Shown: positions 1 through 64,000 of the stretch, one piece after another | Layout: each line of letters starts with the position of its first letter | How positions within the stretch are numbered: the first letter of the stretch is position 1 | Source: an uncultured Chloroflexia bacterium | GTDB lineage: Bacteria > Chloroflexota > Anaerolineae > Anaerolineales > UBA4823 | Assembly (NCBI GenBank): GCA_963792075.1 | Contig: CAWBUW010000002.1 | Span: 376,369-440,368 of the forward strand | Length of the DNA: 64,000 bases | Direction of reading: 5' to 3' | Position numbers and translations under genes: made by a program | The notes under the pieces: generated by a model | What the model was told of the DNA's origin: nothing | Database searches by the model: none | What the model saw: the letters and a program-made list of their open reading frames with translations, nothing else

Positions 1-479
1 TTGGGATCGGTTTCACCTGCGATTTGGATGGCCTGGAGATACACATCGGGTGCAGGTTTGTTCGAGAAGTGCATGGCGCGTACATCGATGATCCCCTGGA
101 AACAACCTTCCAGTTCCAGCACCTTCAACACCCGCTGCGCATGGGCATCGTCAGCGTTTGTGAAGACCCATTTCTTCTGGGGCAGGCTGAACAGCATCCG
201 GCGAAGTTCTGGATTGGGTTGGATAAAATCGGCCAGGGGTAAATTGTGAACGAAATGCAGGTAATCTTCAGCATCCACCTGGTAATAATGTTGCAGCCCG
301 CGCAGTGTCGTGCCGAAACTCTCCAGGTAGTGCTGGCGCAAGGGGTCGATTTGTTCCGCCGGGATGCCTAATCTCTCTTGCATGTACGCGGTCATGCGCT
401 GGCGGATGGCTTCCCAAAGCCCGGTTGTGGGAGGGTAGAGGGTATCATCCAGGTCAAAGAAGAGCGTTGTGTAAGGCAT
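1..479 (-). CDS. HAD-family pyrimidine 5'-nucleotidase (runs off window start)
   Basis: Manual translation from ATG at 479: MPYTTLFFDLDDTLYP...FGTTLRGL...WVFTNAD...KP, containing HAD motif I (DLDDT), TN and KP motifs. Not in the ORF track because no stop falls inside the window. Confidence 0.85.
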   Translation of the reverse strand, partial: MPYTTLFFDLDDTLYPPTTGLWEAIRQRMTAYMQERLGIPAEQIDPLRQHYLESFGTTLRGLQHYYQVDAEDYLHFVHNLPLADFIQPNPELRRMLFSLPQKKWVFTNADDAHAQRVLKVLELEGCFQGIIDVRAMHFSNKPAPDVYLQAIQIAGETDP

Positions 480-550
480 GCAGGTATTATAAGGCATCCA
501 GGGCGATTGCATCTGCCCATTTTGGCAGCCGCAATTCCCAGAAACAGGGG

Positions 551-594
551 GTTGGGGGGCGTGGTGGAGTAAAACCCCACCACACCCCCCCAAC
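551..594. repeat. Intergenic G/C-tract hairpin element
   Basis: gttggggggcgtggtggagt-aaa-accccaccacacccccccaac, between divergent nucleotidase and mutL. Confidence 0.7.
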
Positions 595-621
595 AGCTCC
601 CTTAAGATCAAGGTTTGCTTT

Positions 622-636
622 TATAATAGCCTTATG
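622..636 (+). promoter_or_regulatory. -10 box 6 nt before mutL ATG (leaderless-type promoter)
   Basis: TATAAT(622-627)-agcctt-ATG, no Shine-Dalgarno. Confidence 0.6.
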
Positions 637-2436
637 TCAATTCACCTTCTTCCTCCTGAAATCGCCTCGCAAATTGCTGCGGGCGAAGTTGTTGAACGCC
701 CAGCCTCGGTGGTAAAAGAGCTGCTTGAAAATGCCCTGGATGCCGGGGCGACCAATATCCACATCCAGATCGAAGGCGGCGGCCAGCGCCTGGTGGAAGT
801 TGCCGATAATGGCGCCGGGATTCCTGCCGATGAGATTGTGTTGGCTACCGCCCGGCATGCGACCAGTAAGCTGGTGACCGCTGAGGATCTATTTAACATC
901 CGTACGCTGGGATTCCGGGGAGAGGCGTTGGCCTCGATTGGCTCGGTCTCTCGTTTTACCATCACTTCCCGCCCTGCCGATGCCGCCGCGGCCATGCGGC
1001 TGCGTGTGGAAGGTGGGTCCGTTGGAATCCCGGAACCGGTTGGAGCACCCCTGGGAACGGTCGTGCGTGTGGAAGACCTGTTTTATAACGTGCCGGCGCG
1101 CCTGAAATTCATGAAAACCGAAGCCACCGAACGCCGCCAGATCGATACCCTGGTAACACAGTATGCACTGGCTTATGCGCATGTGCGTTTCCAATTACAG
1201 CAGGAAGGCCGTGTTTCACTGCAAACGACAGGCAACAGCAAGCGACGGGAAGTCCTGGCAGCCTTGTATGGGGTGGATGTGGCCCGGGGCATGTTGGAAG
1301 TGCTGGCAGAAGAGGATGGCTTGCAGGTAACAGGTTTTACCAGCCCGACCAGCCTGACACGTTCGAACCGGCGTGAGATCACTTTTTTCATCAACGGGCG
1401 GCCGGTGCAGGACTTAGCCCTCACGACCGCAGTCTTGCAGGCTTACCATACGCTGCTCATGGTGGGGCGTTTCCCTCTGGGCACGCTGTTCCTGGAGTTA
1501 GACCCGGCTGCGGTAGACGTCAATGTGCATCCGACGAAAGCTGAGGTGCGCTTCCGGGATTCCAGCCGTATCTTTAGCGGTGTTCAGCGCGCTGTCCGGC
1601 GCGCACTCCTGGCGCATACGCCGGTGCCTGAAATGGAAAGCACCCAGTTGCGTTGGTCTCCTACGCCGACCTGGCAGGGCCAGCCGCAGAAGGTGGACCT
1701 GGCCTGGGAAATGGCTCGGGCGGGTGAGCCTGCCGCGGAATCAGAAGGGGAGACGGGTGCTCCTCCGGCTGCCTGGGGAGGGGAAAGCGGTACGGCGGGT
1801 GCGCACGTAGAACAACCCGGCGTCCCCTCCAGGCTCGGGGTGCCGCTGCTCCGCCTGGTGGGACAGGTGGCTTCAACCTACCTGGTCGCCGAAGGACCGG
1901 ATGGTTTATACCTGATCGACCAACACGCTGCTCACGAGCGGGTGCTTTTTGAGCGTTTCATGGCTCAACGCCAGGCCGCGGGCGCAGACGGGGCGCTCCC
2001 CGCGCAGATTTTGCTCCAGCCTGCAACGGTTAACCTGCCTGCCGCGAGTGCGCGCCTGTTGGAAAGCCAGTTGCCTGTCCTGAAATCGTTGGGTTTTCAA
2101 GTAGAAGCGTTCGGACCCGGCACATTCCTGGTCCGGGCTATCCCTGTGCTGCTTTCCGGAATGGATCCCGCGGCAGCGCTGCGAGTATTGGTAGAAGATT
2201 TCGAAGAGGATGAGACACCGCTGCAGGCGGAATTGGAAAGCCGGGTGATTGCCCGGGTGTGTAAGCGCGCCGCGGTAAAGGCCGGGCAAACTTTATCGAA
2301 TGAGGAACAGCGGTCTCTATTGACTGAACTGGAGGCTACTTCTTCCCCACGCACTTGCCCGCACGGACGCCCTACGATGATTCATCTGGCGGTTGATGTT
2401 CTGGAGCGCCAGTTTGGGCGTAAAGGAGCACGTTAA
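634..2436 (+). CDS. mutL: DNA mismatch repair endonuclease MutL
   Basis: IAAGEVVERPASVVKELLEN, GFRGEALASI, DQHAAHER endonuclease motif, CPHGRP. Confidence 0.97.
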   Translation: MSIHLLPPEIASQIAAGEVVERPASVVKELLENALDAGATNIHIQIEGGGQRLVEVADNGAGIPADEIVLATARHATSKLVTAEDLFNIRTLGFRGEALASIGSVSRFTITSRPADAAAAMRLRVEGGSVGIPEPVGAPLGTVVRVEDLFYNVPARLKFMKTEATERRQIDTLVTQYALAYAHVRFQLQQEGRVSLQTTGNSKRREVLAALYGVDVARGMLEVLAEEDGLQVTGFTSPTSLTRSNRREITFFINGRPVQDLALTTAVLQAYHTLLMVGRFPLGTLFLELDPAAVDVNVHPTKAEVRFRDSSRIFSGVQRAVRRALLAHTPVPEMESTQLRWSPTPTWQGQPQKVDLAWEMARAGEPAAESEGETGAPPAAWGGESGTAGAHVEQPGVPSRLGVPLLRLVGQVASTYLVAEGPDGLYLIDQHAAHERVLFERFMAQRQAAGADGALPAQILLQPATVNLPAASARLLESQLPVLKSLGFQVEAFGPGTFLVRAIPVLLSGMDPAAALRVLVEDFEEDETPLQAELESRVIARVCKRAAVKAGQTLSNEEQRSLLTELEATSSPRTCPHGRPTMIHLAVDVLERQFGRKGAR

Positions 2437-3416
2437 TGCCCACGATGCAGGGGTTATGGCTTGAGAATAGAAAGTTGAGCTTACGCTCAGACTTACCCGT
2501 CCCTGAACCGGCCGCGGATGAGGCCCTGCTAAAAGTACGCCTGGCAGGGATTTGCGGGACCGACCTGGAAATGATCCAGGGGTATTATCCTTTTAGCGGG
2601 GTGTTGGGTCACGAATTTGTGGCGGAGGTGGTGGAGACTGGCAGCCCAGATGACGCCGCGGAATGGATCGGGCAACGGGTTGTGGGTGAGATCAACCTGG
2701 TGTGTGGGGAGTGCTCACCCTGTCGCCATGGGCGCAGCACACATTGTGAGCAGCGGACTACGTTGGGAATCTTCAATCGTCCTGGAGTTTTTGCTGAATA
2801 CGTGACGCTGCCCATCCGCAACCTGTACCGCGTTCCGGAGCTTATCTCGGATGAGGTGGCCGCGTTGACCGAGCCGTTCGCGGCTGCGTTAGAGATATTG
2901 CAGCAAATCCAGGTCCATCCGGAAGACCGGGTCTTGCTGATTGGGGCCGGCCGGTTGGGTCAAATGATTGCACAGGCGCTGGCACTCACGGGATGCGATT
3001 TGTGCGTGATCGTACGCCGTGCCTCGCAGGCAGACCTGCTCCTCAAGCGTGGGATCCGGACGGCGCGGGCAGAAGAAATCTCACCTCGAAGTATGGATGT
3101 TGTTGTCGAGGCGACAGGCTCTCCTGATGGGTTCGAGCTGGCCCGCCAGGTAGTGCGCTCGCGCGGGACCATCGTATTGAAGAGCACTTACCATGGGAAG
3201 ATCCAGGCAGATTTCTCCGAATTGGTTGTGCAGGAAATTACATTGATCGGTTCACGCTGCGGGCCCTTTGAGCCGGCACTGCGCCTCCTGGCCAGCGGGC
3301 GGGTGGATCTCAAGCCATTGGTAGCTGGCCGTTTTCCCCTGGCGCAAGGCCTGGATGCCTTTGCCAGGGCAGCGACCCCGGGCGTGTTGAAGATCCTTTT
3401 AGAGGTATCATCGTAA
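2436..3416 (+). CDS. Zinc-dependent alcohol dehydrogenase (MDR family)
   Basis: GICGTD, GHEF, CGECSPC...C structural Zn site, GAGRLG. Confidence 0.9.
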   Translation: MPTMQGLWLENRKLSLRSDLPVPEPAADEALLKVRLAGICGTDLEMIQGYYPFSGVLGHEFVAEVVETGSPDDAAEWIGQRVVGEINLVCGECSPCRHGRSTHCEQRTTLGIFNRPGVFAEYVTLPIRNLYRVPELISDEVAALTEPFAAALEILQQIQVHPEDRVLLIGAGRLGQMIAQALALTGCDLCVIVRRASQADLLLKRGIRTARAEEISPRSMDVVVEATGSPDGFELARQVVRSRGTIVLKSTYHGKIQADFSELVVQEITLIGSRCGPFEPALRLLASGRVDLKPLVAGRFPLAQGLDAFARAATPGVLKILLEVSS

Positions 3417-4622
3417 CTTCTCAATAACTTGGGGGTGATGGGCGGGCAGGTTAACCGTAAAGGTCGTTCCTGTACCGACTTTACTGGTTATCAGGATGTT
3501 TCCCCCGTGCATCTCGACAATCCGTTTGCAGATTGAAAGACCCAGCCCGGTACCTGGCGCAAGTTTTTCAGTGCCAGGTACACGATAAAACTTTTCGAAC
3601 ATGCGCTGCAGGTTCTCGGCTGAAATGCCGGGTCCGGAATCGGTTACGGTGATGGCGATTTGTTCAGGTTGGCTCTCGCAGCCTACGACCACACTGCCCC
3701 CTGGGAAGTTATATTTGACCGCATTACTGAGCAAGTTAAGCATCACTTGCTTGATCTTATCGATATCCGCGAGGATGGGGGGAATTTCCTGGGGGGCTTC
3801 CAATCTCAAGGAGATGTTGCGTTCAGCGGCGCGTGAGCGCATCATTTCTATGCTGTCTTCAAGCAAGGTCCGGATGTCACATGATTCTGATTGAAAGCGA
3901 GCTCGCCCAGATTCCAACTTGGAGAGATCGAGAAAGGCCGTGGTCAGCTCGGACAGGCGCTCAATCTCCGAACCTACCATGGCGATGATTTTTTGACGTT
4001 GTTCTTCTGCCAAATCTGAACGGTTAAGCAAATGGACCGCAGTGTTCAATGAAGCCATCGGGGTCCTTAGTTCGTGGATCAACTCAGCAATCTGGTCGGA
4101 TTGCTGGAACAAGCGAGTATTTTCGATTGCAATCGCTGCCTGGGCGCCAAGGGCCATCAGCAAATCCTGGTCCTCCTGGGTAAAGTCCCCGTCTAGCTTG
4201 TTGATTGCCTCCAGGGCGCCGATCACTTTGTCTTTGGCGATCAGCGGGACCCCCACCATAGAACCTGTAGGCATGTTCATCGCTTCTCCAACCTGTCCAA
4301 AATGCCGCTGGTCTTTCTGAGCATCTGAAATGATGATCGGTTGCCGGTTCGTTACCATCCAACCTGCAATCGAAGAGTCCACCGGGACACTGATCCCACG
4401 CAGCAGGGGATTATCCATATTCGTGGCGATCTCGAAACGGAGCTCGTGCTTGACAGCATCGTATAATAAGATGGAAGCTGCCTGGGCGGAGCACATATCG
4501 GCAGCCGCGCCCACGATGCGAGACAGGAGCTCGTTCAGGTCCAGAGTCGAAGTCAGATCATTGGAGATTTCCAGCAGCCGCTGGTAGCGGGTGATTTTAA
4601 CGAGTGGGTCGGATTTGGTCAT
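3408..4622 (-). CDS. GAF-domain sensor histidine kinase
   Basis: GAF domain, HELRTP, NLLSNAVKY, DSGPGI, GTGLGL. Start taken at MTKSD. Confidence 0.9.
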   Translation of the reverse strand: MTKSDPLVKITRYQRLLEISNDLTSTLDLNELLSRIVGAAADMCSAQAASILLYDAVKHELRFEIATNMDNPLLRGISVPVDSSIAGWMVTNRQPIIISDAQKDQRHFGQVGEAMNMPTGSMVGVPLIAKDKVIGALEAINKLDGDFTQEDQDLLMALGAQAAIAIENTRLFQQSDQIAELIHELRTPMASLNTAVHLLNRSDLAEEQRQKIIAMVGSEIERLSELTTAFLDLSKLESGRARFQSESCDIRTLLEDSIEMMRSRAAERNISLRLEAPQEIPPILADIDKIKQVMLNLLSNAVKYNFPGGSVVVGCESQPEQIAITVTDSGPGISAENLQRMFEKFYRVPGTEKLAPGTGLGLSICKRIVEMHGGNILITSKVGTGTTFTVNLPAHHPQVIEKLR

Positions 4623-5391
4623 GCAATACCTCTGCAGCCAGGATTGGAAAAATTTCGGCAACGTCTCCTCGCAAGAGCACATCCGCGCGCACATCCACAA
4701 AGGTGGGGGACTGGTTGATGATGATCAAGTTGGCGCCATTGTCCAATGCTCGGACCGGTAAGAGTGCGGAGGGCATCACTTCCAGGGAGGTGCCGGCCAC
4801 AAGAAGCACATCACACGTACGGCAAGCCTTATCCGCTTGCTGCCAGATGCGCTGAGGGAGCTGTTCCTCGAATAAAATGATGTCCGGCTTGAGAATTCCT
4901 TTGCACTTCGGGCAAACTGGGATTTCGCCGGTGGAGAGGTACTGATCAATCACCTCTGTGGAGGGGAATTGGGTAAAACACCTCACACAGGTGAGCGAGT
5001 TGAAAGTGCCGTGAATCTCCAGCACCCTTTGAGAGCCAGCACGACAGTGTAGTCCATCGATGTTTTGAGTGATCACGGTATGGATGACCCCCGCCTTTTC
5101 CATCTCGGCCAGGGCCAGGTGGGCTGTGTTGGGTTGTGCAGAGAGCATATGGCTGGCAAGAGGGTGTAGCCAGGCGAAAAACAACTCCGGGTGGGTCCGG
5201 AATGTGGATAGCGATGCGACCTCCATAGGCAGGTACTTGGTCCATAGGCCGCTACCAGCCGTTCGAAAGTCCGGGATGCCGGATGGCGTAGAATAGCCTG
5301 CGCCGGTCAGAGCGACCGCTTTCTTAGCACTACGCAACAAGCATGCCGCATCTTGAATGCCTTGCGTTAAATCATTGGAAAGATTTATCAT
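4597..5391 (-). CDS. NAD-dependent protein deacylase (sirtuin, CobB-like)
   Basis: TGAGYSTPSGIPDFR, TQNIDGLH, HG, two CxxC pairs, GTSLEV. Start MINL lies next to the inserted element. Confidence 0.92.
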   Translation of the reverse strand: MINLSNDLTQGIQDAACLLRSAKKAVALTGAGYSTPSGIPDFRTAGSGLWTKYLPMEVASLSTFRTHPELFFAWLHPLASHMLSAQPNTAHLALAEMEKAGVIHTVITQNIDGLHCRAGSQRVLEIHGTFNSLTCVRCFTQFPSTEVIDQYLSTGEIPVCPKCKGILKPDIILFEEQLPQRIWQQADKACRTCDVLLVAGTSLEVMPSALLPVRALDNGANLIIINQSPTFVDVRADVLLRGDVAEIFPILAAEVLHDQIRPTR

Positions 5392-5392
5392 C

Positions 5393-5484
5393 CGTAACAT
5401 CTCAATAAAAGGGAGAAGTGGGGTGTTTGTGGCGGGCGAAGCCCGCCACAAACACCCCACACCCCTACTTTTTGAGATGTTACC
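5393..5484. mobile_element. 92-bp MITE-like hairpin element with TIRs and target duplication
   Basis: TIRs gtaacatctcaa / ttgagatgttac, inner hairpin with GCGAAGC apex, direct repeat ATCATC at 5387-5392 and 5485-5490. Confidence 0.7.
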
Positions 5485-5485
5485 A

Positions 5486-6661
5486 TCATCCTTTCGAATG
5501 GACTCGCTTCGTAATGGTATCTGCCAGCTTGAAGAACTGCTGGGTGGTCAGGTTGTCAGGATGCTGAACAACGAGCGGAACATTCCCTTTTGCAGCCTGG
5601 AAAGCCAACTCTGGGGCAGGTGTAAAGACAACCGCAATGGAATATTTGAATTGCTGGTTTACCATGCTCAGTGAAAGCTGTAGTTCTGATCGCTGGCGGT
5701 TGTAAAGAACCACATGCACTCGGCCTTCGCCGAAACCGCGCGCGCTTAGATCATCCATCAGCAGTTGGGTGCGAGTGACTGTAAACGGGTTGGGTTCCAG
5801 GAGCACGATCAAATCATCACACACCGACAGGGTTTTCTCGGTGATGGGTGGCAAGCCTGACCCAAGGTCAAGCACAATATAATGACCCAGGTATGCCAGG
5901 TGGCGTGCGAGCGCCTCAAATTTGTCTGCCGCCAGGACATATTTGCCATCACTGGGTTTGTAAGTTGCTAAAAGCAAACGTATTTCAGAATCATGGGTGA
6001 TCAGCTCGGCATCCACATCGTCGGGGGTGATCTCGGTGGCTTTTTTCTGTAAAAGCCGGTCCATTCCTTCTGGATGCGTGTAGCCCAATTCAAGCGCCAG
6101 GGTGCCTTGGCCAGGCCGGAATTCTGCAATCACAACTTCCTGCTTGGTGCGCTGTCGAAGGCAGACCCCCAGGTTAACCGCTAAAGTGCTGACCCCCAAC
6201 CCGCCCCGAGCCGCCAGAACGCCAACCACATAGCCCCGCTCACGCGTGGGGACTTCCTTGGCTGGCGCACTGGGTGTGCTGCGAGCTTTGCTGCTGCGGG
6301 CCAGAACCGCTTTGACGTGTGCGAACAACTCACGCGGTTGGGTCGGCTTGGTAAGGTAATCATCCACACCAGCCTCGAACCCGGTTACTTTATCATCTAC
6401 TTGCGATTTGGCGGTAAACATGATGATGGGCGTATTTTGGGTAACCTGGTTGGCGCGTAGCTGTTTGGTCACTTCGTACCCGTCCATGTCTGGCATCATC
6501 ACATCCAGCAAAATCAAGTCCGGGTTTTCGTTTTGAGCCAGGGATAATGCCTGGTGACCGTTATTTGCAGCGACTATTTGATACCCCTGCTTCTGAAGCA
6601 TCAAACCGACGAGGCGCAGGGTATCCACATCATCATCGACGACAAGGATTTTTTCGGGCAT
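5486..6661 (-). CDS. Response regulator fused to MinD/CpaE-like ATPase domain
   Basis: REC domain (VVDDD, LLDVMMP, KP) followed by a deviant P-loop RGGLGVST. Confidence 0.85.
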   Translation of the reverse strand: MPEKILVVDDDVDTLRLVGLMLQKQGYQIVAANNGHQALSLAQNENPDLILLDVMMPDMDGYEVTKQLRANQVTQNTPIIMFTAKSQVDDKVTGFEAGVDDYLTKPTQPRELFAHVKAVLARSSKARSTPSAPAKEVPTRERGYVVGVLAARGGLGVSTLAVNLGVCLRQRTKQEVVIAEFRPGQGTLALELGYTHPEGMDRLLQKKATEITPDDVDAELITHDSEIRLLLATYKPSDGKYVLAADKFEALARHLAYLGHYIVLDLGSGLPPITEKTLSVCDDLIVLLEPNPFTVTRTQLLMDDLSARGFGEGRVHVVLYNRQRSELQLSLSMVNQQFKYSIAVVFTPAPELAFQAAKGNVPLVVQHPDNLTTQQFFKLADTITKRVHSKG

Positions 6662-6771
6662 GCCAGGCTACTCCTGATCTAATCGAAGATCGAAAATCTA
6701 TGACTCGAATGAACGATCCACTTATTTTTATTCTGCTGCCAGTCTAGCATAAAGCGGAGTTAGATGCAAGA

Positions 6772-6825
6772 GGGATATTGGTGTATGCGTGAGCGGCTTC
6801 GCCGCTCACGCATACACCAAATCCC
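6772..6825. repeat. Intergenic hairpin element (GCTTCGC apex)
   Basis: gggat(a)ttggtgtatgcgtgagcggc-ttc-gccgctcacgcatacaccaaatccc. Confidence 0.75.
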
Positions 6826-6851
6826 GACCTGATTTCAGCTATAATGCTGTT

Positions 6852-8279
6852 ATGCGATATACCTCTCTGCTTCGTGGGCTGCGAGAAAACTGGCAGCCAG
6901 ACCTCACCAGAAACGTGCTCGTTGGAGTTTCAGGGGGCGCAGATAGTCTCTGCCTGTTGGATGTGCTGAGAAGCGCGGGCCTCCGTTTGGTTGTAGTGCA
7001 TGTCAACCACCAACTGCGCCCGCAGGCGCATGCAGAGATGCTCCATGTACAGCAATTAGCACAGGCGATGGGCATCCCCTGTGTCGCCCTGGAAGTTGAT
7101 GTGCGTGGGTATGCGACTGCGAACCGTGTTTCCCTGGAAGATGCCGCACGCACGCTGCGCTACCGGTCATTGTTTGAGCAAGCGGCTTTACACCAGGCAC
7201 AAGCGGTTGCGGTGGGTCACACCGCGGATGACCAGGTCGAAACCGTACTGATGAATTTCTTGCGCGGCAGTGGATTGAACGGTTTGAAAGGCATGCAGAG
7301 TTACTTGCTGCCGAACGCCTGGAGTTAAGAGATCCCTCTTGTGCGTCCCCTACTCGACACCTGGCGACAGGAAACCGAGGCGTATTGTCAGGAACATCAT
7401 CTTCAGTACGTGATGGACGAGAGTAATCAGGATACTCATTACCGGCGCAATCGTATCCGGCATGAGGTGATCCCTTTTTTGGAGCAGATCAACCCCGAAC
7501 TGAGACCGGCCCTTCTGCGGATGGCGCAAGCTTTGCGCTCTGACCAACAGATTGTGGAGCAAGCGGTAACGACAGCCTGGGATTTTTGTATCCTATCTCA
7601 ACACGCGGATTGGGTAGTTTTCGATTTACCCAAGCTTGGTTCACAGCCCATCGAAATTCAACGCCAACTGCTGCGGCGCGCCTTGGGGCTTAACCAGGCG
7701 GGTTTGCGTGATATCGATTTCGAGAGCGTCCAGCGAGCTTTGGCTTACCTGGCCTCTCCACCCAAGAGCGGGCAATCTGACCTGGCAGGGGGCATGCGGC
7801 TGCTTTTTGAAGCGGACCGGTTGTGGGTTGCCCGCTGGGAAGCAGAGCTGCCGGGCTGGCAGTGGCCTGGAGTGGTAGAGCTGTTATCCTGGAATATTCC
7901 CGGTGAGCTGCGCCTGCCGGGAGGATGGACTCTGCAAGCCCGCTGGGTGGAAGAAGCGCCAATGGATTTGTCTACAGGAAATGCGGATCCCTACCAGGCA
8001 TTTTTGGACCTGGGTGATGGAGAAGCGTGCCTGGCCGTCAGGCCAAGGCAGGCAGGCGATCGTTATCAGCCGCTTGGGATGGAAAATGGCTCCCTCAAAG
8101 TATCTGATTACATGATTAACCAAAAAATCCCCCGGCGGGCCCGGGCGCATTGGCCTTTGGTTTGTTGGCAAGGCCAGGTAGCCTGGGTGCCGGGGGGCGC
8201 ACCCGCGCATCCCTTCCGAGTACGATCAATGACCCGGCGCGCTGCCTGGCTGCGCCTCACCCCTGGCGAGCTGCTCTAG
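6852..8279 (+). pseudogene. tilS: tRNA(Ile)-lysidine synthetase TilS interrupted by one in-frame TAA (7326-7328); true lesion or sequence error
   Basis: VSGGADS PP-loop, GHTADDQVET, RPLL, DESN, RNRIR and C-terminal TilS domains. The two ORFs are in the same frame. Confidence 0.8.
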
Positions 8280-9155
8280 CTTCATCGAAAGCTCACGCCA
8301 TTGGATTTTGGAGACCCCCAACTTCTGGCGGATCTTATTGCGGTCCACTCCGTTCTTCCAATCCAATAAAGCGCAGGTCCAGCGGCACATATCGAAGGAG
8401 AGGTGCTTGGCCAGGCCGGCTTCTTCTCCCAGGTCTTCGAGGAGATATTCCAGGCGGCGGGGTGACCAGGGGAAAATTTGTTCGCTCACCGGGTATTGAG
8501 CCTGGTATTCTTGATAAACAGCCAGCCAGCTTTCTGTCAGGCCAATCTTTCGTTCTTTATAGCGCTGCTGCGGGTTGGCGTAGCGCACAAACAGCACAGC
8601 CCCATCGGGCGTCTCGAGATCAATATGGTTGGGGCTGAGGCCCAGGCATTCGTTTTTCTTGATGCCTGTGTCCAGGAGCAATGCCACCAAAGCATACGGG
8701 CGGGCATCCGGTTTCTGCGCGCGACGCTGCTTTTCCGCAGCCTCCAAAACAGCATCGATTTCTGCTTCGGTCAGGACTTCGGGAAGCGGGCTGATGGCTG
8801 TCCGCTGCAACACTTTTTCTGCCGGGTCTGTGAGGATGGTTCCATGCTGGCGCAGCCAGCGGAAGAAAGCTTTGATGGAGGTAATGCGGCGGGAGAGGGT
8901 CTTGGGGCTGCAGGGCACCCCGCGGTCATTTTGCATCCAGTGGAGGAAGTTATTTAAATCGGCTGTCGTAATGCTGCCGAGTGTGCGGTCCGGAGGCAGA
9001 TAGCCTTCCAATAAATTCAAGTCGGCCACAAAAGCTTTGACAGTGTGTGGCGAGTTGGCCTGGTCATCCAGGTAAATTCGCCAGGCCAGGATCGCGGGCT
9101 GGAGCGTAGTCTGTGCGGTGATATGGGCAGAAGTATGGACAGGATCGGGGGTCAT
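8226..9155 (-). CDS. XerC/XerD-like tyrosine recombinase homologue with degenerate catalytic site
   Basis: SAM-like N-domain (SPHTVKAF, SPKTLSRRITSIKAFF), LPEVLT, LLDTGIKKNE. No HxxR histidine, LGH or catalytic Tyr. Confidence 0.8.
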   Translation of the reverse strand: MTPDPVHTSAHITAQTTLQPAILAWRIYLDDQANSPHTVKAFVADLNLLEGYLPPDRTLGSITTADLNNFLHWMQNDRGVPCSPKTLSRRITSIKAFFRWLRQHGTILTDPAEKVLQRTAISPLPEVLTEAEIDAVLEAAEKQRRAQKPDARPYALVALLLDTGIKKNECLGLSPNHIDLETPDGAVLFVRYANPQQRYKERKIGLTESWLAVYQEYQAQYPVSEQIFPWSPRRLEYLLEDLGEEAGLAKHLSFDMCRWTCALLDWKNGVDRNKIRQKLGVSKIQWRELSMKLEQLARGEAQPGSAPGH

Positions 9156-9172
9156 GTTCGCCTCGTGTGATG

Positions 9173-9225
9173 CGTATAGGTTTTTCGTATAGGTGTAGTT
9201 TAGCGAATAAACCGAGATTTGTCAA
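9173..9225 (-). promoter_or_regulatory. Sigma70 promoter plus tandem direct repeat upstream of recombinase-like gene
   Basis: TTGACA-N17-TAAACT (9225-9197, minus strand). CGTATAGGT repeated at 9173-9181 and 9186-9194. Confidence 0.55.
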
Positions 9226-9258
9226 TCCTTTTGGGATGGTTGCTGCATCAGGATCCGG

Positions 9259-9816
9259 TCAGCCATTCAGCCCCAGCTCCGCAGCGATGGGGCGCATGGC
9301 CTGGATCACGTTCCCCACGTGCTCCCACAATTCAATCCCGAACTCTTCGGTCGCCTGGGTGATTTCTTCCCGGTTGGCGCCAGCAGCAAAGGCGCGGTCT
9401 TTCCATTTCTTTTTGACGGAGGAGGCTTCCAGGTCCTGCAGGGAACGGGAGGGGCGCACCAGGGCAACGGCAGTCACCAGACCCGTGATCTCGTCGCAAG
9501 CGTAGAGCGCTTTCTCCATGCGCGTCTCGCGGGAGATACCGCTGTGATCGGCATGACTGAGCACTGCCCGGATAATTTCTTCGGGCACGTGCCGGTCGCG
9601 GAAGATGGGTGCACCGGCCATGGGGTGTTCTGCCAGGGTGGGATGAATTTCCCAATCGAAGTCGTGCAACAGTCCCACGATGCCCCAGGTTTCGACGTCC
9701 TCGCCAAATTTCTGTGCGTAGAAGCGCATGGCGGCTTCGACTGCGAGCATGTGGCGCACGAGGTTCTCGTTCTTTACGTATTCTCTGACTAAGGTTAAAG
9801 CTTGGGATCTTTCCAT
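9259..9816 (-). CDS. HD/HDIG-domain phosphohydrolase
   Basis: H...GLLHDFDW...H...ACDE. Confidence 0.85.
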   Translation of the reverse strand: MERSQALTLVREYVKNENLVRHMLAVEAAMRFYAQKFGEDVETWGIVGLLHDFDWEIHPTLAEHPMAGAPIFRDRHVPEEIIRAVLSHADHSGISRETRMEKALYACDEITGLVTAVALVRPSRSLQDLEASSVKKKWKDRAFAAGANREEITQATEEFGIELWEHVGNVIQAMRPIAAELGLNG

Positions 9817-9823
9817 ATTATTG

Positions 9824-10498
9824 TTAATCCGTTTGATGGGGGAAAATAGGCTCGAACTTACCTAACACAGGTAGGGGTCGAGTGATATGCACGTTCAAAA
9901 AAGCGGTCAAGGTAGCCGGAAGTTCACGCAGGTTCCAGATGAGGAACGAAGCGCGATGATATACGCGCCGGTCGGCCGAAACCCCGATGGCATCCAGATT
10001 GAGCGCCTGGCAGGTGTACAACGCACGAGGCAGGTGAAAATCTTGGGTGACCAGGATCGCCTGCTGGACACCAAATATTGCCTTCGCCCGGTAACAGGTA
10101 TCGTAAGTGCGCCGGCCGGCGTAATCCAATACGATATCTTCGGCGGGTACTCCGAGCTGCAAGGCATAAGTGCGCATCGCAGCCGGTTCGTTGTAAGTGG
10201 CAATCCTATTATCTCCGCTCATGAGCAGTTTTTGTACCTTGCCGGCGAAATACAGTTCGGCAGCGGTGGCAACCCGGTCGCGCAAGACGGGTGTCGGGGA
10301 ACCGTCACGCCACAACCCCGCGCCAAACACAATGGCGACGGGCCTGGCGGGTGTATCGCTTACAGAATAAATCCGCCAGGAGACGCTCAGAGAAGTGATC
10401 AGGCGGGGTAGAAGCAGCGCCACCAGCCCAAGCGCGGCCAGGGTGGTTGTGATGCGGACGAGTGAGCGGGAAAATTTCCGGATCATCGCAGAGCTCAT
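9824..10498 (-). CDS. SanA/YdcF (DUF218) family membrane protein
   Basis: IVFGAG, MSGDN, DYAGRRTYDTC, VTQDFHLPRA, RE. Confidence 0.88.
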   Translation of the reverse strand: MSSAMIRKFSRSLVRITTTLAALGLVALLLPRLITSLSVSWRIYSVSDTPARPVAIVFGAGLWRDGSPTPVLRDRVATAAELYFAGKVQKLLMSGDNRIATYNEPAAMRTYALQLGVPAEDIVLDYAGRRTYDTCYRAKAIFGVQQAILVTQDFHLPRALYTCQALNLDAIGVSADRRVYHRASFLIWNLRELPATLTAFLNVHITRPLPVLGKFEPIFPHQTD

Positions 10499-11637
10499 GT
10501 CAGCCGCTTACGTACCTCGGCAGAGAGGAAATCCATCGCCCAGACGACGATCACAATCGCCCACACCGCGGTTCCGGCCCGGTTGTAATTAAAACCGTTG
10601 ATCTGCTCGCTGAGGTAATAGCCAATCCCGCCGCCGCCCACAAAGCCGATGATCGTCGAGATGCGCACGTTGATATCCCAGTGGTAGATGATGAATGAGA
10701 CGAAATCAGGCACGATCTGAGGGATCACCCCGTAGAGGATCGTTTGCAGGCGGTTGGCGCCCGTGGCTTGCAGCGCTTCGAGCGGACCCGTATCAATATT
10801 CTCGACCGCTTCGGAGAACAGCTTGCCCAGCGAGGCAACGGTTACCACGGTCAGCGCCAGGAATCCCGGGAAGGGGCCAAAGCTGAGCCAGAAACCGAAC
10901 ACGGTGGCCATAACCAGCGGATCGTAGGAGCGCAAAATGTTAAAGACCGAGCGGGAAATATAGTAAACCGTGCTCCCGATACAACCCCGCCGGGTGATGT
11001 TGCTGGCTGCCAGGAAGCTGAGGGGAGCGGCAATAATTGTAGCCACCGTCGTCGACAGCAGCGCCATAAAGATCGTGACCATGATGGCCTGGAATACATC
11101 TTTAAGGGCTTTGCTGGGTACCAGGCCGCCTACCGGAATGAAAGTCTCTGCCTGCAATTTGCTGGCGACATTTTCCACGGCTGCTGTGATTGGACGCGCT
11201 TCGATCTCGGAGAGGAAATGGCCCTCTGCGTCGGTTTGAACGCGGGTTATGTTTAACTCGGTATCGTTCGGGAATTTCCAGCGGATCAGGACTTCACTGT
11301 TGGGTGCGAGATCGTAGCCTTCCAGGTTGAACTTGGCGCGTTTCTCTGCGCAGGGAACACTGGAGACGAGGCGCGGGCCTGTGGAAACGACCTCCGCTTC
11401 CGGTGCTGCACCGCAAGGGACCGGGAAAGCTAACTCGATCACGGTGTTCTGGTACTCGTGCGTAAATAACTCCGGGGTCATAAACGAACGCACGATTTTT
11501 CCACCCTTGGGCAGGTCGCGTGCCAGGCGGAAAAGATCGAGCTCGGTGACTTTGTAGGAGTAACCAAAAGCCAGGATCAAGAAAGCGATGATCAGGATAT
11601 TGCGGATGACCGTAGATTTCGAAGGGCCGCTGTTCAT
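10495..11637 (-). CDS. phnE: Phosphonate-type ABC permease PhnE with extracytoplasmic insert
   Basis: EAA loop EALQATGA, WDINVRISTIIGFVGGGGIG. Confidence 0.85.
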   Translation of the reverse strand: MNSGPSKSTVIRNILIIAFLILAFGYSYKVTELDLFRLARDLPKGGKIVRSFMTPELFTHEYQNTVIELAFPVPCGAAPEAEVVSTGPRLVSSVPCAEKRAKFNLEGYDLAPNSEVLIRWKFPNDTELNITRVQTDAEGHFLSEIEARPITAAVENVASKLQAETFIPVGGLVPSKALKDVFQAIMVTIFMALLSTTVATIIAAPLSFLAASNITRRGCIGSTVYYISRSVFNILRSYDPLVMATVFGFWLSFGPFPGFLALTVVTVASLGKLFSEAVENIDTGPLEALQATGANRLQTILYGVIPQIVPDFVSFIIYHWDINVRISTIIGFVGGGGIGYYLSEQINGFNYNRAGTAVWAIVIVVWAMDFLSAEVRKRLT

Positions 11638-11638
11638 G

Positions 11639-13021
11639 CTACACCAGCCTCTCGCGAATCTTGGCGCTGACAAAGTCAAGCAGCATCACGGTGATGGCGA
11701 TGGTGATGAATACGGCGCTCACACCGCGGAAGTCGTTGATACGGATCAATTCGATCAGCAAGAAACCGATACCGCCTCCACCTACCAGGCCGATGATCAC
11801 GGCAGAGCGCACGTTGATATCCCAGCGATAGATTGTGAAGGAAGTGAATGGCGGGACGATTTGCGGGATCACCCCATAGCGCACCGTTTGCGTCCAGGTC
11901 GCCCCCGTGGAGCGGATCGCTTCGATGGGACCAGGGTCAATGCCTTCGATCACCTCGGAATACAGCTTTGCCAGGGCAGCAATGGAGTGTACAGCAAGCG
12001 CCAGGACGCCAGCAAAAGGTCCCAACCCCACAATGACCACAAAGATAATGGCGATGATCAATGATTCGATCGAGCGCAGGATGTTCAGCAATGTGCGCAC
12101 GATAAAATAGACCGCCAGGGTGATCGGATTCCCTTTCATGAGGTTGTGCGCAGCCAGGAAGCTGATCGGGATCGCGATCAGAGTCCCCAGCGCGGTCGCC
12201 ATAAGTGCCATGGCCACGGTCACTAACGCCCCTTTCAGGGTTTCACCTCCCACGAACGACAACTCGATGCCGCCAAGCGGGCGAGATTGTCGCAAGTAAA
12301 CGCGATGGGGGTCAGAGAGCGTGGGATCGGGTACGGCGATCAGGGCGGTCGTCGGAACCCGGAAGGTAGCGCTGACGACCCCCTCTGCGTTGCTGCGGAC
12401 GATCAACATACCATTTTCAGTGGGGTTGATCATTTTGTCCTGCCCATTGGGGTCTTCCCACCAGATTTCGGTATCAGAATCCGGCCACATTCCGGAGGCG
12501 GTGACCGTCACGGGTTCTTGGACCGCCGCGCAGTACGGATCGATAGCCACGGTCTTGCCGTCCAGCTCGTTTTTCCCGCTCAAGGTTTTCCCTGGCAGGC
12601 AAGGCACGAAAATTTCAACCCAGACCTGGTTGATTTCACGCCGTTCTTGGATGAAATCAGGCTTGAGCATGGGCCGCGCAATCGCAACCGCCCGGCTGAT
12701 GCTGGCTTTGCTGAAATCAATCTCAACAACTTCCCAGCCAATGCCGTAGGCCGCAATCAATCCGACCAACAAGGGGATCAAAACGGAGACCCCGCGTCCT
12801 TGGGCGGCTAGGCGGGCTGCATCGAAGGCACTCCAGATCCAGATGACCACCGGCGCGAAATACCAGACCGGGTTGCCATACCAGACGACGATCCCCAGTG
12901 TAACCAACCCACCCAGTAGGATTGAGACGCCTCGATAATACAGGCCGGTGTAGATTTGCCCCAGGCCAGGCACAAGCGCAGATAAAATCCCTGCCAGGAT
13001 CGGAGAACGTTTTGATTGCAT
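11639..13021 (-). CDS. phnE: Second PhnE-type ABC permease with extracytoplasmic insert
   Basis: EAIRSTGA, WDINVRSAVIIGLVGGGGIG. Confidence 0.85.
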   Translation of the reverse strand: MQSKRSPILAGILSALVPGLGQIYTGLYYRGVSILLGGLVTLGIVVWYGNPVWYFAPVVIWIWSAFDAARLAAQGRGVSVLIPLLVGLIAAYGIGWEVVEIDFSKASISRAVAIARPMLKPDFIQERREINQVWVEIFVPCLPGKTLSGKNELDGKTVAIDPYCAAVQEPVTVTASGMWPDSDTEIWWEDPNGQDKMINPTENGMLIVRSNAEGVVSATFRVPTTALIAVPDPTLSDPHRVYLRQSRPLGGIELSFVGGETLKGALVTVAMALMATALGTLIAIPISFLAAHNLMKGNPITLAVYFIVRTLLNILRSIESLIIAIIFVVIVGLGPFAGVLALAVHSIAALAKLYSEVIEGIDPGPIEAIRSTGATWTQTVRYGVIPQIVPPFTSFTIYRWDINVRSAVIIGLVGGGGIGFLLIELIRINDFRGVSAVFITIAITVMLLDFVSAKIRERLV

Positions 13022-13029
13022 AGCCAATC

Positions 13030-13809
13030 TCACGCAGCTCCGGTCTCATCGAAGGCAGTTGCACGTACTTCCTGGGCTTCTTCGCCGTAGATTTCTTTGA
13101 ATTTGAGGCGGTCGATTTCTTTGGGAGCGCCTTCGAATACTTTGATACCATCTTTCAGCGCGATGACCCGCGTGGCATAGCGATGGACCAGGTCCAAGAA
13201 GTGCAGGGAACACAAGACCGTGATGCCTTCTTTGTTCAATACTTCAAGATACTGCAAGATCGAATGGGACAGGACCGGGTCCAGGCTGGCAACGGGTTCA
13301 TCTGCCAGCATGATCTTGGGTTCTTGCATCAGGGCACGGGCAATGCCCACCCGCTGCTGCTGGCCGCCGGAGAGCGCATCGGCCCGGTTGTGCGCCTTGT
13401 CAGCAATGCCCACTCGTTCCAGGGCTTTCATGGCGCGTTGTTTATCCTCGTTTGACCAAATACCCACCAGGCTCGTCCAGGGATTCGCATATCCAAGCCG
13501 TCCCGAGAGCACGTTGGTCATGACACTGGAACGCTTCACCAGGTTAAACTGCTGGAAAACCATGCCAATGCTACGGCGAATTTTAAGCAGGTCGGCGGGG
13601 GAAGCGGCGGTGATATCCGTATCATTCCAATAGATTTTGCCTTCGGTTGGCTCGATCAGCCGGTTGATACAGCGCAGCAGGGTGGATTTCCCGGAACCGG
13701 ATAGGCCAATGATGACCAGGAACTCACCATCTTCGACCTCAAAGCTGACATTCTTCAAGGCTTGTGTGCCGGTTGGGTAGACTTTGGACAGGTTTTCGAC
13801 GCGTAACAT
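13030..13809 (-). CDS. phnC: Phosphonate ABC transporter ATP-binding protein
   Basis: [35 protein letters not shown] before ATG. Confidence 0.92.
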
Positions 13810-13836
13810 AAAACTCCTTACGTTTTTGTAGCAAGT

Positions 13837-13955
13837 GGGGCTGTCCAAAAAGAAACAAAGGAAGAAAATTTATACGTACCTGTGGGGGTGGTGCGAAGCA
13901 CCACCCCCACAGGTACGTATATTTTCTCCTTGTTTTCATCTTTTTGGACAACCTC
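13837..13955. mobile_element. ~118-bp palindromic MITE-like element, copy 1
   Basis: Ends ggctgtccaaaaag / ctttttggacaacc. Near-identical copies at 46677 and 62436. Confidence 0.8.
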
Positions 13956-13976
13956 ACACTTACCACAAAACAAAAG

Positions 13977-14000
13977 GTGGGAGGGCTTTGGCCCTCCCAC
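13977..14000 (-). terminator. Stem-loop after phnD
   Basis: gtgggagggc-tttg-gccctcccac, with T-rich tail on the minus strand. Confidence 0.55.
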
Positions 14001-14018
14001 ACATTTCGTACTCCAGAT

Positions 14019-15113
14019 TTACTTGAAGCTGGTTACATCGTATCCAGCAGCCTGCAGATAGACACGGAATTCATCATAGAAGGTGTCATCCACAGCCGCC
14101 AGCCCACCGATATCATAGCCGCCATTCTTGAGCATGGCGCGGCCTTCTTCGGTTCCGGCCAGTTCGAGCAGAGCCTGGGCGATCTTGTCGCGCATTTCTG
14201 CAGGAACGTTCGAGGCAAACGAAACGTTGTCGTTCGGGATGATCGGGTCTGAGACGTAGATCACCTGGACCTTGTCATTCACATCCGGGAAGTCTTTCGC
14301 AATCGCAGTGCGGGCATCGATGTAGGTTGCGCCGAAGTCGCAAATTTCGCCGTTCGGGCTGAGGTAAATCGACTTGATGACGGTCGGATGACCTTGCACC
14401 CATGCGCCAGCTTTGACCTTCACCTCAGCTTTGCCCAGTACGCCAGCCGGGAGTACATACCCGGAAGCAGACAGAGGATCGGTCCAGCAGGGCTTCTTGC
14501 CAGCGAACTGAGCCAGGGCGGTTGCCGCGTCCGCAGTGCTCTTGCCGGTCGCAGGATCAAAGAAGGAAGTGAACATTGCAGCGCCTTCTGGGGTCTTGCG
14601 GTCCACGTTGGTCACATATTGGAAACCGTAGTGGTCAGAGCCAGAGCGCAGCACAACTAAACCAACGTCGGCGTAGCCTTTGGCTTTGGCGAGCATATAC
14701 GCCAGGGGCGGCAGCCAGCCGATGTGCGCATTGCCGGCGCCCATAGCTTCGACCATGGCGGCGTAGTTGGTCGGGACGTTGGACTTAATCGTCAGGCCGG
14801 TCATCTCGCTCAACTTGGCGGCGATCGCTTCACCACCGGTCTGGAGTTCCTGCGTGGTTGCAGAAGGGGCCAGGGCCATGATGAGCGGGTTATCAGCAGT
14901 GCCCAACTGCACAGGAACTGCGGTCGGTTCGGGGACCGCGGTCGGTTCCGGGGTGGGGGTTACTTCGACATTGACCTTAACCTCTTTGACGACCTCGACG
15001 GTCTTAACGACCTCGACGGTCTTGACAACCTCAACAGTCTGAGGCGCGCAGGCGGCCAGCAGCATAGATGCAGCCAGCAGCACTGCAAACAGGGTATAAA
15101 GGCGTTTGTGCAT
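14019..15113 (-). CDS. phnD: Phosphate/phosphonate ABC substrate-binding lipoprotein (PhnD family)
   Basis: Lipobox LAAC, VEVVKT repeats, TDPLSASGY, IPND. Confidence 0.85.
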   Translation of the reverse strand: MHKRLYTLFAVLLAASMLLAACAPQTVEVVKTVEVVKTVEVVKEVKVNVEVTPTPEPTAVPEPTAVPVQLGTADNPLIMALAPSATTQELQTGGEAIAAKLSEMTGLTIKSNVPTNYAAMVEAMGAGNAHIGWLPPLAYMLAKAKGYADVGLVVLRSGSDHYGFQYVTNVDRKTPEGAAMFTSFFDPATGKSTADAATALAQFAGKKPCWTDPLSASGYVLPAGVLGKAEVKVKAGAWVQGHPTVIKSIYLSPNGEICDFGATYIDARTAIAKDFPDVNDKVQVIYVSDPIIPNDNVSFASNVPAEMRDKIAQALLELAGTEEGRAMLKNGGYDIGGLAAVDDTFYDEFRVYLQAAGYDVTSFK

Positions 15114-15267
15114 TTTTTCTTCTCCTTTAGAATTTTGCGAAGGGTGAATGACCCCTTACAACCTCTAATCTTACTTGGATTTTCAGCGAAATGCAAGAGA
15201 CAAAAGCCGGTTAATTATGCGGTTTGCTCTTGCATGCTGTAAGTCAAACGGTTACAATCGCCACGCG

Positions 15268-16650
15268 ATGAATAACGAAATTGAACACACTTACCAAAAC
15301 ATGCTGGAATATCTCTACGGCTTTGTTGATTTCAGCATGCTGCACCAGAATCAAATCTCGCCAGACCAGTTTGACCTGAGCCGGATGCAGGATTTCGCGC
15401 GTTTGTTAGGCGATCCTTATCAGGCTTATCCGATCCTGCACGTTGCCGGGACCAAAGGGAAAGGCTCTGTCTCTGCTCTTTGTGCCAGCGCGCTGCAGGC
15501 AGCAGGTTACACCGTGGGGCTGTATACTTCCCCCCACCTGGATGATTATGCGGAACGTATCCAGGTGAACGGCGAACCCATTTCCCATCCGGACTTGATC
15601 CATTTGGTGGAAGAGATCAAGCCGCAGATCGAAAGCGTACAGCACCTCTCTACCTTTGAGATCACGACCGGCCTGGCATTCTTGTATTTCGCCCGGCGCG
15701 AAGTGGATGTAGCCGTGATCGAAGTTGGCCTGGGGGGGCGGCTGGACGCGACCAATATCTGTACGCCGCTTGTCTCCGTGATCACTTCGCTGTCTTACGA
15801 TCATACGCAGTTTTTGGGGAATACGCTGGCGGAGATTGCGGTGGAGAAGGCAGGGATTATCAAGCCGGGTAAACCCGTGGTGCTGGCTCCCCAGCAGCTT
15901 GAGGCCTACCTGGCAATCGAGCATATCGCTCAGGAGCGCTCGGCGCCGCTCTATCGCGTCGGGAAAGATTATTTGTATACCCCGCTGAAGCACTCCTTAG
16001 ACAACCAGTCTTTCGTTATCTGGCCGGCGATCGGTGGGGCGCAGCCCGAGGCAGCGTATACCGCGGACTTTGAGCAGGATCAGGAGCCGTTGAAACTGAC
16101 GATCCCCTTGCTGGGAGCCCATCAGGTAGAGAACGCGGCCACGGCCTACGTGGCCTTGCAGGTAGCCGCACAGGCCGGCCTGTCCATCTCCGATGATCAT
16201 ATCCTGGCCGGTTTTCGCCAGGCCGTCTGGCCTGGGCGTTTTGAAATCCTGCAGCGAGAGCCATTCGTGGTCCTGGACTCGGCTCACAACCGGGATTCGG
16301 CCTCGCGTCTGCGCCAGACCCTGGATGATTACCTGCCTGGCCGGCCGGTGACATTGATCTTTGGGGCTTCTGAAGATAAAGATATTTCAGGCATCCTGGC
16401 CGAATTGATGCCGCGCGTCCAGCGCGTGGTGGTGGTGAAATCATTCCATCCGCGCGCTGCAAATCCGGAATGGCTGGCAAACATGATCCGCGAGCACGGC
16501 CGTCCGGCGACCATCGTGCCAGATGTGGCAGATGCTTTGGTAGAGACGCTGCGTCAAGCAAATCCCGATGAAGTGATATTGGTAGCTGGTAGTATTTTTG
16601 TTGCTGCAGGGGCGCGCAGCGCCTGGCTGAAGCAGTTTGGAGTAAAGTGA
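15268..16650 (+). CDS. folC: Folylpolyglutamate/dihydrofolate synthase
   Basis: HVAGTKGKGS, YTSPHL, EVGLGGRLDATN, DSAHN. Confidence 0.95.
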   Translation: MNNEIEHTYQNMLEYLYGFVDFSMLHQNQISPDQFDLSRMQDFARLLGDPYQAYPILHVAGTKGKGSVSALCASALQAAGYTVGLYTSPHLDDYAERIQVNGEPISHPDLIHLVEEIKPQIESVQHLSTFEITTGLAFLYFARREVDVAVIEVGLGGRLDATNICTPLVSVITSLSYDHTQFLGNTLAEIAVEKAGIIKPGKPVVLAPQQLEAYLAIEHIAQERSAPLYRVGKDYLYTPLKHSLDNQSFVIWPAIGGAQPEAAYTADFEQDQEPLKLTIPLLGAHQVENAATAYVALQVAAQAGLSISDDHILAGFRQAVWPGRFEILQREPFVVLDSAHNRDSASRLRQTLDDYLPGRPVTLIFGASEDKDISGILAELMPRVQRVVVVKSFHPRAANPEWLANMIREHGRPATIVPDVADALVETLRQANPDEVILVAGSIFVAAGARSAWLKQFGVK

Positions 16651-16654
16651 AAGC

Positions 16655-19174
16655 ATGAAAATCAAGAACGAGCGTGATTGGTTTATGGATGACGAGGATG
16701 AAGATGCTTTCGGAGAAGCACTGCATCGTCGCACAGAAGAGTTATATCGCGTCCCAGATGCCACGCCGGATGAAGATGGGTTGATCACCTGTCCGGTTGT
16801 ACCGCTGCGGGACATGGTGGTATTTCCGCACATGGTTTCGCCGATTTTTGTGGGCCGAGAGTCGACCTTATTGGCGATTGAAGAAGCGCAGATGGCTGAC
16901 CAGACCGTCATCGCCCTGACCCAACGCGATGTCGAAATTGACAATCCTGAAATGAGTGATTTTTGGGGGATCGGCGTTGAGATGGCAGTCGGACGGCTGC
17001 TCAATATGCCGGACGGATCCAGTTCAGCGCTTGTGCAAGGTCGCCGCCGGGTAGAACTGGTCGAGATTGTGCAGAAAGATCCTTTCCTGGTAGCCAAAGT
17101 CCGGCCTGTGGACGAACATACGCTTGCAGACCGGGAAACGGAAGCCACCATGCGCACGGCGTTAGAGCTTTTTGAAAAGTGTGTTCAACTGAACCGCACG
17201 CTGCCTGAAGAGACTTACCTGTATGCTTTGAATATCGAAGAGCCGGGCTGGCTGGCGGACATGATCGTCACCGCCATTGCTCCGCCGCTTGAAAAGCGGC
17301 TGGAACTCCTGGAAACACTGGAATCGAACGAACGTTTGAATAAGGTGGTCAAGCTCCTGGCGCAAGAAGCCGATGTTCTGGAGCTCGAAGATGAGATTCA
17401 CAGCCGGGCGCAAGGCGAAGTCGATCGCACGCAGCGTGAATTTTACTTGCGCGAGCAGATGAAAGTGATCCAAACGGAGCTCGGAGAAGGGGATCCGTGG
17501 ACGCGCGAGCTGTATGAGCTGCGCACTCGGGTCGAGGGAGTTACCTTACCGGAAGAAGTGCAGGTACGGGCGCTGAAGGAAATTGATCGCCTGGCGCAAA
17601 TGCCGCCCATGGCCCCGGAAGTGGGCATTATCCGCACCTATATCGATTGGATCCTCGATCTCCCCTGGACGAATGCCACCGAGGATAACCTGGATGTCAA
17701 GCACGCCTCAGACATCCTGGAACAATATCATTACGGCCTGCCGCGCGCCAAAGAGCGCATCCTGGAGTATATTGCGGTGCGCAGCTTGAAGCCAAAACGC
17801 TTGCGCCAGCCCATCCTGTGTTTTGTGGGGCCTCCCGGCACAGGAAAAACCTCCTTGGGCCGCTCGATCGCGGAAGCCCTGGGACGGAAGTTCGTGCGCC
17901 TGTCCCTGGGTGGCGTCCGGGACGAGGCTGAAATCCGCGGTCACAGGCGGACTTATATTGGCGCCTTGCCAGGGCGGATCCTGCAAACGATGCGCCGTGC
18001 CGGGAGCATCAATCCGCTTTTCATGTTGGATGAAGTAGATAAGCTGGGCCAGGATTTCCGCGGCGATCCGGCCTCGGCGCTGTTGGAAGTGTTGGACCCG
18101 GAGCAGAACCATGCTTTTTCGGACCACTACCTGGAGCTGGCTTTTGATTTGTCGAAGGTGATGTTCATCACCACTGCAAACACGACCATGACCATTCCCC
18201 CCGCCTTGCTGGACCGGATGGAATTGATCGAATTCCCTGGGTATATCGAAGAAGAAAAGCTGGAGATTGCCCACCGCTTTTTGCTGCCGCGCCAGTTCGA
18301 GGAAGCCGGAATAGATGAAGAACAGGTGCACTTCCAGGTGGGGACCTTAAAACGCCTGATCCGTGAATATACTTATGAAGCCGGCGTGCGCAACCTGGAA
18401 CGTGAAATTGGCCGGGTTTGCCGCAAGCTGGCGCGCACCAAGGCGGAGCACAAGCCGTTTTCTCGCCGCATCACCCCGGCGGCTGTGGAAAAATTCTTGG
18501 GCCCGCCTCAGTTCTTTGACCAGGAAGCCGAGCAGCAGGATGAAGTCGGTGTGGCAACTGGGATTGCCTGGACCGAAAGCGGCGGCGAGATTATGCCGGT
18601 TGAAGTGCTGCTCCTGGATGGCAAGGGGAACCTGCAAATTACGGGCCAGGTTGGGAACGTCATGCAAGAATCTGCCCAGGCGGCGCTTTCTTACCTCAAG
18701 TCTCGGTCAGACCAGCTCGGGGTAAACCCTGAAGTGTACGAAAATATTGATGTCCATATCCACATCCCTGAGGGGGCAATCCCTAAGGATGGCCCCAGCG
18801 CCGGTATCACCATTTGCGCCGCTCTGGCTTCTGCCCTGACCGGACGCCCCGTGAAAAAAGAGTTGGGGATGACCGGAGAGATCACCCTGCGCGGCCGGGT
18901 GCTGCCGGTGGGAGGGGTGCGGGAGAAAGTGCTGGCAGCGTATCGCGCCGGCCTGAAAACCGTCCTGCTGCCGGTGCGGAACCAGAAGGATTTGGTGGAC
19001 GTACCCAAACGCGCCCGCAGTGAGCTGTTGATCATCCCCATCGAACACATGGATCAAGTGTTGGAACACGCCCTGGCGACAGAGCCTATCCAAAAGCCGG
19101 CCCCGGCCCGTAAGCGCCGGGCGCACAAAAGCGAACGGGCGGAACCCCCAGACGATCAAGAAGCGAAAGAATAA
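16655..19174 (+). CDS. lon: Lon protease (endopeptidase La)
   Basis: LON N-domain, GPPGTGKTS, PKDGPSAG catalytic Ser, GGVREK Lys. Confidence 0.97.
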   Translation: MKIKNERDWFMDDEDEDAFGEALHRRTEELYRVPDATPDEDGLITCPVVPLRDMVVFPHMVSPIFVGRESTLLAIEEAQMADQTVIALTQRDVEIDNPEMSDFWGIGVEMAVGRLLNMPDGSSSALVQGRRRVELVEIVQKDPFLVAKVRPVDEHTLADRETEATMRTALELFEKCVQLNRTLPEETYLYALNIEEPGWLADMIVTAIAPPLEKRLELLETLESNERLNKVVKLLAQEADVLELEDEIHSRAQGEVDRTQREFYLREQMKVIQTELGEGDPWTRELYELRTRVEGVTLPEEVQVRALKEIDRLAQMPPMAPEVGIIRTYIDWILDLPWTNATEDNLDVKHASDILEQYHYGLPRAKERILEYIAVRSLKPKRLRQPILCFVGPPGTGKTSLGRSIAEALGRKFVRLSLGGVRDEAEIRGHRRTYIGALPGRILQTMRRAGSINPLFMLDEVDKLGQDFRGDPASALLEVLDPEQNHAFSDHYLELAFDLSKVMFITTANTTMTIPPALLDRMELIEFPGYIEEEKLEIAHRFLLPRQFEEAGIDEEQVHFQVGTLKRLIREYTYEAGVRNLEREIGRVCRKLARTKAEHKPFSRRITPAAVEKFLGPPQFFDQEAEQQDEVGVATGIAWTESGGEIMPVEVLLLDGKGNLQITGQVGNVMQESAQAALSYLKSRSDQLGVNPEVYENIDVHIHIPEGAIPKDGPSAGITICAALASALTGRPVKKELGMTGEITLRGRVLPVGGVREKVLAAYRAGLKTVLLPVRNQKDLVDVPKRARSELLIIPIEHMDQVLEHALATEPIQKPAPARKRRAHKSERAEPPDDQEAKE

Positions 19175-19177
19175 GCT

Positions 19178-20575
19178 TTGTTTGATATCCCGGCGCTCCT
19201 CACCCAGGGCATGGGACCCAACCTGCACTGGTTTCCCGAAGATGTGGCTGCTTCTCACCTGGCGACCACGATGGTGGGGATGGCTAATTCGAGCGGAGGC
19301 CTGATCTTGATCGGGATCGCGCCGCGTGTCCCTGAAGTCCATGGCATCCACCAGCAGGCAGAGGTGCAGGACCGGGTTTTCCAGGCCTCTCTGCTGGCGG
19401 ACCCACCTCTGGTGCTGCCCCTGCCCGCGCTTATTCCTGCTGAAAAGACCCAGGTCCTGGTGGTTCAGGTCCCGGCCGGTCTGCCGCACGTGTACAGCCT
19501 GGATGGGCGCTATTTTGGGAGAGAAGGCGCGCAGACGAACCCGCTCTCGGCGCGCCGTCTGCGCCAACTGCTGGTCGAGCGAGGCATAATACAGTTCGAA
19601 TCCCGTGTCCCCCCGGACGCTGCACTGGAGGACCTGGACCTGGCGCAGGTAGAAGCTTACTTGCAGGCAATTAAAATGAGTGGGGAGGACCCTCATCAAG
19701 TCTTGCTGCGGCGTGGCTGCTTACAGCGCGTAGATGGAAGGCTGTGCCCGACCTATGCGGCCCTGCTGCTTTTTGGGCGCTTCCCCCAGCAATGGCTGCC
19801 GAACGCCACCCTGTTGGCGGCGCGGTTCTCGGGTGCCGCATTTTCAGATCAATTTATCAAGCAGGAGATGAGTGGGTCCCTGGTACAGCAGTTGCGCCAG
19901 GCAAACTCTTTTCTGCGGGACAACCTGCGCAGCGTGGTGCGCATGATTGGGCTGGCGCACGAAGAAACCCTGGAATATCCCTTCGAAGCGGTGCGTGAGC
20001 TGCTGGTCAATGCGGTCGCCCACCGTGACTATAACCTGCAGGGGGACAATATTCACCTGCACATCTTTGCCGATCGCTTGGAAGTGCATTCGCCGGGTGG
20101 GCTGCCTGGCCCGGTCACGCTGGACAACTTGCTCCAGGCACGTTTTTCGCGCAATGCCGTGATCACCCAGGTCTTGTCTGACCTGGGATACGTAGAGCGC
20201 CTGGGGTACGGGCTGGACCGGGTCGTGGATGTGCTCCGGCAGCAGCAAATGCGCCCGCCGCGCTTCGAAGAGGTTGCCGGGACCTTCCGGGTGACTTTGT
20301 TCAACGACCTGGCGGCAAGCGCAGCCTCGGGGATGCTCCCGGACCTGTCGGCGTACCTGGGTTTGGGTCTCAACGTACGCCAGCAAGCCGCCCTGGTGTT
20401 TTTGGTGCGTAGCAAGCGCATTACCAACCGGGATTATCAAGACCTATGCCCGGATGTGCATGCGGAAACCCTGCGCCGTGACCTGGCAGACCTGGTCGAG
20501 CGGGGCCTGCTGATCAAGGTGGGAGACAAAAGGGCGACCTATTACATCCTCAAGCGCATCCCAGGGGAGGAGTAG
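19178..20575 (+). CDS. AlbA_2/Schlafen-like + RecG-C (HATPase_c_4) + wHTH protein
   Basis: MANSSGGLILIG, RELLVNAVAHRDY, SPGGL, RN, ERLGYGL, C-terminal wHTH. Confidence 0.8.
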   Translation: MFDIPALLTQGMGPNLHWFPEDVAASHLATTMVGMANSSGGLILIGIAPRVPEVHGIHQQAEVQDRVFQASLLADPPLVLPLPALIPAEKTQVLVVQVPAGLPHVYSLDGRYFGREGAQTNPLSARRLRQLLVERGIIQFESRVPPDAALEDLDLAQVEAYLQAIKMSGEDPHQVLLRRGCLQRVDGRLCPTYAALLLFGRFPQQWLPNATLLAARFSGAAFSDQFIKQEMSGSLVQQLRQANSFLRDNLRSVVRMIGLAHEETLEYPFEAVRELLVNAVAHRDYNLQGDNIHLHIFADRLEVHSPGGLPGPVTLDNLLQARFSRNAVITQVLSDLGYVERLGYGLDRVVDVLRQQQMRPPRFEEVAGTFRVTLFNDLAASAASGMLPDLSAYLGLGLNVRQQAALVFLVRSKRITNRDYQDLCPDVHAETLRRDLADLVERGLLIKVGDKRATYYILKRIPGEE

Positions 20576-20578
20576 CGT

Positions 20579-21580
20579 ATGAAGCGATTCGGGTTCTATG
20601 CAATCTTGGCCATGCTCGCAGGACTGCTGCTTTCATGCAACCGCTCTATCGGAGACGCGGACGTGATCACGACGCCTGCGGTGAATACACTCATTGCCGC
20701 GGGCACGAAGCCGGCTCCACTGGCGGCGCCACAAAAGACGGTCCTTCCAGGCCTCGAGGTTACTCCCCTGCCTCAAACCACAACGGACGCTTCTGAGCCA
20801 GCCCTGCCGGCGCCAACGGGAGTTTTCTCGGACGTGCAGGCGCTCTATGCGGTCATCCAGTTGGGCGAAGCGGACCTGCTGAACGTACGGGTGGAGCCGG
20901 GCCTTTCCGGCCACGTGCTTCTAACCTTACCTCCGCAGCAGCGCGGCCTCAAGTCAACCGGACGGGTTGAAGTCGTGGATGAAGTCCGGTGGGCTGAAAT
21001 CAACCTGCCGGATGGCGGTACAGGTTGGGTGAGCCAACAATTCCTGACCGAGCAAGTGGAAGGGGATGTTTTTTGCCAATCCTCTGAGGTCAGCGCGTTG
21101 TTAGACCGCTTTGTGGCCTCGGTCAAGGATCGCGACAGCGAGGCGCTGCCCGCCCTGGTCAGCCCTGCGCATGGCTTGACCATTTATCATAACGTGTGGA
21201 ACCCACCGGTCAGTTTTGACAGGCCTGAAGTCCTCCAGAAGCTGTACATCAGCACGGTAGACTATGATTGGGGCCTCCAGGAAGGCAGCGGCAGCCCGTT
21301 GGTGGGACCCTTCAAGGACCTGGTCTTCCCTAAGCTCCAGGACGTCATGTCTTTCCCCCACACACGCCAGTGCAATGTGTTGGAAAAGGGTGTCTCGGCA
21401 GGGAACACATCCGGCCAGGTCTATTGGCCTCCAGAGTACGCCAACCTGAACTACGTAGCCTTGTACCGGGCTGCGCCCGCCTCCCAGGAAATGAACTGGC
21501 GCACCTGGGTGGTCGGGGTCGAATACGTCGCCGGAGTCCCCTACATCGCCGTCTTGATGCAATTTTATTGGGAAATCTAA
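20579..21580 (+). CDS. Lipoprotein with SH3-like domain
   Basis: LLSC lipobox, LNVRVEPG...W...GWVS. Confidence 0.7.
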   Translation: MKRFGFYAILAMLAGLLLSCNRSIGDADVITTPAVNTLIAAGTKPAPLAAPQKTVLPGLEVTPLPQTTTDASEPALPAPTGVFSDVQALYAVIQLGEADLLNVRVEPGLSGHVLLTLPPQQRGLKSTGRVEVVDEVRWAEINLPDGGTGWVSQQFLTEQVEGDVFCQSSEVSALLDRFVASVKDRDSEALPALVSPAHGLTIYHNVWNPPVSFDRPEVLQKLYISTVDYDWGLQEGSGSPLVGPFKDLVFPKLQDVMSFPHTRQCNVLEKGVSAGNTSGQVYWPPEYANLNYVALYRAAPASQEMNWRTWVVGVEYVAGVPYIAVLMQFYWEI

Positions 21581-21586
21581 TGTGTT

Positions 21587-22729
21587 TTATTTGCACACGT
21601 TGGCGACCTGCTCTTCGTAAGTGACTGCGAAGACGTGCAGGCCGGAGCCATCACAGCGAGCGCGGAAATAATAATATGGCAACTCTTCCGGATAGGCCAC
21701 TGCCTGGATTGCCTCCAGGCCGGGGTTGGCAATCGGGCCAGGGGGCAGCCCGCCGTAGAGATAGGTATTGTAAAGCGACTCGAAGGAAAGGTTTTCCAGA
21801 CTCAGCGGGTTGGTCCACCAGGTGCGCTGCTCGGAGTTATAGCCGACCGCATACTGGACGGTAGGGTCTGCGTCCAGTTTCATCCCTGCCCGCAGGCGGT
21901 TGAAGTACACGGCGGCGATCGCCGGCATTTCGTCCGCGACGACGGCCTCTCGCTGGACAATCGAAGCCAGGCTGATCCCTTCGAACAGGGTCAGCCCCTG
22001 GTCGTCAATCGCCTGGCGCAGATCCGGCGCGACCTGGGTGTCGAAACGCTCCAGGAAGATGGCTAACAACGCCGGAGCCGTGAGGTCTCGCGCCAGCTCA
22101 TACTCGCCGGGGAATAAGAACCCCTCCATGGTCGCAATGGGTGGGATCGTGTCCGAAAAGGTGTATTGGGTGGGTGTGGATTGCGCCGCAGAAATAAGTG
22201 CTTCTGCGCTGATCTTCAATCCCGTGTAGCCGAGCGCGGCGGCAATTTCCTCGGTGCGCCAGCCGGGCAGGATATGGAAGGTCACCTGCTTGGGCGTGGG
22301 GTCCTGAAGCGCATGCGCGATTTCCACGGGGGTCATGGCGGGGCTGAGCGAATATTCGCCGGCCTGCAGCGTGGTATCCAGGCCAGAATATTGCAAGAAG
22401 AGGCGGAAGGCGCTGGCGCTGGGGACCAACCCCTGGTCTTCCAGGCGCTGTGTGACCGATGCCGCCGCCTCTCCCAGCTCAACTCGAAAATAAAGTGGCG
22501 CGCCATCCGGGTTTGCGGCTTTCAGTAAAGCTCCTTTTTGCCAGAGCAGGCGCAGGGACAGCAGGTAAGTATCCCTTGGGCTCAAAGCGGCGGCAGGGGG
22601 CCCGAATTTTTCGACTGCATCCTGGGGGACGGAAACCAGAGACAGCCCGGTGTAGGCAACTGCCAGGATCACGAAAGCGATCAGCGGCAGGAAGAACAGG
22701 GTGAGCAGGGAGGAAGTGCGTTGGGTCAT
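21587..22729 (-). CDS. mltG: Endolytic transglycosylase MltG (YceG)
   Basis: EGFLFP, ASIVQRE, NRLRAGMKLDADPT, YNTY...GLPPGPIANPG. Confidence 0.93.
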   Translation of the reverse strand: MTQRTSSLLTLFFLPLIAFVILAVAYTGLSLVSVPQDAVEKFGPPAAALSPRDTYLLSLRLLWQKGALLKAANPDGAPLYFRVELGEAAASVTQRLEDQGLVPSASAFRLFLQYSGLDTTLQAGEYSLSPAMTPVEIAHALQDPTPKQVTFHILPGWRTEEIAAALGYTGLKISAEALISAAQSTPTQYTFSDTIPPIATMEGFLFPGEYELARDLTAPALLAIFLERFDTQVAPDLRQAIDDQGLTLFEGISLASIVQREAVVADEMPAIAAVYFNRLRAGMKLDADPTVQYAVGYNSEQRTWWTNPLSLENLSFESLYNTYLYGGLPPGPIANPGLEAIQAVAYPEELPYYYFRARCDGSGLHVFAVTYEEQVANVCK

Positions 22730-22736
22730 GGTGGGA

Positions 22737-23165
22737 TCAGCGTTGTCCGGAATCCAGGTAAGTCTGGAGAATATACGTAGCCGCCAGGTCATCCAGATGG
22801 CCATGCCCGCGTTTCTGGCGGCTGCGGCGCGCCCCGCCCAGGTCGATGTGCGCCTGACGGGCTGCAGCCGTGCTTCCAGCTTCATCCCACAGCACCACCT
22901 CCAGGGTGGACTGCTGGCGGACGGCTTCAGCCAGGCGCGCCGCGCTGCGCCCTTGCGGCGAAGGTTGGCCCTCTTCATCCAGGGATTGGCCGATCACGAT
23001 TTTTTCTGCCTGGTGTTCGCTGGCCAGGGCAGCGATGGCGGCGGCGTCCAGGAGGCGCGACACGTGGGACAGAACGGTCAATGGGTTGGCGATCGTGCCG
23101 GTCGGATCGCTCAAGGCAATCCCCAGGCGTTTCTCGCCGGGGTCTACGGCTAAGATGCGCGGCAT
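22737..23165 (-). CDS. ruvX: Pre-16S rRNA nuclease / Holliday-junction resolvase-like YqgF (RuvX)
   Basis: LAVDPGEKRLGIALSD, WDE, DDLAATYILQTYL. Confidence 0.93.
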   Translation of the reverse strand: MPRILAVDPGEKRLGIALSDPTGTIANPLTVLSHVSRLLDAAAIAALASEHQAEKIVIGQSLDEEGQPSPQGRSAARLAEAVRQQSTLEVVLWDEAGSTAAARQAHIDLGGARRSRQKRGHGHLDDLAATYILQTYLDSGQR

Positions 23166-23168
23166 GGC

Positions 23169-24710
23169 CTATTTCACCTCGATCCGGAGGGGTACCCAGG
23201 GCAGGTAAGGCCACCAGCCGGGGAAAAGGTGGATCTCGGGCGGCCGCGCCAGCGGCAGGCTGCCAAAGAGCCGGGCGGCAGCCCTGGCTGCGGGCAGCCC
23301 GCGGGCTTCCTGGACGACGACTGCGGGAGATATGTTGGCCTGGATGGTTAGGGTCGCCTCGGCCTGCCAGGAGGCCGTTTCGGCTCCTTGCATGGCCGGG
23401 GTTTTCAAGTGTTCGATCTGCAAAGATCCGGGCAAGGCGGTAAAGCCTTCGGGCAGGCTGGCCTCCAGGACGGGTTCGGCAACGGCGCGCAAGTCCTGGC
23501 CGGAAACGACCAGCGCCAGGAACTCCAGCCTCAGCGTTAGCTCGAGCTGCTCGGCAGGCGCGCTGTCTTCGGGTTGAAAGTGCTGCTCGACCACTTTATT
23601 CAATTTCAAACTGGGAAGGATGGCGAAATCCCCTTCACGGAGATTGCTGTCCGTAGAGGACAGCAGCTCCTGCCGGGCGGTTTCCTGGAGCGTCTGGGAC
23701 AGGGCGGCGAATAGTTTCTGCCGGTCTGCATCGGAGGGACCCGCCGCGGGCTGGCTGCTGCCTCCGCGCAGCGCCGTCAGGTTGGTGAGGCTTACCTTCA
23801 GCGCCAGGGCTCCTTCGACCGATTGGATGGCTTGGGCGGGGACATTGCCGTTTTTGCCGGGTGAAAGCGCCTGGACGGAGATGGCCTGGTGGCTGCCCGG
23901 ACCAGCCGGGATTCTTGCGGCTTTCATTGTTGAAAACCGCACCGCTTCTGGACCTGTGGTGCGCACAATGGTTCCCGTGGGGATATCGACCGGTAGGGTG
24001 GTCAGGTTGGTAAAGGTAACACTGCCGGTGGCCGGTTTTTCGGGCACCTGCACCTGGCCAGTGGTGGTGATGGTTCCCCGCGCTTCGACGACCGTGCTGA
24101 CCCAATGAGCAGGCAGCTCCCCGGTCAAGCGGGGTTTCTCGATTTCCGGGCTGGCGGTAAGCGGCAGCATGACCGTTTGAGTCTCCTGGCGGGGCTCCAG
24201 GGTGATTGTCGCGCCTGGGATGAGGGCGATGAGCAAAACCAGGAAAGCCAGGACGCCCAAGGCAAAAGCGCCCAACTGCACGCCGGGGAGACTCTGCCAG
24301 TTAGAAGAGGCTGGGTGAGCCTGCTGCCGGCGGAGGAGCATATCCGCCAGCGCTTTGGGCTTGCGCAGGCGCAGACGCCTGGGAAGACGGCTGCGCCTGC
24401 GCAAGCGCTGCCTGGAAACGTTGGCGCTGTTGCCTCGCGTAGGGGATTGCGCCTGGCGCAAGGTGGGAAAAGTAGGGATGCCAAGCTGCTGGGCATTGAA
24501 ACAGACTGTCTCGTCGCGCGTCACCAGGGCTAATTGGGCACCCAGCGCGGCGCTGTGGCGCTGCAGCAGGGTCAGGTCCAGCATCCGCTCCAGGATGAGC
24601 CCATTGGAGGGCCAGATGAGCAAAATACGGCTGGTCTGCCCCCAGCCCATTTTGTCACGGGTAGAGATCACGTCATCATGGGCTTCGAGTTGAACGATCT
24701 GGATCTTCAT
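23169..24710 (-). CDS. Membrane-anchored baseplate J/gp47-like protein
   Basis: One central TM helix, then ATGSVTFTN...IPTGTIV...PGKNGNVPAQAI...GG motifs typical of the baseplate J-like domain. Confidence 0.65.
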   Translation of the reverse strand: MKIQIVQLEAHDDVISTRDKMGWGQTSRILLIWPSNGLILERMLDLTLLQRHSAALGAQLALVTRDETVCFNAQQLGIPTFPTLRQAQSPTRGNSANVSRQRLRRRSRLPRRLRLRKPKALADMLLRRQQAHPASSNWQSLPGVQLGAFALGVLAFLVLLIALIPGATITLEPRQETQTVMLPLTASPEIEKPRLTGELPAHWVSTVVEARGTITTTGQVQVPEKPATGSVTFTNLTTLPVDIPTGTIVRTTGPEAVRFSTMKAARIPAGPGSHQAISVQALSPGKNGNVPAQAIQSVEGALALKVSLTNLTALRGGSSQPAAGPSDADRQKLFAALSQTLQETARQELLSSTDSNLREGDFAILPSLKLNKVVEQHFQPEDSAPAEQLELTLRLEFLALVVSGQDLRAVAEPVLEASLPEGFTALPGSLQIEHLKTPAMQGAETASWQAEATLTIQANISPAVVVQEARGLPAARAAARLFGSLPLARPPEIHLFPGWWPYLPWVPLRIEVK

Positions 24711-24789
24711 AAAGAAAGCCAGTCACCGCTTTGTACGGTCGTATGTGCTGCGCCGAAGGTTTTGGCGGGTGACCGTCGGCAGACCCAGA

Positions 24790-27525
24790 TCACCCGATCT
24801 TGCGGCTGACCCAGCCGGTGACGCTTGCCAGAGCCTCGTCCAGTTTCGCCGCGTCTTTCCCACCCGCCTGGGCCAGGTTGGGCTTGCCGCCCCCGCCCCC
24901 GCCTAAGGGTGCGGCGACGAACTTCACCAATTCGCCCGCGTTCAGGCCGCGTTTCACCAGGTCGTCGGTGACGGCGGCGATGAGCAGCGGGCGGCCTTCG
25001 CTGACGGAGGCCAGCACGGCCACGCCGCTGGTGTGCTGCTGCCGGAAATGGTCTGCCATCTGGCGCAGCGTATCGGCATCGGTATCGTTGAAGCGGGCCG
25101 TGAGCACGGATACGCTCTTTACCTGCTGCACCTGGCCGGCCTGGCGGGCGAACTCGGCCAGGGCGATCTCCCGGCGCAGGGCGGCAATCTGCTTGCGCGC
25201 GCTGCCGAGCTCTTCTTGCAGGCCAATCGTTTTCTGCGGCACTTCCTCGGGTTGGGCCGCCAGCGCAAGCGCCGCTTCCTTCAACGCTTTGAAGCGGCGT
25301 TGGACCAGCTCATACGCGGCGCGGCCGGTCACCGCTTCGATACGGCGGATGCCGGCAGCCACGCTGCTCTCATTGGTGATCAGGCACAGGCCGATATCCC
25401 CGGTCTCCGTTACGTGCGTGCCGCCGCACAATTCGTAGGAGAAGGGGCTTTCGCCGCCGATGGTGATGGTGCGCACGGTCTCGCCGTATTTCTCGCCGAA
25501 AAGAGCCATAGCGCCTTCAGAAATGGCCTGCTGCAGGGGCTTGACCACGGTGCGCAGGGGGTAATCCCCCAGGATGTCGCGGTTCACGCCCGCTTCGATC
25601 CGTTCGATCTGCTCGGGGGTGACCGCTTCCGGGTGGGTAAAGTCAAAACGCAGGCGGTCCGGCGCTACCAGCGAGCCTGCCTGGCGCGCATGGTCGCCCA
25701 GGACGTGGTGGAGCTCCGCGTGCAGCAGGTGGGTGGCCGTGTGGTTGCGCATGATATCCCTGCGACGCGGGGTATCGACGACGGCGATCAGTTTGTCGCC
25801 CACCGTGGGCTGCCCGCGCAGCACTTCGCCCACGTGGGTGATCACGCCTGCGGCGGGCTTGCGCATCTCGGTGACGCGGATTTCCCATTCGGGCCCGCCC
25901 GCAGCCACCAGCGTGCCCATATCGGACACCTGGCCGCCAGATTCAATATACAGGCAGGTATGCGGCAGGATCACCTCAACCTGGTCACCGGGAGCGGCGC
26001 GGGTGACGCTCTGGCCATCCCTGACCAGGGCCAACAGGCTGCCTTGGGTTTCCAGAGCCGTATAGGGGTCGTAACTCACGCCGGAGGCAGGCAGTTTCCC
26101 CTGGGTTTGCAGGTCATGCAAGATGGCCCGGTAGATGTCCACGTCCTCGCCGCCCATCTCGCCGAAGACTTCCCCGGCGCCGGATTGGATGCGGTGTTCT
26201 TCCATCGCCTTGCGGAAACCGGCCTCGTCCACGTCCAGGTCCTGCTCGCGGGCGATGTCGCGCGTGATTTCCAGCGGCAGGCCGTAGGTGGCGTACAGCT
26301 CGAAAGCCTCTTCGCCGGACAGGGTTTTGTTGCCGGTGGGTTTGAGCTTCGCCATGAACTGCTCCAGCCTGGCTACCCCGCCTTCGACGGTACGCGCGAA
26401 GCGGCGCTCCTCTCGGGTCAGGTTCTCGAGGATCGTCGTGCGGTGACGTACCACCTCGGGGTAAAAATCGCCGTAGATCTTGATCACTTCTTCGGCGACC
26501 GTCGCCAGGAAAGGTTCGCGTAGACCGATCTTCGTGCCGAAGCGGGCTGCGCGGCGGATGATCATGCGGCAGACGTAGTTGCGCCCGGTGTTGCCGGGGA
26601 CCACGCCATCGGCGATGAGGAACACTGCCGCACGCGTGTGGTCGGCGATGACGCGGTAGGGAGTGAAGTTGGCTTCACGCTCGGCCGCGCTGTGGCCGGT
26701 CAGGCGCTGCGTGGCCTCGATCAGTGGCCAGAGCAGGTCTGTGCGGTAGTTGGAATCCACGTTTTGCAGGACGGAGACGATGCGCTCGAACCCCATGCCG
26801 GTATCCACGTGCGTGGCGGGCAAAGGTTCCAGGTCGGTGGCGTTGAGCCGGTTGTACTGGATGAACACGTTGTTCCACAGTTCGAGGAAGCGCGGGCAGT
26901 CGCCGTTTACCTGGCAAACGTGCCCTGGGACGCCCTGCTTGTCACAGAATCCGGCGCCGCGATCGAAATGGATCTCGGAGCAGGGGCCGCAGGGGCCGGT
27001 CTCGGCCATTTCCCAGAAGTTATCTTTACGCCCAAAGAAGAGCACCTGGGCAGGGTCGATCCCCGGCTGGGCCAGCCAGGCCTTAAACGCTTCGTCATCC
27101 TGGGGAATATTGCCCTTGTCGTCGCGGAAGCAGGTCGCCCACAGGCGGTCTTTGGGCAGTCCCCAGACGTCCGTCAGTAACTGCCAGGACCAGGCGATGG
27201 CTTCTTTCTTGTAGTAGTCCCCAAAGGACCAGTTCCCGAGCATCTCGAAAAAAGTGTGGTGCGAATCGTCCCGGCCTACGTCTTCCAGGTCGTTGTGCTT
27301 GCCTGCGACCCGGATGCATTTCTGAGAATCCACGGCGCGCGTATAGGGGCGCTTATCCGTGCCCAGGAAAACGTCCTTAAACTGCACCATCCCTGCATTG
27401 GTGAAGAGCAGGGTCTGGTCGCCGCCAGGGACGAGCGAGGCGGAGGGGACGAAAGTGTGCCCGTGTTCGACGAAGAAATCAATGAAAGTCTGGCGGATCT
27501 GGTTGCCTGTAAGGCGGCTGGTCAT
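24790..27525 (-). CDS. alaS: Alanine--tRNA ligase
   Basis: FTNAGMVQFK, HHTFFEMLGN, DTGMGFER, HTATHLLH, ELCGGTH, GGGGG. Confidence 0.98.
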   Translation of the reverse strand: MTSRLTGNQIRQTFIDFFVEHGHTFVPSASLVPGGDQTLLFTNAGMVQFKDVFLGTDKRPYTRAVDSQKCIRVAGKHNDLEDVGRDDSHHTFFEMLGNWSFGDYYKKEAIAWSWQLLTDVWGLPKDRLWATCFRDDKGNIPQDDEAFKAWLAQPGIDPAQVLFFGRKDNFWEMAETGPCGPCSEIHFDRGAGFCDKQGVPGHVCQVNGDCPRFLELWNNVFIQYNRLNATDLEPLPATHVDTGMGFERIVSVLQNVDSNYRTDLLWPLIEATQRLTGHSAAEREANFTPYRVIADHTRAAVFLIADGVVPGNTGRNYVCRMIIRRAARFGTKIGLREPFLATVAEEVIKIYGDFYPEVVRHRTTILENLTREERRFARTVEGGVARLEQFMAKLKPTGNKTLSGEEAFELYATYGLPLEITRDIAREQDLDVDEAGFRKAMEEHRIQSGAGEVFGEMGGEDVDIYRAILHDLQTQGKLPASGVSYDPYTALETQGSLLALVRDGQSVTRAAPGDQVEVILPHTCLYIESGGQVSDMGTLVAAGGPEWEIRVTEMRKPAAGVITHVGEVLRGQPTVGDKLIAVVDTPRRRDIMRNHTATHLLHAELHHVLGDHARQAGSLVAPDRLRFDFTHPEAVTPEQIERIEAGVNRDILGDYPLRTVVKPLQQAISEGAMALFGEKYGETVRTITIGGESPFSYELCGGTHVTETGDIGLCLITNESSVAAGIRRIEAVTGRAAYELVQRRFKALKEAALALAAQPEEVPQKTIGLQEELGSARKQIAALRREIALAEFARQAGQVQQVKSVSVLTARFNDTDADTLRQMADHFRQQHTSGVAVLASVSEGRPLLIAAVTDDLVKRGLNAGELVKFVAAPLGGGGGGKPNLAQAGGKDAAKLDEALASVTGWVSRKIG

Positions 27526-27610
27526 GCTTGCTCCTGTAGTGGATATAAATGTTGGGCGGGGTGGTATATGCGATCGAAGACTGCGTATACCACCCCGCTC
27601 GCCCTAACCT

Positions 27611-27703
27611 GAGAACCTATCCAAAAATTATTTTGGTAGTATGTGTGGTGGCATAGCCACCACACATACTACCAAACAAGATTCAGTTTTCGGATATATT
27701 CTT
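27611..27703. repeat. Intergenic hairpin element with imperfect TIRs (GCATAGC apex)
   Basis: Core tttggtagtatgtgtggtggc-ata-gccaccacacatactaccaaa. Ends agaacctatccaaaaa / ttttcggatatattct. Confidence 0.7.
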
Positions 27704-28136
27704 ATAGCTGAGAGGTGCAGTGTGGGCAGCGGCTGGCATTCACCGACACCGGCAGAGTGCAGAAAGGGCAGTCCTTGGTGGTGGGGGCAGCCGGTGCGGG
27801 GACTTCTGTTTTCTTCATTCTGTTTATCGCCCGCACAAGTAAGAAGATCACAAACGCGATGATCAGGAAATCGATGATTGCCTGTATGAAAAGACCATAG
27901 TTGAGCGTACCAGCGCCGGCGGTCTTGGCATCTTCAAGAGTCTTGTAAGTGTTCCCATCTAAGGCAAAGAACAGGTTGGCAAAGTCGATCTTGCCGAGCA
28001 GCAGGCCGATCAAAGGCATGAGCATATCATTTACCAACGATGTAACGATCTTGCCAAAAGCACTGCCGATGATCACGCCAATCGCCAGGTCCATGACATT
28101 GCCGCGCATGGCAAAAGCTTTAAATTCCTTTAACAT
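27702..28136 (-). CDS. mscL: Large-conductance mechanosensitive channel
   Basis: [22 protein letters not shown]-terminal CPFC...CPHC. Confidence 0.95.
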
Positions 28137-28305
28137 GGGTTCCCTCCTAAATGATCCGAAAATGATTTTGATAGGGTTTTATTATACGCAACCTGAACCA
28201 AAGCGGCAATAGGCAGGATTTCAGGGTTTTCTTAAAGTCAGAAACCCCTGCAGGCGAAGCCATCCCCACCCCCTGCCCCCGCCCCGCTGGCGGGGAAAAG
28301 AGGAA

Positions 28306-28348
28306 TTGGGGTATAAGTGGGAAGCAAAGCTTCCCACTTATACCCCAA
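28306..28348. repeat. Intergenic hairpin element (GCAAAGC apex)
   Basis: ttggggtataagtgggaagc-aaa-gcttcccacttataccccaa, perfect 20-bp arms. Confidence 0.75.
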
Positions 28349-28375
28349 ACCCCGGAAGGTTTCTTTTCGGCTTGC

Positions 28376-29617
28376 TCACCACTCCAACTGCCAGGGGAAA
28401 ATCATCTGCGGCGCTGTTGGTTCGCCGTATAGGCCAATCACCCAGTAGGGCTTGTCTGCGCCCAGGATTTCTGTTTGCCAGAAGCTCTTGAATACGGGGG
28501 GAATCACACGCGGAAAGTGGTTTTTAGCTTCCACCGGTAGCGGCCCATCCAGCCGTCTGAGTACAAAATCTATTTCCTTTTTATCGGTGGTGCGCCAGTA
28601 CGTTACATCATCCACACGCGTTTGTTTTGCCAGCTCGGCAAACACGCTGGTTTCAAACACGGCCCCGATCAATTCGGTCTGTAGGCGTTTCAACCAGAGC
28701 ATTTGCATCAATCCCGTATCATAGAAGAAAATCTTTGGCGTTTTAGTGATTTCGGAGCGCAGATTACGGCTGAAGGGCCTCACGAGGCGCAGGATATAGG
28801 TTTGTTCCAGCAAGAAGAGATATCGCTCAATCGTTTGCCGCGCCAGATCACAGGTATTGCTCAATTCTGTGATGTTTAGCAAATTACCGCTTTGCGAGGC
28901 TAACACTTCCAGCAGGCGGTTAAACCGGTTCACATCCTTGATCTCGGCCAGGTCGCGAATATCTTTGCGAATATAGGTGTCAATAATTTGCTGGAGATAT
29001 TTCTCTTTCCGATCCAATTCGGGGGTTAGCACGATCTTGGGATAGCCGCCGTATAAAGCGTATTCTAGATAGAGCGCTTGCAACTGGCGGGTTTTTATTT
29101 CGGTAGCTGGGACTCCTGGAACAAAAGCGATACCCTTAAATGTTAGCATTTCTCGAAACGAGAGCGGATAGATCTCGAAATTTACCGTGCGCCCTACCAG
29201 CGAATCTTTGAATTTGCTTTTCATCTCGAAACTAGATGAGCCCGAGACAATGAGTTTCAAATACCGGTGATGGTCAGCGATAAGCTTTAGAAAAGAAGAT
29301 GGTTCTGCAAGGTATTGAATTTCATCTATCAATATATAAAGTTTTTTGCCAGATTGCGCATATGTGAGTAAGTCGAAGCCCTCTCCACGCAAATAATTCA
29401 GGAACTCATCGACGCCGCGATCGAGCAAAGACACGAACCGGCTGTCTTCGAGATCGATGTACAGCGTTTGTTCAGATTGTTCAATCAACTGGTTTTGGAA
29501 ATACAATAGGATAGAGGTCTTTCCAACCTGGCGGGCGCCATGAACGACGATGATATCCTCAGTGGGTAAATAGCGAGCAATTTGATCGGCGATTTGCCGC
29601 TTAAATAAATTCGTCAT
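28376..29617 (-). CDS. AAA_14 ATPase with DUF4143 domain
   Basis: GARQVGKT, IDEIQ, SGSS, GGYP, DTGL, EIDF...EAK. Lower GC than flanks. Confidence 0.88.
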   Translation of the reverse strand: MTNLFKRQIADQIARYLPTEDIIVVHGARQVGKTSILLYFQNQLIEQSEQTLYIDLEDSRFVSLLDRGVDEFLNYLRGEGFDLLTYAQSGKKLYILIDEIQYLAEPSSFLKLIADHHRYLKLIVSGSSSFEMKSKFKDSLVGRTVNFEIYPLSFREMLTFKGIAFVPGVPATEIKTRQLQALYLEYALYGGYPKIVLTPELDRKEKYLQQIIDTYIRKDIRDLAEIKDVNRFNRLLEVLASQSGNLLNITELSNTCDLARQTIERYLFLLEQTYILRLVRPFSRNLRSEITKTPKIFFYDTGLMQMLWLKRLQTELIGAVFETSVFAELAKQTRVDDVTYWRTTDKKEIDFVLRRLDGPLPVEAKNHFPRVIPPVFKSFWQTEILGADKPYWVIGLYGEPTAPQMIFPWQLEW

Positions 29618-29858
29618 TATTGGGCCTCTCCATGAATAAGAATAAGTTCGACTTTATTTTATATCAAATAATTTGATAAGTCAACTTATAAAATTCTGAG
29701 GTCCGGACATAAATGTTTGACATGCGCAACAATGGGATGGATTTGTTTTTTGAATCAATGAGAGGAACAATTCGGCACGGGTCCGTGGGAGGGTGGGTAG
29801 AGGGTAGGTCGTTTGGATGATCAGGATTCACGCAATTATTGTAGCACAGATGTTCTGG

Positions 29859-30500
29859 CTATGTAAGAGGCGAGAGAAAATTGCAACCGTCCATTGGCAC
29901 AGAGCTAATTTTCAGGTGTGGCGCAGCATATAATTTGATGGTAGATGATTTCCGCTCGATGCATTGCTCCCAGGATTCTTGTAAACGAGGAGCGTAATCT
30001 TCCGGTAAAATTAGTGTTGTTACGTCAGCATCGGTACGAAATATGAAGCGGTCATACACCTTTTCATAATCTGAATATTCCAAAACCAGAATGAAACCTT
30101 GCTCGTTGCCCACCGTGTCAAACCAAAATATGCAAAAGGGGTTATAGGTCGCATAAATATCACCCGGCATGTCAACGGGTTTTTGGCAACCGTTCCCACC
30201 ACCTTGTATAAATAAAGCGGTAGATAGCAGACTGGGGGTACTGGTGAAAGTTGGCTTTTTAGGTGTTACGGTAGGCGTTTTACTTGGAACGATAGTTGGT
30301 GTTATTGTTGGCGTAATTAGCTCAACTGCTGTTTTTTGTAAAGGTACAGGAGTAAATGAATCTGTTGATTGAGGCGAAGTAGGATCTACTATTATTGTTT
30401 GTGGAAATTGATTACAGCCTGCAAGGAATAGCAAAAAAAATAGGTAAATATGTGATTTACGCCCGAAATTAAAGGCGCGAGTGAGAACCGCCAAAACCCG
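29859..30500 (-). CDS. Hypothetical lipoprotein (start uncertain, possibly decayed)
   Basis: LFLAGC lipobox and Pro/Thr linker. No clear ATG near the signal peptide. Confidence 0.45.
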   Translation of the reverse strand, partial: RVLAVLTRAFNFGRKSHIYLFFLLFLAGCNQFPQTIIVDPTSPQSTDSFTPVPLQKTAVELITPTITPTIVPSKTPTVTPKKPTFTSTPSLLSTALFIQGGGNGCQKPVDMPGDIYATYNPFCIFWFDTVGNEQGFILVLEYSDYEKVYDRFIFRTDADVTTLILPEDYAPRLQESWEQCIERKSSTIKLYAAPHLKISSVPMDGCNFLSPLT

Positions 30501-30537
30501 CACAGATTCTCCTATGGCGTAGTTGGAAACCCCAACG

Positions 30538-31026
30538 TTAAGGGAACAAGTCTGCTGGTTTTCGTCGTTTAATCGCTCCCACGGAATACAGATAAAGGAT
30601 GATGCCAACAGATACTGTGATCAGCGATGAGGTAATTGATAACGAATCAGGAGATCCGCTTCCCCACCATGCCAAAGTTAAGGTCACTAGTCCAATCCAG
30701 AAAGCCCATGCTAGTCGCAGAAGGGCTGTCTTCCGGAGCTCTAATGGGACCATTCGCATGTTTTCACTCAAAAGCAAATGAAGGCATAAGCCCAAAGATA
30801 TGCTCCAGACGAAGAGCAACATCATACCCCATGCGAATGGTTCATTTCTAGGCGCTCCTGGCATCTGGCCGATGATAGACTGGATCAAAGCTATGATAAA
30901 TACTGCGATGGATGCTCCGATCAACATCAAACCAATGTCTTTGGTTTTTGTAATGTTTGACGGAATGGTTGTTTGAATTGAGATACGTTCTCCTAAAGAG
31001 TCTGTATCGGTTTCATATGGTTCCAT
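30538..31026 (-). CDS. Hypothetical 4-TM membrane protein
   Basis: Four hydrophobic segments, SD AAGGAG, downstream of PadR. Confidence 0.7.
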   Translation of the reverse strand: MEPYETDTDSLGERISIQTTIPSNITKTKDIGLMLIGASIAVFIIALIQSIIGQMPGAPRNEPFAWGMMLLFVWSISLGLCLHLLLSENMRMVPLELRKTALLRLAWAFWIGLVTLTLAWWGSGSPDSLSITSSLITVSVGIILYLYSVGAIKRRKPADLFP

Positions 31027-31041
31027 AAGTCAAACTCCTTT

Positions 31042-31422
31042 TTAAATTTCGGTTCCATCAGAAGATAACACGGCTTCCATAGATTTCAGGACTTCTGGCT
31101 GTTGGAACAAGAGGATATTACGCCGTATAAACTTTGACAGCAAGGCTCGGCCTTTTTTTGTCAGGTGAAAGTAACGCCGGGCTGGTCCAATTTTAGAAGG
31201 CGAAAATGTGCTTTCGACCAATCCCATTTCAGAAAAGCGCCTGAGGGTCCTATAGATACTATTATCGTCCGCCGTTATGCTTCCCTGACTGAGAGTTTCA
31301 ATTTCGGAGCGTATCTGGTAAGCATACCTTTCATGCTGGCTCAGGAGCAACAAGATCCAGAACGAAAGCAATCCTTTTTTGTAAGCTTCTTCCCACTGCT
31401 GTAAAAGCAAATCGAGTTCCAT
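31042..31422 (-). CDS. PadR-family transcriptional regulator
   Basis: KKGLL...YAYQI...SIYRTLRR...GPARRYF.LT..G. Confidence 0.9.
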   Translation of the reverse strand: MELDLLLQQWEEAYKKGLLSFWILLLLSQHERYAYQIRSEIETLSQGSITADDNSIYRTLRRFSEMGLVESTFSPSKIGPARRYFHLTKKGRALLSKFIRRNILLFQQPEVLKSMEAVLSSDGTEI

Positions 31423-31431
31423 CGGTTTTTT

Positions 31432-31478
31432 CTATTATTCATTAGGAATAATAGCATAAATAATCCCCTTCTGTCAAT
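31432..31478 (-). promoter_or_regulatory. PadR promoter with overlapping inverted-repeat operator
   Basis: TTGACA...TATTAT on the minus strand. CTATTATTC-N5-GAATAATAG at 31432-31454. Confidence 0.55.
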
Positions 31479-31533
31479 ATTCTATGGGCTTTTATGCCTG
31501 AACAGTTACCTTATTTTGAATATCCATAGTTAC

Positions 31534-33570
31534 CTAGCCGGCAATCCCAAGCGTATCCAGGATAAACGCGTAATTCAGCGCCTGCTCGCGCAGGAAATCA
31601 TACCGGCCGGAGGCGCCTCCGTGACCGGCCCCCATGTTGGTAAGCAAAAGCAGACGGTTGCGGTCGGTTTTCAGCGAGCGCAGCCGGGCGGCCCATTTGG
31701 CCGGGTCCCAATACGGGACCTGTAAATCATTCAGGCCGGCGCGCGCCAGGATGTGCGGGTAAGCTTTGGCTTCCAAATTTTCATAGGGCGAATAAGAGAG
31801 CATATACTCGAAAGCCTGCGGGTCGTTGGGGTTCCCCCATTGTTCGTATTCGGGCACGGTCAGCGGCAGTTCTGGCATCAGCATCGCGGTGATTACGTTC
31901 GTAAACGGCACCAGCGCCACGACACACCGGAACAGGTCGGGGCGCTGGTTGGTTACGGCCGTTACCAAAAGCCCTCCGGCGCTGCCGCCGGTGATGGCCA
32001 GTTGTTCCGGTGTGGTGTATCCCTGGCTCACCAGGCGCTCGGCGCAGGCGATAAAATCGGAAAATGTGTTCTTCTTACGCAGCAGCCGGCCGCCTTCGTA
32101 CCAGGGGCGGCCCATCTCGCTGCCACCGCGGACGTGCGCAATCGCATAAGCGAAGCCGCGGTCGAGCAGGCTGAACCGGCGGGTTTCAAAAGCTGCTTCG
32201 CTGCTAAACCCATAAGAGCCGTAGGCGTAGAGCAGCAGCGGGCCGGGACTCTTCCGGTCGCGCCGGTACACCAACGAGATGGGCACCTGCGCCCCATCCG
32301 GCGCAGTCGCAAACAGGCGCTGGCTGGTGTACAGGGAAGGATCATAACCGCTGGGGATCTCTTGCAGCTTACTCACCTGCCAGGTGTGCTTCTCCAGGTG
32401 ATAATCCACGGTGGCTTCGGGAGATACCAGGGAACTGTAGAAGAAACGCAGCTCATGCGCGTCGCCAAACGGGTTCGCAGCCCAACGCAGCGCGTAGGTG
32501 GGGTCCGGGAAGGTGACGTAATGAACATCTGCCAGGCCATCCGGCGCGGATATGCGCACCTGGCGCAAACCATCCCGGCGCTCGAAGAGCACCAGGTGGT
32601 CGCGGAATGCCTGTACCTCTTCGATCAGCGTATCTTCCCGGTGGGGAAGCGCCTCGACCCAGGCGCTGCGCTCAGGGTTCGCGGTGGGAGCGCGCATCAA
32701 ACGGAAGTTCTCCGCCCCGGCATTGGTGCGGATCCAGAAATGGTCTCCCTGGTGCTCCAGGTAATATTCATGCCAGGGTTGGCGCCCGGCTACCAGGCGC
32801 AATCCGGCCTGGGGGGTGTCTGCATCCAGGAGATACACCTCGCTGGTAGAATGGCTGGCGGCAGTGATCAAGAGGTACGCGCCGCTGCGGCTGCGCTCCA
32901 CTCTTAAGCTGAACGCATCATCCGGCTCATGCAGCACCTGGGTATCCTGGTTTGTTTCCTGCCCCACGCTGTGGCGCATCACCTTGTACGAGCGGTGCAC
33001 GGCATCGAAAACGGTGTAAAAGAGCGTGCGGCTGTCGCTTGCCCAGGCTGCCGTCCAGGCTGTACCGGCGAGCGGACCCGCGACCACCTGCCCATTGTGC
33101 AGGTCCTTAATAAACAAGTTGAAAACCCAGGCCCCGGTAACATCGACGGCATATGCGATCAGGTTGTGGTCCGGGCTGGGCTCCAGGTAGTTCACCCGGC
33201 AGTATTCCAGCCCTTCTGCCAGGGCATTCTCGTCCAGCAGGATTTCCTCTCCGGCGCCTGGCGCATTGGCTTTGCGGCAAAAGACCCGGTACTGCCTGCC
33301 GGCCTCATTGCGCGTGTAATAAGCGTACTGCCCGCGGTTTTCCGGGGCGGCGCTGTCATCCTCCTGGATGCGGCCGCGCATTTCCCGGTAAAGCTGCTCT
33401 TGCAGCGCCTGGGTATGGCCTAACACAGACTGGGCATACGCGTTTTCTGCGGCCAGATAAGCAATGACTTCAGGGTCGGCTTTGTTTTGCATCCAGCGGT
33501 ACGGATCGTCCAATGAATGGCTCAAGTGCTCGAAGTGATAAGGGACTTTTTTCGCAGTCGGGGGCAGCAT
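31534..33570 (-). CDS. ptrB: Oligopeptidase B (S9A)
   Basis: DPYRWM, YGSYG, HVRGG, GGSAGG nucleophile, D and GHGG. Confidence 0.92.
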   Translation of the reverse strand: MLPPTAKKVPYHFEHLSHSLDDPYRWMQNKADPEVIAYLAAENAYAQSVLGHTQALQEQLYREMRGRIQEDDSAAPENRGQYAYYTRNEAGRQYRVFCRKANAPGAGEEILLDENALAEGLEYCRVNYLEPSPDHNLIAYAVDVTGAWVFNLFIKDLHNGQVVAGPLAGTAWTAAWASDSRTLFYTVFDAVHRSYKVMRHSVGQETNQDTQVLHEPDDAFSLRVERSRSGAYLLITAASHSTSEVYLLDADTPQAGLRLVAGRQPWHEYYLEHQGDHFWIRTNAGAENFRLMRAPTANPERSAWVEALPHREDTLIEEVQAFRDHLVLFERRDGLRQVRISAPDGLADVHYVTFPDPTYALRWAANPFGDAHELRFFYSSLVSPEATVDYHLEKHTWQVSKLQEIPSGYDPSLYTSQRLFATAPDGAQVPISLVYRRDRKSPGPLLLYAYGSYGFSSEAAFETRRFSLLDRGFAYAIAHVRGGSEMGRPWYEGGRLLRKKNTFSDFIACAERLVSQGYTTPEQLAITGGSAGGLLVTAVTNQRPDLFRCVVALVPFTNVITAMLMPELPLTVPEYEQWGNPNDPQAFEYMLSYSPYENLEAKAYPHILARAGLNDLQVPYWDPAKWAARLRSLKTDRNRLLLLTNMGAGHGGASGRYDFLREQALNYAFILDTLGIAG

Positions 33571-33593
33571 GATTTTTCCTCCTGGCGCAATGT

Positions 33594-34173
33594 TTAATTA
33601 TTTTCTCCGGAGTTGGATATTTCTGTGAATGGTAGACGCTCAATCATTTTTTCGATTTTTGTGTCATCTACTTTCCGTGAATAATAGACTTGACTCATTT
33701 CGGCAGCCTTCTGAGTCTCAACAACTCTCCAATTACGGATTATGCTATTTTTTGTTATAGGTTTTCGAATTTCTTTCTGGGAAATATAAAAAACGATTTC
33801 ATCCAAATCTAACCTATGATTTCCTACAAGCCAATATAGATCGTAAAAATCACGATAGCGAGCTCGGTCGCTCATAGCCCGGATTTTTTCTGCGCAAATC
33901 TTTCTCACATCCTATAATGCTTGCATCATCAAGTGTGATCTTATTCCCGTTTGATGAAAAGTCTAAATCTTCGGAGAATCGGTATTGGTCCAAATAACAA
34001 TGGTTTAGAGCTGTACCGCCTTTAAATACCAACGTTTTTCCCCAGAGGGAGCCGGAAATAATCTGCATGACAACAGCCAACATATAATCCTTTTCGGCAA
34101 TCTGTAAAGGATACCTGAGGGTTTTCCGATTGATGATCTCAAGTTGTGAACGGGTTAATAACGTTGCTTTCAT
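33594..34173 (-). pseudogene. AbiEii/AbiGii nucleotidyltransferase toxin, internally deleted and frameshifted
   Basis: N-part EKDY...FKGGTAL...RFSEDLDF, C-part AEKIRA...RYRDFYDL in another frame. The middle appears to be missing. Confidence 0.75.
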
Positions 34174-34952
34174 GCTCTCTTATATTTATCAAAGTAATCC
34201 CGGTAATACAAACGCCATTTTGCGTTAAATTTATTGTCCCCAGGAAGCATCCAATGAGTGCTGCGCTTGGTTTTGACAAGCTCATACAACTTATCGGAGT
34301 ATATCCCCAAAAGGTCAAACACCAGCCCAAAGGTTTTTATAGTCACAGCAGGAAACCTGGCCAGATATTCATTCAGCCTGGCAATGTCCAAATCATTTTT
34401 ATGCTCAAGCAATTTCTCAATTACAAGATCAATTGAATACTGGCTTTTATGGAAATTGGCCATATCGATTAAGGCTTTTTCAGGAGTGGCTACCCTAGCT
34501 GTTAAGTTTCCAACCTGTATTTCCTGCCAGCCGAAATAATATTCAGGTTTGGTTTTGACAAAACTGTACTCCACCCCTGACAGATTTACGGATTTATGCG
34601 CTTTCAGTGAAACGGAAACGGTTCTGTCAGTTAGCTGATCGAACATGCTGTATTGCTGCAAAGCAGATTCAAACGAGACATAGGAGTTGGGTTCTAAGAG
34701 GTTCGCAATGCTATAAGGAGAAAGATTTAAATATCCCCTGGATGACAAATCAGAAATTGCATAAATTCCTCGCTTAATTCGGGTAAGCCAACCGTTTCTG
34801 ACGAGTTTAGATATGAGATTTTTGGACTGTTGGTAATCAAAGAAATTTCCCGCCTCTTTGTATATTTGGTGGGAGGTTACAATCTGACCGTATTTAACGA
34901 TTAGATTTTCAAGGATTTCGCTTTGTTTTGCGGATAAAATAGATTGTTTCAT
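34170..34952 (-). CDS. Type IV TA antitoxin, AbiEi-like
   Basis: wHTH (RIKRGIY), SYVSFESAL, ATPEKALID. Overlaps the toxin start. Confidence 0.8.
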   Translation of the reverse strand: MKQSILSAKQSEILENLIVKYGQIVTSHQIYKEAGNFFDYQQSKNLISKLVRNGWLTRIKRGIYAISDLSSRGYLNLSPYSIANLLEPNSYVSFESALQQYSMFDQLTDRTVSVSLKAHKSVNLSGVEYSFVKTKPEYYFGWQEIQVGNLTARVATPEKALIDMANFHKSQYSIDLVIEKLLEHKNDLDIARLNEYLARFPAVTIKTFGLVFDLLGIYSDKLYELVKTKRSTHWMLPGDNKFNAKWRLYYRDYFDKYKRA

Positions 34953-35019
34953 GTATAGTAAGTAATTGTTATTGATTACTAACTATATACATAATAAACT
35001 ATTCACAAGATGGTGTCAA
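34951..35019 (-). promoter_or_regulatory. abiE promoter with inverted-repeat operator
   Basis: TTGACA-N17-TATTAT (35019-34991). Imperfect IR tatagtaagtaat...attactaactata. Confidence 0.55.
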
Positions 35020-35054
35020 GCAATGAATATCTATTCACAGGGCTTTCTCAAAGT

Positions 35055-35122
35055 TAGGGGTCTTGGGGGTGTGTGCCGTGCGGGCAGCTTTGCTACCGCA
35101 CGGCATACACCCCAAACCCCTA
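35055..35122. repeat. Intergenic hairpin element (GCTTTGC apex)
   Basis: taggggtcttgggggtgtgtgccgtgcgggcagc-ttt-gctaccgcacggcatacaccccaaaccccta. Confidence 0.7.
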
Positions 35123-36295
35123 TGACGACAGAGGCAGCCTGGACAGCGCGGCGGCGATCTGGCTGACCGCCTGCTGGAGCTTCTCCATCGAGTTGGCGAA
35201 GCAGAGGCGCAGGTAGCCCTCGCCGTGAGGGCCAAAGGCGCTGCCCGGCAGCACGGCGACGGAGGCCGATTCTAACAGGTACTCTGCCAGGCAGTTGGAG
35301 GAACGGCCGTAGGCGGTAACGTTGGGGAAGGCGTAGAAAGCGCCCTGCGGGGTGCGGCAGGAGACGCCCGGGATGGCGTTCAGCCCGGCCACGACCACGT
35401 CGCGCCTCCGCTGGTACTCGGCCACTGCGGCATCCACCGGGTGCTGCGTGCCGCGCACGGCTTTCAGTCCGGCGACCTGGGTAAAGCTGGCGGTGCAGCC
35501 CACGGAATGGGTCAGCAGCAGCTCGACCCGTTCGGCCAGCGCGGCCGGCATGATGCCGTAGCCCAGGCGCCAGCCGGTCATGGCGTAGGTCTTGGAGAAG
35601 CCATCGCAAATCACCGTGCGCTCGGCCATGCCGGGCAGCGTGGCGATGCTGGGCACGGGCGCGCCGTACACCAGGCGGGCGTAGATCTCGTCCGAGAGCA
35701 CCCAGAAGTTGTGGCGCTGGGCGGCCGCGGCGATATGCTCCAGGGCGCGCAGGGGCATCACGCCGCCGGTCGGGTTGGAAGGCGAGTTGAGCACCACCAG
35801 GCGCGTGCGTTCGTTGATCAGGTAGTCGAAAGCGTCCAGGTCGAAGGAGAAATCGTCCTCTTCACGCAGCGGCACAGGCACAGGCGTTCCGCCGGCCACT
35901 TCGATCATGGCGGCGTAGGTGGGGAAGCCCGGGTCGGGGTAGATCACCTCGTCGCCCGGCCGGACCAGGGCCAGCGTGGGGAAGAACAGGAAAGGCTTGG
36001 CACCGGGGCCGACCACCACCTGTTCCGGGAGTATCTCCTGCCCGCGGCGCTGGCTGGCATCCGCGGCGATGGCCTTGCGCAGGGCGGGTATGCCCGCGGA
36101 AGGGGTGTAGCGCGTGTGCCCGTTCTGGATTGCTTCGATCCCGGCTTCGGCGATGTGCGGAAATGTCGGCATGTCCGGTTGGCCGATCTCGAGATGGATG
36201 ATGGTTTGCCCGGCGGCTTCGAGCGCCTGGGCGCGCGCCAGCATGGCATAAGCCCCCTCGGCTTTCAGGTTTAAGACACGGTCAGCGAATTCCAT
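35120..36295 (-). CDS. Class I/II PLP-dependent aminotransferase (AspC-like)
   Basis: NSPSNPTG, SDEIY, GFSKTYAMTGWRLG. Confidence 0.93.
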   Translation of the reverse strand: MEFADRVLNLKAEGAYAMLARAQALEAAGQTIIHLEIGQPDMPTFPHIAEAGIEAIQNGHTRYTPSAGIPALRKAIAADASQRRGQEILPEQVVVGPGAKPFLFFPTLALVRPGDEVIYPDPGFPTYAAMIEVAGGTPVPVPLREEDDFSFDLDAFDYLINERTRLVVLNSPSNPTGGVMPLRALEHIAAAAQRHNFWVLSDEIYARLVYGAPVPSIATLPGMAERTVICDGFSKTYAMTGWRLGYGIMPAALAERVELLLTHSVGCTASFTQVAGLKAVRGTQHPVDAAVAEYQRRRDVVVAGLNAIPGVSCRTPQGAFYAFPNVTAYGRSSNCLAEYLLESASVAVLPGSAFGPHGEGYLRLCFANSMEKLQQAVSQIAAALSRLPLSS

Positions 36296-36296
36296 A

Positions 36297-38102
36297 TTAG
36301 ATCTCGGTATAGCGGTCAATCTGCCGTGCGATGATCTTCAGGGAAGCAGCCCAGAAGTCCTTCGTACGGATGTTAATCCCGAAGCGGTCGGCCAGCTCGG
36401 CGGCCTTGCCTTCGCCGGTGCTGGCGAGCAGGGAAATGTAATCGGGGACGAAAGCTGCGCCGCGCTGCCGGTAGATGGCATACAGGCCGGTGGCAAACAA
36501 CAGGCCGAAGGCATAAGGGAAGTTGTAGAACGAGCGCTCGTAGGAATAATAGTGCGGCTTCCAGGTCCACATGTATTTCTGCAGGAAATTCTCATCCAGG
36601 CCCTCACCGTAGGCGGCTTTCTGCGAGCGTTCCATGATGTCGTTGATCTCATCGGGGGAAAGCTCGGCCTGGGCGCGGCGTTCGAGGACTTCTTTTTCGA
36701 ACAAGAAGCGGGAATAGATATCCACGATCACCTGGCTGCTGCCGGTCAAGGAGGTCTCCAGGATAGACAGCTCTTCGGCGGGGGAGGCAGCCGCCGCCAG
36801 GGCGGCCTGGGTGGCGATGGTCTCGCACATGATCGAAGCGGTCTCGGCCAGGGTCATGGGGGTGCGGCGCTGCAGGCCGGTCTTGCCCTTCGCATACATA
36901 CATTCATTGTGGAAGGCGTGGCCCAATTCGTGGGCAATGGTGAAGACCTGGTCGAGCGAGCCATCGAAATTGCACAGCACGCGCGATTCCCTGGCCACAG
37001 GAATACCCATGCAGAAAGCGCCGCCGCGTTTGCCCACGCGCTGCTCGGCGTCGATCCAGTTCCGGTCGAAAGCCCGGCGGGCGAGCGCCTCTAACTCAGG
37101 AGCGAAAGAGGCGAAGTTTTGCAGGACGAAGCTGCGCGCTTCGGGGAAGGTGTAACTGCGGCCGGATTCGCCCAGCGGCGCGGACAGGTCCCACCAGGCC
37201 AGTTTTTCTTTGCCCATGCGGCGCGCCTTGGCCTGGAAATAGCGCACGAAGGTGGGGAGAGAGTCTTGCATGGCGCCCAGCATGGCGTCCAAAGTGGTGC
37301 GGTCGATGCGCGCCTGGTGCAGGGCGGGCTCCAGCGCATCGGCGTAACCGCGGTGCTGGTTGAGTGTGTTGGCCGTACCCTTGATCCCGTTCATGCAGGC
37401 GGCGAGGGTCTCGCTGACCGTTTCCCAGGCTTTGTTTTCGGCCTCGTAGCCGCGGCGGCGGACTGACTCGTCCGGGTGCGAGCGCAGGTTGATCAGCGCG
37501 GGCATCGGCATCTTCTGCACCTTGCCATCCAGCTCGAAATCCACGCTGAGCTGCGAGGTGACGGTGCCCTGCAGTTTCTGCCAGGCCGTGCCGCCGGCCA
37601 GGTTGAGCTCGGCGGCCAGCCCTTCTTCGCTCTCGCTCATCAAGTGCAGGCTCTCTTCGGCGGCTTCCTGCATGAAGAAAGCGTGCGCCTGCGCGCTGCC
37701 GGGCTGCTGCAAGAGGGCGGGCAGCGCCGGATTGATCCGGCCGACCCAGCTCTTGAATTGCACGACAATCTTATCGCTGCGCACGTCCAGTTGGTCCAGG
37801 CGAGACTGTGCCTTCTGGGCGGCTTTGTTATAAGAGTCGGTGGAAATGAAGGAATGCAGGTAGCTGCCCATGCTGTGCATCCGGTCGCCCAAGACGTTGA
37901 GGCGGTCGATGACGCCGCCGGCGATGGCAGCCAGTTGGGCTGCGCCGGTGGAGGGGCCGGCATCCGCAATCTGCGCGTCGAGGTAGGCTTGGAGCTCGTC
38001 CAGCAGTTGCTCCACCTTGTGGAAATCCGCCTCGTATTCGGCCGAATCCAGTGCAGGGTAGACATTGGTCAAGTCCCATCGGGTTGTTTGCAGATCAGTC
38101 AT
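36297..38102 (-). CDS. M3B oligoendopeptidase F family
   Basis: GKRGGAFC, HELGH, LAETAS, FYNFPYAFG. Confidence 0.92.
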   Translation of the reverse strand: MTDLQTTRWDLTNVYPALDSAEYEADFHKVEQLLDELQAYLDAQIADAGPSTGAAQLAAIAGGVIDRLNVLGDRMHSMGSYLHSFISTDSYNKAAQKAQSRLDQLDVRSDKIVVQFKSWVGRINPALPALLQQPGSAQAHAFFMQEAAEESLHLMSESEEGLAAELNLAGGTAWQKLQGTVTSQLSVDFELDGKVQKMPMPALINLRSHPDESVRRRGYEAENKAWETVSETLAACMNGIKGTANTLNQHRGYADALEPALHQARIDRTTLDAMLGAMQDSLPTFVRYFQAKARRMGKEKLAWWDLSAPLGESGRSYTFPEARSFVLQNFASFAPELEALARRAFDRNWIDAEQRVGKRGGAFCMGIPVARESRVLCNFDGSLDQVFTIAHELGHAFHNECMYAKGKTGLQRRTPMTLAETASIMCETIATQAALAAAASPAEELSILETSLTGSSQVIVDIYSRFLFEKEVLERRAQAELSPDEINDIMERSQKAAYGEGLDENFLQKYMWTWKPHYYSYERSFYNFPYAFGLLFATGLYAIYRQRGAAFVPDYISLLASTGEGKAAELADRFGINIRTKDFWAASLKIIARQIDRYTEI

Positions 38103-38158
38103 GAAATGCTCCTCTATAAGGTGAAATGCTGTCTGCATTGTACCCGGTTAAGAGGAAA

Positions 38159-38205
38159 TTTGGGGGGATTAGCAAGCGATGAAATCGCTTGCTAATCCCC
38201 CCAAA
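38159..38205. repeat. Intergenic perfect hairpin
   Basis: tttggggggattagcaagcgat-gaa-atcgcttgctaatccccccaaa. Confidence 0.75.
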
Positions 38206-38226
38206 AAAATTCTTTGTAAAAAGACC

Positions 38227-38255
38227 TTGACAGATTGGGGCAGTGCTCCTATAAT
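38227..38255 (+). promoter_or_regulatory. Consensus sigma70 promoter of met operon
   Basis: TTGACA-N17-TATAAT, exact consensus. Confidence 0.85.
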
Positions 38256-38277
38256 CGGGCGAATTACAGGAAACCAG

Positions 38278-38373
38278 ATGATCTTACACCTCTATTCAAT
38301 GCCTATGTCCATGCGCAGGGCGGGGGCTGAACCCACCGCCTTGCAGGAATGTACCATGCCGGGCCCGGCTTAG
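38278..38373 (+). CDS. Putative Met-rich leader peptide (31 aa)
   Basis: AGGA SD. MILHLYSMPMSMRRAGAEPTALQECTMPGPA*, lying between the promoter and terminator upstream of metY. Confidence 0.6.
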   Translation: MILHLYSMPMSMRRAGAEPTALQECTMPGPA

Positions 38374-38397
38374 TGTTCTGAGCCAGCCCGCCAGCAA

Positions 38398-38456
38398 GCG
38401 GCGGACAGCCTTCCGCAAACTCACGAGAGTTGCGAATGGCTGTCCGCCGTTTTTTA
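38398..38456 (+). terminator. Intrinsic terminator / attenuator in met leader
   Basis: gcggcggacagcc...ggctgtccgccgt followed by a T-run, 80 nt before metY. Confidence 0.75.
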
Positions 38457-38494
38457 TTATCTTTATTGGTTACGACAGGCAAAGCCTGCCATAA

Positions 38495-39832
<1,338 letters not shown>

Positions 39833-39843
39833 GAGGTCACCTT

Positions 39844-40776
39844 ATGCCGGTAAAAATCCCTGAAACCCTGCCTGCCAAAGCGGTCCTGGAAAGCGAAGAC
39901 ATCTTCGTGATGGGGATGGAGCGCGCGGACCACCAGGACATCCGCCCGCTGCAGTTGGCCATCCTCAACCTGATGCCGACCAAGATCGCCACGGAGACGC
40001 AGCTCCTGCGCCTGCTGAGCAACACTGCCCTGCAGGTGGAGGTCACGCTGCTGAACATGGACTCGCACGAATCCAAGAACACCCCGTCCGAGCATCTGGT
40101 GGCGCATTATGCCGCATTCGAAGAGATCAAAGACCAGAAATTCGACGGCCTGATCATCACCGGCGCGCCGGTGGAAAACCTGCCGTTCGAAGAGGTGGAT
40201 TACTGGCCTGAGCTGACCGCGCTGCTGGATTGGAAAGAGACCCACGTATTCTCTACTTTCCACATCTGCTGGGCGGCGCAGGCGGGGCTGTACCACTCCT
40301 TTGGCGTGCCTAAGTACCCGCTGCCGCGCAAGATGTTCGGCGTCTTCCCCCACACTTTGAACGGTCACCGGCATGAGAAGCTGCTGCGCGGCTTCGACGA
40401 CGTCTTCTACGCGCCGCACTCGCGCCACACGGAGATCCGTTCGGCAGATATCCAGCGTGTGCCAGAGCTGGAAATCCTGGCCGAATCCGAAGAGGCGGGG
40501 GTATACATCGTGACCACGTGCGACCGGCGTAATTTCTACATCACCGGCCATTCGGAATACGATCCGCTGACGCTCCAGGGAGAGTATGAGCGGGACGTGC
40601 AAAAAGGCCTGGAAATCGCCCCGCCGTGCAATTACTTTCCAGGGGATGACCCCAACCGCCCTCCGCAGGTGCTGTGGCGCGGCCACGCTCACCTGCTCTT
40701 TTCCAACTGGCTGAATTACTACGTGTACCAGGCCACGCCGTATGACCTGGCGGCCATCCCGCAGGGTGGAGGATGA
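39844..40776 (+). CDS. metA: MetA-family homoserine O-acyltransferase (probably acetyl-specific)
   Basis: ILNLMP, TGAPVE (Glu at the specificity position suggests acetyl-CoA), ICWAAQA, PHSRH, GHSEY. Confidence 0.93.
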
Positions 40777-40781
40777 AAAAT

Positions 40782-40822
40782 GGGGATTGGTACGCCGCGC
40801 TTTGCGCGGCGTGCCAACCCCC
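40782..40822. repeat. Hairpin element between convergent genes (GCTTTGC apex)
   Basis: ggggattggtacgccgcgc-ttt-gcgcggcgtgccaaccccc. Confidence 0.65.
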
Positions 40823-40847
40823 TAAAGACCCTTATCCCAAACTGACT

Positions 40848-41258
40848 TTAATTATCCGGCGCGCCGGCGTTGATCCAGTCGCTGATGAGCTTGATATCCG
40901 CCGCGGACAGCGGCGTCCCTTCCTTGGGCATGACGCCCGCGGTAATGAGCTCAACCAGCTTGCTGCCGGCAGCATCTTTCGGGGTAATCACCGCCCCATT
41001 GGAGGAGCCGGCTAACGCAGTTGTGTAGGTACTCAGATCCAGCCCGGCCCTGGGGGTTGGGCCGCCGTGGCACATGGTGCAATTTGCCTCAAAGATCGGC
41101 AAAACCTCTTTTGAGAAGCTGACGGCCGGTACGGCGGCTGCTGCGGCGGGCTGCGTGGCAGCCACTCCGGTGGCTACCGGGCCCTTTCCGCTGCACGCCG
41201 TCAGGGTGATGACCAACAGGGCCATCAGGAAGAGTTTTTGGAGGGAAATGCGAGACAT
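40848..41258 (-). CDS. Monoheme cytochrome c lipoprotein (Planctomycete-type cyt c domain)
   Basis: LTAC lipobox, CTMCHG, GLDL, MP, WINAGA. Confidence 0.85.
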   Translation of the reverse strand: MSRISLQKLFLMALLVITLTACSGKGPVATGVAATQPAAAAAVPAVSFSKEVLPIFEANCTMCHGGPTPRAGLDLSTYTTALAGSSNGAVITPKDAAGSKLVELITAGVMPKEGTPLSAADIKLISDWINAGAPDN

Positions 41259-41365
41259 AAGTTTTCTCCTATCATCGCTACATCGATCTTGTGGGCGGTG
41301 CTGATGATGTCATCTTGATGCTCTGATATTGTACACCGAAAAGGGGTTGGCCATCCTGGGTTCAT

Positions 41366-41458
41366 TGGGAGTTGCCGTGGTAGGGCGGTTAAGTGGGGGT
41401 GTTTTGCGGGCAAAGCCCGCAAAACACCCCCACATTTGCCCAACCACGGCGATTCCCA
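41366..41458. mobile_element. 93-bp MITE-like hairpin element (GCAAAGC apex)
   Basis: TIRs tgggagttgccgtggt / accacggcgattccca. Core resembles the 5393 and 47308 elements. A 33-bp end is repeated inverted at 52238-52270. Confidence 0.7.
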
Positions 41459-41515
41459 GAAAGCCATTTTGGAACGATCACGGAAGCTTGGGTTAGGGAG
41501 TACAATTAATAACAA

Positions 41516-42850
41516 ATGCGCCTCAACCTCCGCTGGTTCCCTGTCCTTGTGGGTCTGATTGCCCTGCTCCAGGTCCTTTCTCCCAGCCTGGCCTGGCAGG
41601 CGCTTTTGGTTGTTTTGGGTGGTGGTTGGTTGTTGGCCTATCTATGGGCGCGCTCGCTGCGCCGGCGCCTGGCGCTGGTGCGAGAAATGCGCTTCGGCTG
41701 GGCGCAGGTGGGCGACCGGCTGCAAGAACGCTTTACTTTGATCAACCGCAGCCGGCTGCCGGGATTGTGGGTAGACGTGTTGGACAGCTCCACCCTGCCT
41801 GGCTCCTCAGGCGACCGGGCGCGCTCGATTGATCCTCGGGACCGCCAGCAGTGGCTGGTAGAGCGGATTTGCACCCGTCGTGGGCTGTATCTGCTGGGCC
41901 CAACCAGGCTGCGCACGAGCGATCCTTTCGGCTTATATACAATCACTTTAGAATACCCGGAAACAACTGCGCTGCTGGTGATGCCTCCGGTGGTGCCGCT
42001 GCCCGAGATCCAGGTCTCACCCGGCGGGCAGGCCGGCGAGGGTCGCCGCTCGCGACCGGACTTTTTCGAGCGCACGGTCAACGCCAGCGGCGTGCGTGAA
42101 TATATCCAGGGCGATTATTTAAAGGATATTCACTGGCCTACCACAGCCCGGCGAGGCAAGATGTATGTGCGCCTGTTCGACAGCACTCCCGCCAGCGACT
42201 GGTGGATTTTCCTGGACCTGGAGCAGCGCGTCCAGGTTGGCCAGGAGGCGGATGCCACGCAAGAACATGCCATCGTGCTGGCTGCTTCCCTGGTAGACCA
42301 GGGCATGCGCACCGGGCGTCCGGTAGGACTGGTAGCCTGCGGGCCAGACCTGGTCTGGCAGGCGCCGCGCGTGGGCGCCGACCAGCGCATGGGACTGCTG
42401 CGCAGCCTGGCTTTGGTAAATACGGGCAGCGTACCCCTGCAGGCCCTGCTGGAACGGGCCCAGCCGCGTTTCCAACGCGGCGCCAGCCTGGTCATCATCA
42501 CACCCAACGCCGGAGGGGAATGGGTGCAGGCCATGTTACCTTTGATGCAGGTAGGCCTGGCTCCTACCGTGCTGCTGCTGGACCCGGTCTCCTTTGGTGG
42601 AGCAGGGGATATGCGCCCGGTGGAAGGCCTGCTGGCAGGGTTGGGGGTACGCCATTACCGGATTCAGCGTGACCTGCTCAACCGGCCCGAAGCGCGCCCG
42701 GGCCGCCAGGGGCAGTGGGAGTGGCGCGTGCTCACCTCTGGGCGCATCCTACCGGTACACCTCCCCGAAGATGATCTCTGGTATGGGTTGGGCGCCAGCC
42801 GCGCCGAAAAAGGACAGCGCGCAGATCACAAGGTGGACCCAGATGGATGA
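41516..42850 (+). CDS. DUF58 domain protein
   Basis: RRGLY...DPFGL, GVREY..GD...IHWPTTARRG. Confidence 0.88.
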   Translation: MRLNLRWFPVLVGLIALLQVLSPSLAWQALLVVLGGGWLLAYLWARSLRRRLALVREMRFGWAQVGDRLQERFTLINRSRLPGLWVDVLDSSTLPGSSGDRARSIDPRDRQQWLVERICTRRGLYLLGPTRLRTSDPFGLYTITLEYPETTALLVMPPVVPLPEIQVSPGGQAGEGRRSRPDFFERTVNASGVREYIQGDYLKDIHWPTTARRGKMYVRLFDSTPASDWWIFLDLEQRVQVGQEADATQEHAIVLAASLVDQGMRTGRPVGLVACGPDLVWQAPRVGADQRMGLLRSLALVNTGSVPLQALLERAQPRFQRGASLVIITPNAGGEWVQAMLPLMQVGLAPTVLLLDPVSFGGAGDMRPVEGLLAGLGVRHYRIQRDLLNRPEARPGRQGQWEWRVLTSGRILPVHLPEDDLWYGLGASRAEKGQRADHKVDPDG

Positions 42851-45281
42851 TCTGTTCTGGAGCTTGATGAAGATACTCTACCGTCGCCTGGGATGGGGGG
42901 CGCTGATAAAACTGGCGCTGTTATTTGCCCTGGCGATGACCTCCGCCTCCGGGATCAGCTCGGTGTTACGCGATCTTAAGCCGGCTGCCCTGGCGCCTTA
43001 TGTCCTGGCGGCGCTGCTGGCGGCCTGGGCATTGCACAGCTTGCGCCTGCCGGGTTGGCTGGCAGGGCTGCTGCTGCTGGCCGGAGGTGGGGTGGGTGTC
43101 CTGGGGGTGATCGGACGTTTGGGCAGGCCCGTATTACAGTTGGCGCTGGCCTTGGGCACCATCCACCCTGTTCGCATCGAAGGCCTCGGATGGCGCCTGC
43201 AGGCGGGTGCGCTTCCAGCGGCCTGGCAGGCCCTGGGGAGCGCTTTCCAGGGGTTGGCAGTCCGGCTGGGAGCCTGGTTCAGTGGCATGGCGGGACTGCA
43301 AGCCGTGTATGACCCGCTGGCTGCTGCGTTGGCCTGGAGCCTGTGCGCCTGGCTTCTGGTTGCCTGGATGGGTTGGTGGGCCCTGCGGAGGGAAAACGTG
43401 CTCCTGGGGCTGGCGCCGCTGGTGGGCCTGCTGGCCTGGGCTTTGTACTTCACCCGCGCTCAAGTCCATTTGCTCATCCTGGCGCTGGCATTGGGCTGCA
43501 CGCTGCAGATCCTGACCTTGCATCTGGAGCACACAAAACGCTGGCAGACTGCCGGGCTGGTCGCGCCGGATAATCAATTGGCGTTATCCCTGGTAATCCT
43601 CCTGATCGTAGGGGGGCTGTCTACTGCTGCCTGGCTGGCGACCTCGTTCCCCTTAGAACGGATCGAGAGAATGGTACGCGCCTTACTGACGACCGAAGAG
43701 CCTCTTGCGCCTTTGAGCGAGTCCGTAGGAGAAGCGCTGGGGCTTCAAGTGCAGACACAGCCTCGTGACTTGTTCGGGCGCGCCTTGCAGCCGACCCTGC
43801 CCAGCCAGCACCTGCTCACCGGCGGCACGGAGCTCTCCGAGACAGCGGTGATGTGGATCTCCCTGGAGGGTTACGCGGCCATGCCACCCGTAGCGGGACC
43901 CACTGTCCCTGAGCCGCCGCGGTATTACTGGCGCAGCCTGGCTTACAACCGTTACAATGGCACCGGCTGGTATTCTGATCCCACCACCACCCAGGCGTAC
44001 CAGGCCGAAACACTGCTCAACAGGGCGGGGGACGAGAAAATATCCTTGGGCCCGTATGACCGGATCGTCCGCCAGCGGGTACGCGTTTTCCGCCAGGGGG
44101 GAGGCGCCGTCTTCTACACCGGCGAGCTGCTCACGGTTGACCAGGATTACGAAGTTGCCTGGCGGCGCACCGCCGAGCCAGGAGACGCGCTGGGAGCGCT
44201 GGTTCAGGAGAATTCTTACCAGGCGGTCTCACGCTTTACAGATGTAAGCGCAGAGTCGCTCCGCCAGGCGGGCAGCGCCTATCCGGACTGGGTGTTGGCA
44301 CGCTACCTGGCGCTGCCTGAGGAGCTGCCCCAGCGGGTGGTTGACCTGGCGCTGGATCTTACCGCCACCCAGCCCACGCCTTTTGACCGCGCCCTGGCGC
44401 TGGAAACCTATTTACGCAGCACCTTCAGCTATACTCTGGATATCCCTACGCCGCCCAAAGATCGTGACCTGGTGGATTATTTCTTGTTTGATTTACAGCG
44501 GGGATACTGTGATTATTATGCCAGCGCTATGGCAGTGATGGCGCGGGCAGCCGGATTGCCCTCCCGGCTGGTTACGGGATACGTAGGCGGAAAGTGGGAT
44601 GCGCAGAATGGGCGCATTACAGTCACCCAAGCTGAGGCCCACTCCTGGGTGGAGGTTTATTTTCCAGGATATGGTTGGATGATCTTTGAACCGACCGCAG
44701 GGCGAGCAGCGCTGGAACGCAAGGGATCACCCGCACCAGGACGGGCCGTTCCGGAGGATCTGCTGGCGGGGCCAACTCGGATAAGCTGGCAGGATTGGCC
44801 TGCCCGTTTAGAGAAGGCGCTGCAAGAGAATTGGGTCTGGGTGGTGCTGGGCGCCGGCTTGAGCTTCTATTTGCTGGCGCACGCGGATGGCTGGCGGCTG
44901 CGTGCGCGCCCGCCCCAGGCAACGGTGGCGATGGTTTACAGGCGGGTGTACCAACAGGCTTTTCACCTGGGGGTGCAGCCTGGGCCAGGAGGCACGCTGC
45001 GCGAGTTTTCTCAGCGCCTGGTGCAGACGCTGGAGCAGTTGGCTGCCAGCGGCTGGTGGCAGGTTGACCTGGCGCGCCTGGCCGATGATGTGCGCGGGTT
45101 GAGCAATCTGTATGAGCAGGCCTTGTTCAGCCAGCGCCAGCTCGGCAAAGCAGACCAGCGGCGCTGTATCAAAATCTGGCAGCGCATGCGCCCGCGTTTT
45201 TGGCTGGCACGGCTGCGTATGCTCAGAAAAGAGAGGTCAGTTGGAAACAGTCTCAGCCAGGTTGTGGATCCAACGGCGTGA
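42843..45281 (+). CDS. Transglutaminase-like membrane protein (TgpA/DUF3488-type)
   Basis: Multiple TMs, YYWR, GYCDYYASAMAVMAR..GLPSR, AHSWVEVY, FEPT. Confidence 0.88.
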   Translation: MDDLFWSLMKILYRRLGWGALIKLALLFALAMTSASGISSVLRDLKPAALAPYVLAALLAAWALHSLRLPGWLAGLLLLAGGGVGVLGVIGRLGRPVLQLALALGTIHPVRIEGLGWRLQAGALPAAWQALGSAFQGLAVRLGAWFSGMAGLQAVYDPLAAALAWSLCAWLLVAWMGWWALRRENVLLGLAPLVGLLAWALYFTRAQVHLLILALALGCTLQILTLHLEHTKRWQTAGLVAPDNQLALSLVILLIVGGLSTAAWLATSFPLERIERMVRALLTTEEPLAPLSESVGEALGLQVQTQPRDLFGRALQPTLPSQHLLTGGTELSETAVMWISLEGYAAMPPVAGPTVPEPPRYYWRSLAYNRYNGTGWYSDPTTTQAYQAETLLNRAGDEKISLGPYDRIVRQRVRVFRQGGGAVFYTGELLTVDQDYEVAWRRTAEPGDALGALVQENSYQAVSRFTDVSAESLRQAGSAYPDWVLARYLALPEELPQRVVDLALDLTATQPTPFDRALALETYLRSTFSYTLDIPTPPKDRDLVDYFLFDLQRGYCDYYASAMAVMARAAGLPSRLVTGYVGGKWDAQNGRITVTQAEAHSWVEVYFPGYGWMIFEPTAGRAALERKGSPAPGRAVPEDLLAGPTRISWQDWPARLEKALQENWVWVVLGAGLSFYLLAHADGWRLRARPPQATVAMVYRRVYQQAFHLGVQPGPGGTLREFSQRLVQTLEQLAASGWWQVDLARLADDVRGLSNLYEQALFSQRQLGKADQRRCIKIWQRMRPRFWLARLRMLRKERSVGNSLSQVVDPTA

Positions 45282-46628
45282 GAAGAAACGCCACAAGGCG
45301 ACCACCCATTTGGTAAATTCTTCACCCATGGCCAGGAAATAGACCCAATACACCGGCAGGTGGAAGAGAAACGCCCCGGTAAAAGCCAACGGTACGCCCA
45401 CCACCCAGATGGTTAAGCCATCCATGATCAGGCCAAAGCGTGTGTCCCCACCTGACCGGAATGCGCCGATATAAAGGATCATGTTGGATGCCCGCATCCA
45501 GAGCAGGGCCGCCATGATATTGAGGATTTTTTGGGTCGCCTCAATGACCTCAGGCGAGACTTTGTAGAATGTCAGGATAAAAGGGGAGCCCAGCCGCACC
45601 AGCAAGCCGGTGACCAGCGCCAGGAGGATGCCCAGGCCAAGCGAACGCAAGGCATAGCGGAAGGCCTGTTTTTCATCGCCGGCGCCAATCCAATAGCCGA
45701 CCAGGATGGCGCAGGCGTTGCCGATGCCAATGAAGACTGTAAACGCCAGGCCATCGATTGTGCTGAATATGTTCATCGCCGCAATGGACTCGGTGCCAAT
45801 GCGCGCATAGGCGACGCTGTAAGCGGTGATGCCGAACGACCACAAGATTTCGTTTATCGCCACGGGGAGTACAGGCCGGAGCACTTTCCAGGAGAAGGCG
45901 GGATCGAACTGGCGCAGTTGGCTCAGCGTGGCAGCCGCGGGTGAGTTGCGCCGGTATACCAGCCACACCAAAGCCAGGCATTCCAGGATGCGGGCGATCA
46001 ATGTGGCGTAAGCCGCCCCCTGGACGCCCAGGCGGGGCAGGCCCAGGGAACCAAAGATCAGCACATAACTGAGCAGCATATTCAGGCTCAACGCCCCAAG
46101 GCTGACGACCAGCGGCGTGCGCACGTCGCCGGTGCTGCGCACCACGGCAGCATAGCTGTAAGTGACCGAAATGAACAAGAAAGACCAACTAAAGACGCGC
46201 AGATACTGGCTGCCCAGGCGGATCACTTCAGGGTCGGTGGAGTAAATCCCCAGCACGGCCTCGGGGACCACCAGCCCCAGGAAGAAGAACACCAGGCCGG
46301 TCAACAGGCTTAATTTGATCGTCAGGCTCATCACGCGGCGAATGTTGGGGATATCCTGGCGGCCCCATAATTGAGCCGTGAACATGGCTGCGCCACTGTT
46401 GAACCCAAACAAAGCCAGGTTGAGCAGGAAGAAAATTTGATTCGCCAACCCTACCGCGGCAACGGGCGCTTCCCCTAACTGGCCGATGAACATCACGCCG
46501 ACCATGTTGAGCGAAGACATCAGGAACTGCTGCGCAGCGATAGGCAGTGCAATTTGCACCAATCGCCGGTAGTATTCCCGGTCTGTGAAGAACAAAGTGG
46601 TGCGTTGAGCAAAAGACAAAGCGGTCAA
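45237..46628 (-). CDS. MATE-family efflux transporter (start uncertain)
   Basis: About 12 TMs, IALP, GEAPVAAVG, RSTGD, RSGGDT. The upstream ORF extension runs into the repeat element. Confidence 0.85.
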   Translation of the reverse strand: MTALSFAQRTTLFFTDREYYRRLVQIALPIAAQQFLMSSLNMVGVMFIGQLGEAPVAAVGLANQIFFLLNLALFGFNSGAAMFTAQLWGRQDIPNIRRVMSLTIKLSLLTGLVFFFLGLVVPEAVLGIYSTDPEVIRLGSQYLRVFSWSFLFISVTYSYAAVVRSTGDVRTPLVVSLGALSLNMLLSYVLIFGSLGLPRLGVQGAAYATLIARILECLALVWLVYRRNSPAAATLSQLRQFDPAFSWKVLRPVLPVAINEILWSFGITAYSVAYARIGTESIAAMNIFSTIDGLAFTVFIGIGNACAILVGYWIGAGDEKQAFRYALRSLGLGILLALVTGLLVRLGSPFILTFYKVSPEVIEATQKILNIMAALLWMRASNMILYIGAFRSGGDTRFGLIMDGLTIWVVGVPLAFTGAFLFHLPVYWVYFLAMGEEFTKWVVALWRFFSRRWIHNLAETVSN

Positions 46629-46676
46629 ATTGAGCTCCGGTGGTTCGTGTCCGAGTATTTTATCATCTAAAATGAA

Positions 46677-46792
46677 GAGGCTGTCCAAAAAGACGAAAAC
46701 AAGGAGAAAATATACGTACCTGTGGGGTGGTGCGAAGCACCACCCCACAGGTACGTATAAATTTTCTTCCTTTGTTTCTTTTTGGACAGCCC
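46677..46792. mobile_element. Palindromic MITE-like element, copy 2
   Basis: gaggctgtccaaaaag...GCGAAGC...ctttttggacagccc. Confidence 0.8.
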
Positions 46793-46820
46793 AAAGGATC
46801 AGACGCCGGGCGGTGTCGGC

Positions 46821-47166
46821 CTATTCTGGGAGCATTTCCATGTCTTCTGCCAGGGCAGCCTGGCTGCGTAAGTTATCGGTCATCACGGCGCGCAGCAGGT
46901 CCAAAGCCTGGATAACACGTGGGTCAGATACATGATAAACGACTGTCTGTCCATCACGCTGTGCAGCAACCATGCCGCGTTTCGCGCAAAATCTTCAGAT
47001 GACGAGAGACAGTGGGCTGAGGCATACTCAAAAGGTCTGCCAGCTCGGTTACATTCCGAGGGTTTTCATACAGCGTATACAGCAGCATGATGCGGTTTGT
47101 GTCCGCCAGCCCGCTGCACATATGGGCGTGGAGTTGAATCACCTCGTCGCGCAGGTTGCGGTCCAT
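46821..47166 (-). pseudogene. ArsR/SmtB regulator with +1 frameshift (likely sequence error)
   Basis: HTH VTELA...QPTVSRHLKILRE. Removing one T at 46980-46982 gives RGMVAAQRDGQTVVYHVSDPRV...MLPE*. Confidence 0.75.
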
Positions 47167-47307
47167 AAAAGGTTCCTTGAGGAAAAACCAACCGGGAATA
47201 TATGCCTATGTAAATACTTTAAAAAGTGTAGCATTTTTTACCCTGTTTCGTATAGTACACGTTGTCATGTACCGATCGTGACTTTTGTAACAAAACAGGT
47301 AATTGTT

Positions 47308-47391
47308 CGCAACACCTCAATAAAAGGGGGAAAGTGGGGGTATTTTGGGCGGGCAAAGCCCGCCCAAAATACCCCCACTTTCCCCCTTTTA
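47308..47391. repeat. Hairpin element related to 5393 element
   Basis: Left end gcaacacctcaataaaaggg resembles gtaacatctcaataaaaggg. Perfect 33-bp arms around an AAA loop. Confidence 0.72.
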
Positions 47392-47395
47392 AAGT

Positions 47396-47427
47396 ATTTG
47401 CCGGGAGCCTTGCAGCTCCCGGCAAAT
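47396..47427 (-). terminator. Stem-loop downstream of decaheme gene
   Basis: atttgccgggagc-cttgca-gctcccggcaaat. Confidence 0.55.
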
Positions 47428-47475
47428 TTTGTACCTCAGAGTTGGGTCTGAGGTCACAGGACCTAGGGTTGGGGC

Positions 47476-49773
47476 CTAGGGCCGGGTGAACTTGCTAACA
47501 TCACCGCCGAGGTCCTTGATTGAGTCGTAGATGATCTCAAGCACGTACTTCGGGTTGTGAATACCAGCGCCCGGGTTCGAGCGGAGCAAGTGGTAGTTGT
47601 AGGTGGCCTTCAACAGAGCCGGGGTGAAGTTGGCGTAAGCAACTTTCTTGCCATCTTTTTCATCGGCCTTGCCATCGCCATCCGCATCCGCAAAGAAGTA
47701 CGGGCGAGACGTGCGATCGTAGACGATGCCCATGCCGGCTGTATCCTTGGCATAGGTCAGGATCTGAGCTTCCAACGCATCGCGCATCGTGCGGTACTCG
47801 TCGCGGACGCCTTCTGTCACGTTGCCATCGCCGTCCCAGTCAGTCGTATCGGTTGGGAAGCGGATTTCATCCGGGTTGTCAACGCCGTGGCAGGCTTTGC
47901 ACGCTTCAGCCAGGGGGCGGCCATCGTGAACATCGTGACAGCCAACGCAGCCGGCTTTATCGTTTACTGCAATGTGCGTGTTCGCACCCACATAGGTCTG
48001 GTCAGCGTACTCATAAGCGATATGAGCATCGGAGCCGAACCAAATGGCCGCAATGGCCAGGTAGTGGGCGTTCTTGAAGGTGAGCTTGTCGCTGACTTCG
48101 TTCGGATTTGTCACGCCAGCCGCGGAGATAGCACTATCGAGATCCTTATAGGAGGCGCGGCCCTGGTGGCACAGGATGCAGATGTTCGCATCTACCGGTG
48201 TGGTGAACTTGCCATCGGCATCTTTCGGTGCGAAGCTTACGGTCTTGCCGCTGGGCAGAAGTACAGAGGTAACTGCGTAGCGGGCGGGGAAGCCGGCAGC
48301 TTCATCATGGCAGGTTGAGCACATGAAACCATCGCTCGAGTGTTGTGGGCCAATGCCTACATTCGTGGAGGAACCATTGACGTATGCAACGGTACCGCCA
48401 CCCTCGATGAACTCGGGCAGACCGGTGGCGCTGTGGCACTTGGCGCAGCGGTAAGGAACTTCGCCTTCGCTGTCCCAATCGCGGAAGGCCATGGCGGCAC
48501 CCGTGAAGTGACCAGCATCCTCGCGGGTCAACGTCGCCATATCGACCGGGGTAGCCAGCTTGGCGTTCATATCTTCGATGGAGTCGTAGAGCAGCTCGAT
48601 GATGTACTTGCCATTATGGGCAAAGGCGCCAGGATCCTTGACGGAAACCTGGTAGTTATAAGCTGCCTTCAGCAGGCGAGCAGACCAGGCATTATAGCCG
48701 ATCGCCGCACCCTTATCATCCTTGGCGGGCTGGCCATCGGGGCCGGCAACCAGGAAGTAAGGATAGGTTGCACCATCATAGGTGATCGGGGTCTTGGTGA
48801 CCTCGTTGGCATACGTCTGCATCGAGGTGAGCAGGGTTGCCTGCAGGCCAGCGATCTCGGCAGCAATGCCTTCGGTGACGTCACCATTGCCATTGTAATC
48901 CTTGGTCGAAGCCTGGGGCATGCGGATTTTCTGCAGATCTTCCACAGTCTCGACGCCTTCGTGGCACATGCCGCACTTTTCGACACGGACGGCCGTCGCG
49001 TGCTGATCGTGGCAGGCTGTGCAGGTGTCAATGCCCTCGGTGTGGGTGAACTTGACGTCATAGGATTTGCCGTCGTATTCGTAACCCATCTGGGCCTGGG
49101 AGCCATAGAAGGTGGCGCCAGCGGCGAAGTAGTGCACGTTGCGGAAGCCAAATTTAACTTCCTTGCCATCTTTGGTTACCGGTGCGACTACTGCATCTAC
49201 ATCGGTGACGGCAAAGTCAGCGATCTGCTTGTCAACGCTGACCTTGGACTCGCGTCCCTGGTGGCAGGTCATGCAGATGGCTTCGCCCGGTGCAGAGGTC
49301 TCAACAACCTTGCCGGAGGGGAAGGTTACGGAGGTCAATGCCTGGGCGGCCGCGTTGTGGCAGGTTGCGCATTGGATTGTGCCAGCAGGAGCGGGCACGG
49401 CTGCGTCGACTTTGCCAACCTCAGAGCCATCGGCGCCAGCAAAATCCAGGAAGCCCTGGGAAGTGTGGCACTTGGCACAGGAAGTAGGTACTTCGGGGGG
49501 AGTGCTGGCAGTCCAGTGATTGAAGGCTTCAGCATCGACCGCATTGTGGCCAGAGCTGGCCCAGGCGTCCTGATAGGGGACATCCTTCACCACCGGCGCT
49601 ACCGGTTCAGGGCAGGCAGGGGCTTCCGCAGCGGGAGCTGCCGTAGGACAAACTTTTTCTGCAACGACCGGGGCTTCGACGGCCGGTGTCGCTGAAGGGG
49701 CTGAACAAGCTGCCAGGACCAGGGTGAGGCCCAGCAGCAGCAGCCCTAAAATTATCAGTGTTTTTGCTTTCAT
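47476..49773 (-). CDS. Decaheme c-type cytochrome lipoprotein (two tandem 5-heme modules)
   Basis: LAAC lipobox, 10 CxxCH, internal duplication. Confidence 0.9.
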   Translation of the reverse strand: MKAKTLIILGLLLLGLTLVLAACSAPSATPAVEAPVVAEKVCPTAAPAAEAPACPEPVAPVVKDVPYQDAWASSGHNAVDAEAFNHWTASTPPEVPTSCAKCHTSQGFLDFAGADGSEVGKVDAAVPAPAGTIQCATCHNAAAQALTSVTFPSGKVVETSAPGEAICMTCHQGRESKVSVDKQIADFAVTDVDAVVAPVTKDGKEVKFGFRNVHYFAAGATFYGSQAQMGYEYDGKSYDVKFTHTEGIDTCTACHDQHATAVRVEKCGMCHEGVETVEDLQKIRMPQASTKDYNGNGDVTEGIAAEIAGLQATLLTSMQTYANEVTKTPITYDGATYPYFLVAGPDGQPAKDDKGAAIGYNAWSARLLKAAYNYQVSVKDPGAFAHNGKYIIELLYDSIEDMNAKLATPVDMATLTREDAGHFTGAAMAFRDWDSEGEVPYRCAKCHSATGLPEFIEGGGTVAYVNGSSTNVGIGPQHSSDGFMCSTCHDEAAGFPARYAVTSVLLPSGKTVSFAPKDADGKFTTPVDANICILCHQGRASYKDLDSAISAAGVTNPNEVSDKLTFKNAHYLAIAAIWFGSDAHIAYEYADQTYVGANTHIAVNDKAGCVGCHDVHDGRPLAEACKACHGVDNPDEIRFPTDTTDWDGDGNVTEGVRDEYRTMRDALEAQILTYAKDTAGMGIVYDRTSRPYFFADADGDGKADEKDGKKVAYANFTPALLKATYNYHLLRSNPGAGIHNPKYVLEIIYDSIKDLGGDVSKFTRP

Positions 49774-49985
49774 TTACATTCTCCTCAGTGAATTTATTAC
49801 TAAACATTATTGAAACGGGGCTATTCTTCCTCTTACTACAATAAAATCGATTCTCCTTTCTCTTTAGAATATATGTGAAAAACCTCATAAACAGACATAC
49901 CGTGCAATTGTACACCAGAAATGAGAAATCGATTAGTGAAATTTACAACTTCTAATCTAAGTTTACAGGATTGTAAGCAACCAAA

Positions 49986-50029
49986 AAGCGAAAAGTCAGG
50001 GGTGCAATTGCACCCCTGACTTTTCGCTT
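49986..50029. terminator. Perfect 44-bp palindrome, probable terminator
   Basis: aagcgaaaagtcaggggtgcaa|ttgcacccctgacttttcgctt just after the stop at 50045. Confidence 0.65.
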
Positions 50030-50044
50030 AAGAAAGAAAGGAGA

Positions 50045-51740
50045 CTACTTTTCAGGCGCGCCCTGTTGGATCCACTGCTTTAGCGCTTCCAATTCCTGCG
50101 CATCGAGCTGGCCAAAGTGGCCTGCCGGTTGGCTTTGTTTTTGAACGATCAGGCTGTTGGCCGGGTCCCCGGATACGATCACAGACCCATTGGTCCCGCC
50201 TTTCATCAGGCCGGCGTAACTGGTAAGATCCAACCCCATCATGCCTCCGGGGGTGTGGCAGGCACCACAGCGTGATTTCAGCAGAGGGCCAAAAGTCGCC
50301 TCATAAGTTAATGGGCTTCCGCCGATGGGAGCAGACGGTGTCGGCGTTGGCGGGATTTGAGATTGCAGAATCTCGCGTAGCTTGGGGGCGTTGAAGCCGG
50401 CAAATTCCCACACGTTGCTATGGCAGGCGCTGTTCGAGCAGAAAGAGGTGTTATCGGTGCCGCCTGGGTTGCTTGTGTTGTGACAGGTAGAGCAAGTGGA
50501 ATCAAACGCATCGCGGTGCAAGCCGATCCAGTTCGAGCTCAGGTGCGATTCGGGTTCAGGACCCCGGCTGATCTCAATATCGGTGACGAAATCTTGTGCG
50601 CCGGCAACGACCGGGATCGAGTGACACAGGTTACATTCCAGCGGCACGGATTCATTGTTGGCGTCCAAGTGCTTGCCATCATGGCAGCGGAAGCAGCCAG
50701 GTGTATAACGGTGGCCTACGTTGTTTGGGTGGGTATTCCAATCCGATTTTTGGTCCAGATAAACCGAACTGGTGTAGATATCCTGGACGGCTTTGATCGC
50801 TGTCTGGATTTTCTCCTGGTTCTGGCTGTAATAATCTGGGTAGTAAGACTTGTAGAAATCATCCAGGGCGGCAATGCGGTTCAGCCCCTGGGTCTCGCTG
50901 GTGTATGCGCCGCGCAGTACTTCGATGCTCTGTCGCCGGATTTCGGGGATGCCAACGTCAATTAGCTTCAGATTTATGGAACTATCCACCGAGACTTCGG
51001 GCATGGGGACCAGGTGGGTGATCCGGTTGTGGCAGGTGATGCAGTCCATATCTTTTAGATCGGTTTCTTTGATGCTGGAAGGGTCAAAGCCGGACTCGAT
51101 ATCCACAAATTCACTGTAAGTACCGTCGTCATTATATACACGCACGTAAGGGATGATCTGTTGTTCGAGGTCAGAGGAGTAGTACAGGACGCGGTTTTCG
51201 ATGTGCCAGTGAATGCCTTTCCCCAATCCCTGGCGCTTACTGCCGCCGCCGGTCTTCAGGATCACGAAGGTGCTCGAGGGGGTGTTATCCCGGTCATCCC
51301 CGAAGGTACGGATTTCCTTCAGGCTGTCTGAGGAGAACTTCTCCGGGTAGTGGCATTTTTCGCATGAACTCACGCGCCGGGCGCATGTCTATCGCCCGGA
51401 TGGGGAACTCATAATTATGGAAGAGTGTAGTCACTACGTGGCGTAAGTCGCCTGCCTTGCGGGTGAACTGCGTGGCGATAAAACCTCGGCCAAGATGACA
51501 TTCCACACAGGCAACGCGAGCATGCGGGGAAACCTCATAAGCGGTATATTCTGGCGGCATGGTGTGGCAGGTTTCGCCACAGAAGGGGGCCGAATTGGTA
51601 TATTCCCAACCATAGGCCCCGCCTACCAGCAGGGCGACGGTTAACAAACCCAAGACGGCATATGGCAGTACCTTGATCCAGGTCGGGGTTTCCTGGGGAG
51701 GGAAGAAGAACCTCCTAAGCATTGCAGTAAATTTTTTCAT
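50045..51740 (-). CDS. NapC/NirT-family membrane-anchored multiheme cytochrome (7 CxxCH + CX3CH + CX4CH), +1 frameshift at ~51367
   Basis: N-terminal TM, EYTNSAPFCGETCH, SPHARVACVECH. Removing one base joins RPARE-SCEKCH. Confidence 0.8.
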
Positions 51741-51871
51741 TATTTCTCGTTTCTCCTTAGCTAAATCTAATCTCTATTTTATCCGAAAAAATGAAATTAA
51801 ATGAATTTTAATAAAAAGTGGCGATGCTGTTATTTTCAGCCATCGCCACAAACCACTGAGGAGAGGTTTTT

Positions 51872-52153
51872 CTATTTGTTTGGAACGTCCGCTTTTTGGA
51901 GCCGTGCCAGCCAGACGGTGATCATGATCACCAACATCCCTGCTGCCATCCCAGCCACTTCAGGCAGCCGCTCTGTGATCTCAATCACCAGTGGGCGACC
52001 GATCCGAGTGGGGGTGAGCATGAATTCAACGAAAGCGTTGATCAGGCTGGTCAGGTGAGTGATTACATATCCATCGATCACAATCGCAGCCGCCACGAAT
52101 GGGGCAGCGATCACGATAGTCCACAATGAGATGTACAGGTTGATCTTTTTCAT
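51872..52153 (-). CDS. Small 2-TM membrane protein
   Basis: Two hydrophobic segments, SD AAGGAGG. Confidence 0.6.
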   Translation of the reverse strand: MKKINLYISLWTIVIAAPFVAAAIVIDGYVITHLTSLINAFVEFMLTPTRIGRPLVIEITERLPEVAGMAAGMLVIMITVWLARLQKADVPNK

Positions 52154-52237
52154 CGCAGCCTCCTTCCTTTTCTTTAACTATAAGATACTCCCTCTTGGGG
52201 GCATATTCAATAGGGAAAGCAGCCTATTTTGGGGGGA

Positions 52238-52270
52238 TAACCGCCCTACCACGGCAACTCCCAATGAACC
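52238..52270 (-). repeat. Solo end of the 41366-type element
   Basis: Exact reverse complement of 41359-41391 (33 bp). Confidence 0.7.
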
Positions 52271-52279
52271 TATTCTATT

Positions 52280-52930
52280 CTATGGTTCGATCAAGCCCTT
52301 GCGGATGGCGTATTTAACCAATTCGCTGCGGTTGTGCAAGCCGAGTTTGCGCATGATGTTTTCCCGATGACGGGCAACGGTGTGTTTACTGATGCTTAGC
52401 TGGTCGGCAATGGTATCATTGCTTGCGCCTTCGGCAAGCAAAGCCAATACCTCTTGCTCTCGCTCGGTCAGTTCTTCGATTTCATCTGTGGGTTCGCCGT
52501 CCGTGTGCTGGTAGAAATCTGAAACCAGGATTTTGGCCAGAGAGGGGTAGAGATACACCTCATCCGCATGCGCTGCGTGGATGGCTTTGATCAGGTCATC
52601 TGCAGCAGCCCGCTTGGGTACGTAACCATCGGCGCCGGCGGCGAGCATCTCAAAGAAATACTGTGGGTCTTCGTGAATGGTCAGGGCTACTACGGCCATG
52701 CTGGGGTGGGCAGCTTTTAATTGGCGGGTAGCCTCGATTCCAGAGATGTCCGGCAGCGTGATATCCATGATCACTACATCTGGTCGCAGGCTTTCCGCCA
52801 GTTCTAAAGCCTGCCGTCCGCTGCTGGCCTGACCTACGATGAGGATATCTCCCTGGCTTTCGAGCAATAAGCCCAGGCTGGTGCGAACGATTTCATGATC
52901 ATCGACAAGCAAGACACGAATTACACTCAT
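52280..52930 (-). CDS. NarL/LuxR-family response regulator
   Basis: REC domain plus LTEREQEVL...GASN..IA..L.IS.HTV..H. Confidence 0.93.
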   Translation of the reverse strand: MSVIRVLLVDDHEIVRTSLGLLLESQGDILIVGQASSGRQALELAESLRPDVVIMDITLPDISGIEATRQLKAAHPSMAVVALTIHEDPQYFFEMLAAGADGYVPKRAAADDLIKAIHAAHADEVYLYPSLAKILVSDFYQHTDGEPTDEIEELTEREQEVLALLAEGASNDTIADQLSISKHTVARHRENIMRKLGLHNRSELVKYAIRKGLIEP

Positions 52931-54405
52931 CAGGTCCTCTTGGTTTCTTGTACAGGGACCGTCACCAAGACGGCGGTGCCCTGTCCAGGAGTGGAAATGA
53001 TTTTACAGATTCCGCCAATTAACAGGGCTCGCTCTTGCATCCCCATCAAGCCCAGGTTGGCCCCACCGATTTTATGGTTCAGTGTTTTGGCCACATCGAA
53101 GCCGCACCCATTATCCTGGATTTCCAAAGAAAGCTGGCTGTCCTGGAAGTCCAGACTGATCATTACCTGGCTGGCGCTTGCGTGGCGAATCACATTGGTG
53201 ATGGCTTCTTGAGCGATGCGAAAGAGCGTGACGCGTAATTCAGCCGAAAGCTTGCTTAGCGGTCCCTGGCCGTGTACTTCCACCTTGACGGGTGAATTTT
53301 GGGAGACGTCACGGGCGTACCAACGCAGCGCGGCCAGCAGTCCCAGGTCATCCAACTGTGCCGGGTGCAGCCCAGCGACCATGCGCTGTAACTCCAGGAG
53401 GCTGTTGTTGGTAATTTCTTCCAGCCGGACTGCCTGCCGGATAGGATCGGAGGTATTTGAGGTAATGTTTTCTTTCAGACTGCGCAGCCCAATGCTGATG
53501 GCGGTCAGCGCTTGGCCTGTCTCATCATGCAGCTCGCGGGCGATGCGGGAGCGTTCCGTTTCTTGCGCGGTAACAGTACGGTGGAGTAATTCGTTGCGCA
53601 GTTGTTCCAGGCGGGTGCGTTCCTCAAGCTGGGTTTCGCGGAGAACTTCCAACTGCCGGGTAGTTTCGAACTCGAACGCACGCAGTGAACGGACGATAAA
53701 TATCGCCGCCATGCAGGCCATGGCCGCGCGCAGGAGCTGGACGGGAAAACCAAACCATTCGAGAAAAGTAGCAGTATTGATAACCGTTGACGGGAACAAG
53801 CGTGAAGGCGAAGCGAACAATTGGCCGACCATACCATATACCCAAAAAGCGACGGCTGCCAGGGTTACATCTAAGGCGAAAGAGGTCATGCCAGAGGCAG
53901 TGAAACGGCGCTGCTGGACGAGCAAGCCGGCGGCGGCAAGCACGGCACCGGGGATCGCCAGCGCGTAACGGGTATATACATCATATGCGGTTTGTTGTTC
54001 TGCGGTTGAATAAGGGGTGCGTGAGATGATTGCCAAACCCAGCAGCCAGATTCCGGCGGCGGCCAGGGTGACCAGCCACTGCAGCCGCGGCCGGCTGCCA
54101 CCGTTGATCAATTCAAAACCAAAGATTAATAACAGGAGGAAAGAAGAAGCCAGCATGAAGAGGCGCATAGGGAACAGAATATGTATGTTAGATGAAGCAA
54201 AATCCTGATTCTGGATCAAGAACATCTCTACCCATTCGTGGCCACCGTGCACCAGGCCAAACCAACCCAGCGGACGCAGGGCACGCGCAAATTCCATTTT
54301 AGGTGCGTGACCCAATTCGAGCAAGACAGCGAACCCCATGCTGAAGAAGCTCAGGCCGTAAAAGAAAAAGATATCGGTGATATGGTGGCTAAAATAGTCC
54401 TGCAT
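52930..54405 (-). CDS. Membrane-integral HisKA_3 sensor histidine kinase
   Basis: About 6-7 TMs, ERSRIARELHDETGQ, QEAITNVIRHA, DNGCGF, GLMGMQERA. Confidence 0.92.
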   Translation of the reverse strand: MQDYFSHHITDIFFFYGLSFFSMGFAVLLELGHAPKMEFARALRPLGWFGLVHGGHEWVEMFLIQNQDFASSNIHILFPMRLFMLASSFLLLLIFGFELINGGSRPRLQWLVTLAAAGIWLLGLAIISRTPYSTAEQQTAYDVYTRYALAIPGAVLAAAGLLVQQRRFTASGMTSFALDVTLAAVAFWVYGMVGQLFASPSRLFPSTVINTATFLEWFGFPVQLLRAAMACMAAIFIVRSLRAFEFETTRQLEVLRETQLEERTRLEQLRNELLHRTVTAQETERSRIARELHDETGQALTAISIGLRSLKENITSNTSDPIRQAVRLEEITNNSLLELQRMVAGLHPAQLDDLGLLAALRWYARDVSQNSPVKVEVHGQGPLSKLSAELRVTLFRIAQEAITNVIRHASASQVMISLDFQDSQLSLEIQDNGCGFDVAKTLNHKIGGANLGLMGMQERALLIGGICKIISTPGQGTAVLVTVPVQETKRT

Positions 54406-54415
54406 GGAGGCCTCA

Positions 54416-54457
54416 AAACAAATGGGCTGCCCATCTTTCCGGGCAGCCCATTTGTTT
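54416..54457 (-). terminator. Stem-loop after cytochrome b gene
   Basis: aaacaaatgggctgccc-N8-gggcagcccatttgttt. Confidence 0.6.
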
Positions 54458-55646
54458 ATTTTTCTGGTGCACCTGCTTTGATCCAGGCAATGACTTGCTC
54501 GATCTCTGCCGGTGTGAGCTGGCCGGGGTGGCCGCCCTGGCTTTGTATCTGGATAATCATACTTTTATCCGGGTCATTGGGAGTAATACCCGGGCCACTT
54601 TTGCCGCCTTTCAGCGCGTCGGCATATGAGTCCAATCGCAAGCCACCAACTGCGGTCGTATAGTGACAGGTGCTGCAGCGATCGTGGAACAGGCCGGCGT
54701 ATTTGCCATCCCAGGTGTCGGCCCCAACCGGTTTGTTGGGGTCAGGCGTGGGCGTGGGAGTGGGGGTAGGGCGCGGTGTGGGGGTAAGCGGCACAAAGGC
54801 TTGTACAGTTTCACCCCGCGGCACGGTGGTGATCGCCGTGTTTTCCATGGTGACGAACTGCCACAACCCTATGGCAAACACAAGCGTTAGCACGCCAGCA
54901 ACCGGGTAAAAAACCTGCTGGCGTTTGCGCAGTACGGCTGGCTCGGGTTCCGGGAATGCCTTGCCGGCTTCGATCAACCTCAATTCGGCGGGATGCTCAT
55001 CTTCCATTTCGTGGTGAGTCAGCTTGCCGGTGAACATGCTTTTATTGAAGGTCTTGATGTGCACGTTATAGAAGTGCCACAAGATGATCGCCAACACAGC
55101 CAGGATAGCCTCGCCGCCGTGGGCCGCCTTGGCTGCGGGGATATACTCACCTGGCAAGAAGCGGGCAGATGCAATCGGGTTCCACATCATAAAACCGGTG
55201 ATCGCCATCACCAAAGTGCCCCAGACAACGGCCAGGTATTCCATTTTTTCGCCGTAGTTATAGCGCCCGTAGTAAGCATGGTGCTTGCGTTGGCCCAGGT
55301 CATAGAGCACATCTTGCATGATATGCTTGGCATCATCGATCGTGGGCAGCATAGTCCAGGAGACGCGGTGCACAAAGAGGCGATTGAGCATGGCGATCAC
55401 GTGATAAGCGCTGGCAACCAGCATCACAATCGCAGATGCGCGGTGGATCAGGCGTGTTGTTTCGATCCCCCCCAACATTCCGATGAAGAATTGGCTGATC
55501 GGAGCGCTGAAAAACTTCTGCGCCAGCCCGGTCATCCCCAGGATGCTGAAGGAGACCAGGAAAACGATATGTTCGATCCTCTGATCCAGGCTGAAACGAA
55601 TGTAGACCTGTTGCGTGGTGCCGGCAGTGTGTTCAGGTTTACTCAT
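54456..55646 (-). CDS. FdnI-like diheme cytochrome b fused to C-terminal monoheme c domain
   Basis: RF...QRIEH, IHR, RYNYGEKMEY, AHGGEA...WHFY, then CSTCH. Confidence 0.85.
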   Translation of the reverse strand: MSKPEHTAGTTQQVYIRFSLDQRIEHIVFLVSFSILGMTGLAQKFFSAPISQFFIGMLGGIETTRLIHRASAIVMLVASAYHVIAMLNRLFVHRVSWTMLPTIDDAKHIMQDVLYDLGQRKHHAYYGRYNYGEKMEYLAVVWGTLVMAITGFMMWNPIASARFLPGEYIPAAKAAHGGEAILAVLAIILWHFYNVHIKTFNKSMFTGKLTHHEMEDEHPAELRLIEAGKAFPEPEPAVLRKRQQVFYPVAGVLTLVFAIGLWQFVTMENTAITTVPRGETVQAFVPLTPTPRPTPTPTPTPDPNKPVGADTWDGKYAGLFHDRCSTCHYTTAVGGLRLDSYADALKGGKSGPGITPNDPDKSMIIQIQSQGGHPGQLTPAEIEQVIAWIKAGAPEK

Positions 55647-56880
55647 TTTCGGCCTCCTCACCATCGTCTTCGTGACCAGGAAATGGCACAGGAGTGTGGA
55701 TGCCCTCCACTGCGTTGGTGGGATTCTTGCGCTTCCTGGTGCGGTCAAAGACTCTGCGCCCCAGGTCCAGCGCGACCAGGACACCCATACCTCCCAGCGT
55801 GGTGGGGATGAAGAACTGGTAGAACAGATTCACGTAGTAAACCACCGGGAATTTCTCGGGTGAAGGCTCGTAGTGCGAGAGCCAGGCGGTGGGGAAATTC
55901 GCGGTTGCATCGGGGTGGCATCCCTGGCAGCGCACGAGCAGGTTTTGCTGAATCTGCAGGCCGGTTGCCGGATCTTTGGTGCGTTGGATATCGTGGATCC
56001 CGTGGCAGTCAAAGCAGACAGCTTTGTTCGTTTCCGCATCTGGGGATTGTTTTTCAAATAGCGTCACGGTCGTACCGTGAAAATCTGCTACATAGGAGGT
56101 CAATACATACGTAGAGAGGCCATAACGCCCCATTTTCTCTTTGTCGGTGTGACATTTCGCACAGATTAAGGGCGATTTATTGCGAAACTCTGCCGTGCGC
56201 GGGTCCTCAATGTTATGTACGCCGTGGCAGCTAATGCAGGTTGGGACATCCGTGTTTTGCTCATCCGTCAATGCTGCTCCATGCACGCTATTGCGGTATT
56301 TCTCATATATCGCAGAGTGGCATTTGGCGCAGGTCTCCGGGATACGCAAGCGCGCCGCGGGGAGCAGATCCCCGGTCTGTGGATCGGTCCAACGCTGCAC
56401 GGTATGGGAGCCGTGACAGTCAGAGCAAATCGCGGCTGCCGGCTGGCCTGCCGCGCGGGCTTGAGCATGCACGCTGTGGGCTTGTTTTTCATACAACGAG
56501 GCATGGCACTGCTTACAGGTCTCGTTAAACTGGAGGGTCAGTGCACGGGCAGTTTGTGGGCTGAGCGCCGGGTGGGGATACTCGCGAATATCTGTGTGGC
56601 ACTGCACGCAGGCATATCCGCCTTCACCATGAACTGAGGCAGTGTAATCATCTAGGTTGATAGAGATGTCTACGATATCTCCGTTGGGCATCGTGAAGGT
56701 CTGGCCTGGTGTGCCATGGCACGCCAGGCAGGTGTCATTGCTGACACCCGGACCCGTAGAGGTTTGGGGGACAGGTCCGGCAGCTTCGGCTGGCTGGTTG
56801 GTAAATACCAGACCCAGCAGCACGAAGACGACCAACACGGCGACCACCAGGGGGAGGGTATAACGGCTCGGAGGACGCAT
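55639..56880 (-). CDS. Nonaheme c-type cytochrome with C-terminal TM (CbcL-like periplasmic part)
   Basis: 9 CxxCH, repeated SVHG motifs, signal peptide and C-terminal TM. Confidence 0.85.
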   Translation of the reverse strand: MRPPSRYTLPLVVAVLVVFVLLGLVFTNQPAEAAGPVPQTSTGPGVSNDTCLACHGTPGQTFTMPNGDIVDISINLDDYTASVHGEGGYACVQCHTDIREYPHPALSPQTARALTLQFNETCKQCHASLYEKQAHSVHAQARAAGQPAAAICSDCHGSHTVQRWTDPQTGDLLPAARLRIPETCAKCHSAIYEKYRNSVHGAALTDEQNTDVPTCISCHGVHNIEDPRTAEFRNKSPLICAKCHTDKEKMGRYGLSTYVLTSYVADFHGTTVTLFEKQSPDAETNKAVCFDCHGIHDIQRTKDPATGLQIQQNLLVRCQGCHPDATANFPTAWLSHYEPSPEKFPVVYYVNLFYQFFIPTTLGGMGVLVALDLGRRVFDRTRKRKNPTNAVEGIHTPVPFPGHEDDGEEAENE

Positions 56881-57596
56881 TAAGACTTGCCTCCCGAATT
56901 GCGTTGGGTTGTATTTTTCATCTGCTTTTGATATTCCAGGGTGTGATACTCTTTCATTTCATCTTCGTTCAACTTACCTGTAAAAATACTCAAGTTCAGG
57001 CGTTCGATATGGACGTGATAGAAGTGCCAGATCAAGACGAAGATCGCTGCTATCACCGCCTCGGTGCTATGCGCCATCTTGGCGGCGGGGATGATCCCAC
57101 CGGGGAGAACCAGGGTCGCCTGGATGGGGAACCATAGGATGAAACCGGTGACGACCAGGATGCTGATCCCAACGAAGAGGATCCAGTAGGTCACTTTCTG
57201 CTCAAAATTGAACTTGCCGAATTTGGGCTTTTCGTTGCTCAAGAAAAGCAAGTATTTCACCATTTTCCCGGCATCCAGTACATCTTGCCAGGTGGGCAGC
57301 ATCTCGCCTGTGAGCTTCCGGCGTGCCATCTGTACGATCATGTTCCCCACGTGGTACAACACTTCAAGGGTCAATGCGATGGCAGCGATACGATGGATTT
57401 GCTGGATCGTCCGGACACTTTCTGGAGTGGCGAGGAGCACATGACTCCAATCAGTCGTGCGATATTTTTGCGGCAGGCCGGTTAACAGCAGCACGGTAAA
57501 GCAGAGCAGCAGCAGTGTGTGTTCCCAACGCTGAGAAAGCGAAAAGCGCGGGAAGTAGCGGACAGTATGCACGGAAGGTGTGTTTTTAGGGCTCAT
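56880..57596 (-). CDS. FdnI-like cytochrome b subunit
   Basis: QRWEH, IHR, KFNFEQKVTYW, AHSTEA...WHFYH. Confidence 0.87.
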   Translation of the reverse strand: MSPKNTPSVHTVRYFPRFSLSQRWEHTLLLLCFTVLLLTGLPQKYRTTDWSHVLLATPESVRTIQQIHRIAAIALTLEVLYHVGNMIVQMARRKLTGEMLPTWQDVLDAGKMVKYLLFLSNEKPKFGKFNFEQKVTYWILFVGISILVVTGFILWFPIQATLVLPGGIIPAAKMAHSTEAVIAAIFVLIWHFYHVHIERLNLSIFTGKLNEDEMKEYHTLEYQKQMKNTTQRNSGGKS

Positions 57597-58717
57597 TGTA
57601 GGCCACTCCTTACGCGCGCGACGATCGCACGGATGATTTGAAGTACGACGTAAATTATCAACAACCAGGAGACGACCGGGGTGAAGGAGCTATAAAACGC
57701 TTCGGTATAGAAGAGGAAGGGCGTTTTCTCCAGGCTAATTTTGTTATGACCGGTCCAGGCTCCCGTCCAATTCGGTCCGGCCGTCGGGTGGCATTTCTGG
57801 CAGGTAGCCAACAGATTTGCCGGGTTCACGCTGGAGCGTGGATCATCGGTTTTAAGGATCGTGTGCACACCGTGGCAATCGGTACAGACCGCGGTGTCAT
57901 GCCAGATGGTAGGCCAGCGGGCTTTGTAGACCGAGACTTCGACGCCGTGCCAGGACGTGCTGTAAATACTGTACACATCAGAGGGCAGGTTATATTTTGC
58001 CATCAATTCGGCATTGGCATGGCAGCCTGCGCACAGCTCCGGGGATTGGATGCGGAACTGGGTGGTGCGTGGGTCCTGCACGTTGTGCACACCATGACAG
58101 TCTGTACACACAGGGACATCGGTATTATTTTCTTCGATCAACGCTTTCCCATGCACAGAGTCTTTGTATTGGTTGTAGATCTCGCCATGGCATTGGCTGC
58201 AGGTGGTGGAAATGAGCGCCCGCGGCTCATTTGGGTCCCGTACATCGTGCGCACCGTGGCAGTCTGTGCAGATGGGAGCATTCAGGTTACCTGCTTCGGC
58301 CGCCTTGTTATGCATGCTGTCCAGCGTCTTGGCATAATTGGCGGCATGACATTTTTCGCAGGCCTGGTAGTAAGCCCGGCTGAACGAGCGCGCATCCGGG
58401 TAAACCTGTGCAGGGTGTGGGTAGGTGGTGATCGTGGTGTGGCATGCTTCGCACTCGATCCCTTGTGGACTATGCACAGAGTTAGCCAGCATTTTGGAGT
58501 CAATAAAGAGCGAAAGTTTTTCTCCGCTGGGCAGGGTCATGCTCAGGTCTGGGTTGCTGTGACAGCTCAGGCAGTATTCCTCGGTTTTTTGCGGCGGATT
58601 GCCTGCTGGATCACCCGCCTGCGCCGGCCAGGCCCAAACCAGGACACCGAAGCCGGCCAGGATAAAGGCTGCCCATAATACGGCAGCCGGGAATTTGCAC
58701 AGTTTTATTCGGGACAT
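57593..58717 (-). CDS. Nonaheme c-type cytochrome with C-terminal TM (paralogue of 55639-56880)
   Basis: 9 CxxCH, same spacing as its paralogue. Confidence 0.87.
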   Translation of the reverse strand: MSRIKLCKFPAAVLWAAFILAGFGVLVWAWPAQAGDPAGNPPQKTEEYCLSCHSNPDLSMTLPSGEKLSLFIDSKMLANSVHSPQGIECEACHTTITTYPHPAQVYPDARSFSRAYYQACEKCHAANYAKTLDSMHNKAAEAGNLNAPICTDCHGAHDVRDPNEPRALISTTCSQCHGEIYNQYKDSVHGKALIEENNTDVPVCTDCHGVHNVQDPRTTQFRIQSPELCAGCHANAELMAKYNLPSDVYSIYSTSWHGVEVSVYKARWPTIWHDTAVCTDCHGVHTILKTDDPRSSVNPANLLATCQKCHPTAGPNWTGAWTGHNKISLEKTPFLFYTEAFYSSFTPVVSWLLIIYVVLQIIRAIVARVRSGLQ

Positions 58718-58745
58718 TCCCTAAACCTCCGGTAAATAGTGTTCA

Positions 58746-58913
58746 TCATTCTTGGGAATCATTCTGGTCTAAATCGGGCTCTTGCGGTGGCGGAACGATC
58801 AAACCAAGCCGCCGGAGCAAGTATGAGATCCCCAGCATCACGAGGAGAGGAACCAGGCAGCGAAGAATGAAGAACAGCGCCACAAATATGGGATTGGCTG
58901 AAACTCTATCCAT
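58746..58913 (-). CDS. Small 55-aa single-TM protein heading the cytochrome c/b operon
   Basis: AAGGA SD. MDRVSANPIFVALFFILRCLVPLLVMLGISYLLRRLGLIVPPPQEPDLDQNDSQE*, below the ORF-track cutoff. Confidence 0.6.
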   Translation of the reverse strand: MDRVSANPIFVALFFILRCLVPLLVMLGISYLLRRLGLIVPPPQEPDLDQNDSQE

Positions 58914-59027
58914 CTGTCTTCCTTTGCTTAAGAGATGATTAAGTATAATCTAAAAACGTACTAATCAACAGGCAAAAATATTCATCCTTCCTTAATTGAA
59001 TTGTGAGCCTGCTACATAAATCCAAAG

Positions 59028-59058
59028 GGCTGTCCCAAAAGCTTCTTTTGGGACAGCC
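59028..59058. terminator. Hairpin made of MITE-like TIRs, probable terminator after nrfD-like gene
   Basis: ggctgtcccaaaag-ctt-cttttgggacagcc. Confidence 0.55.
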
Positions 59059-59121
59059 TGCCTTTCTTTACCGGAAAATGAGGGCATTGGGTGGCTTAGC
59101 GCCACCCAGTGCCCTCATCTG

Positions 59122-60342
59122 CTAATGCTCTTCTTCTTTGGGGAAAAGAGGCAGGAATTTGACCCCCAGGGTTAGCATCAACAAGCCATAACCCATGATG
59201 CCCAATGCCACGCCCCATTCTGGCAAGGCGGGCCAGTAATGTACGGGTTCGAGCACATACTGCGTGCCAGGTGAGTAGGATAGAGGCACAAATAAACCCG
59301 AGACTGTGACGTTCCAACGGTTGATCACCAAACCGATGACGGCCATCAGCGCGCCGAATACCAGGGCCACTGGCTGCTTGTTCAGGCGTGGGTGCAGGAA
59401 GATGATCACCGGTATCAGGAGCCCCACGATCACCTCGCCAAACCAGAAGCCGAAGTTGTAAGGCGTCTGTTGGTTGAGCATGTGCAGCGCTTCGTTGACG
59501 GCAGGTGTGCGACCATAGTAAGTCACGGCAGCCAGGTCCCAGAACTTCAAGTAGGCGTAAGCCAGCAGGCCAAAACCGCTGGCGCGAGCGATGGTGCGCA
59601 GAACGTTGTGCGGTACCAGGCGCTTGCCCATCACCCACTCCAGGATGAAGGACACCGCCATGGTCACGGCCGGGCCAGTCGCGATGGCCGATAAGATGAA
59701 CATGATCGGCATGCTGGGCTTAAACCAGATCGGGCGGGATTTGACAATCCCGTAAGTCGCGCCGAGGGAAGACTGGTGGAGCAGGGAGATCATCAGGCCC
59801 AACAGCGCAAAGACCGGGGTAATTACGTGCATGAAGTGACCGACTTTACGCAGCCAGGGCCAGCGGTCGAACAGGCGCGATTCAAACAAGACTGGCGAGA
59901 ACTCCATCACCATAATGATCAAGTAGAGCGTAATGCACCAGGTGATTTCCCACAGCACAGAGTGCACATTCCAATACACCCAGGGATGCCAGAAACGGTC
60001 CGGGCGGCCGATGTCCATGACCAGGGTGAGCAGGGCGGAGGTATAGCCGACGAACCCGACAAAAACCGCCAGGCGGACAATGGACTGGAAGCGCTTGAGC
60101 CCCAACAAGTACACCACAGCCGAGAGCGTAAAGGCGCCAGCTCCGAGGGCAATGGAGGAAAGATCAATGGTGATCCACAATCCCCAGGGAACGGTGTTGT
60201 TCATGTTGGTGATCCACAGGCCGTTATAAAAAACTTCAAAAGCGGCGACCAGGCCGACGGCCAGCAGGATGCCTATTAATCCCAGCCAGGCAAGCAAGCC
60301 TGGTGAGACAAACGATTTGCGTTCGGTGGTGAGGGGTACCAT
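59122..60342 (-). CDS. NrfD/PsrC-family membrane subunit (DsrP/QrcD-like)
   Basis: PWGLWI, DIGRPDRF, SVLWE, LHQSSLG, RW, about 10 TMs. Confidence 0.9.
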   Translation of the reverse strand: MVPLTTERKSFVSPGLLAWLGLIGILLAVGLVAAFEVFYNGLWITNMNNTVPWGLWITIDLSSIALGAGAFTLSAVVYLLGLKRFQSIVRLAVFVGFVGYTSALLTLVMDIGRPDRFWHPWVYWNVHSVLWEITWCITLYLIIMVMEFSPVLFESRLFDRWPWLRKVGHFMHVITPVFALLGLMISLLHQSSLGATYGIVKSRPIWFKPSMPIMFILSAIATGPAVTMAVSFILEWVMGKRLVPHNVLRTIARASGFGLLAYAYLKFWDLAAVTYYGRTPAVNEALHMLNQQTPYNFGFWFGEVIVGLLIPVIIFLHPRLNKQPVALVFGALMAVIGLVINRWNVTVSGLFVPLSYSPGTQYVLEPVHYWPALPEWGVALGIMGYGLLMLTLGVKFLPLFPKEEEH

Positions 60343-60345
60343 GTT

Positions 60346-61176
60346 TTACAAGCCCTCCTTGGGCGGCAGGTAATACACACTTGGTTCGGTGCCCAATTCT
60401 TCACGCAGCCGGAGGCTGGCATTGTCTGCCAATACCTTAGAAACCGGGCTGCTGGGGTCCTTTAGATTGCCAAAGATGCGCGCTCCCACCGGGCAGATGT
60501 TTACACAGGCTGGGGTGGCTTCGCGGTCTTCACCCGGCATCAGTCCTGCTTCCAGGCCGCGGTCGATGCGATGGATGCAGAAGGTACATTTTTCAACTAC
60601 CCCGCGTGGGCGGCGCTCGACTTCCGGCGTGCCCCAGGTAGGAACATATGGGTTTTCATCGGTGCGCTCTTTCCAACCGAACTTGCGCGCATCGTACGGG
60701 CAGGCGACTTCACAGTACCGGCAGCCGATACAACGGTTGTAATCCATCACCACCAGGCCGTCTTCACGGACGTAGGTGGCTTTGACCGGGCAAACTTCGA
60801 CGCAGGGAGCAACCTGGCAGTGCAAACAGGGGCGGCTGAAATAGAAAGTGGAGTTGCCGGTAGTTTTTTCTGTGACTACGATGTTCCAGGGCTTATCCGT
60901 GTTGACATCGTTAGTCGCGGTGCAGGCTCGCAGGCAGTATTCACAGCCGATGCACTTATCCAGATCGATGACCATGCCCCAGTGATAGGGGCCCGAAGCG
61001 CCATGCCCTTCGGTGGGGGCAGTATCTTCCAGGCCGGATTGTTTCAGGCTGGCAAAGGGCGAAAGCGGTCCCGTGGTCAGGGCCTGCGCCGCCAGGACGG
61101 ATCCCAGCGCGGTCCCACCGATTGTCAGGAAGTCGCGCCTGGTTAATTCAAGCTTGACTTTTTGTTTTTTACTCAT
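60346..61176 (-). CDS. Tat-exported 4Fe-4S protein (NrfC/DsrO/QrcC-like)
   Basis: TRRDFL signal, CIGCEYC...C, CLHC..APC..VCP, CIGCRYC..ACP, KCTFC...PACV..CP. Confidence 0.92.
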   Translation of the reverse strand: MSKKQKVKLELTRRDFLTIGGTALGSVLAAQALTTGPLSPFASLKQSGLEDTAPTEGHGASGPYHWGMVIDLDKCIGCEYCLRACTATNDVNTDKPWNIVVTEKTTGNSTFYFSRPCLHCQVAPCVEVCPVKATYVREDGLVVMDYNRCIGCRYCEVACPYDARKFGWKERTDENPYVPTWGTPEVERRPRGVVEKCTFCIHRIDRGLEAGLMPGEDREATPACVNICPVGARIFGNLKDPSSPVSKVLADNASLRLREELGTEPSVYYLPPKEGL

Positions 61177-62173
61177 TTTCATTTTCCTCAACCACGCGGA
61201 TGCGCTGCCCGATGATCCAGGCAGTCACACTGCCCGTAAGCAGGCCAATGATCGCGCCCTGGAGCAAGCCGGTGTAAAGGCGGACGGCAGACTGCTGCTT
61301 TAAGGTTGCAATCTGGCTATCCTGGTCAGAGACTTGTTTTTGCAATGCGTCTACGTTGGCCGGGTCAACCTTGGCAACCTCACCGCTCAATTTGACGATT
61401 TCATCGCGAGAGTGCACGGTGTCCTGGTGACAACCAATGCAGGCTTCCGAACCGACCGAGAAGGTATGACCCGTCGGTACCAGGCCGCCGATGGGGCTGG
61501 TCTCACGCGGTGCGGTATACATATGGCAGTTGGAGCATTCCAGGCCAGCCTGGGCATGCGTGCCATGCGTGAAAGATTCGCTGTTTTCCTTATGGCAGTT
61601 CGTGCATAACGCGGTGACTGTGGCAGCCATGGGTTTTTGAGCGTGAGGATCATGGCAGGCCTGGCACTGAATGTTAGCCTCGGCATGCTTGCTGGCGCGC
61701 CATTCATCGGTGGTGCCTTTGTGACAGGTCGCGCACAGGTCTGCGTTCGGTTTTACGGTCATCGGGTTCGCCGGGTGACCGGCAACCAGCGGGCCATGGC
61801 AGCTTTCACAAGTCACGCCTTCCTGGACGTATTCGCCAGTGGAGGCGTTAAAGCCGGTGGTATGGCAGGCCAGGCAGGCTACCTGAGAACCTAACTCTGT
61901 CCAATCACGCTGGAAAATAGGGGAGGAGAAGGCCTGGGCATGGCGGGTGGTTTCCCATTCCGCATGCAGCTCTTTGTGGCACATCTTACAGGTATCTGAA
62001 CCTGTGTAAGTGGTCGCAGCCGGTGGCTGAGCCGTTGGGGTGGCGTCCTGATGGGGCTGTTCCGCCAACGCCGGGGTGGGCAGGCTGGCCAGTCCGCCGA
62101 TGACCAGGCTCAGGATGAAGATGCCCCAGAAAGCAAGGCTGGGCTTGGACAGGAAACGATTGGGTTTTCTCAT
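61169..62173 (-). CDS. Octaheme c-type cytochrome with C-terminal TM anchor
   Basis: 8 CxxCH, signal peptide, coiled coil and TM at the C-terminus. Confidence 0.87.
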   Translation of the reverse strand: MRKPNRFLSKPSLAFWGIFILSLVIGGLASLPTPALAEQPHQDATPTAQPPAATTYTGSDTCKMCHKELHAEWETTRHAQAFSSPIFQRDWTELGSQVACLACHTTGFNASTGEYVQEGVTCESCHGPLVAGHPANPMTVKPNADLCATCHKGTTDEWRASKHAEANIQCQACHDPHAQKPMAATVTALCTNCHKENSESFTHGTHAQAGLECSNCHMYTAPRETSPIGGLVPTGHTFSVGSEACIGCHQDTVHSRDEIVKLSGEVAKVDPANVDALQKQVSDQDSQIATLKQQSAVRLYTGLLQGAIIGLLTGSVTAWIIGQRIRVVEENENE

Positions 62174-62435
62174 GGTTTTCTCCAGATTGGCTTGACATTG
62201 GTTCGGCGCATAGCCTAAAAGACTACACAACCAAAAGACACATTGGAATACTTTGTATTTTAAGTCACAGATTAGAAGAAGATAAGTACAAAATGTCACA
62301 AATACTCAGGGATATATGTAATCTTGCGGTGAAGTAAATATGTCTGCTGTTAGGCAGTCCCCCAGAAGCAAAATTTCTCCCCGTATTGGGGAGAAATTTT
62401 CATATCGATCTAGAAATTTGGATTCTGGGTGGCGT

Positions 62436-62553
62436 GGGGTTATCCAAAAAGACAAAAAACAAGGAGAAAATATACGTATCTGTGGGGGTGGTGCGAAGCA
62501 CCACCCCCACAGATACGTATTAATTTTCTTCCTTTGTTTCTTTTTGGACAGCT
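62436..62553. mobile_element. Palindromic MITE-like element, copy 3, nested in another hairpin
   Basis: Same family as 13837 and 46677. Flanked by IR tctgggtggcgtg / cacgccacccaga. Confidence 0.8.
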
Positions 62554-62575
62554 ACACACGCCACCCAGACTTATA

Positions 62576-63863
62576 TCAAGGAGCCGGCGTGGTTTCACCG
62601 GCAGTTGCAGGCCGGTCATGGTAACCTGTAGCGCCTGCGAGTAATTCTTCATCGGTCTTAACCGACCCCATCCCGCCGCCATGACAGTTACGGCAGGCAT
62701 AGTTCAGGCTGATCTGCGAAAGGGCGTAGGTTTTTTCTGTGTCGCCTTCCGTAACGGTGACAAATTGGTCAACCTGGGTTGGGTCAATCGCCATCAGGTG
62801 CGTGCGGATGTCACCGGTAAACTTTTGAGGATCGCCCCAGGCCGACTTGTCACTCAGGGGCATGTGACATGAAGTGCAGGCCACGTTTATTGCGGTGTGA
62901 ACCGCGTTTTTCTGGTACTTGGCCTCCTCAAAGTGACAGTTTGCGCACTGCGTGCGCGTGGTTGCCACTTTCTCCTGGCGTAACTGCACCACGCCCGAGT
63001 GCGGATCATGGCAGTCCGCGCATTTCAACGTCAAATGTTTGCTCTGGAAGATTTCATTATACTGTTCTTGATGGTTGATGAAGCCATCCGCAGCGTCTAC
63101 CTGTTCCACTTTGTCGCCCCGGTGGCATTGGCCGCACAACTCCGAGTTCGCGCTCGATTTTCATGGCGATGCCCTTCGGGTTGGTCACATGTAAGCCGCC
63201 AGGTCCGTGGCATGCTTCGCAGCGCACGCCATCTTGTGCCCAGGTTCCAACCAGGCCAGGCAGCCCATCCTGGTTGCCATTCGGGCTGTAGCCCGTAGTG
63301 TGGCATGAAACGCAGGTAGAGAGCAGTTTTTCCTGGCCAGAATTGTAAGTAACCCAACCTGCATCTTTGCCCACGCTGGGGTTGGCAAAGTTCCACTGGT
63401 TCAGGTAGGCTGTATCCCCCGTCTTACCTGGCGCATCGGTGATGAGGTAACCATCCTTGCCAATGAAGTTCGCCTTCCAGGCGTAGCCGCCAACGACGTA
63501 CAGGATATCATTCCAGGTATAGCCCTCAGGCAGCTTATCTAATTTGGTGAAGGGATAGCTGGGGGCCTGTCCGTCGACGATTTTGTTCAGGTTCCAGGGA
63601 TGGCCTGATTTCATGTACGTATCGTAAATATCAGGATGGCAGCCGCCGCAGGTTTGGTCCCCTACATAATCCGCGCCGGATGGGCCGGCAGGGCCGGCCT
63701 CCCCTTGTGTGCCAGCCGGTCCCTGGGGGCCGATCGGACCAGAGGGTCCGGCTGGCCCTTCCGGACCGATGGGGCCTTCTTCCGGACCAGCACAGGCGAC
63801 CAACAGTGCGGATGCAGTCAAGATAGCTATGATTAACAAAAATTTGCGAAAGCTCATGCTCAT
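62576..63863 (-). CDS. Octaheme c-type cytochrome lipoprotein with collagen-like stalk, +1 frameshift at ~63147
   Basis: LVAC lipobox, about 11 Gly-X-Y triplets, 3+5 CxxCH. Removing one base gives [14 protein letters not shown]. Confidence 0.8.
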
Positions 63864-63922
63864 TCTCCTCAGTTCAGTGTGAGATTATTATATCAGATAT
63901 TAAAATCAGGTTAAGGAAGGGT

Positions 63923-63966
63923 TGGGGGTACAACACGCTGCGCTTTGCGAGCGTGTTGTACCCCCA
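63923..63966. repeat. Intergenic hairpin element (GCTTTGC apex)
   Basis: tgggggtacaacacgct(g)cgc-ttt-gcgagcgtgttgtaccccca. Confidence 0.7.
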
Positions 63967-64000
63967 TATTTCTCTATTGCACTTCCCCTGGCGGTGCTTT

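Follow-up and report, generated by a model that had tools for sequence, protein, structure and literature searches.

A 64,000-nucleotide stretch of genomic DNA from an uncultured Anaerolineales bacterium, referred to here as the window, contains a run of genes for multihaem cytochromes c and quinone-interacting membrane proteins (Table 1). The locus raises the question of where the electrons that would pass through these proteins come from, and where they go. A preliminary description, made from the window, had recognised quinone-interacting modules of three kinds, together with two lipoprotein cytochromes and a two-component pair, and this anatomy matches the domains and signals that we found.

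Table 1. Features of the multihaem cytochrome locus, with positions in the window
Feature	Position	Strand	Domains, motifs and remarks
Multihaem cytochrome cluster	47476-63863	all minus	15 reading frames = 13 genes
Decahaem lipoprotein cytochrome	47476..49773	-	10 CxxCH; lipobox Cys23
Perfect 44-nt palindrome and T-tract, terminator-like	49986..50029	-	between ImcH-like and decahaem genes
ImcH-like quinol dehydrogenase candidate	50045..51740	-	PF03264 NapC/NirT N-terminal region, 36.6 bits
Small membrane protein, 93 aa, two helices	51872..52153	-	2 hydrophobic segments
NarL/LuxR-type response regulator	52280..52930	-	Response_reg, 104 bits; GerE, 77.5 bits
Histidine kinase	52930..54405	-	HisKA_3, 52.8 bits; HATPase_c, 53.3 bits
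FdnI-like cytochrome b 2	54456..55664	-	PF01292, 42.3 bits; PF07635, 32.7 bits
Nonahaem cytochrome c 2	55639..56880	-	9 CxxCH
FdnI/HydC-like dihaem cytochrome b 1	56880..57596	-	PF01292, 62.2 bits
Nonahaem cytochrome c 1	57593..58717	-	9 CxxCH; Paired_CXXCH_1, 56.4 bits
NrfD-family quinone-interacting membrane subunit	59122..60342	-	PF03916, 122.5 bits; 9 hydrophobic segments
Tat-exported multi-cluster ferredoxin, NrfC/DsrO/QrcC type	60346..61191	-	RRDFL Tat motif; Fer4_11 and others
Octahaem cytochrome c	61169..62173	-	8 CxxCH; Paired_CXXCH_1 and Cytochrome_C554
MITE-like palindromic repeat, ~117 bp	62436..62552		gap between octahaem lipoprotein gene and next operon
Octahaem lipoprotein cytochrome	62576..63863	-	3+5 CxxCH; PF13435 Cytochrome_C554

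A recount of haem-binding motifs in the minus-strand frames gave the same numbers as claimed earlier, i.e., 52 CxxCH motifs (10+6+1+1+9+9+8+5+3 per frame) and two atypical ones, a CX3CH (residue 54 of frame 51294-51740) and a CX4CH (residue 312 of frame 50045-51373). The chance expectation from 2000 within-protein residue shuffles of the cluster proteins is a mean of 0.22 CxxCH, with a maximum of 3, and the motif density in the cluster (10.3 per 1000 aa) is about 120 times the value of 0.083 obtained genome-wide from all stop-to-stop frames of at least 150 aa. The multihaem cytochrome cluster is real. Two of its genes, encoding the octahaem lipoprotein (frames 63057-63863 and 62576-63139) and the ImcH-like protein, are each split in the window into overlapping frames by one extra base, near 63147 and 51367, respectively. 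Public short-read contigs differ from the window by just two indels across 16.5 kb, both at these sites; the base at 63147 is missing in four of four runs and that at 51367 in the contig of the single run having depth there. Because they are absent from these contigs, both extra bases are probably assembly errors, and in relatives each of the two genes occupies one frame.

The cluster had been suspected to run beyond the window, but it ends inside: it is followed by aspS on the plus strand and by genes for a Nudix/NrtR regulator and a 4-alpha-glucanotransferase, and no frame with at least three CxxCH was found in the 26 kb past the cluster. A family scan of the 15 cluster frames gave no match to a molybdopterin subunit, hydrogenase or porin, in agreement with the first reading, nor was a catalytic subunit found when the genes past the window end were included; a catalytic reductase at just that place had been named as one finding that would overturn that reading. 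The MITE-like repeat has 208 BLASTN matches in the genome, where the true copy number is roughly half of this number because the element is palindromic. Short-read contigs display a depth spike and loose ends within it (62498-62552), and it also gives a terminator-like hairpin with a 20-pair stem (62475-62517); the hairpin next to the decahaem gene was called terminator-like by a consensus scan only.

The assignment of the host to Chloroflexota/Anaerolineae is borne out by the best 80 related loci, all of which bear such titles, and a single-membrane envelope is consistent with zero matches to Omp85/BamA and LpxC in the 99.1% complete genome. Sequencing runs in which the stretch occurs carry the labels soil and freshwater sediment. 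The lineage had been described as fermentative, but the genome is that of a respiring organism, with three complex I-type NuoH loci, two haem-copper oxidases, a MenA match (238.5 bits) and ten molybdopterin-family matches. Given these oxygen reductases and molybdopterin-family proteins, the cluster is not required to account for respiration as such. From the above, the anatomy, the host and the absence of a catalytic subunit stand, while the continuation past the window and a purely fermentative host do not.

The cluster is conserved throughout the order. The decahaem gene is present in 20 of 24 genomes of the same family and, in a phylum-wide sample, is restricted to Anaerolineales. An isolate, Thermanaerothrix solaris 4228-RoL, has the cluster as well (locus L099). 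At the best 80 related loci from Anaerolineae species genomes, genes lying no more than 10 kb from that for the decahaem protein were counted as linked. Linkage was seen for cytochrome b 2 with its PSCyt1 domain (47 loci), nonahaem 2 (46), the ImcH-like protein (43), the response regulator (34), the kinase (33), NrfD (29), NrfC (27), the octahaem cytochrome c (23) and the octahaem lipoprotein (7-8). Gene order and orientation are shuffled among these loci, and the linkage is nonetheless kept. Genes of the Ccm system I for haem maturation, for zinc-ribbon proteins and for class I cytochromes c also recur nearby; no catalytic reductase or porin was found among the conserved neighbours at the 80 loci.

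In the octahaem-NrfC-NrfD module, the octahaem cytochrome c gene comes first. Judged from the translation, it probably starts at 62173 rather than at the longest-frame start, and its product carries a signal or anchor at the N-terminus and a transmembrane helix at the C-terminal end (hydrophobic segments 7-25 and 303-321). The NrfC-type ferredoxin scored 207.4 bits with the DsrO model (cut-off 200) and 185 bits with that of QrcC (cut-off 400). Both cytochromes b are of the Ni_hydr_CYTB/FdnI-like type in the domain scan. The gene of the first shares 4 and 1 bases with the genes on either side, and the protein reached 79.3 bits with TIGR01583 (cut-off 115.85); together with nonahaem 1, which has a C-terminal membrane helix (transmembrane segment 341-359), it is, by its sequence features, a split CbcL-like unit. 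Cytochrome b 2, for which a start at 55664 rather than at the longest-frame start is again probable from the translation, continues through a Pro/Thr-rich linker into a C-terminal monohaem PSCyt1 domain. The ImcH-like protein also ends in such a domain behind a Pro/Thr linker (45% identity between the two, E 1e-27); in addition it has one transmembrane helix with the CX3CH adjacent to it, seven CxxCH and the CX4CH. Each atypical motif is found in 8 of 8 aligned sequences covering the site, and the intact ortholog of locus L017 gave 57.3 bits with the NrfH model (cut-off 134.2). The 93-aa membrane protein has no family match in the domain scan, and weak homologues lie at the equivalent position in loci of genomes G003, G006, G019 and G023. 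The kinase carries a multi-helix membrane sensor region with five hydrophobic segments and without a family match.

The claim of two lipid-anchored cytochromes, with 10 and 8 haems, is supported by lipobox cysteines conserved in both alignments. In the decahaem protein, lipobox Cys23 (LAAC) is followed by a Cys/Pro-rich linker and two tandem pentahaem modules, each with a helical bundle after it; Cys23 and all haem motifs are invariant among 12 sequences, and its two halves share 35% identity (E 2e-59). An AlphaFold2 model of moderate quality (pLDDT 65, pTM 0.49) was compared with 48161 chains. The top seven were all NrfA, octahaem nitrite reductase, OcwA, OmhA or MccA, with Z-scores of 8.8-6.2 (8rv0, 8.8; 6v0a, 8.7; 1oah, 8.2; 1qdb, 7.8; MccA, 6.2; octahaem nitrite reductase, NrfA, OcwA and OmhA, 8.8-8.2) against at most 4.9 for the best unrelated chains. 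Foldseek alone gave no significant match to the model, with OcwA ranked first (E 0.8). By this model, the protein is a tandem NrfA/OcwA-fold cytochrome.

In the octahaem lipoprotein, lipobox Cys24 (LVAC) precedes 12 unbroken Gly-X-Y triplets (G30-D65) that match Pfam Collagen below the cut-off; the cysteine and the Gly-X-Y run after it are found in 8 of 8 aligned sequences reaching the N-terminus. The domain behind this stalk resembles cytochrome c554 and the N-terminal part of OcwA (6i5b_A, chain residues 5-183, E 2.4e-14, three CxxCH aligned), with OmhA at E 2.2e-5; the ortholog of locus L017 gave E 5.6e-14 and 3.2e-5, respectively. This genome has, in addition, a decahaem lipoprotein of the MtrC/MtrF type (PF22113, 86.5 bits), likewise on a collagen-like stalk.

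With moderate confidence, we propose that the cluster encodes an extracellular electron-transfer chain, i.e., a respiratory electron-export chain, of a single-membrane cell; every electron transfer within it, the way in which the electrons flow, the placement beyond the wall and the final acceptor are inferred. The menaquinone pool would be filled by complex I and other dehydrogenases, and quinol would be oxidised by one of four alternative dehydrogenases encoded in the cluster: the ImcH-like protein, the two split CbcL-like units, each made up of a dihaem cytochrome b and a nonahaem cytochrome c anchored in the membrane, and the NrfD-NrfC-octahaem module. The monohaem domain on its flexible Pro/Thr linker, common to two of these, could act as a swinging hand-over arm. 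Electrons would next reach two cytochromes that face outward from the membrane, each tethered to it by a lipid anchor with a long spacer, i.e., the decahaem protein on its Cys/Pro-rich linker and the octahaem protein, with its OcwA-like N-terminal part, on a collagen-like stalk. These cytochromes may reduce insoluble or large acceptors past the wall, such as Fe(III) or Mn(IV) minerals, humics, electrodes or partner cells. Reverse flow along the chain would also be possible, and the neighbouring kinase and NarL-type regulator likely set expression.

A chain that operates mainly inward is unlikely. Here, Fe(II), a cathode-like mineral, reduced humics or a partner cell would be the donor to the outer cytochromes, menaquinone would be reduced by the NrfCD and CbcL-like modules, and the electrons would end on oxygen or nitrate, the two haem-copper oxidases and ten molybdopterin-family matches being possible sinks. 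With 300.8 bits (cut-off 570), the NrfD subunit is closest to QrcD, which belongs to a menaquinone reductase, and in NrfCD-type modules such as Qrc electrons go towards quinone, so that flow in the chain may be in either direction. Homologues of CbcL, MtoC and MtrH are described for Fe(III) reducers and Fe(II) oxidisers alike (PMC6295460), and cathodic current coupled to nitrate reduction is reported for Ardenticatena (PMC5808234). However, ImcH homologues are, in the account given in PMC6295460, found only in Fe(III) reducers, and flow from Fe(II) to menaquinone is uphill and needs energy, while the cluster shows no device for such coupling.

It also appears improbable that the outer cytochromes are enzymes rather than wires, fed by the quinol dehydrogenases and reducing or detoxifying soluble nitrogen or sulfur oxyanions in the wall zone (nitrite, hydroxylamine, NO, sulfite or tetrathionate). 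The top structural matches of the decahaem protein are nitrite reductases (the four entries above) and MccA, and NapC/NrfH-type and NrfCD modules are classical feeders of such enzymes. The NrfA/OcwA fold is also found in soluble-substrate reductases, so the fold alone cannot distinguish a wire from an enzyme; OcwA itself is reported to reduce nitrite and hydroxylamine in vitro, but with a nitrite turnover of only ~1 per minute (PMC6703420). The decahaem protein nevertheless fits a wire better, because the five haems of each half are matched by five conserved histidines outside the motifs, leaving no obvious open haem save at one position of the second half that varies, and because CxxCK is absent. 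Furthermore, 54 c-type haem sites and four parallel quinol dehydrogenases far exceed a usual soluble-substrate reductase, and long spacers behind lipid anchors are ill-suited to a soluble substrate. Least credible is a redox buffer or sensor, i.e., a haem capacitor over oxic-anoxic swings or a redox signal to the kinase with no net external respiration: the kinase and regulator genes are part of the cluster, the kinase sensor region is uncharacterised and redox fluctuates in the source habitats, but kinase and regulator are linked at just 33-34 of the 80 loci, the pairing of dehydrogenase and decahaem genes is more constant, and four quinol dehydrogenases point to flux rather than storage.

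The electron-export chain favoured here can be compared with known systems. The NapC-like protein shares with Geobacter ImcH the hallmark CX3CH beside the transmembrane helix, and an FdnI-like cytochrome b adjoining a nine-haem cytochrome c corresponds to the two halves of Geobacter CbcL, which is a single polypeptide whereas its counterparts in the cluster are separate genes; this likeness to the G. sulfurreducens proteins is drawn from motifs and architecture. A CX3CH right after a single transmembrane helix, then CX2CH motifs, is described as the signature of ImcH homologues, among them one from Anaerolinea thermophila with just one helix (PMC6295460). Ardenticatena maritima, a presumably single-membrane member of the Chloroflexota, is reported to produce anodic and cathodic current and to have a surface multihaem cytochrome (PMC5808234). 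Multihaem-based extracellular electron transfer in porin-less Anaerolineales has already been proposed (PMC7399161; preprint 10.1101/2021.08.23.457424). A point against the export reading is that multihaem-rich Anaerolineales are described as mostly planktonic, not anode-attached (PMC7399161). By sequence and model, the outer proteins resemble surface reductases known from iron reducers with a single membrane; the octahaem lipoprotein is alike in its N-terminal part to OcwA, the cell-surface reductase of Thermincola potens.

The cytochrome cluster at 47476-63863 is composed of 15 minus-strand reading frames, which in total contain 52 CxxCH motifs, one CX3CH and one CX4CH; the recount matches exactly the 52 regular plus two atypical motifs of the preliminary description. 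When each protein was shuffled 2000 times, the mean was 0.22 motifs and the maximum 3, i.e., the motif richness is far from chance. The density is 10.3 CxxCH per 1000 residues in the cluster versus 0.083 across all long frames of the genome, and the G+C content (53-57%) does not stand out from the flanks. The window is found at G000:C2:376369-440368 of the source genome (5.8 Mb, 12 contigs, 99.1% complete). Because none of the frames in the next 26 kb beyond the window end contains three or more CxxCH, and because aspS and other non-cytochrome genes are found there (see the table), the cluster ends at 63863 and does not continue past the window, as had been considered possible. The same genes rule out a catalytic subunit in this region; the reductase subunit that could have accounted for the modules from just beyond the window was looked for and not found.

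Features of the cluster in transcription order, of its surroundings and of related loci. Plain positions refer to the window; G000 is the source genome, other G numbers are other Chloroflexota genomes, C numbers their contigs and L numbers extracted loci. The last column gives in how many of the best 80 related loci the gene lies within 10 kb of the decahaem gene; since several of these loci are short contigs, the counts are lower bounds.
Feature	Position	Strand	Remarks	Linked (of 80)
Upstream intergenic region	63864-64000		contains repeat of about 50 bp with 37 BLASTN matches elsewhere in genome	
Promoter-like site	63914-63887			
Octahaem lipoprotein	62576-63863 (frames 63057-63863 and 62576-63139)	minus	lipobox cysteine, Gly-X-Y run, cytochrome c554-type domain	7-8
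MITE-like palindromic repeat	62436-62552		about 117 bp, between octahaem lipoprotein gene and next operon; one copy at 46684-46790	
Octahaem cytochrome with C-terminal helix		minus	heads ferredoxin/NrfD module	23
Tat-exported multi-cluster ferredoxin (NrfC)		minus	best NCBIfam models DsrO, QrcC	27
NrfD-family protein		minus	best NCBIfam model QrcD	29
Nonahaem cytochrome c 1 with C-terminal helix		minus	first tandem pair	12
FdnI-like cytochrome b 1		minus	first tandem pair	10
Nonahaem cytochrome c 2 with C-terminal helix		minus	second tandem pair	46
FdnI-like cytochrome b 2 (cytochrome b-c)	54456-55664	minus	second tandem pair; C-terminal PSCyt1 monohaem domain behind Pro/Thr linker	47
HisKA_3 kinase		minus	multi-helix sensor region	33
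NarL-type regulator		minus		34
Membrane protein		minus	93 aa, two helices	
NapC-like (ImcH-like) protein	50045-51740 (frames 51294-51740 and 50045-51373)	minus		43
Terminator-like palindrome	49986-50029		perfect, 44 nt, with T-tract, between ImcH-like and decahaem genes	
Decahaem lipoprotein	47476-49773	minus	last gene	
Flank on the 47476 side			159-aa frame without family match; MatE transporter	
aspS	past window end	plus	tRNA-synt_2, GAD and anticodon-binding domains	
Nudix/NrtR regulator, 4-alpha-glucanotransferase, nucleotidyl transferase	past window end, near aspS			
Second decahaem lipoprotein	G000:C9:19097-21499 (L101:2098-4500)		800 aa	
5-haem lipoprotein	G000:C1:72243-78562 (L102:244-6563), together with the genes downstream			
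Two adjacent frames, 18 CxxCH each	G000:C7:1051485-1054977 (within L103)	minus	580 and 497 aa	
Split decahaem and kinase genes	L020, G003:C1:482300-502299		few-contig relative	
Half-size decahaem relatives	G039:C1:2027352-2028389; G186:C7:26656-27693; G304:C31:1781-2779; G240:C71:8940-9920			

Two of the cytochrome genes, those of the octahaem lipoprotein and the NapC-like protein, are each split into two frames by an extra single base, at 63147 and 51367, respectively. In relatives, both are single frames (414-427 aa with 8 CxxCH and 564-569 aa with 7 CxxCH). Short-read contigs from four public runs, compared over 47400-63900, differ by two indels only in 16.5 kb: the base at 63147 is missing in all four runs and that at 51367 in the sole run with depth there. 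Because they are missing from these contigs, the extra bases are most likely consensus errors of the long-read assembly, and both genes would be intact in nature; the best-matching run may be the source sample, in which case the comparison checks the assembly directly but lends no independent support. Real pseudogenes and programmed frameshifts were rejected, as the short-read contigs lack these bases and every relative has the genes in frame. Other genes of the same genome may carry similar errors; the two adjacent 18-motif frames on contig C7, for example, may be one 36-haem gene split in this manner. The decahaem and kinase genes of the relative G003 are likewise split in two frames, which suggests the same kind of assembly error.

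A consensus scan revealed terminator-like hairpins 3' of the octahaem lipoprotein, NrfD and NapC-like genes as well as one promoter-like site, which suggests that the cluster comprises several transcription units. The MITE-like repeat gave 208 BLASTN matches in the genome and, because it is a palindrome, its copy number is about half of that; the short-read contigs display a depth spike and loose ends at this repeat.

The NapC-like protein (PF03264, 36.6 bits versus a cut-off of 24.1) has one transmembrane helix, the hydrophobic segment 24-42, and a CX3CH motif 12 residues beyond it, at residue 54, in addition to one CX4CH and seven CxxCH. The two atypical motifs are each kept in all eight sequences that cover them. 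According to the available part of a survey by Zhong and Shi (PMC6295460), ImcH homologues have N-terminal helices, an adjoining atypical CX3CH and about six CX2CH. Both features by which membership is recognized are found here, i.e., an anchor followed by the CX3CH, with one helix instead of three, and five to nine further CX2CH together with partial NapC/NirT likeness. A single helix is also described for the ImcH homologue of Anaerolinea thermophila in the same survey, which was the sole relevant paper found in a literature search for Anaerolinea together with ImcH. By its motifs and architecture, the protein is ImcH-like. Its family is very large (5645 of 8000 scored candidates at E 0.001 or better); the best 120 of these 5645 are 53-84% identical, close Anaerolineales-type proteins with generic names (NapC/NirT family, nitrate/TMAO reductase-like), and none among them is named ImcH. 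At their C-termini, the ImcH-like protein and the second cytochrome b carry monohaem domains that are 45% identical (E 1e-27).

Both cytochromes b match PF01292 (62.2 and 42.3 bits, cut-off 30.1), with formate dehydrogenase gamma models below their cut-offs, and four histidines are common to the two translations. CbcL is composed of nine c haems and a HydC/FdnI-like b part (PMC6295460). The HydC/FdnI-like dihaem part is present here, as is the nine-haem c part, with nine CxxCH in each nonahaem protein and in most orthologues, but the single polypeptide is absent: the b and c parts have a gene each, with overlaps of 4 and 1 bases, and the same split is found in all relatives inspected. Because of this split the pairs are not filed as CbcL members; judged by sequence, they may be CbcL-like in function at most. 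The available part of the survey counts no CbcL homologue and one ImcH homologue in Chloroflexi (PMC6295460). The former number is expected if the survey sought fused forms only.

The Qrc, Hmc, Nhc and Ohc complexes, as well as alternative complex III, combine a multihaem cytochrome c, a Tat-exported multi-cluster ferredoxin and an NrfD-family subunit. The same three parts are found here, where the best models are QrcD, HmcC, DsrO and QrcC. The NrfD protein is recognized by PF03916 (122.5 bits) and scores 300.8 bits with QrcD, under the cut-off of 570; a phmmer search with this protein against the PDB sequences gave no match. The ferredoxin displays Fer4_11 and other Fer4 matches and an RRDFL motif, reaches 207.4 bits with the DsrO model, just above the cut-off of 200, and scores below the cut-off of QrcC; the HmcC score is likewise under the equivalog cut-off. 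With these NrfD and ferredoxin subunits, the set has the makeup of an NrfCD-type quinone module. In contrast to Qrc and alternative complex III, the module is devoid of a molybdopterin-fold subunit (QrcB or ActB) and of a cytoplasmic subunit; there is no PF00384 match in the cluster, and the 10 matches of the genome are all found elsewhere. The context also differs from that of the sulfate-reducer complexes, i.e., extracellular cytochromes here and periplasmic hydrogen or formate oxidation there.

In an alignment of 12 orthologues of the decahaem lipoprotein (A1), all ten motifs and the lipobox cysteine are invariant. The two halves of the protein are 35% identical (E 2e-59), each with five conserved non-motif histidines, one of which is variable in the second half, and there is no CxxCK. 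The conserved histidines are sufficient in number for bis-His ligation of all haems, although the individual ligands are not assignable from sequence. Half-size relatives with a single pentahaem module (about 380-420 aa), found in a sister family of the same order, fit an origin of the decahaem protein by tandem duplication. Behind the anchor, 10 of the 12 sequences contain a Cys/Pro-rich, CPxCP-like linker (A1, residues about 24-65), which recalls disulfide-bonded hinge regions and may cross-link copies.

An AlphaFold2 model of the decahaem protein (pLDDT 65) displays helices after each pentahaem module. A Foldseek search with this model against the PDB gave nothing at E 0.001 or better, with OcwA first at E 0.8. 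An exhaustive structural comparison with 48161 chains gave Z scores of 8.8-6.2 for the top seven and at most 4.9 for the rest; the seven are an octahaem nitrite reductase, three NrfA enzymes, OcwA (Z 8.7, 150 residues aligned, rmsd 3.2), the Carboxydothermus S-layer undecahaem cytochrome and MccA. They match the second half of the protein, in which an NrfA-type pentahaem core with a C-terminal helix bundle is thereby found at the stated model quality; the first half matches only an HAO-like protein (Z 4.9). A profile search with the alignment against the PDB sequences returned only NrfA 3ubr (E 0.055), and the Protein Atlas returned only Chloroflexota cytochrome clusters and a half-size Bacillota cluster named NrfA-family (score 0.90). 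The MtrC-type model PF22113 gives 34.2 bits in a short match confined to residues 125-179, and no MtrC-type chain is among the 50 fold-search matches listed. The structural neighbors include nitrite reductases as well as surface cytochromes, and one alternative is that these NrfA-fold proteins reduce a soluble substrate, which we consider unlikely.

The N-terminal fragment of the octahaem lipoprotein in the window aligns with OcwA (PDB 6I5B; E 2.4e-14, query 55-237 versus chain 5-183) over three haem motifs, i.e., over the c554-like N-terminal part and not the whole of OcwA, and it also matches OmhA (E 2.2e-5). For an intact orthologue from the same genus, the values are 5.6e-14 and 3.2e-5, respectively; the structure model of the orthologue (pLDDT 36.6) was too poor for a fold search. 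OcwA is described as a fusion of two parts, one tetrahaem and c554-like, the other pentahaem and NrfA-like with a helix bundle, and as a single nonahaem protein with two open haems and an outer cell-wall, cell-surface location (PMC6703420). The two predicted lipoproteins in the cluster would thus carry separately the two kinds of module that are fused in OcwA. A literature search linking OcwA with Chloroflexi found no paper.

Directly behind its lipobox cysteine, the octahaem lipoprotein has 12 uninterrupted Gly-X-Y triplets, and 9-14 triplets are present in all eight orthologue rows that cover the N-terminus. The Collagen model PF01391 scores 21.9 bits, below the cut-off of 27.2; the uninterrupted, proline-rich Gly-X-Y run typical of collagen-like proteins of the Scl and BclA type is present in the window protein and its relatives. 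Six frames of at least 100 aa in the genome contain at least 8 consecutive G-x-x units, of which three are proline-free and glycine-rich. The three proline-rich ones are all lipobox multihaem cytochromes, i.e., the window octahaem protein, a 5-haem protein on contig C1 and a decahaem protein on contig C9. With 11 triplets behind the lipobox and a clear MtrC/MtrF-type domain (86.5 bits with PF22113), the C9 protein adds a second candidate for a surface cytochrome borne on a collagen-like stalk. The C1 protein has 10 triplets, and downstream of its gene are found a pentahaem cytochrome, a Tat-signal molybdopterin-family subunit, an FeS protein and an NrfD protein; this gene set presumably encodes a CISM/Qrc-like complex with an extra cytochrome on a collagen-like stalk. 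Among 92 related loci, a sample biased by the choice of loci around the decahaem gene, there are 14 proline-containing runs in lipobox cytochromes with 6-8 haem motifs, two further runs that are antisense frames of such runs, and two that are proline-free. For a predicted complex of three copies of an octahaem lipoprotein orthologue (residues 25-260, alignment A3), the score was 0.39, with the mark at 0.42 and controls at 0.00. A search for papers that join collagen-like with multiheme cytochrome found none.

The decahaem gene is found in 20 of 24 genomes of the same family and, at E 0.001 or better, in 7 of 16 genomes from the other families of the order, where four matches are strong (near-full or half-length) and three are weak and N-terminal only. 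When 301 genomes were sampled evenly across the phylum, it was present in 22, all of the same order, with none in the 6 genomes of the other orders of the class or in the remaining genomes of the sample. Among one-genome-per-species contigs, at least 561 of 599 pattern matches were confirmed; the best 80 of these relatives all have Chloroflexota or Anaerolineae titles, which include Candidatus Amarolinea aalborgensis, Bellilinea, Leptolinea, Thermoflexales and the isolate Thermanaerothrix solaris 4228-RoL. Around these 80 genes, gene order and orientation are shuffled. When all remaining frames were clustered, the other recurrent neighbors were Ccm system I genes, a thioredoxin-like protein, zinc-ribbon proteins and class I cytochromes c, with no recurrent molybdopterin or other catalytic subunit. 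The synteny search proposed at the outset thus turned up linkage in shuffled order. In T. solaris 4228-RoL (locus L099), the decahaem gene is accompanied by those of nonahaem-2 and cytochrome b-c. A literature search for Thermanaerothrix solaris returned a validation list only.

Few bacteria are commoner in sediments, soils, digesters and anode communities than the Anaerolineales, which have mostly been treated as fermenters or scavengers. The preliminary description had likewise placed the cluster in a usually fermentative lineage, a frame that the genome does not fit: it encodes MenA (238.5 bits) and, apart from the cluster, has ten molybdopterin-family matches as well as three NuoH-type loci and two haem-copper oxidases; MqnA of the futalosine pathway gave no match. 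Judged by these genes, the host is a respiratory generalist, not a fermenter. The porin-less character of the cluster, also part of that description, was borne out, with no porin family in the 15 frames and no match to Omp85/BamA or LpxC in the 99.1% complete genome (both searches had positive controls, for Omp85 in 7 of 14 genomes). Twenty frames of the genome contain at least three CxxCH, seven of them in the cluster. Public runs that match the stretch are labelled as soil and freshwater sediment metagenomes; no RNA runs are listed among the public runs matching window positions 50000-59999.

The most economical reading of these data is a quinol-to-outside electron chain of the Thermincola/Carboxydothermus kind, fed by dehydrogenases of the Geobacter kind, which we regard as somewhat probable; all transfer steps, the electron direction and the acceptor are those that we infer. 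The cluster does not show that the organism respires minerals. Ardenticatena maritima 110S, which has a presumed single-membrane envelope without BamA and a surface multihaem cytochrome, is reported to transfer electrons extracellularly in both directions (PMC5808234), and the chain discussed here could instead take up electrons inward, although this direction appears improbable. That the cluster serves redox buffering or sensing is very improbable.

As an extension of the outward chain, it is conceivable, if doubtful, that Anaerolineales wire their walled, single-membrane cells by means of the stalk: the 9-14 Gly-X-Y triplets behind the lipid anchor would trimerize the cytochrome head and hold it out through the wall, and the resulting surface layer would receive its electrons from a set of ImcH-like, split CbcL-like and NrfCD dehydrogenases. 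As a triple helix, the stalk would be about 8-12 nm long. The heads on such stalks would differ, i.e., be of the c554/OcwA type in the window and of the MtrC and class-I types elsewhere in the genome, and two dehydrogenases would pass electrons via an identical tethered monohaem arm. If this is true, the stalk is a structural device not described for cytochromes, and bacteria that are very abundant in soil, sediment and sludge would respire minerals or humics through an electron conduit of their own kind. That a haem protein carries a collagen-like stalk is a simple structural hypothesis, which biophysics can check.

Multihaem-rich, porin-less Anaerolineales as candidate electron exporters (PMC7399161; preprint 10.1101/2021.08.23.457424), extracellular electron transfer in Ardenticatena (PMC5808234) and an ImcH homologue in A. 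thermophila (PMC6295460) are already in print. The conserved module set, the tandem NrfA-fold decahaem lipoprotein, the shared tethered monohaem domain and the collagen-like stalk were not found in the literature searched. The conserved gene set gives the generic claim of many haem proteins in Anaerolineae a testable anatomy, i.e., which proteins should oxidize quinol, which should be found outside the membrane and which isolates to examine.

The comparisons with known systems below rest on the available parts of the cited reports. Shewanella CymA-MtrCAB also combines a NapC/NirT-type quinol dehydrogenase with a surface decahaem lipoprotein (here predicted), but the present cluster has neither the MtrA/MtrB porin conduit nor an outer membrane, and its decahaem protein has the NrfA fold. 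The ImcH of Geobacter sulfurreducens shares the anchor followed at once by CX3CH, several CX2CH and partial NapC/NirT likeness (PMC6295460); it has three helices, whereas in the protein here a single helix is combined with an additional CX4CH and a monohaem domain tethered at the C-terminus. Similarly, CbcL of this organism joins a dihaem b part to a nine-haem c part, and several parallel dehydrogenases occur per organism (PMC6295460), but CbcL is one polypeptide, while the units here are split into two genes and present twice. In contrast to the Geobacter system, there is here no periplasm, no PpcA-type carrier and no downstream porin-cytochrome conduit. A. maritima 110S belongs to the same phylum and has a presumed single membrane without BamA and a multihaem cytochrome, but it is of a different class and has a single 7-haem candidate, ARMA_0580 (PMC5808234).

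The Thermincola potens OcwA chain also has a single membrane, no porin and exit cytochromes of the NrfA/c554 family (PMC6703420). However, OcwA is a single nonahaem protein with two open haems (2 and 5, with a His-His distal pocket), whereas here there are two predicted lipid-anchored proteins, a c554/OcwA-like octahaem and a tandem NrfA-like decahaem protein, with histidines for all haems in the latter and collagen-like or Cys/Pro-rich spacers. OmhA of the Gram-positive iron reducer Carboxydothermus ferrireducens, an 11-haem, S-layer-associated protein that is easily sheared off (PDB 6QVM; PMC7829351), is a member of this structural family (Z 8.3 against the decahaem protein, besides its match to the octahaem lipoprotein); the proteins here are predicted lipoproteins instead. 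The candidate quinol oxidases of C. ferrireducens have CISM-type membrane anchors and its cytochrome genes are apparently not clustered with ImcH- or CbcL-like genes (PMC7829351), unlike those discussed here, where one locus ties the characterized single-membrane systems (OcwA, OmhA) to inner-membrane dehydrogenases of the Geobacter type.
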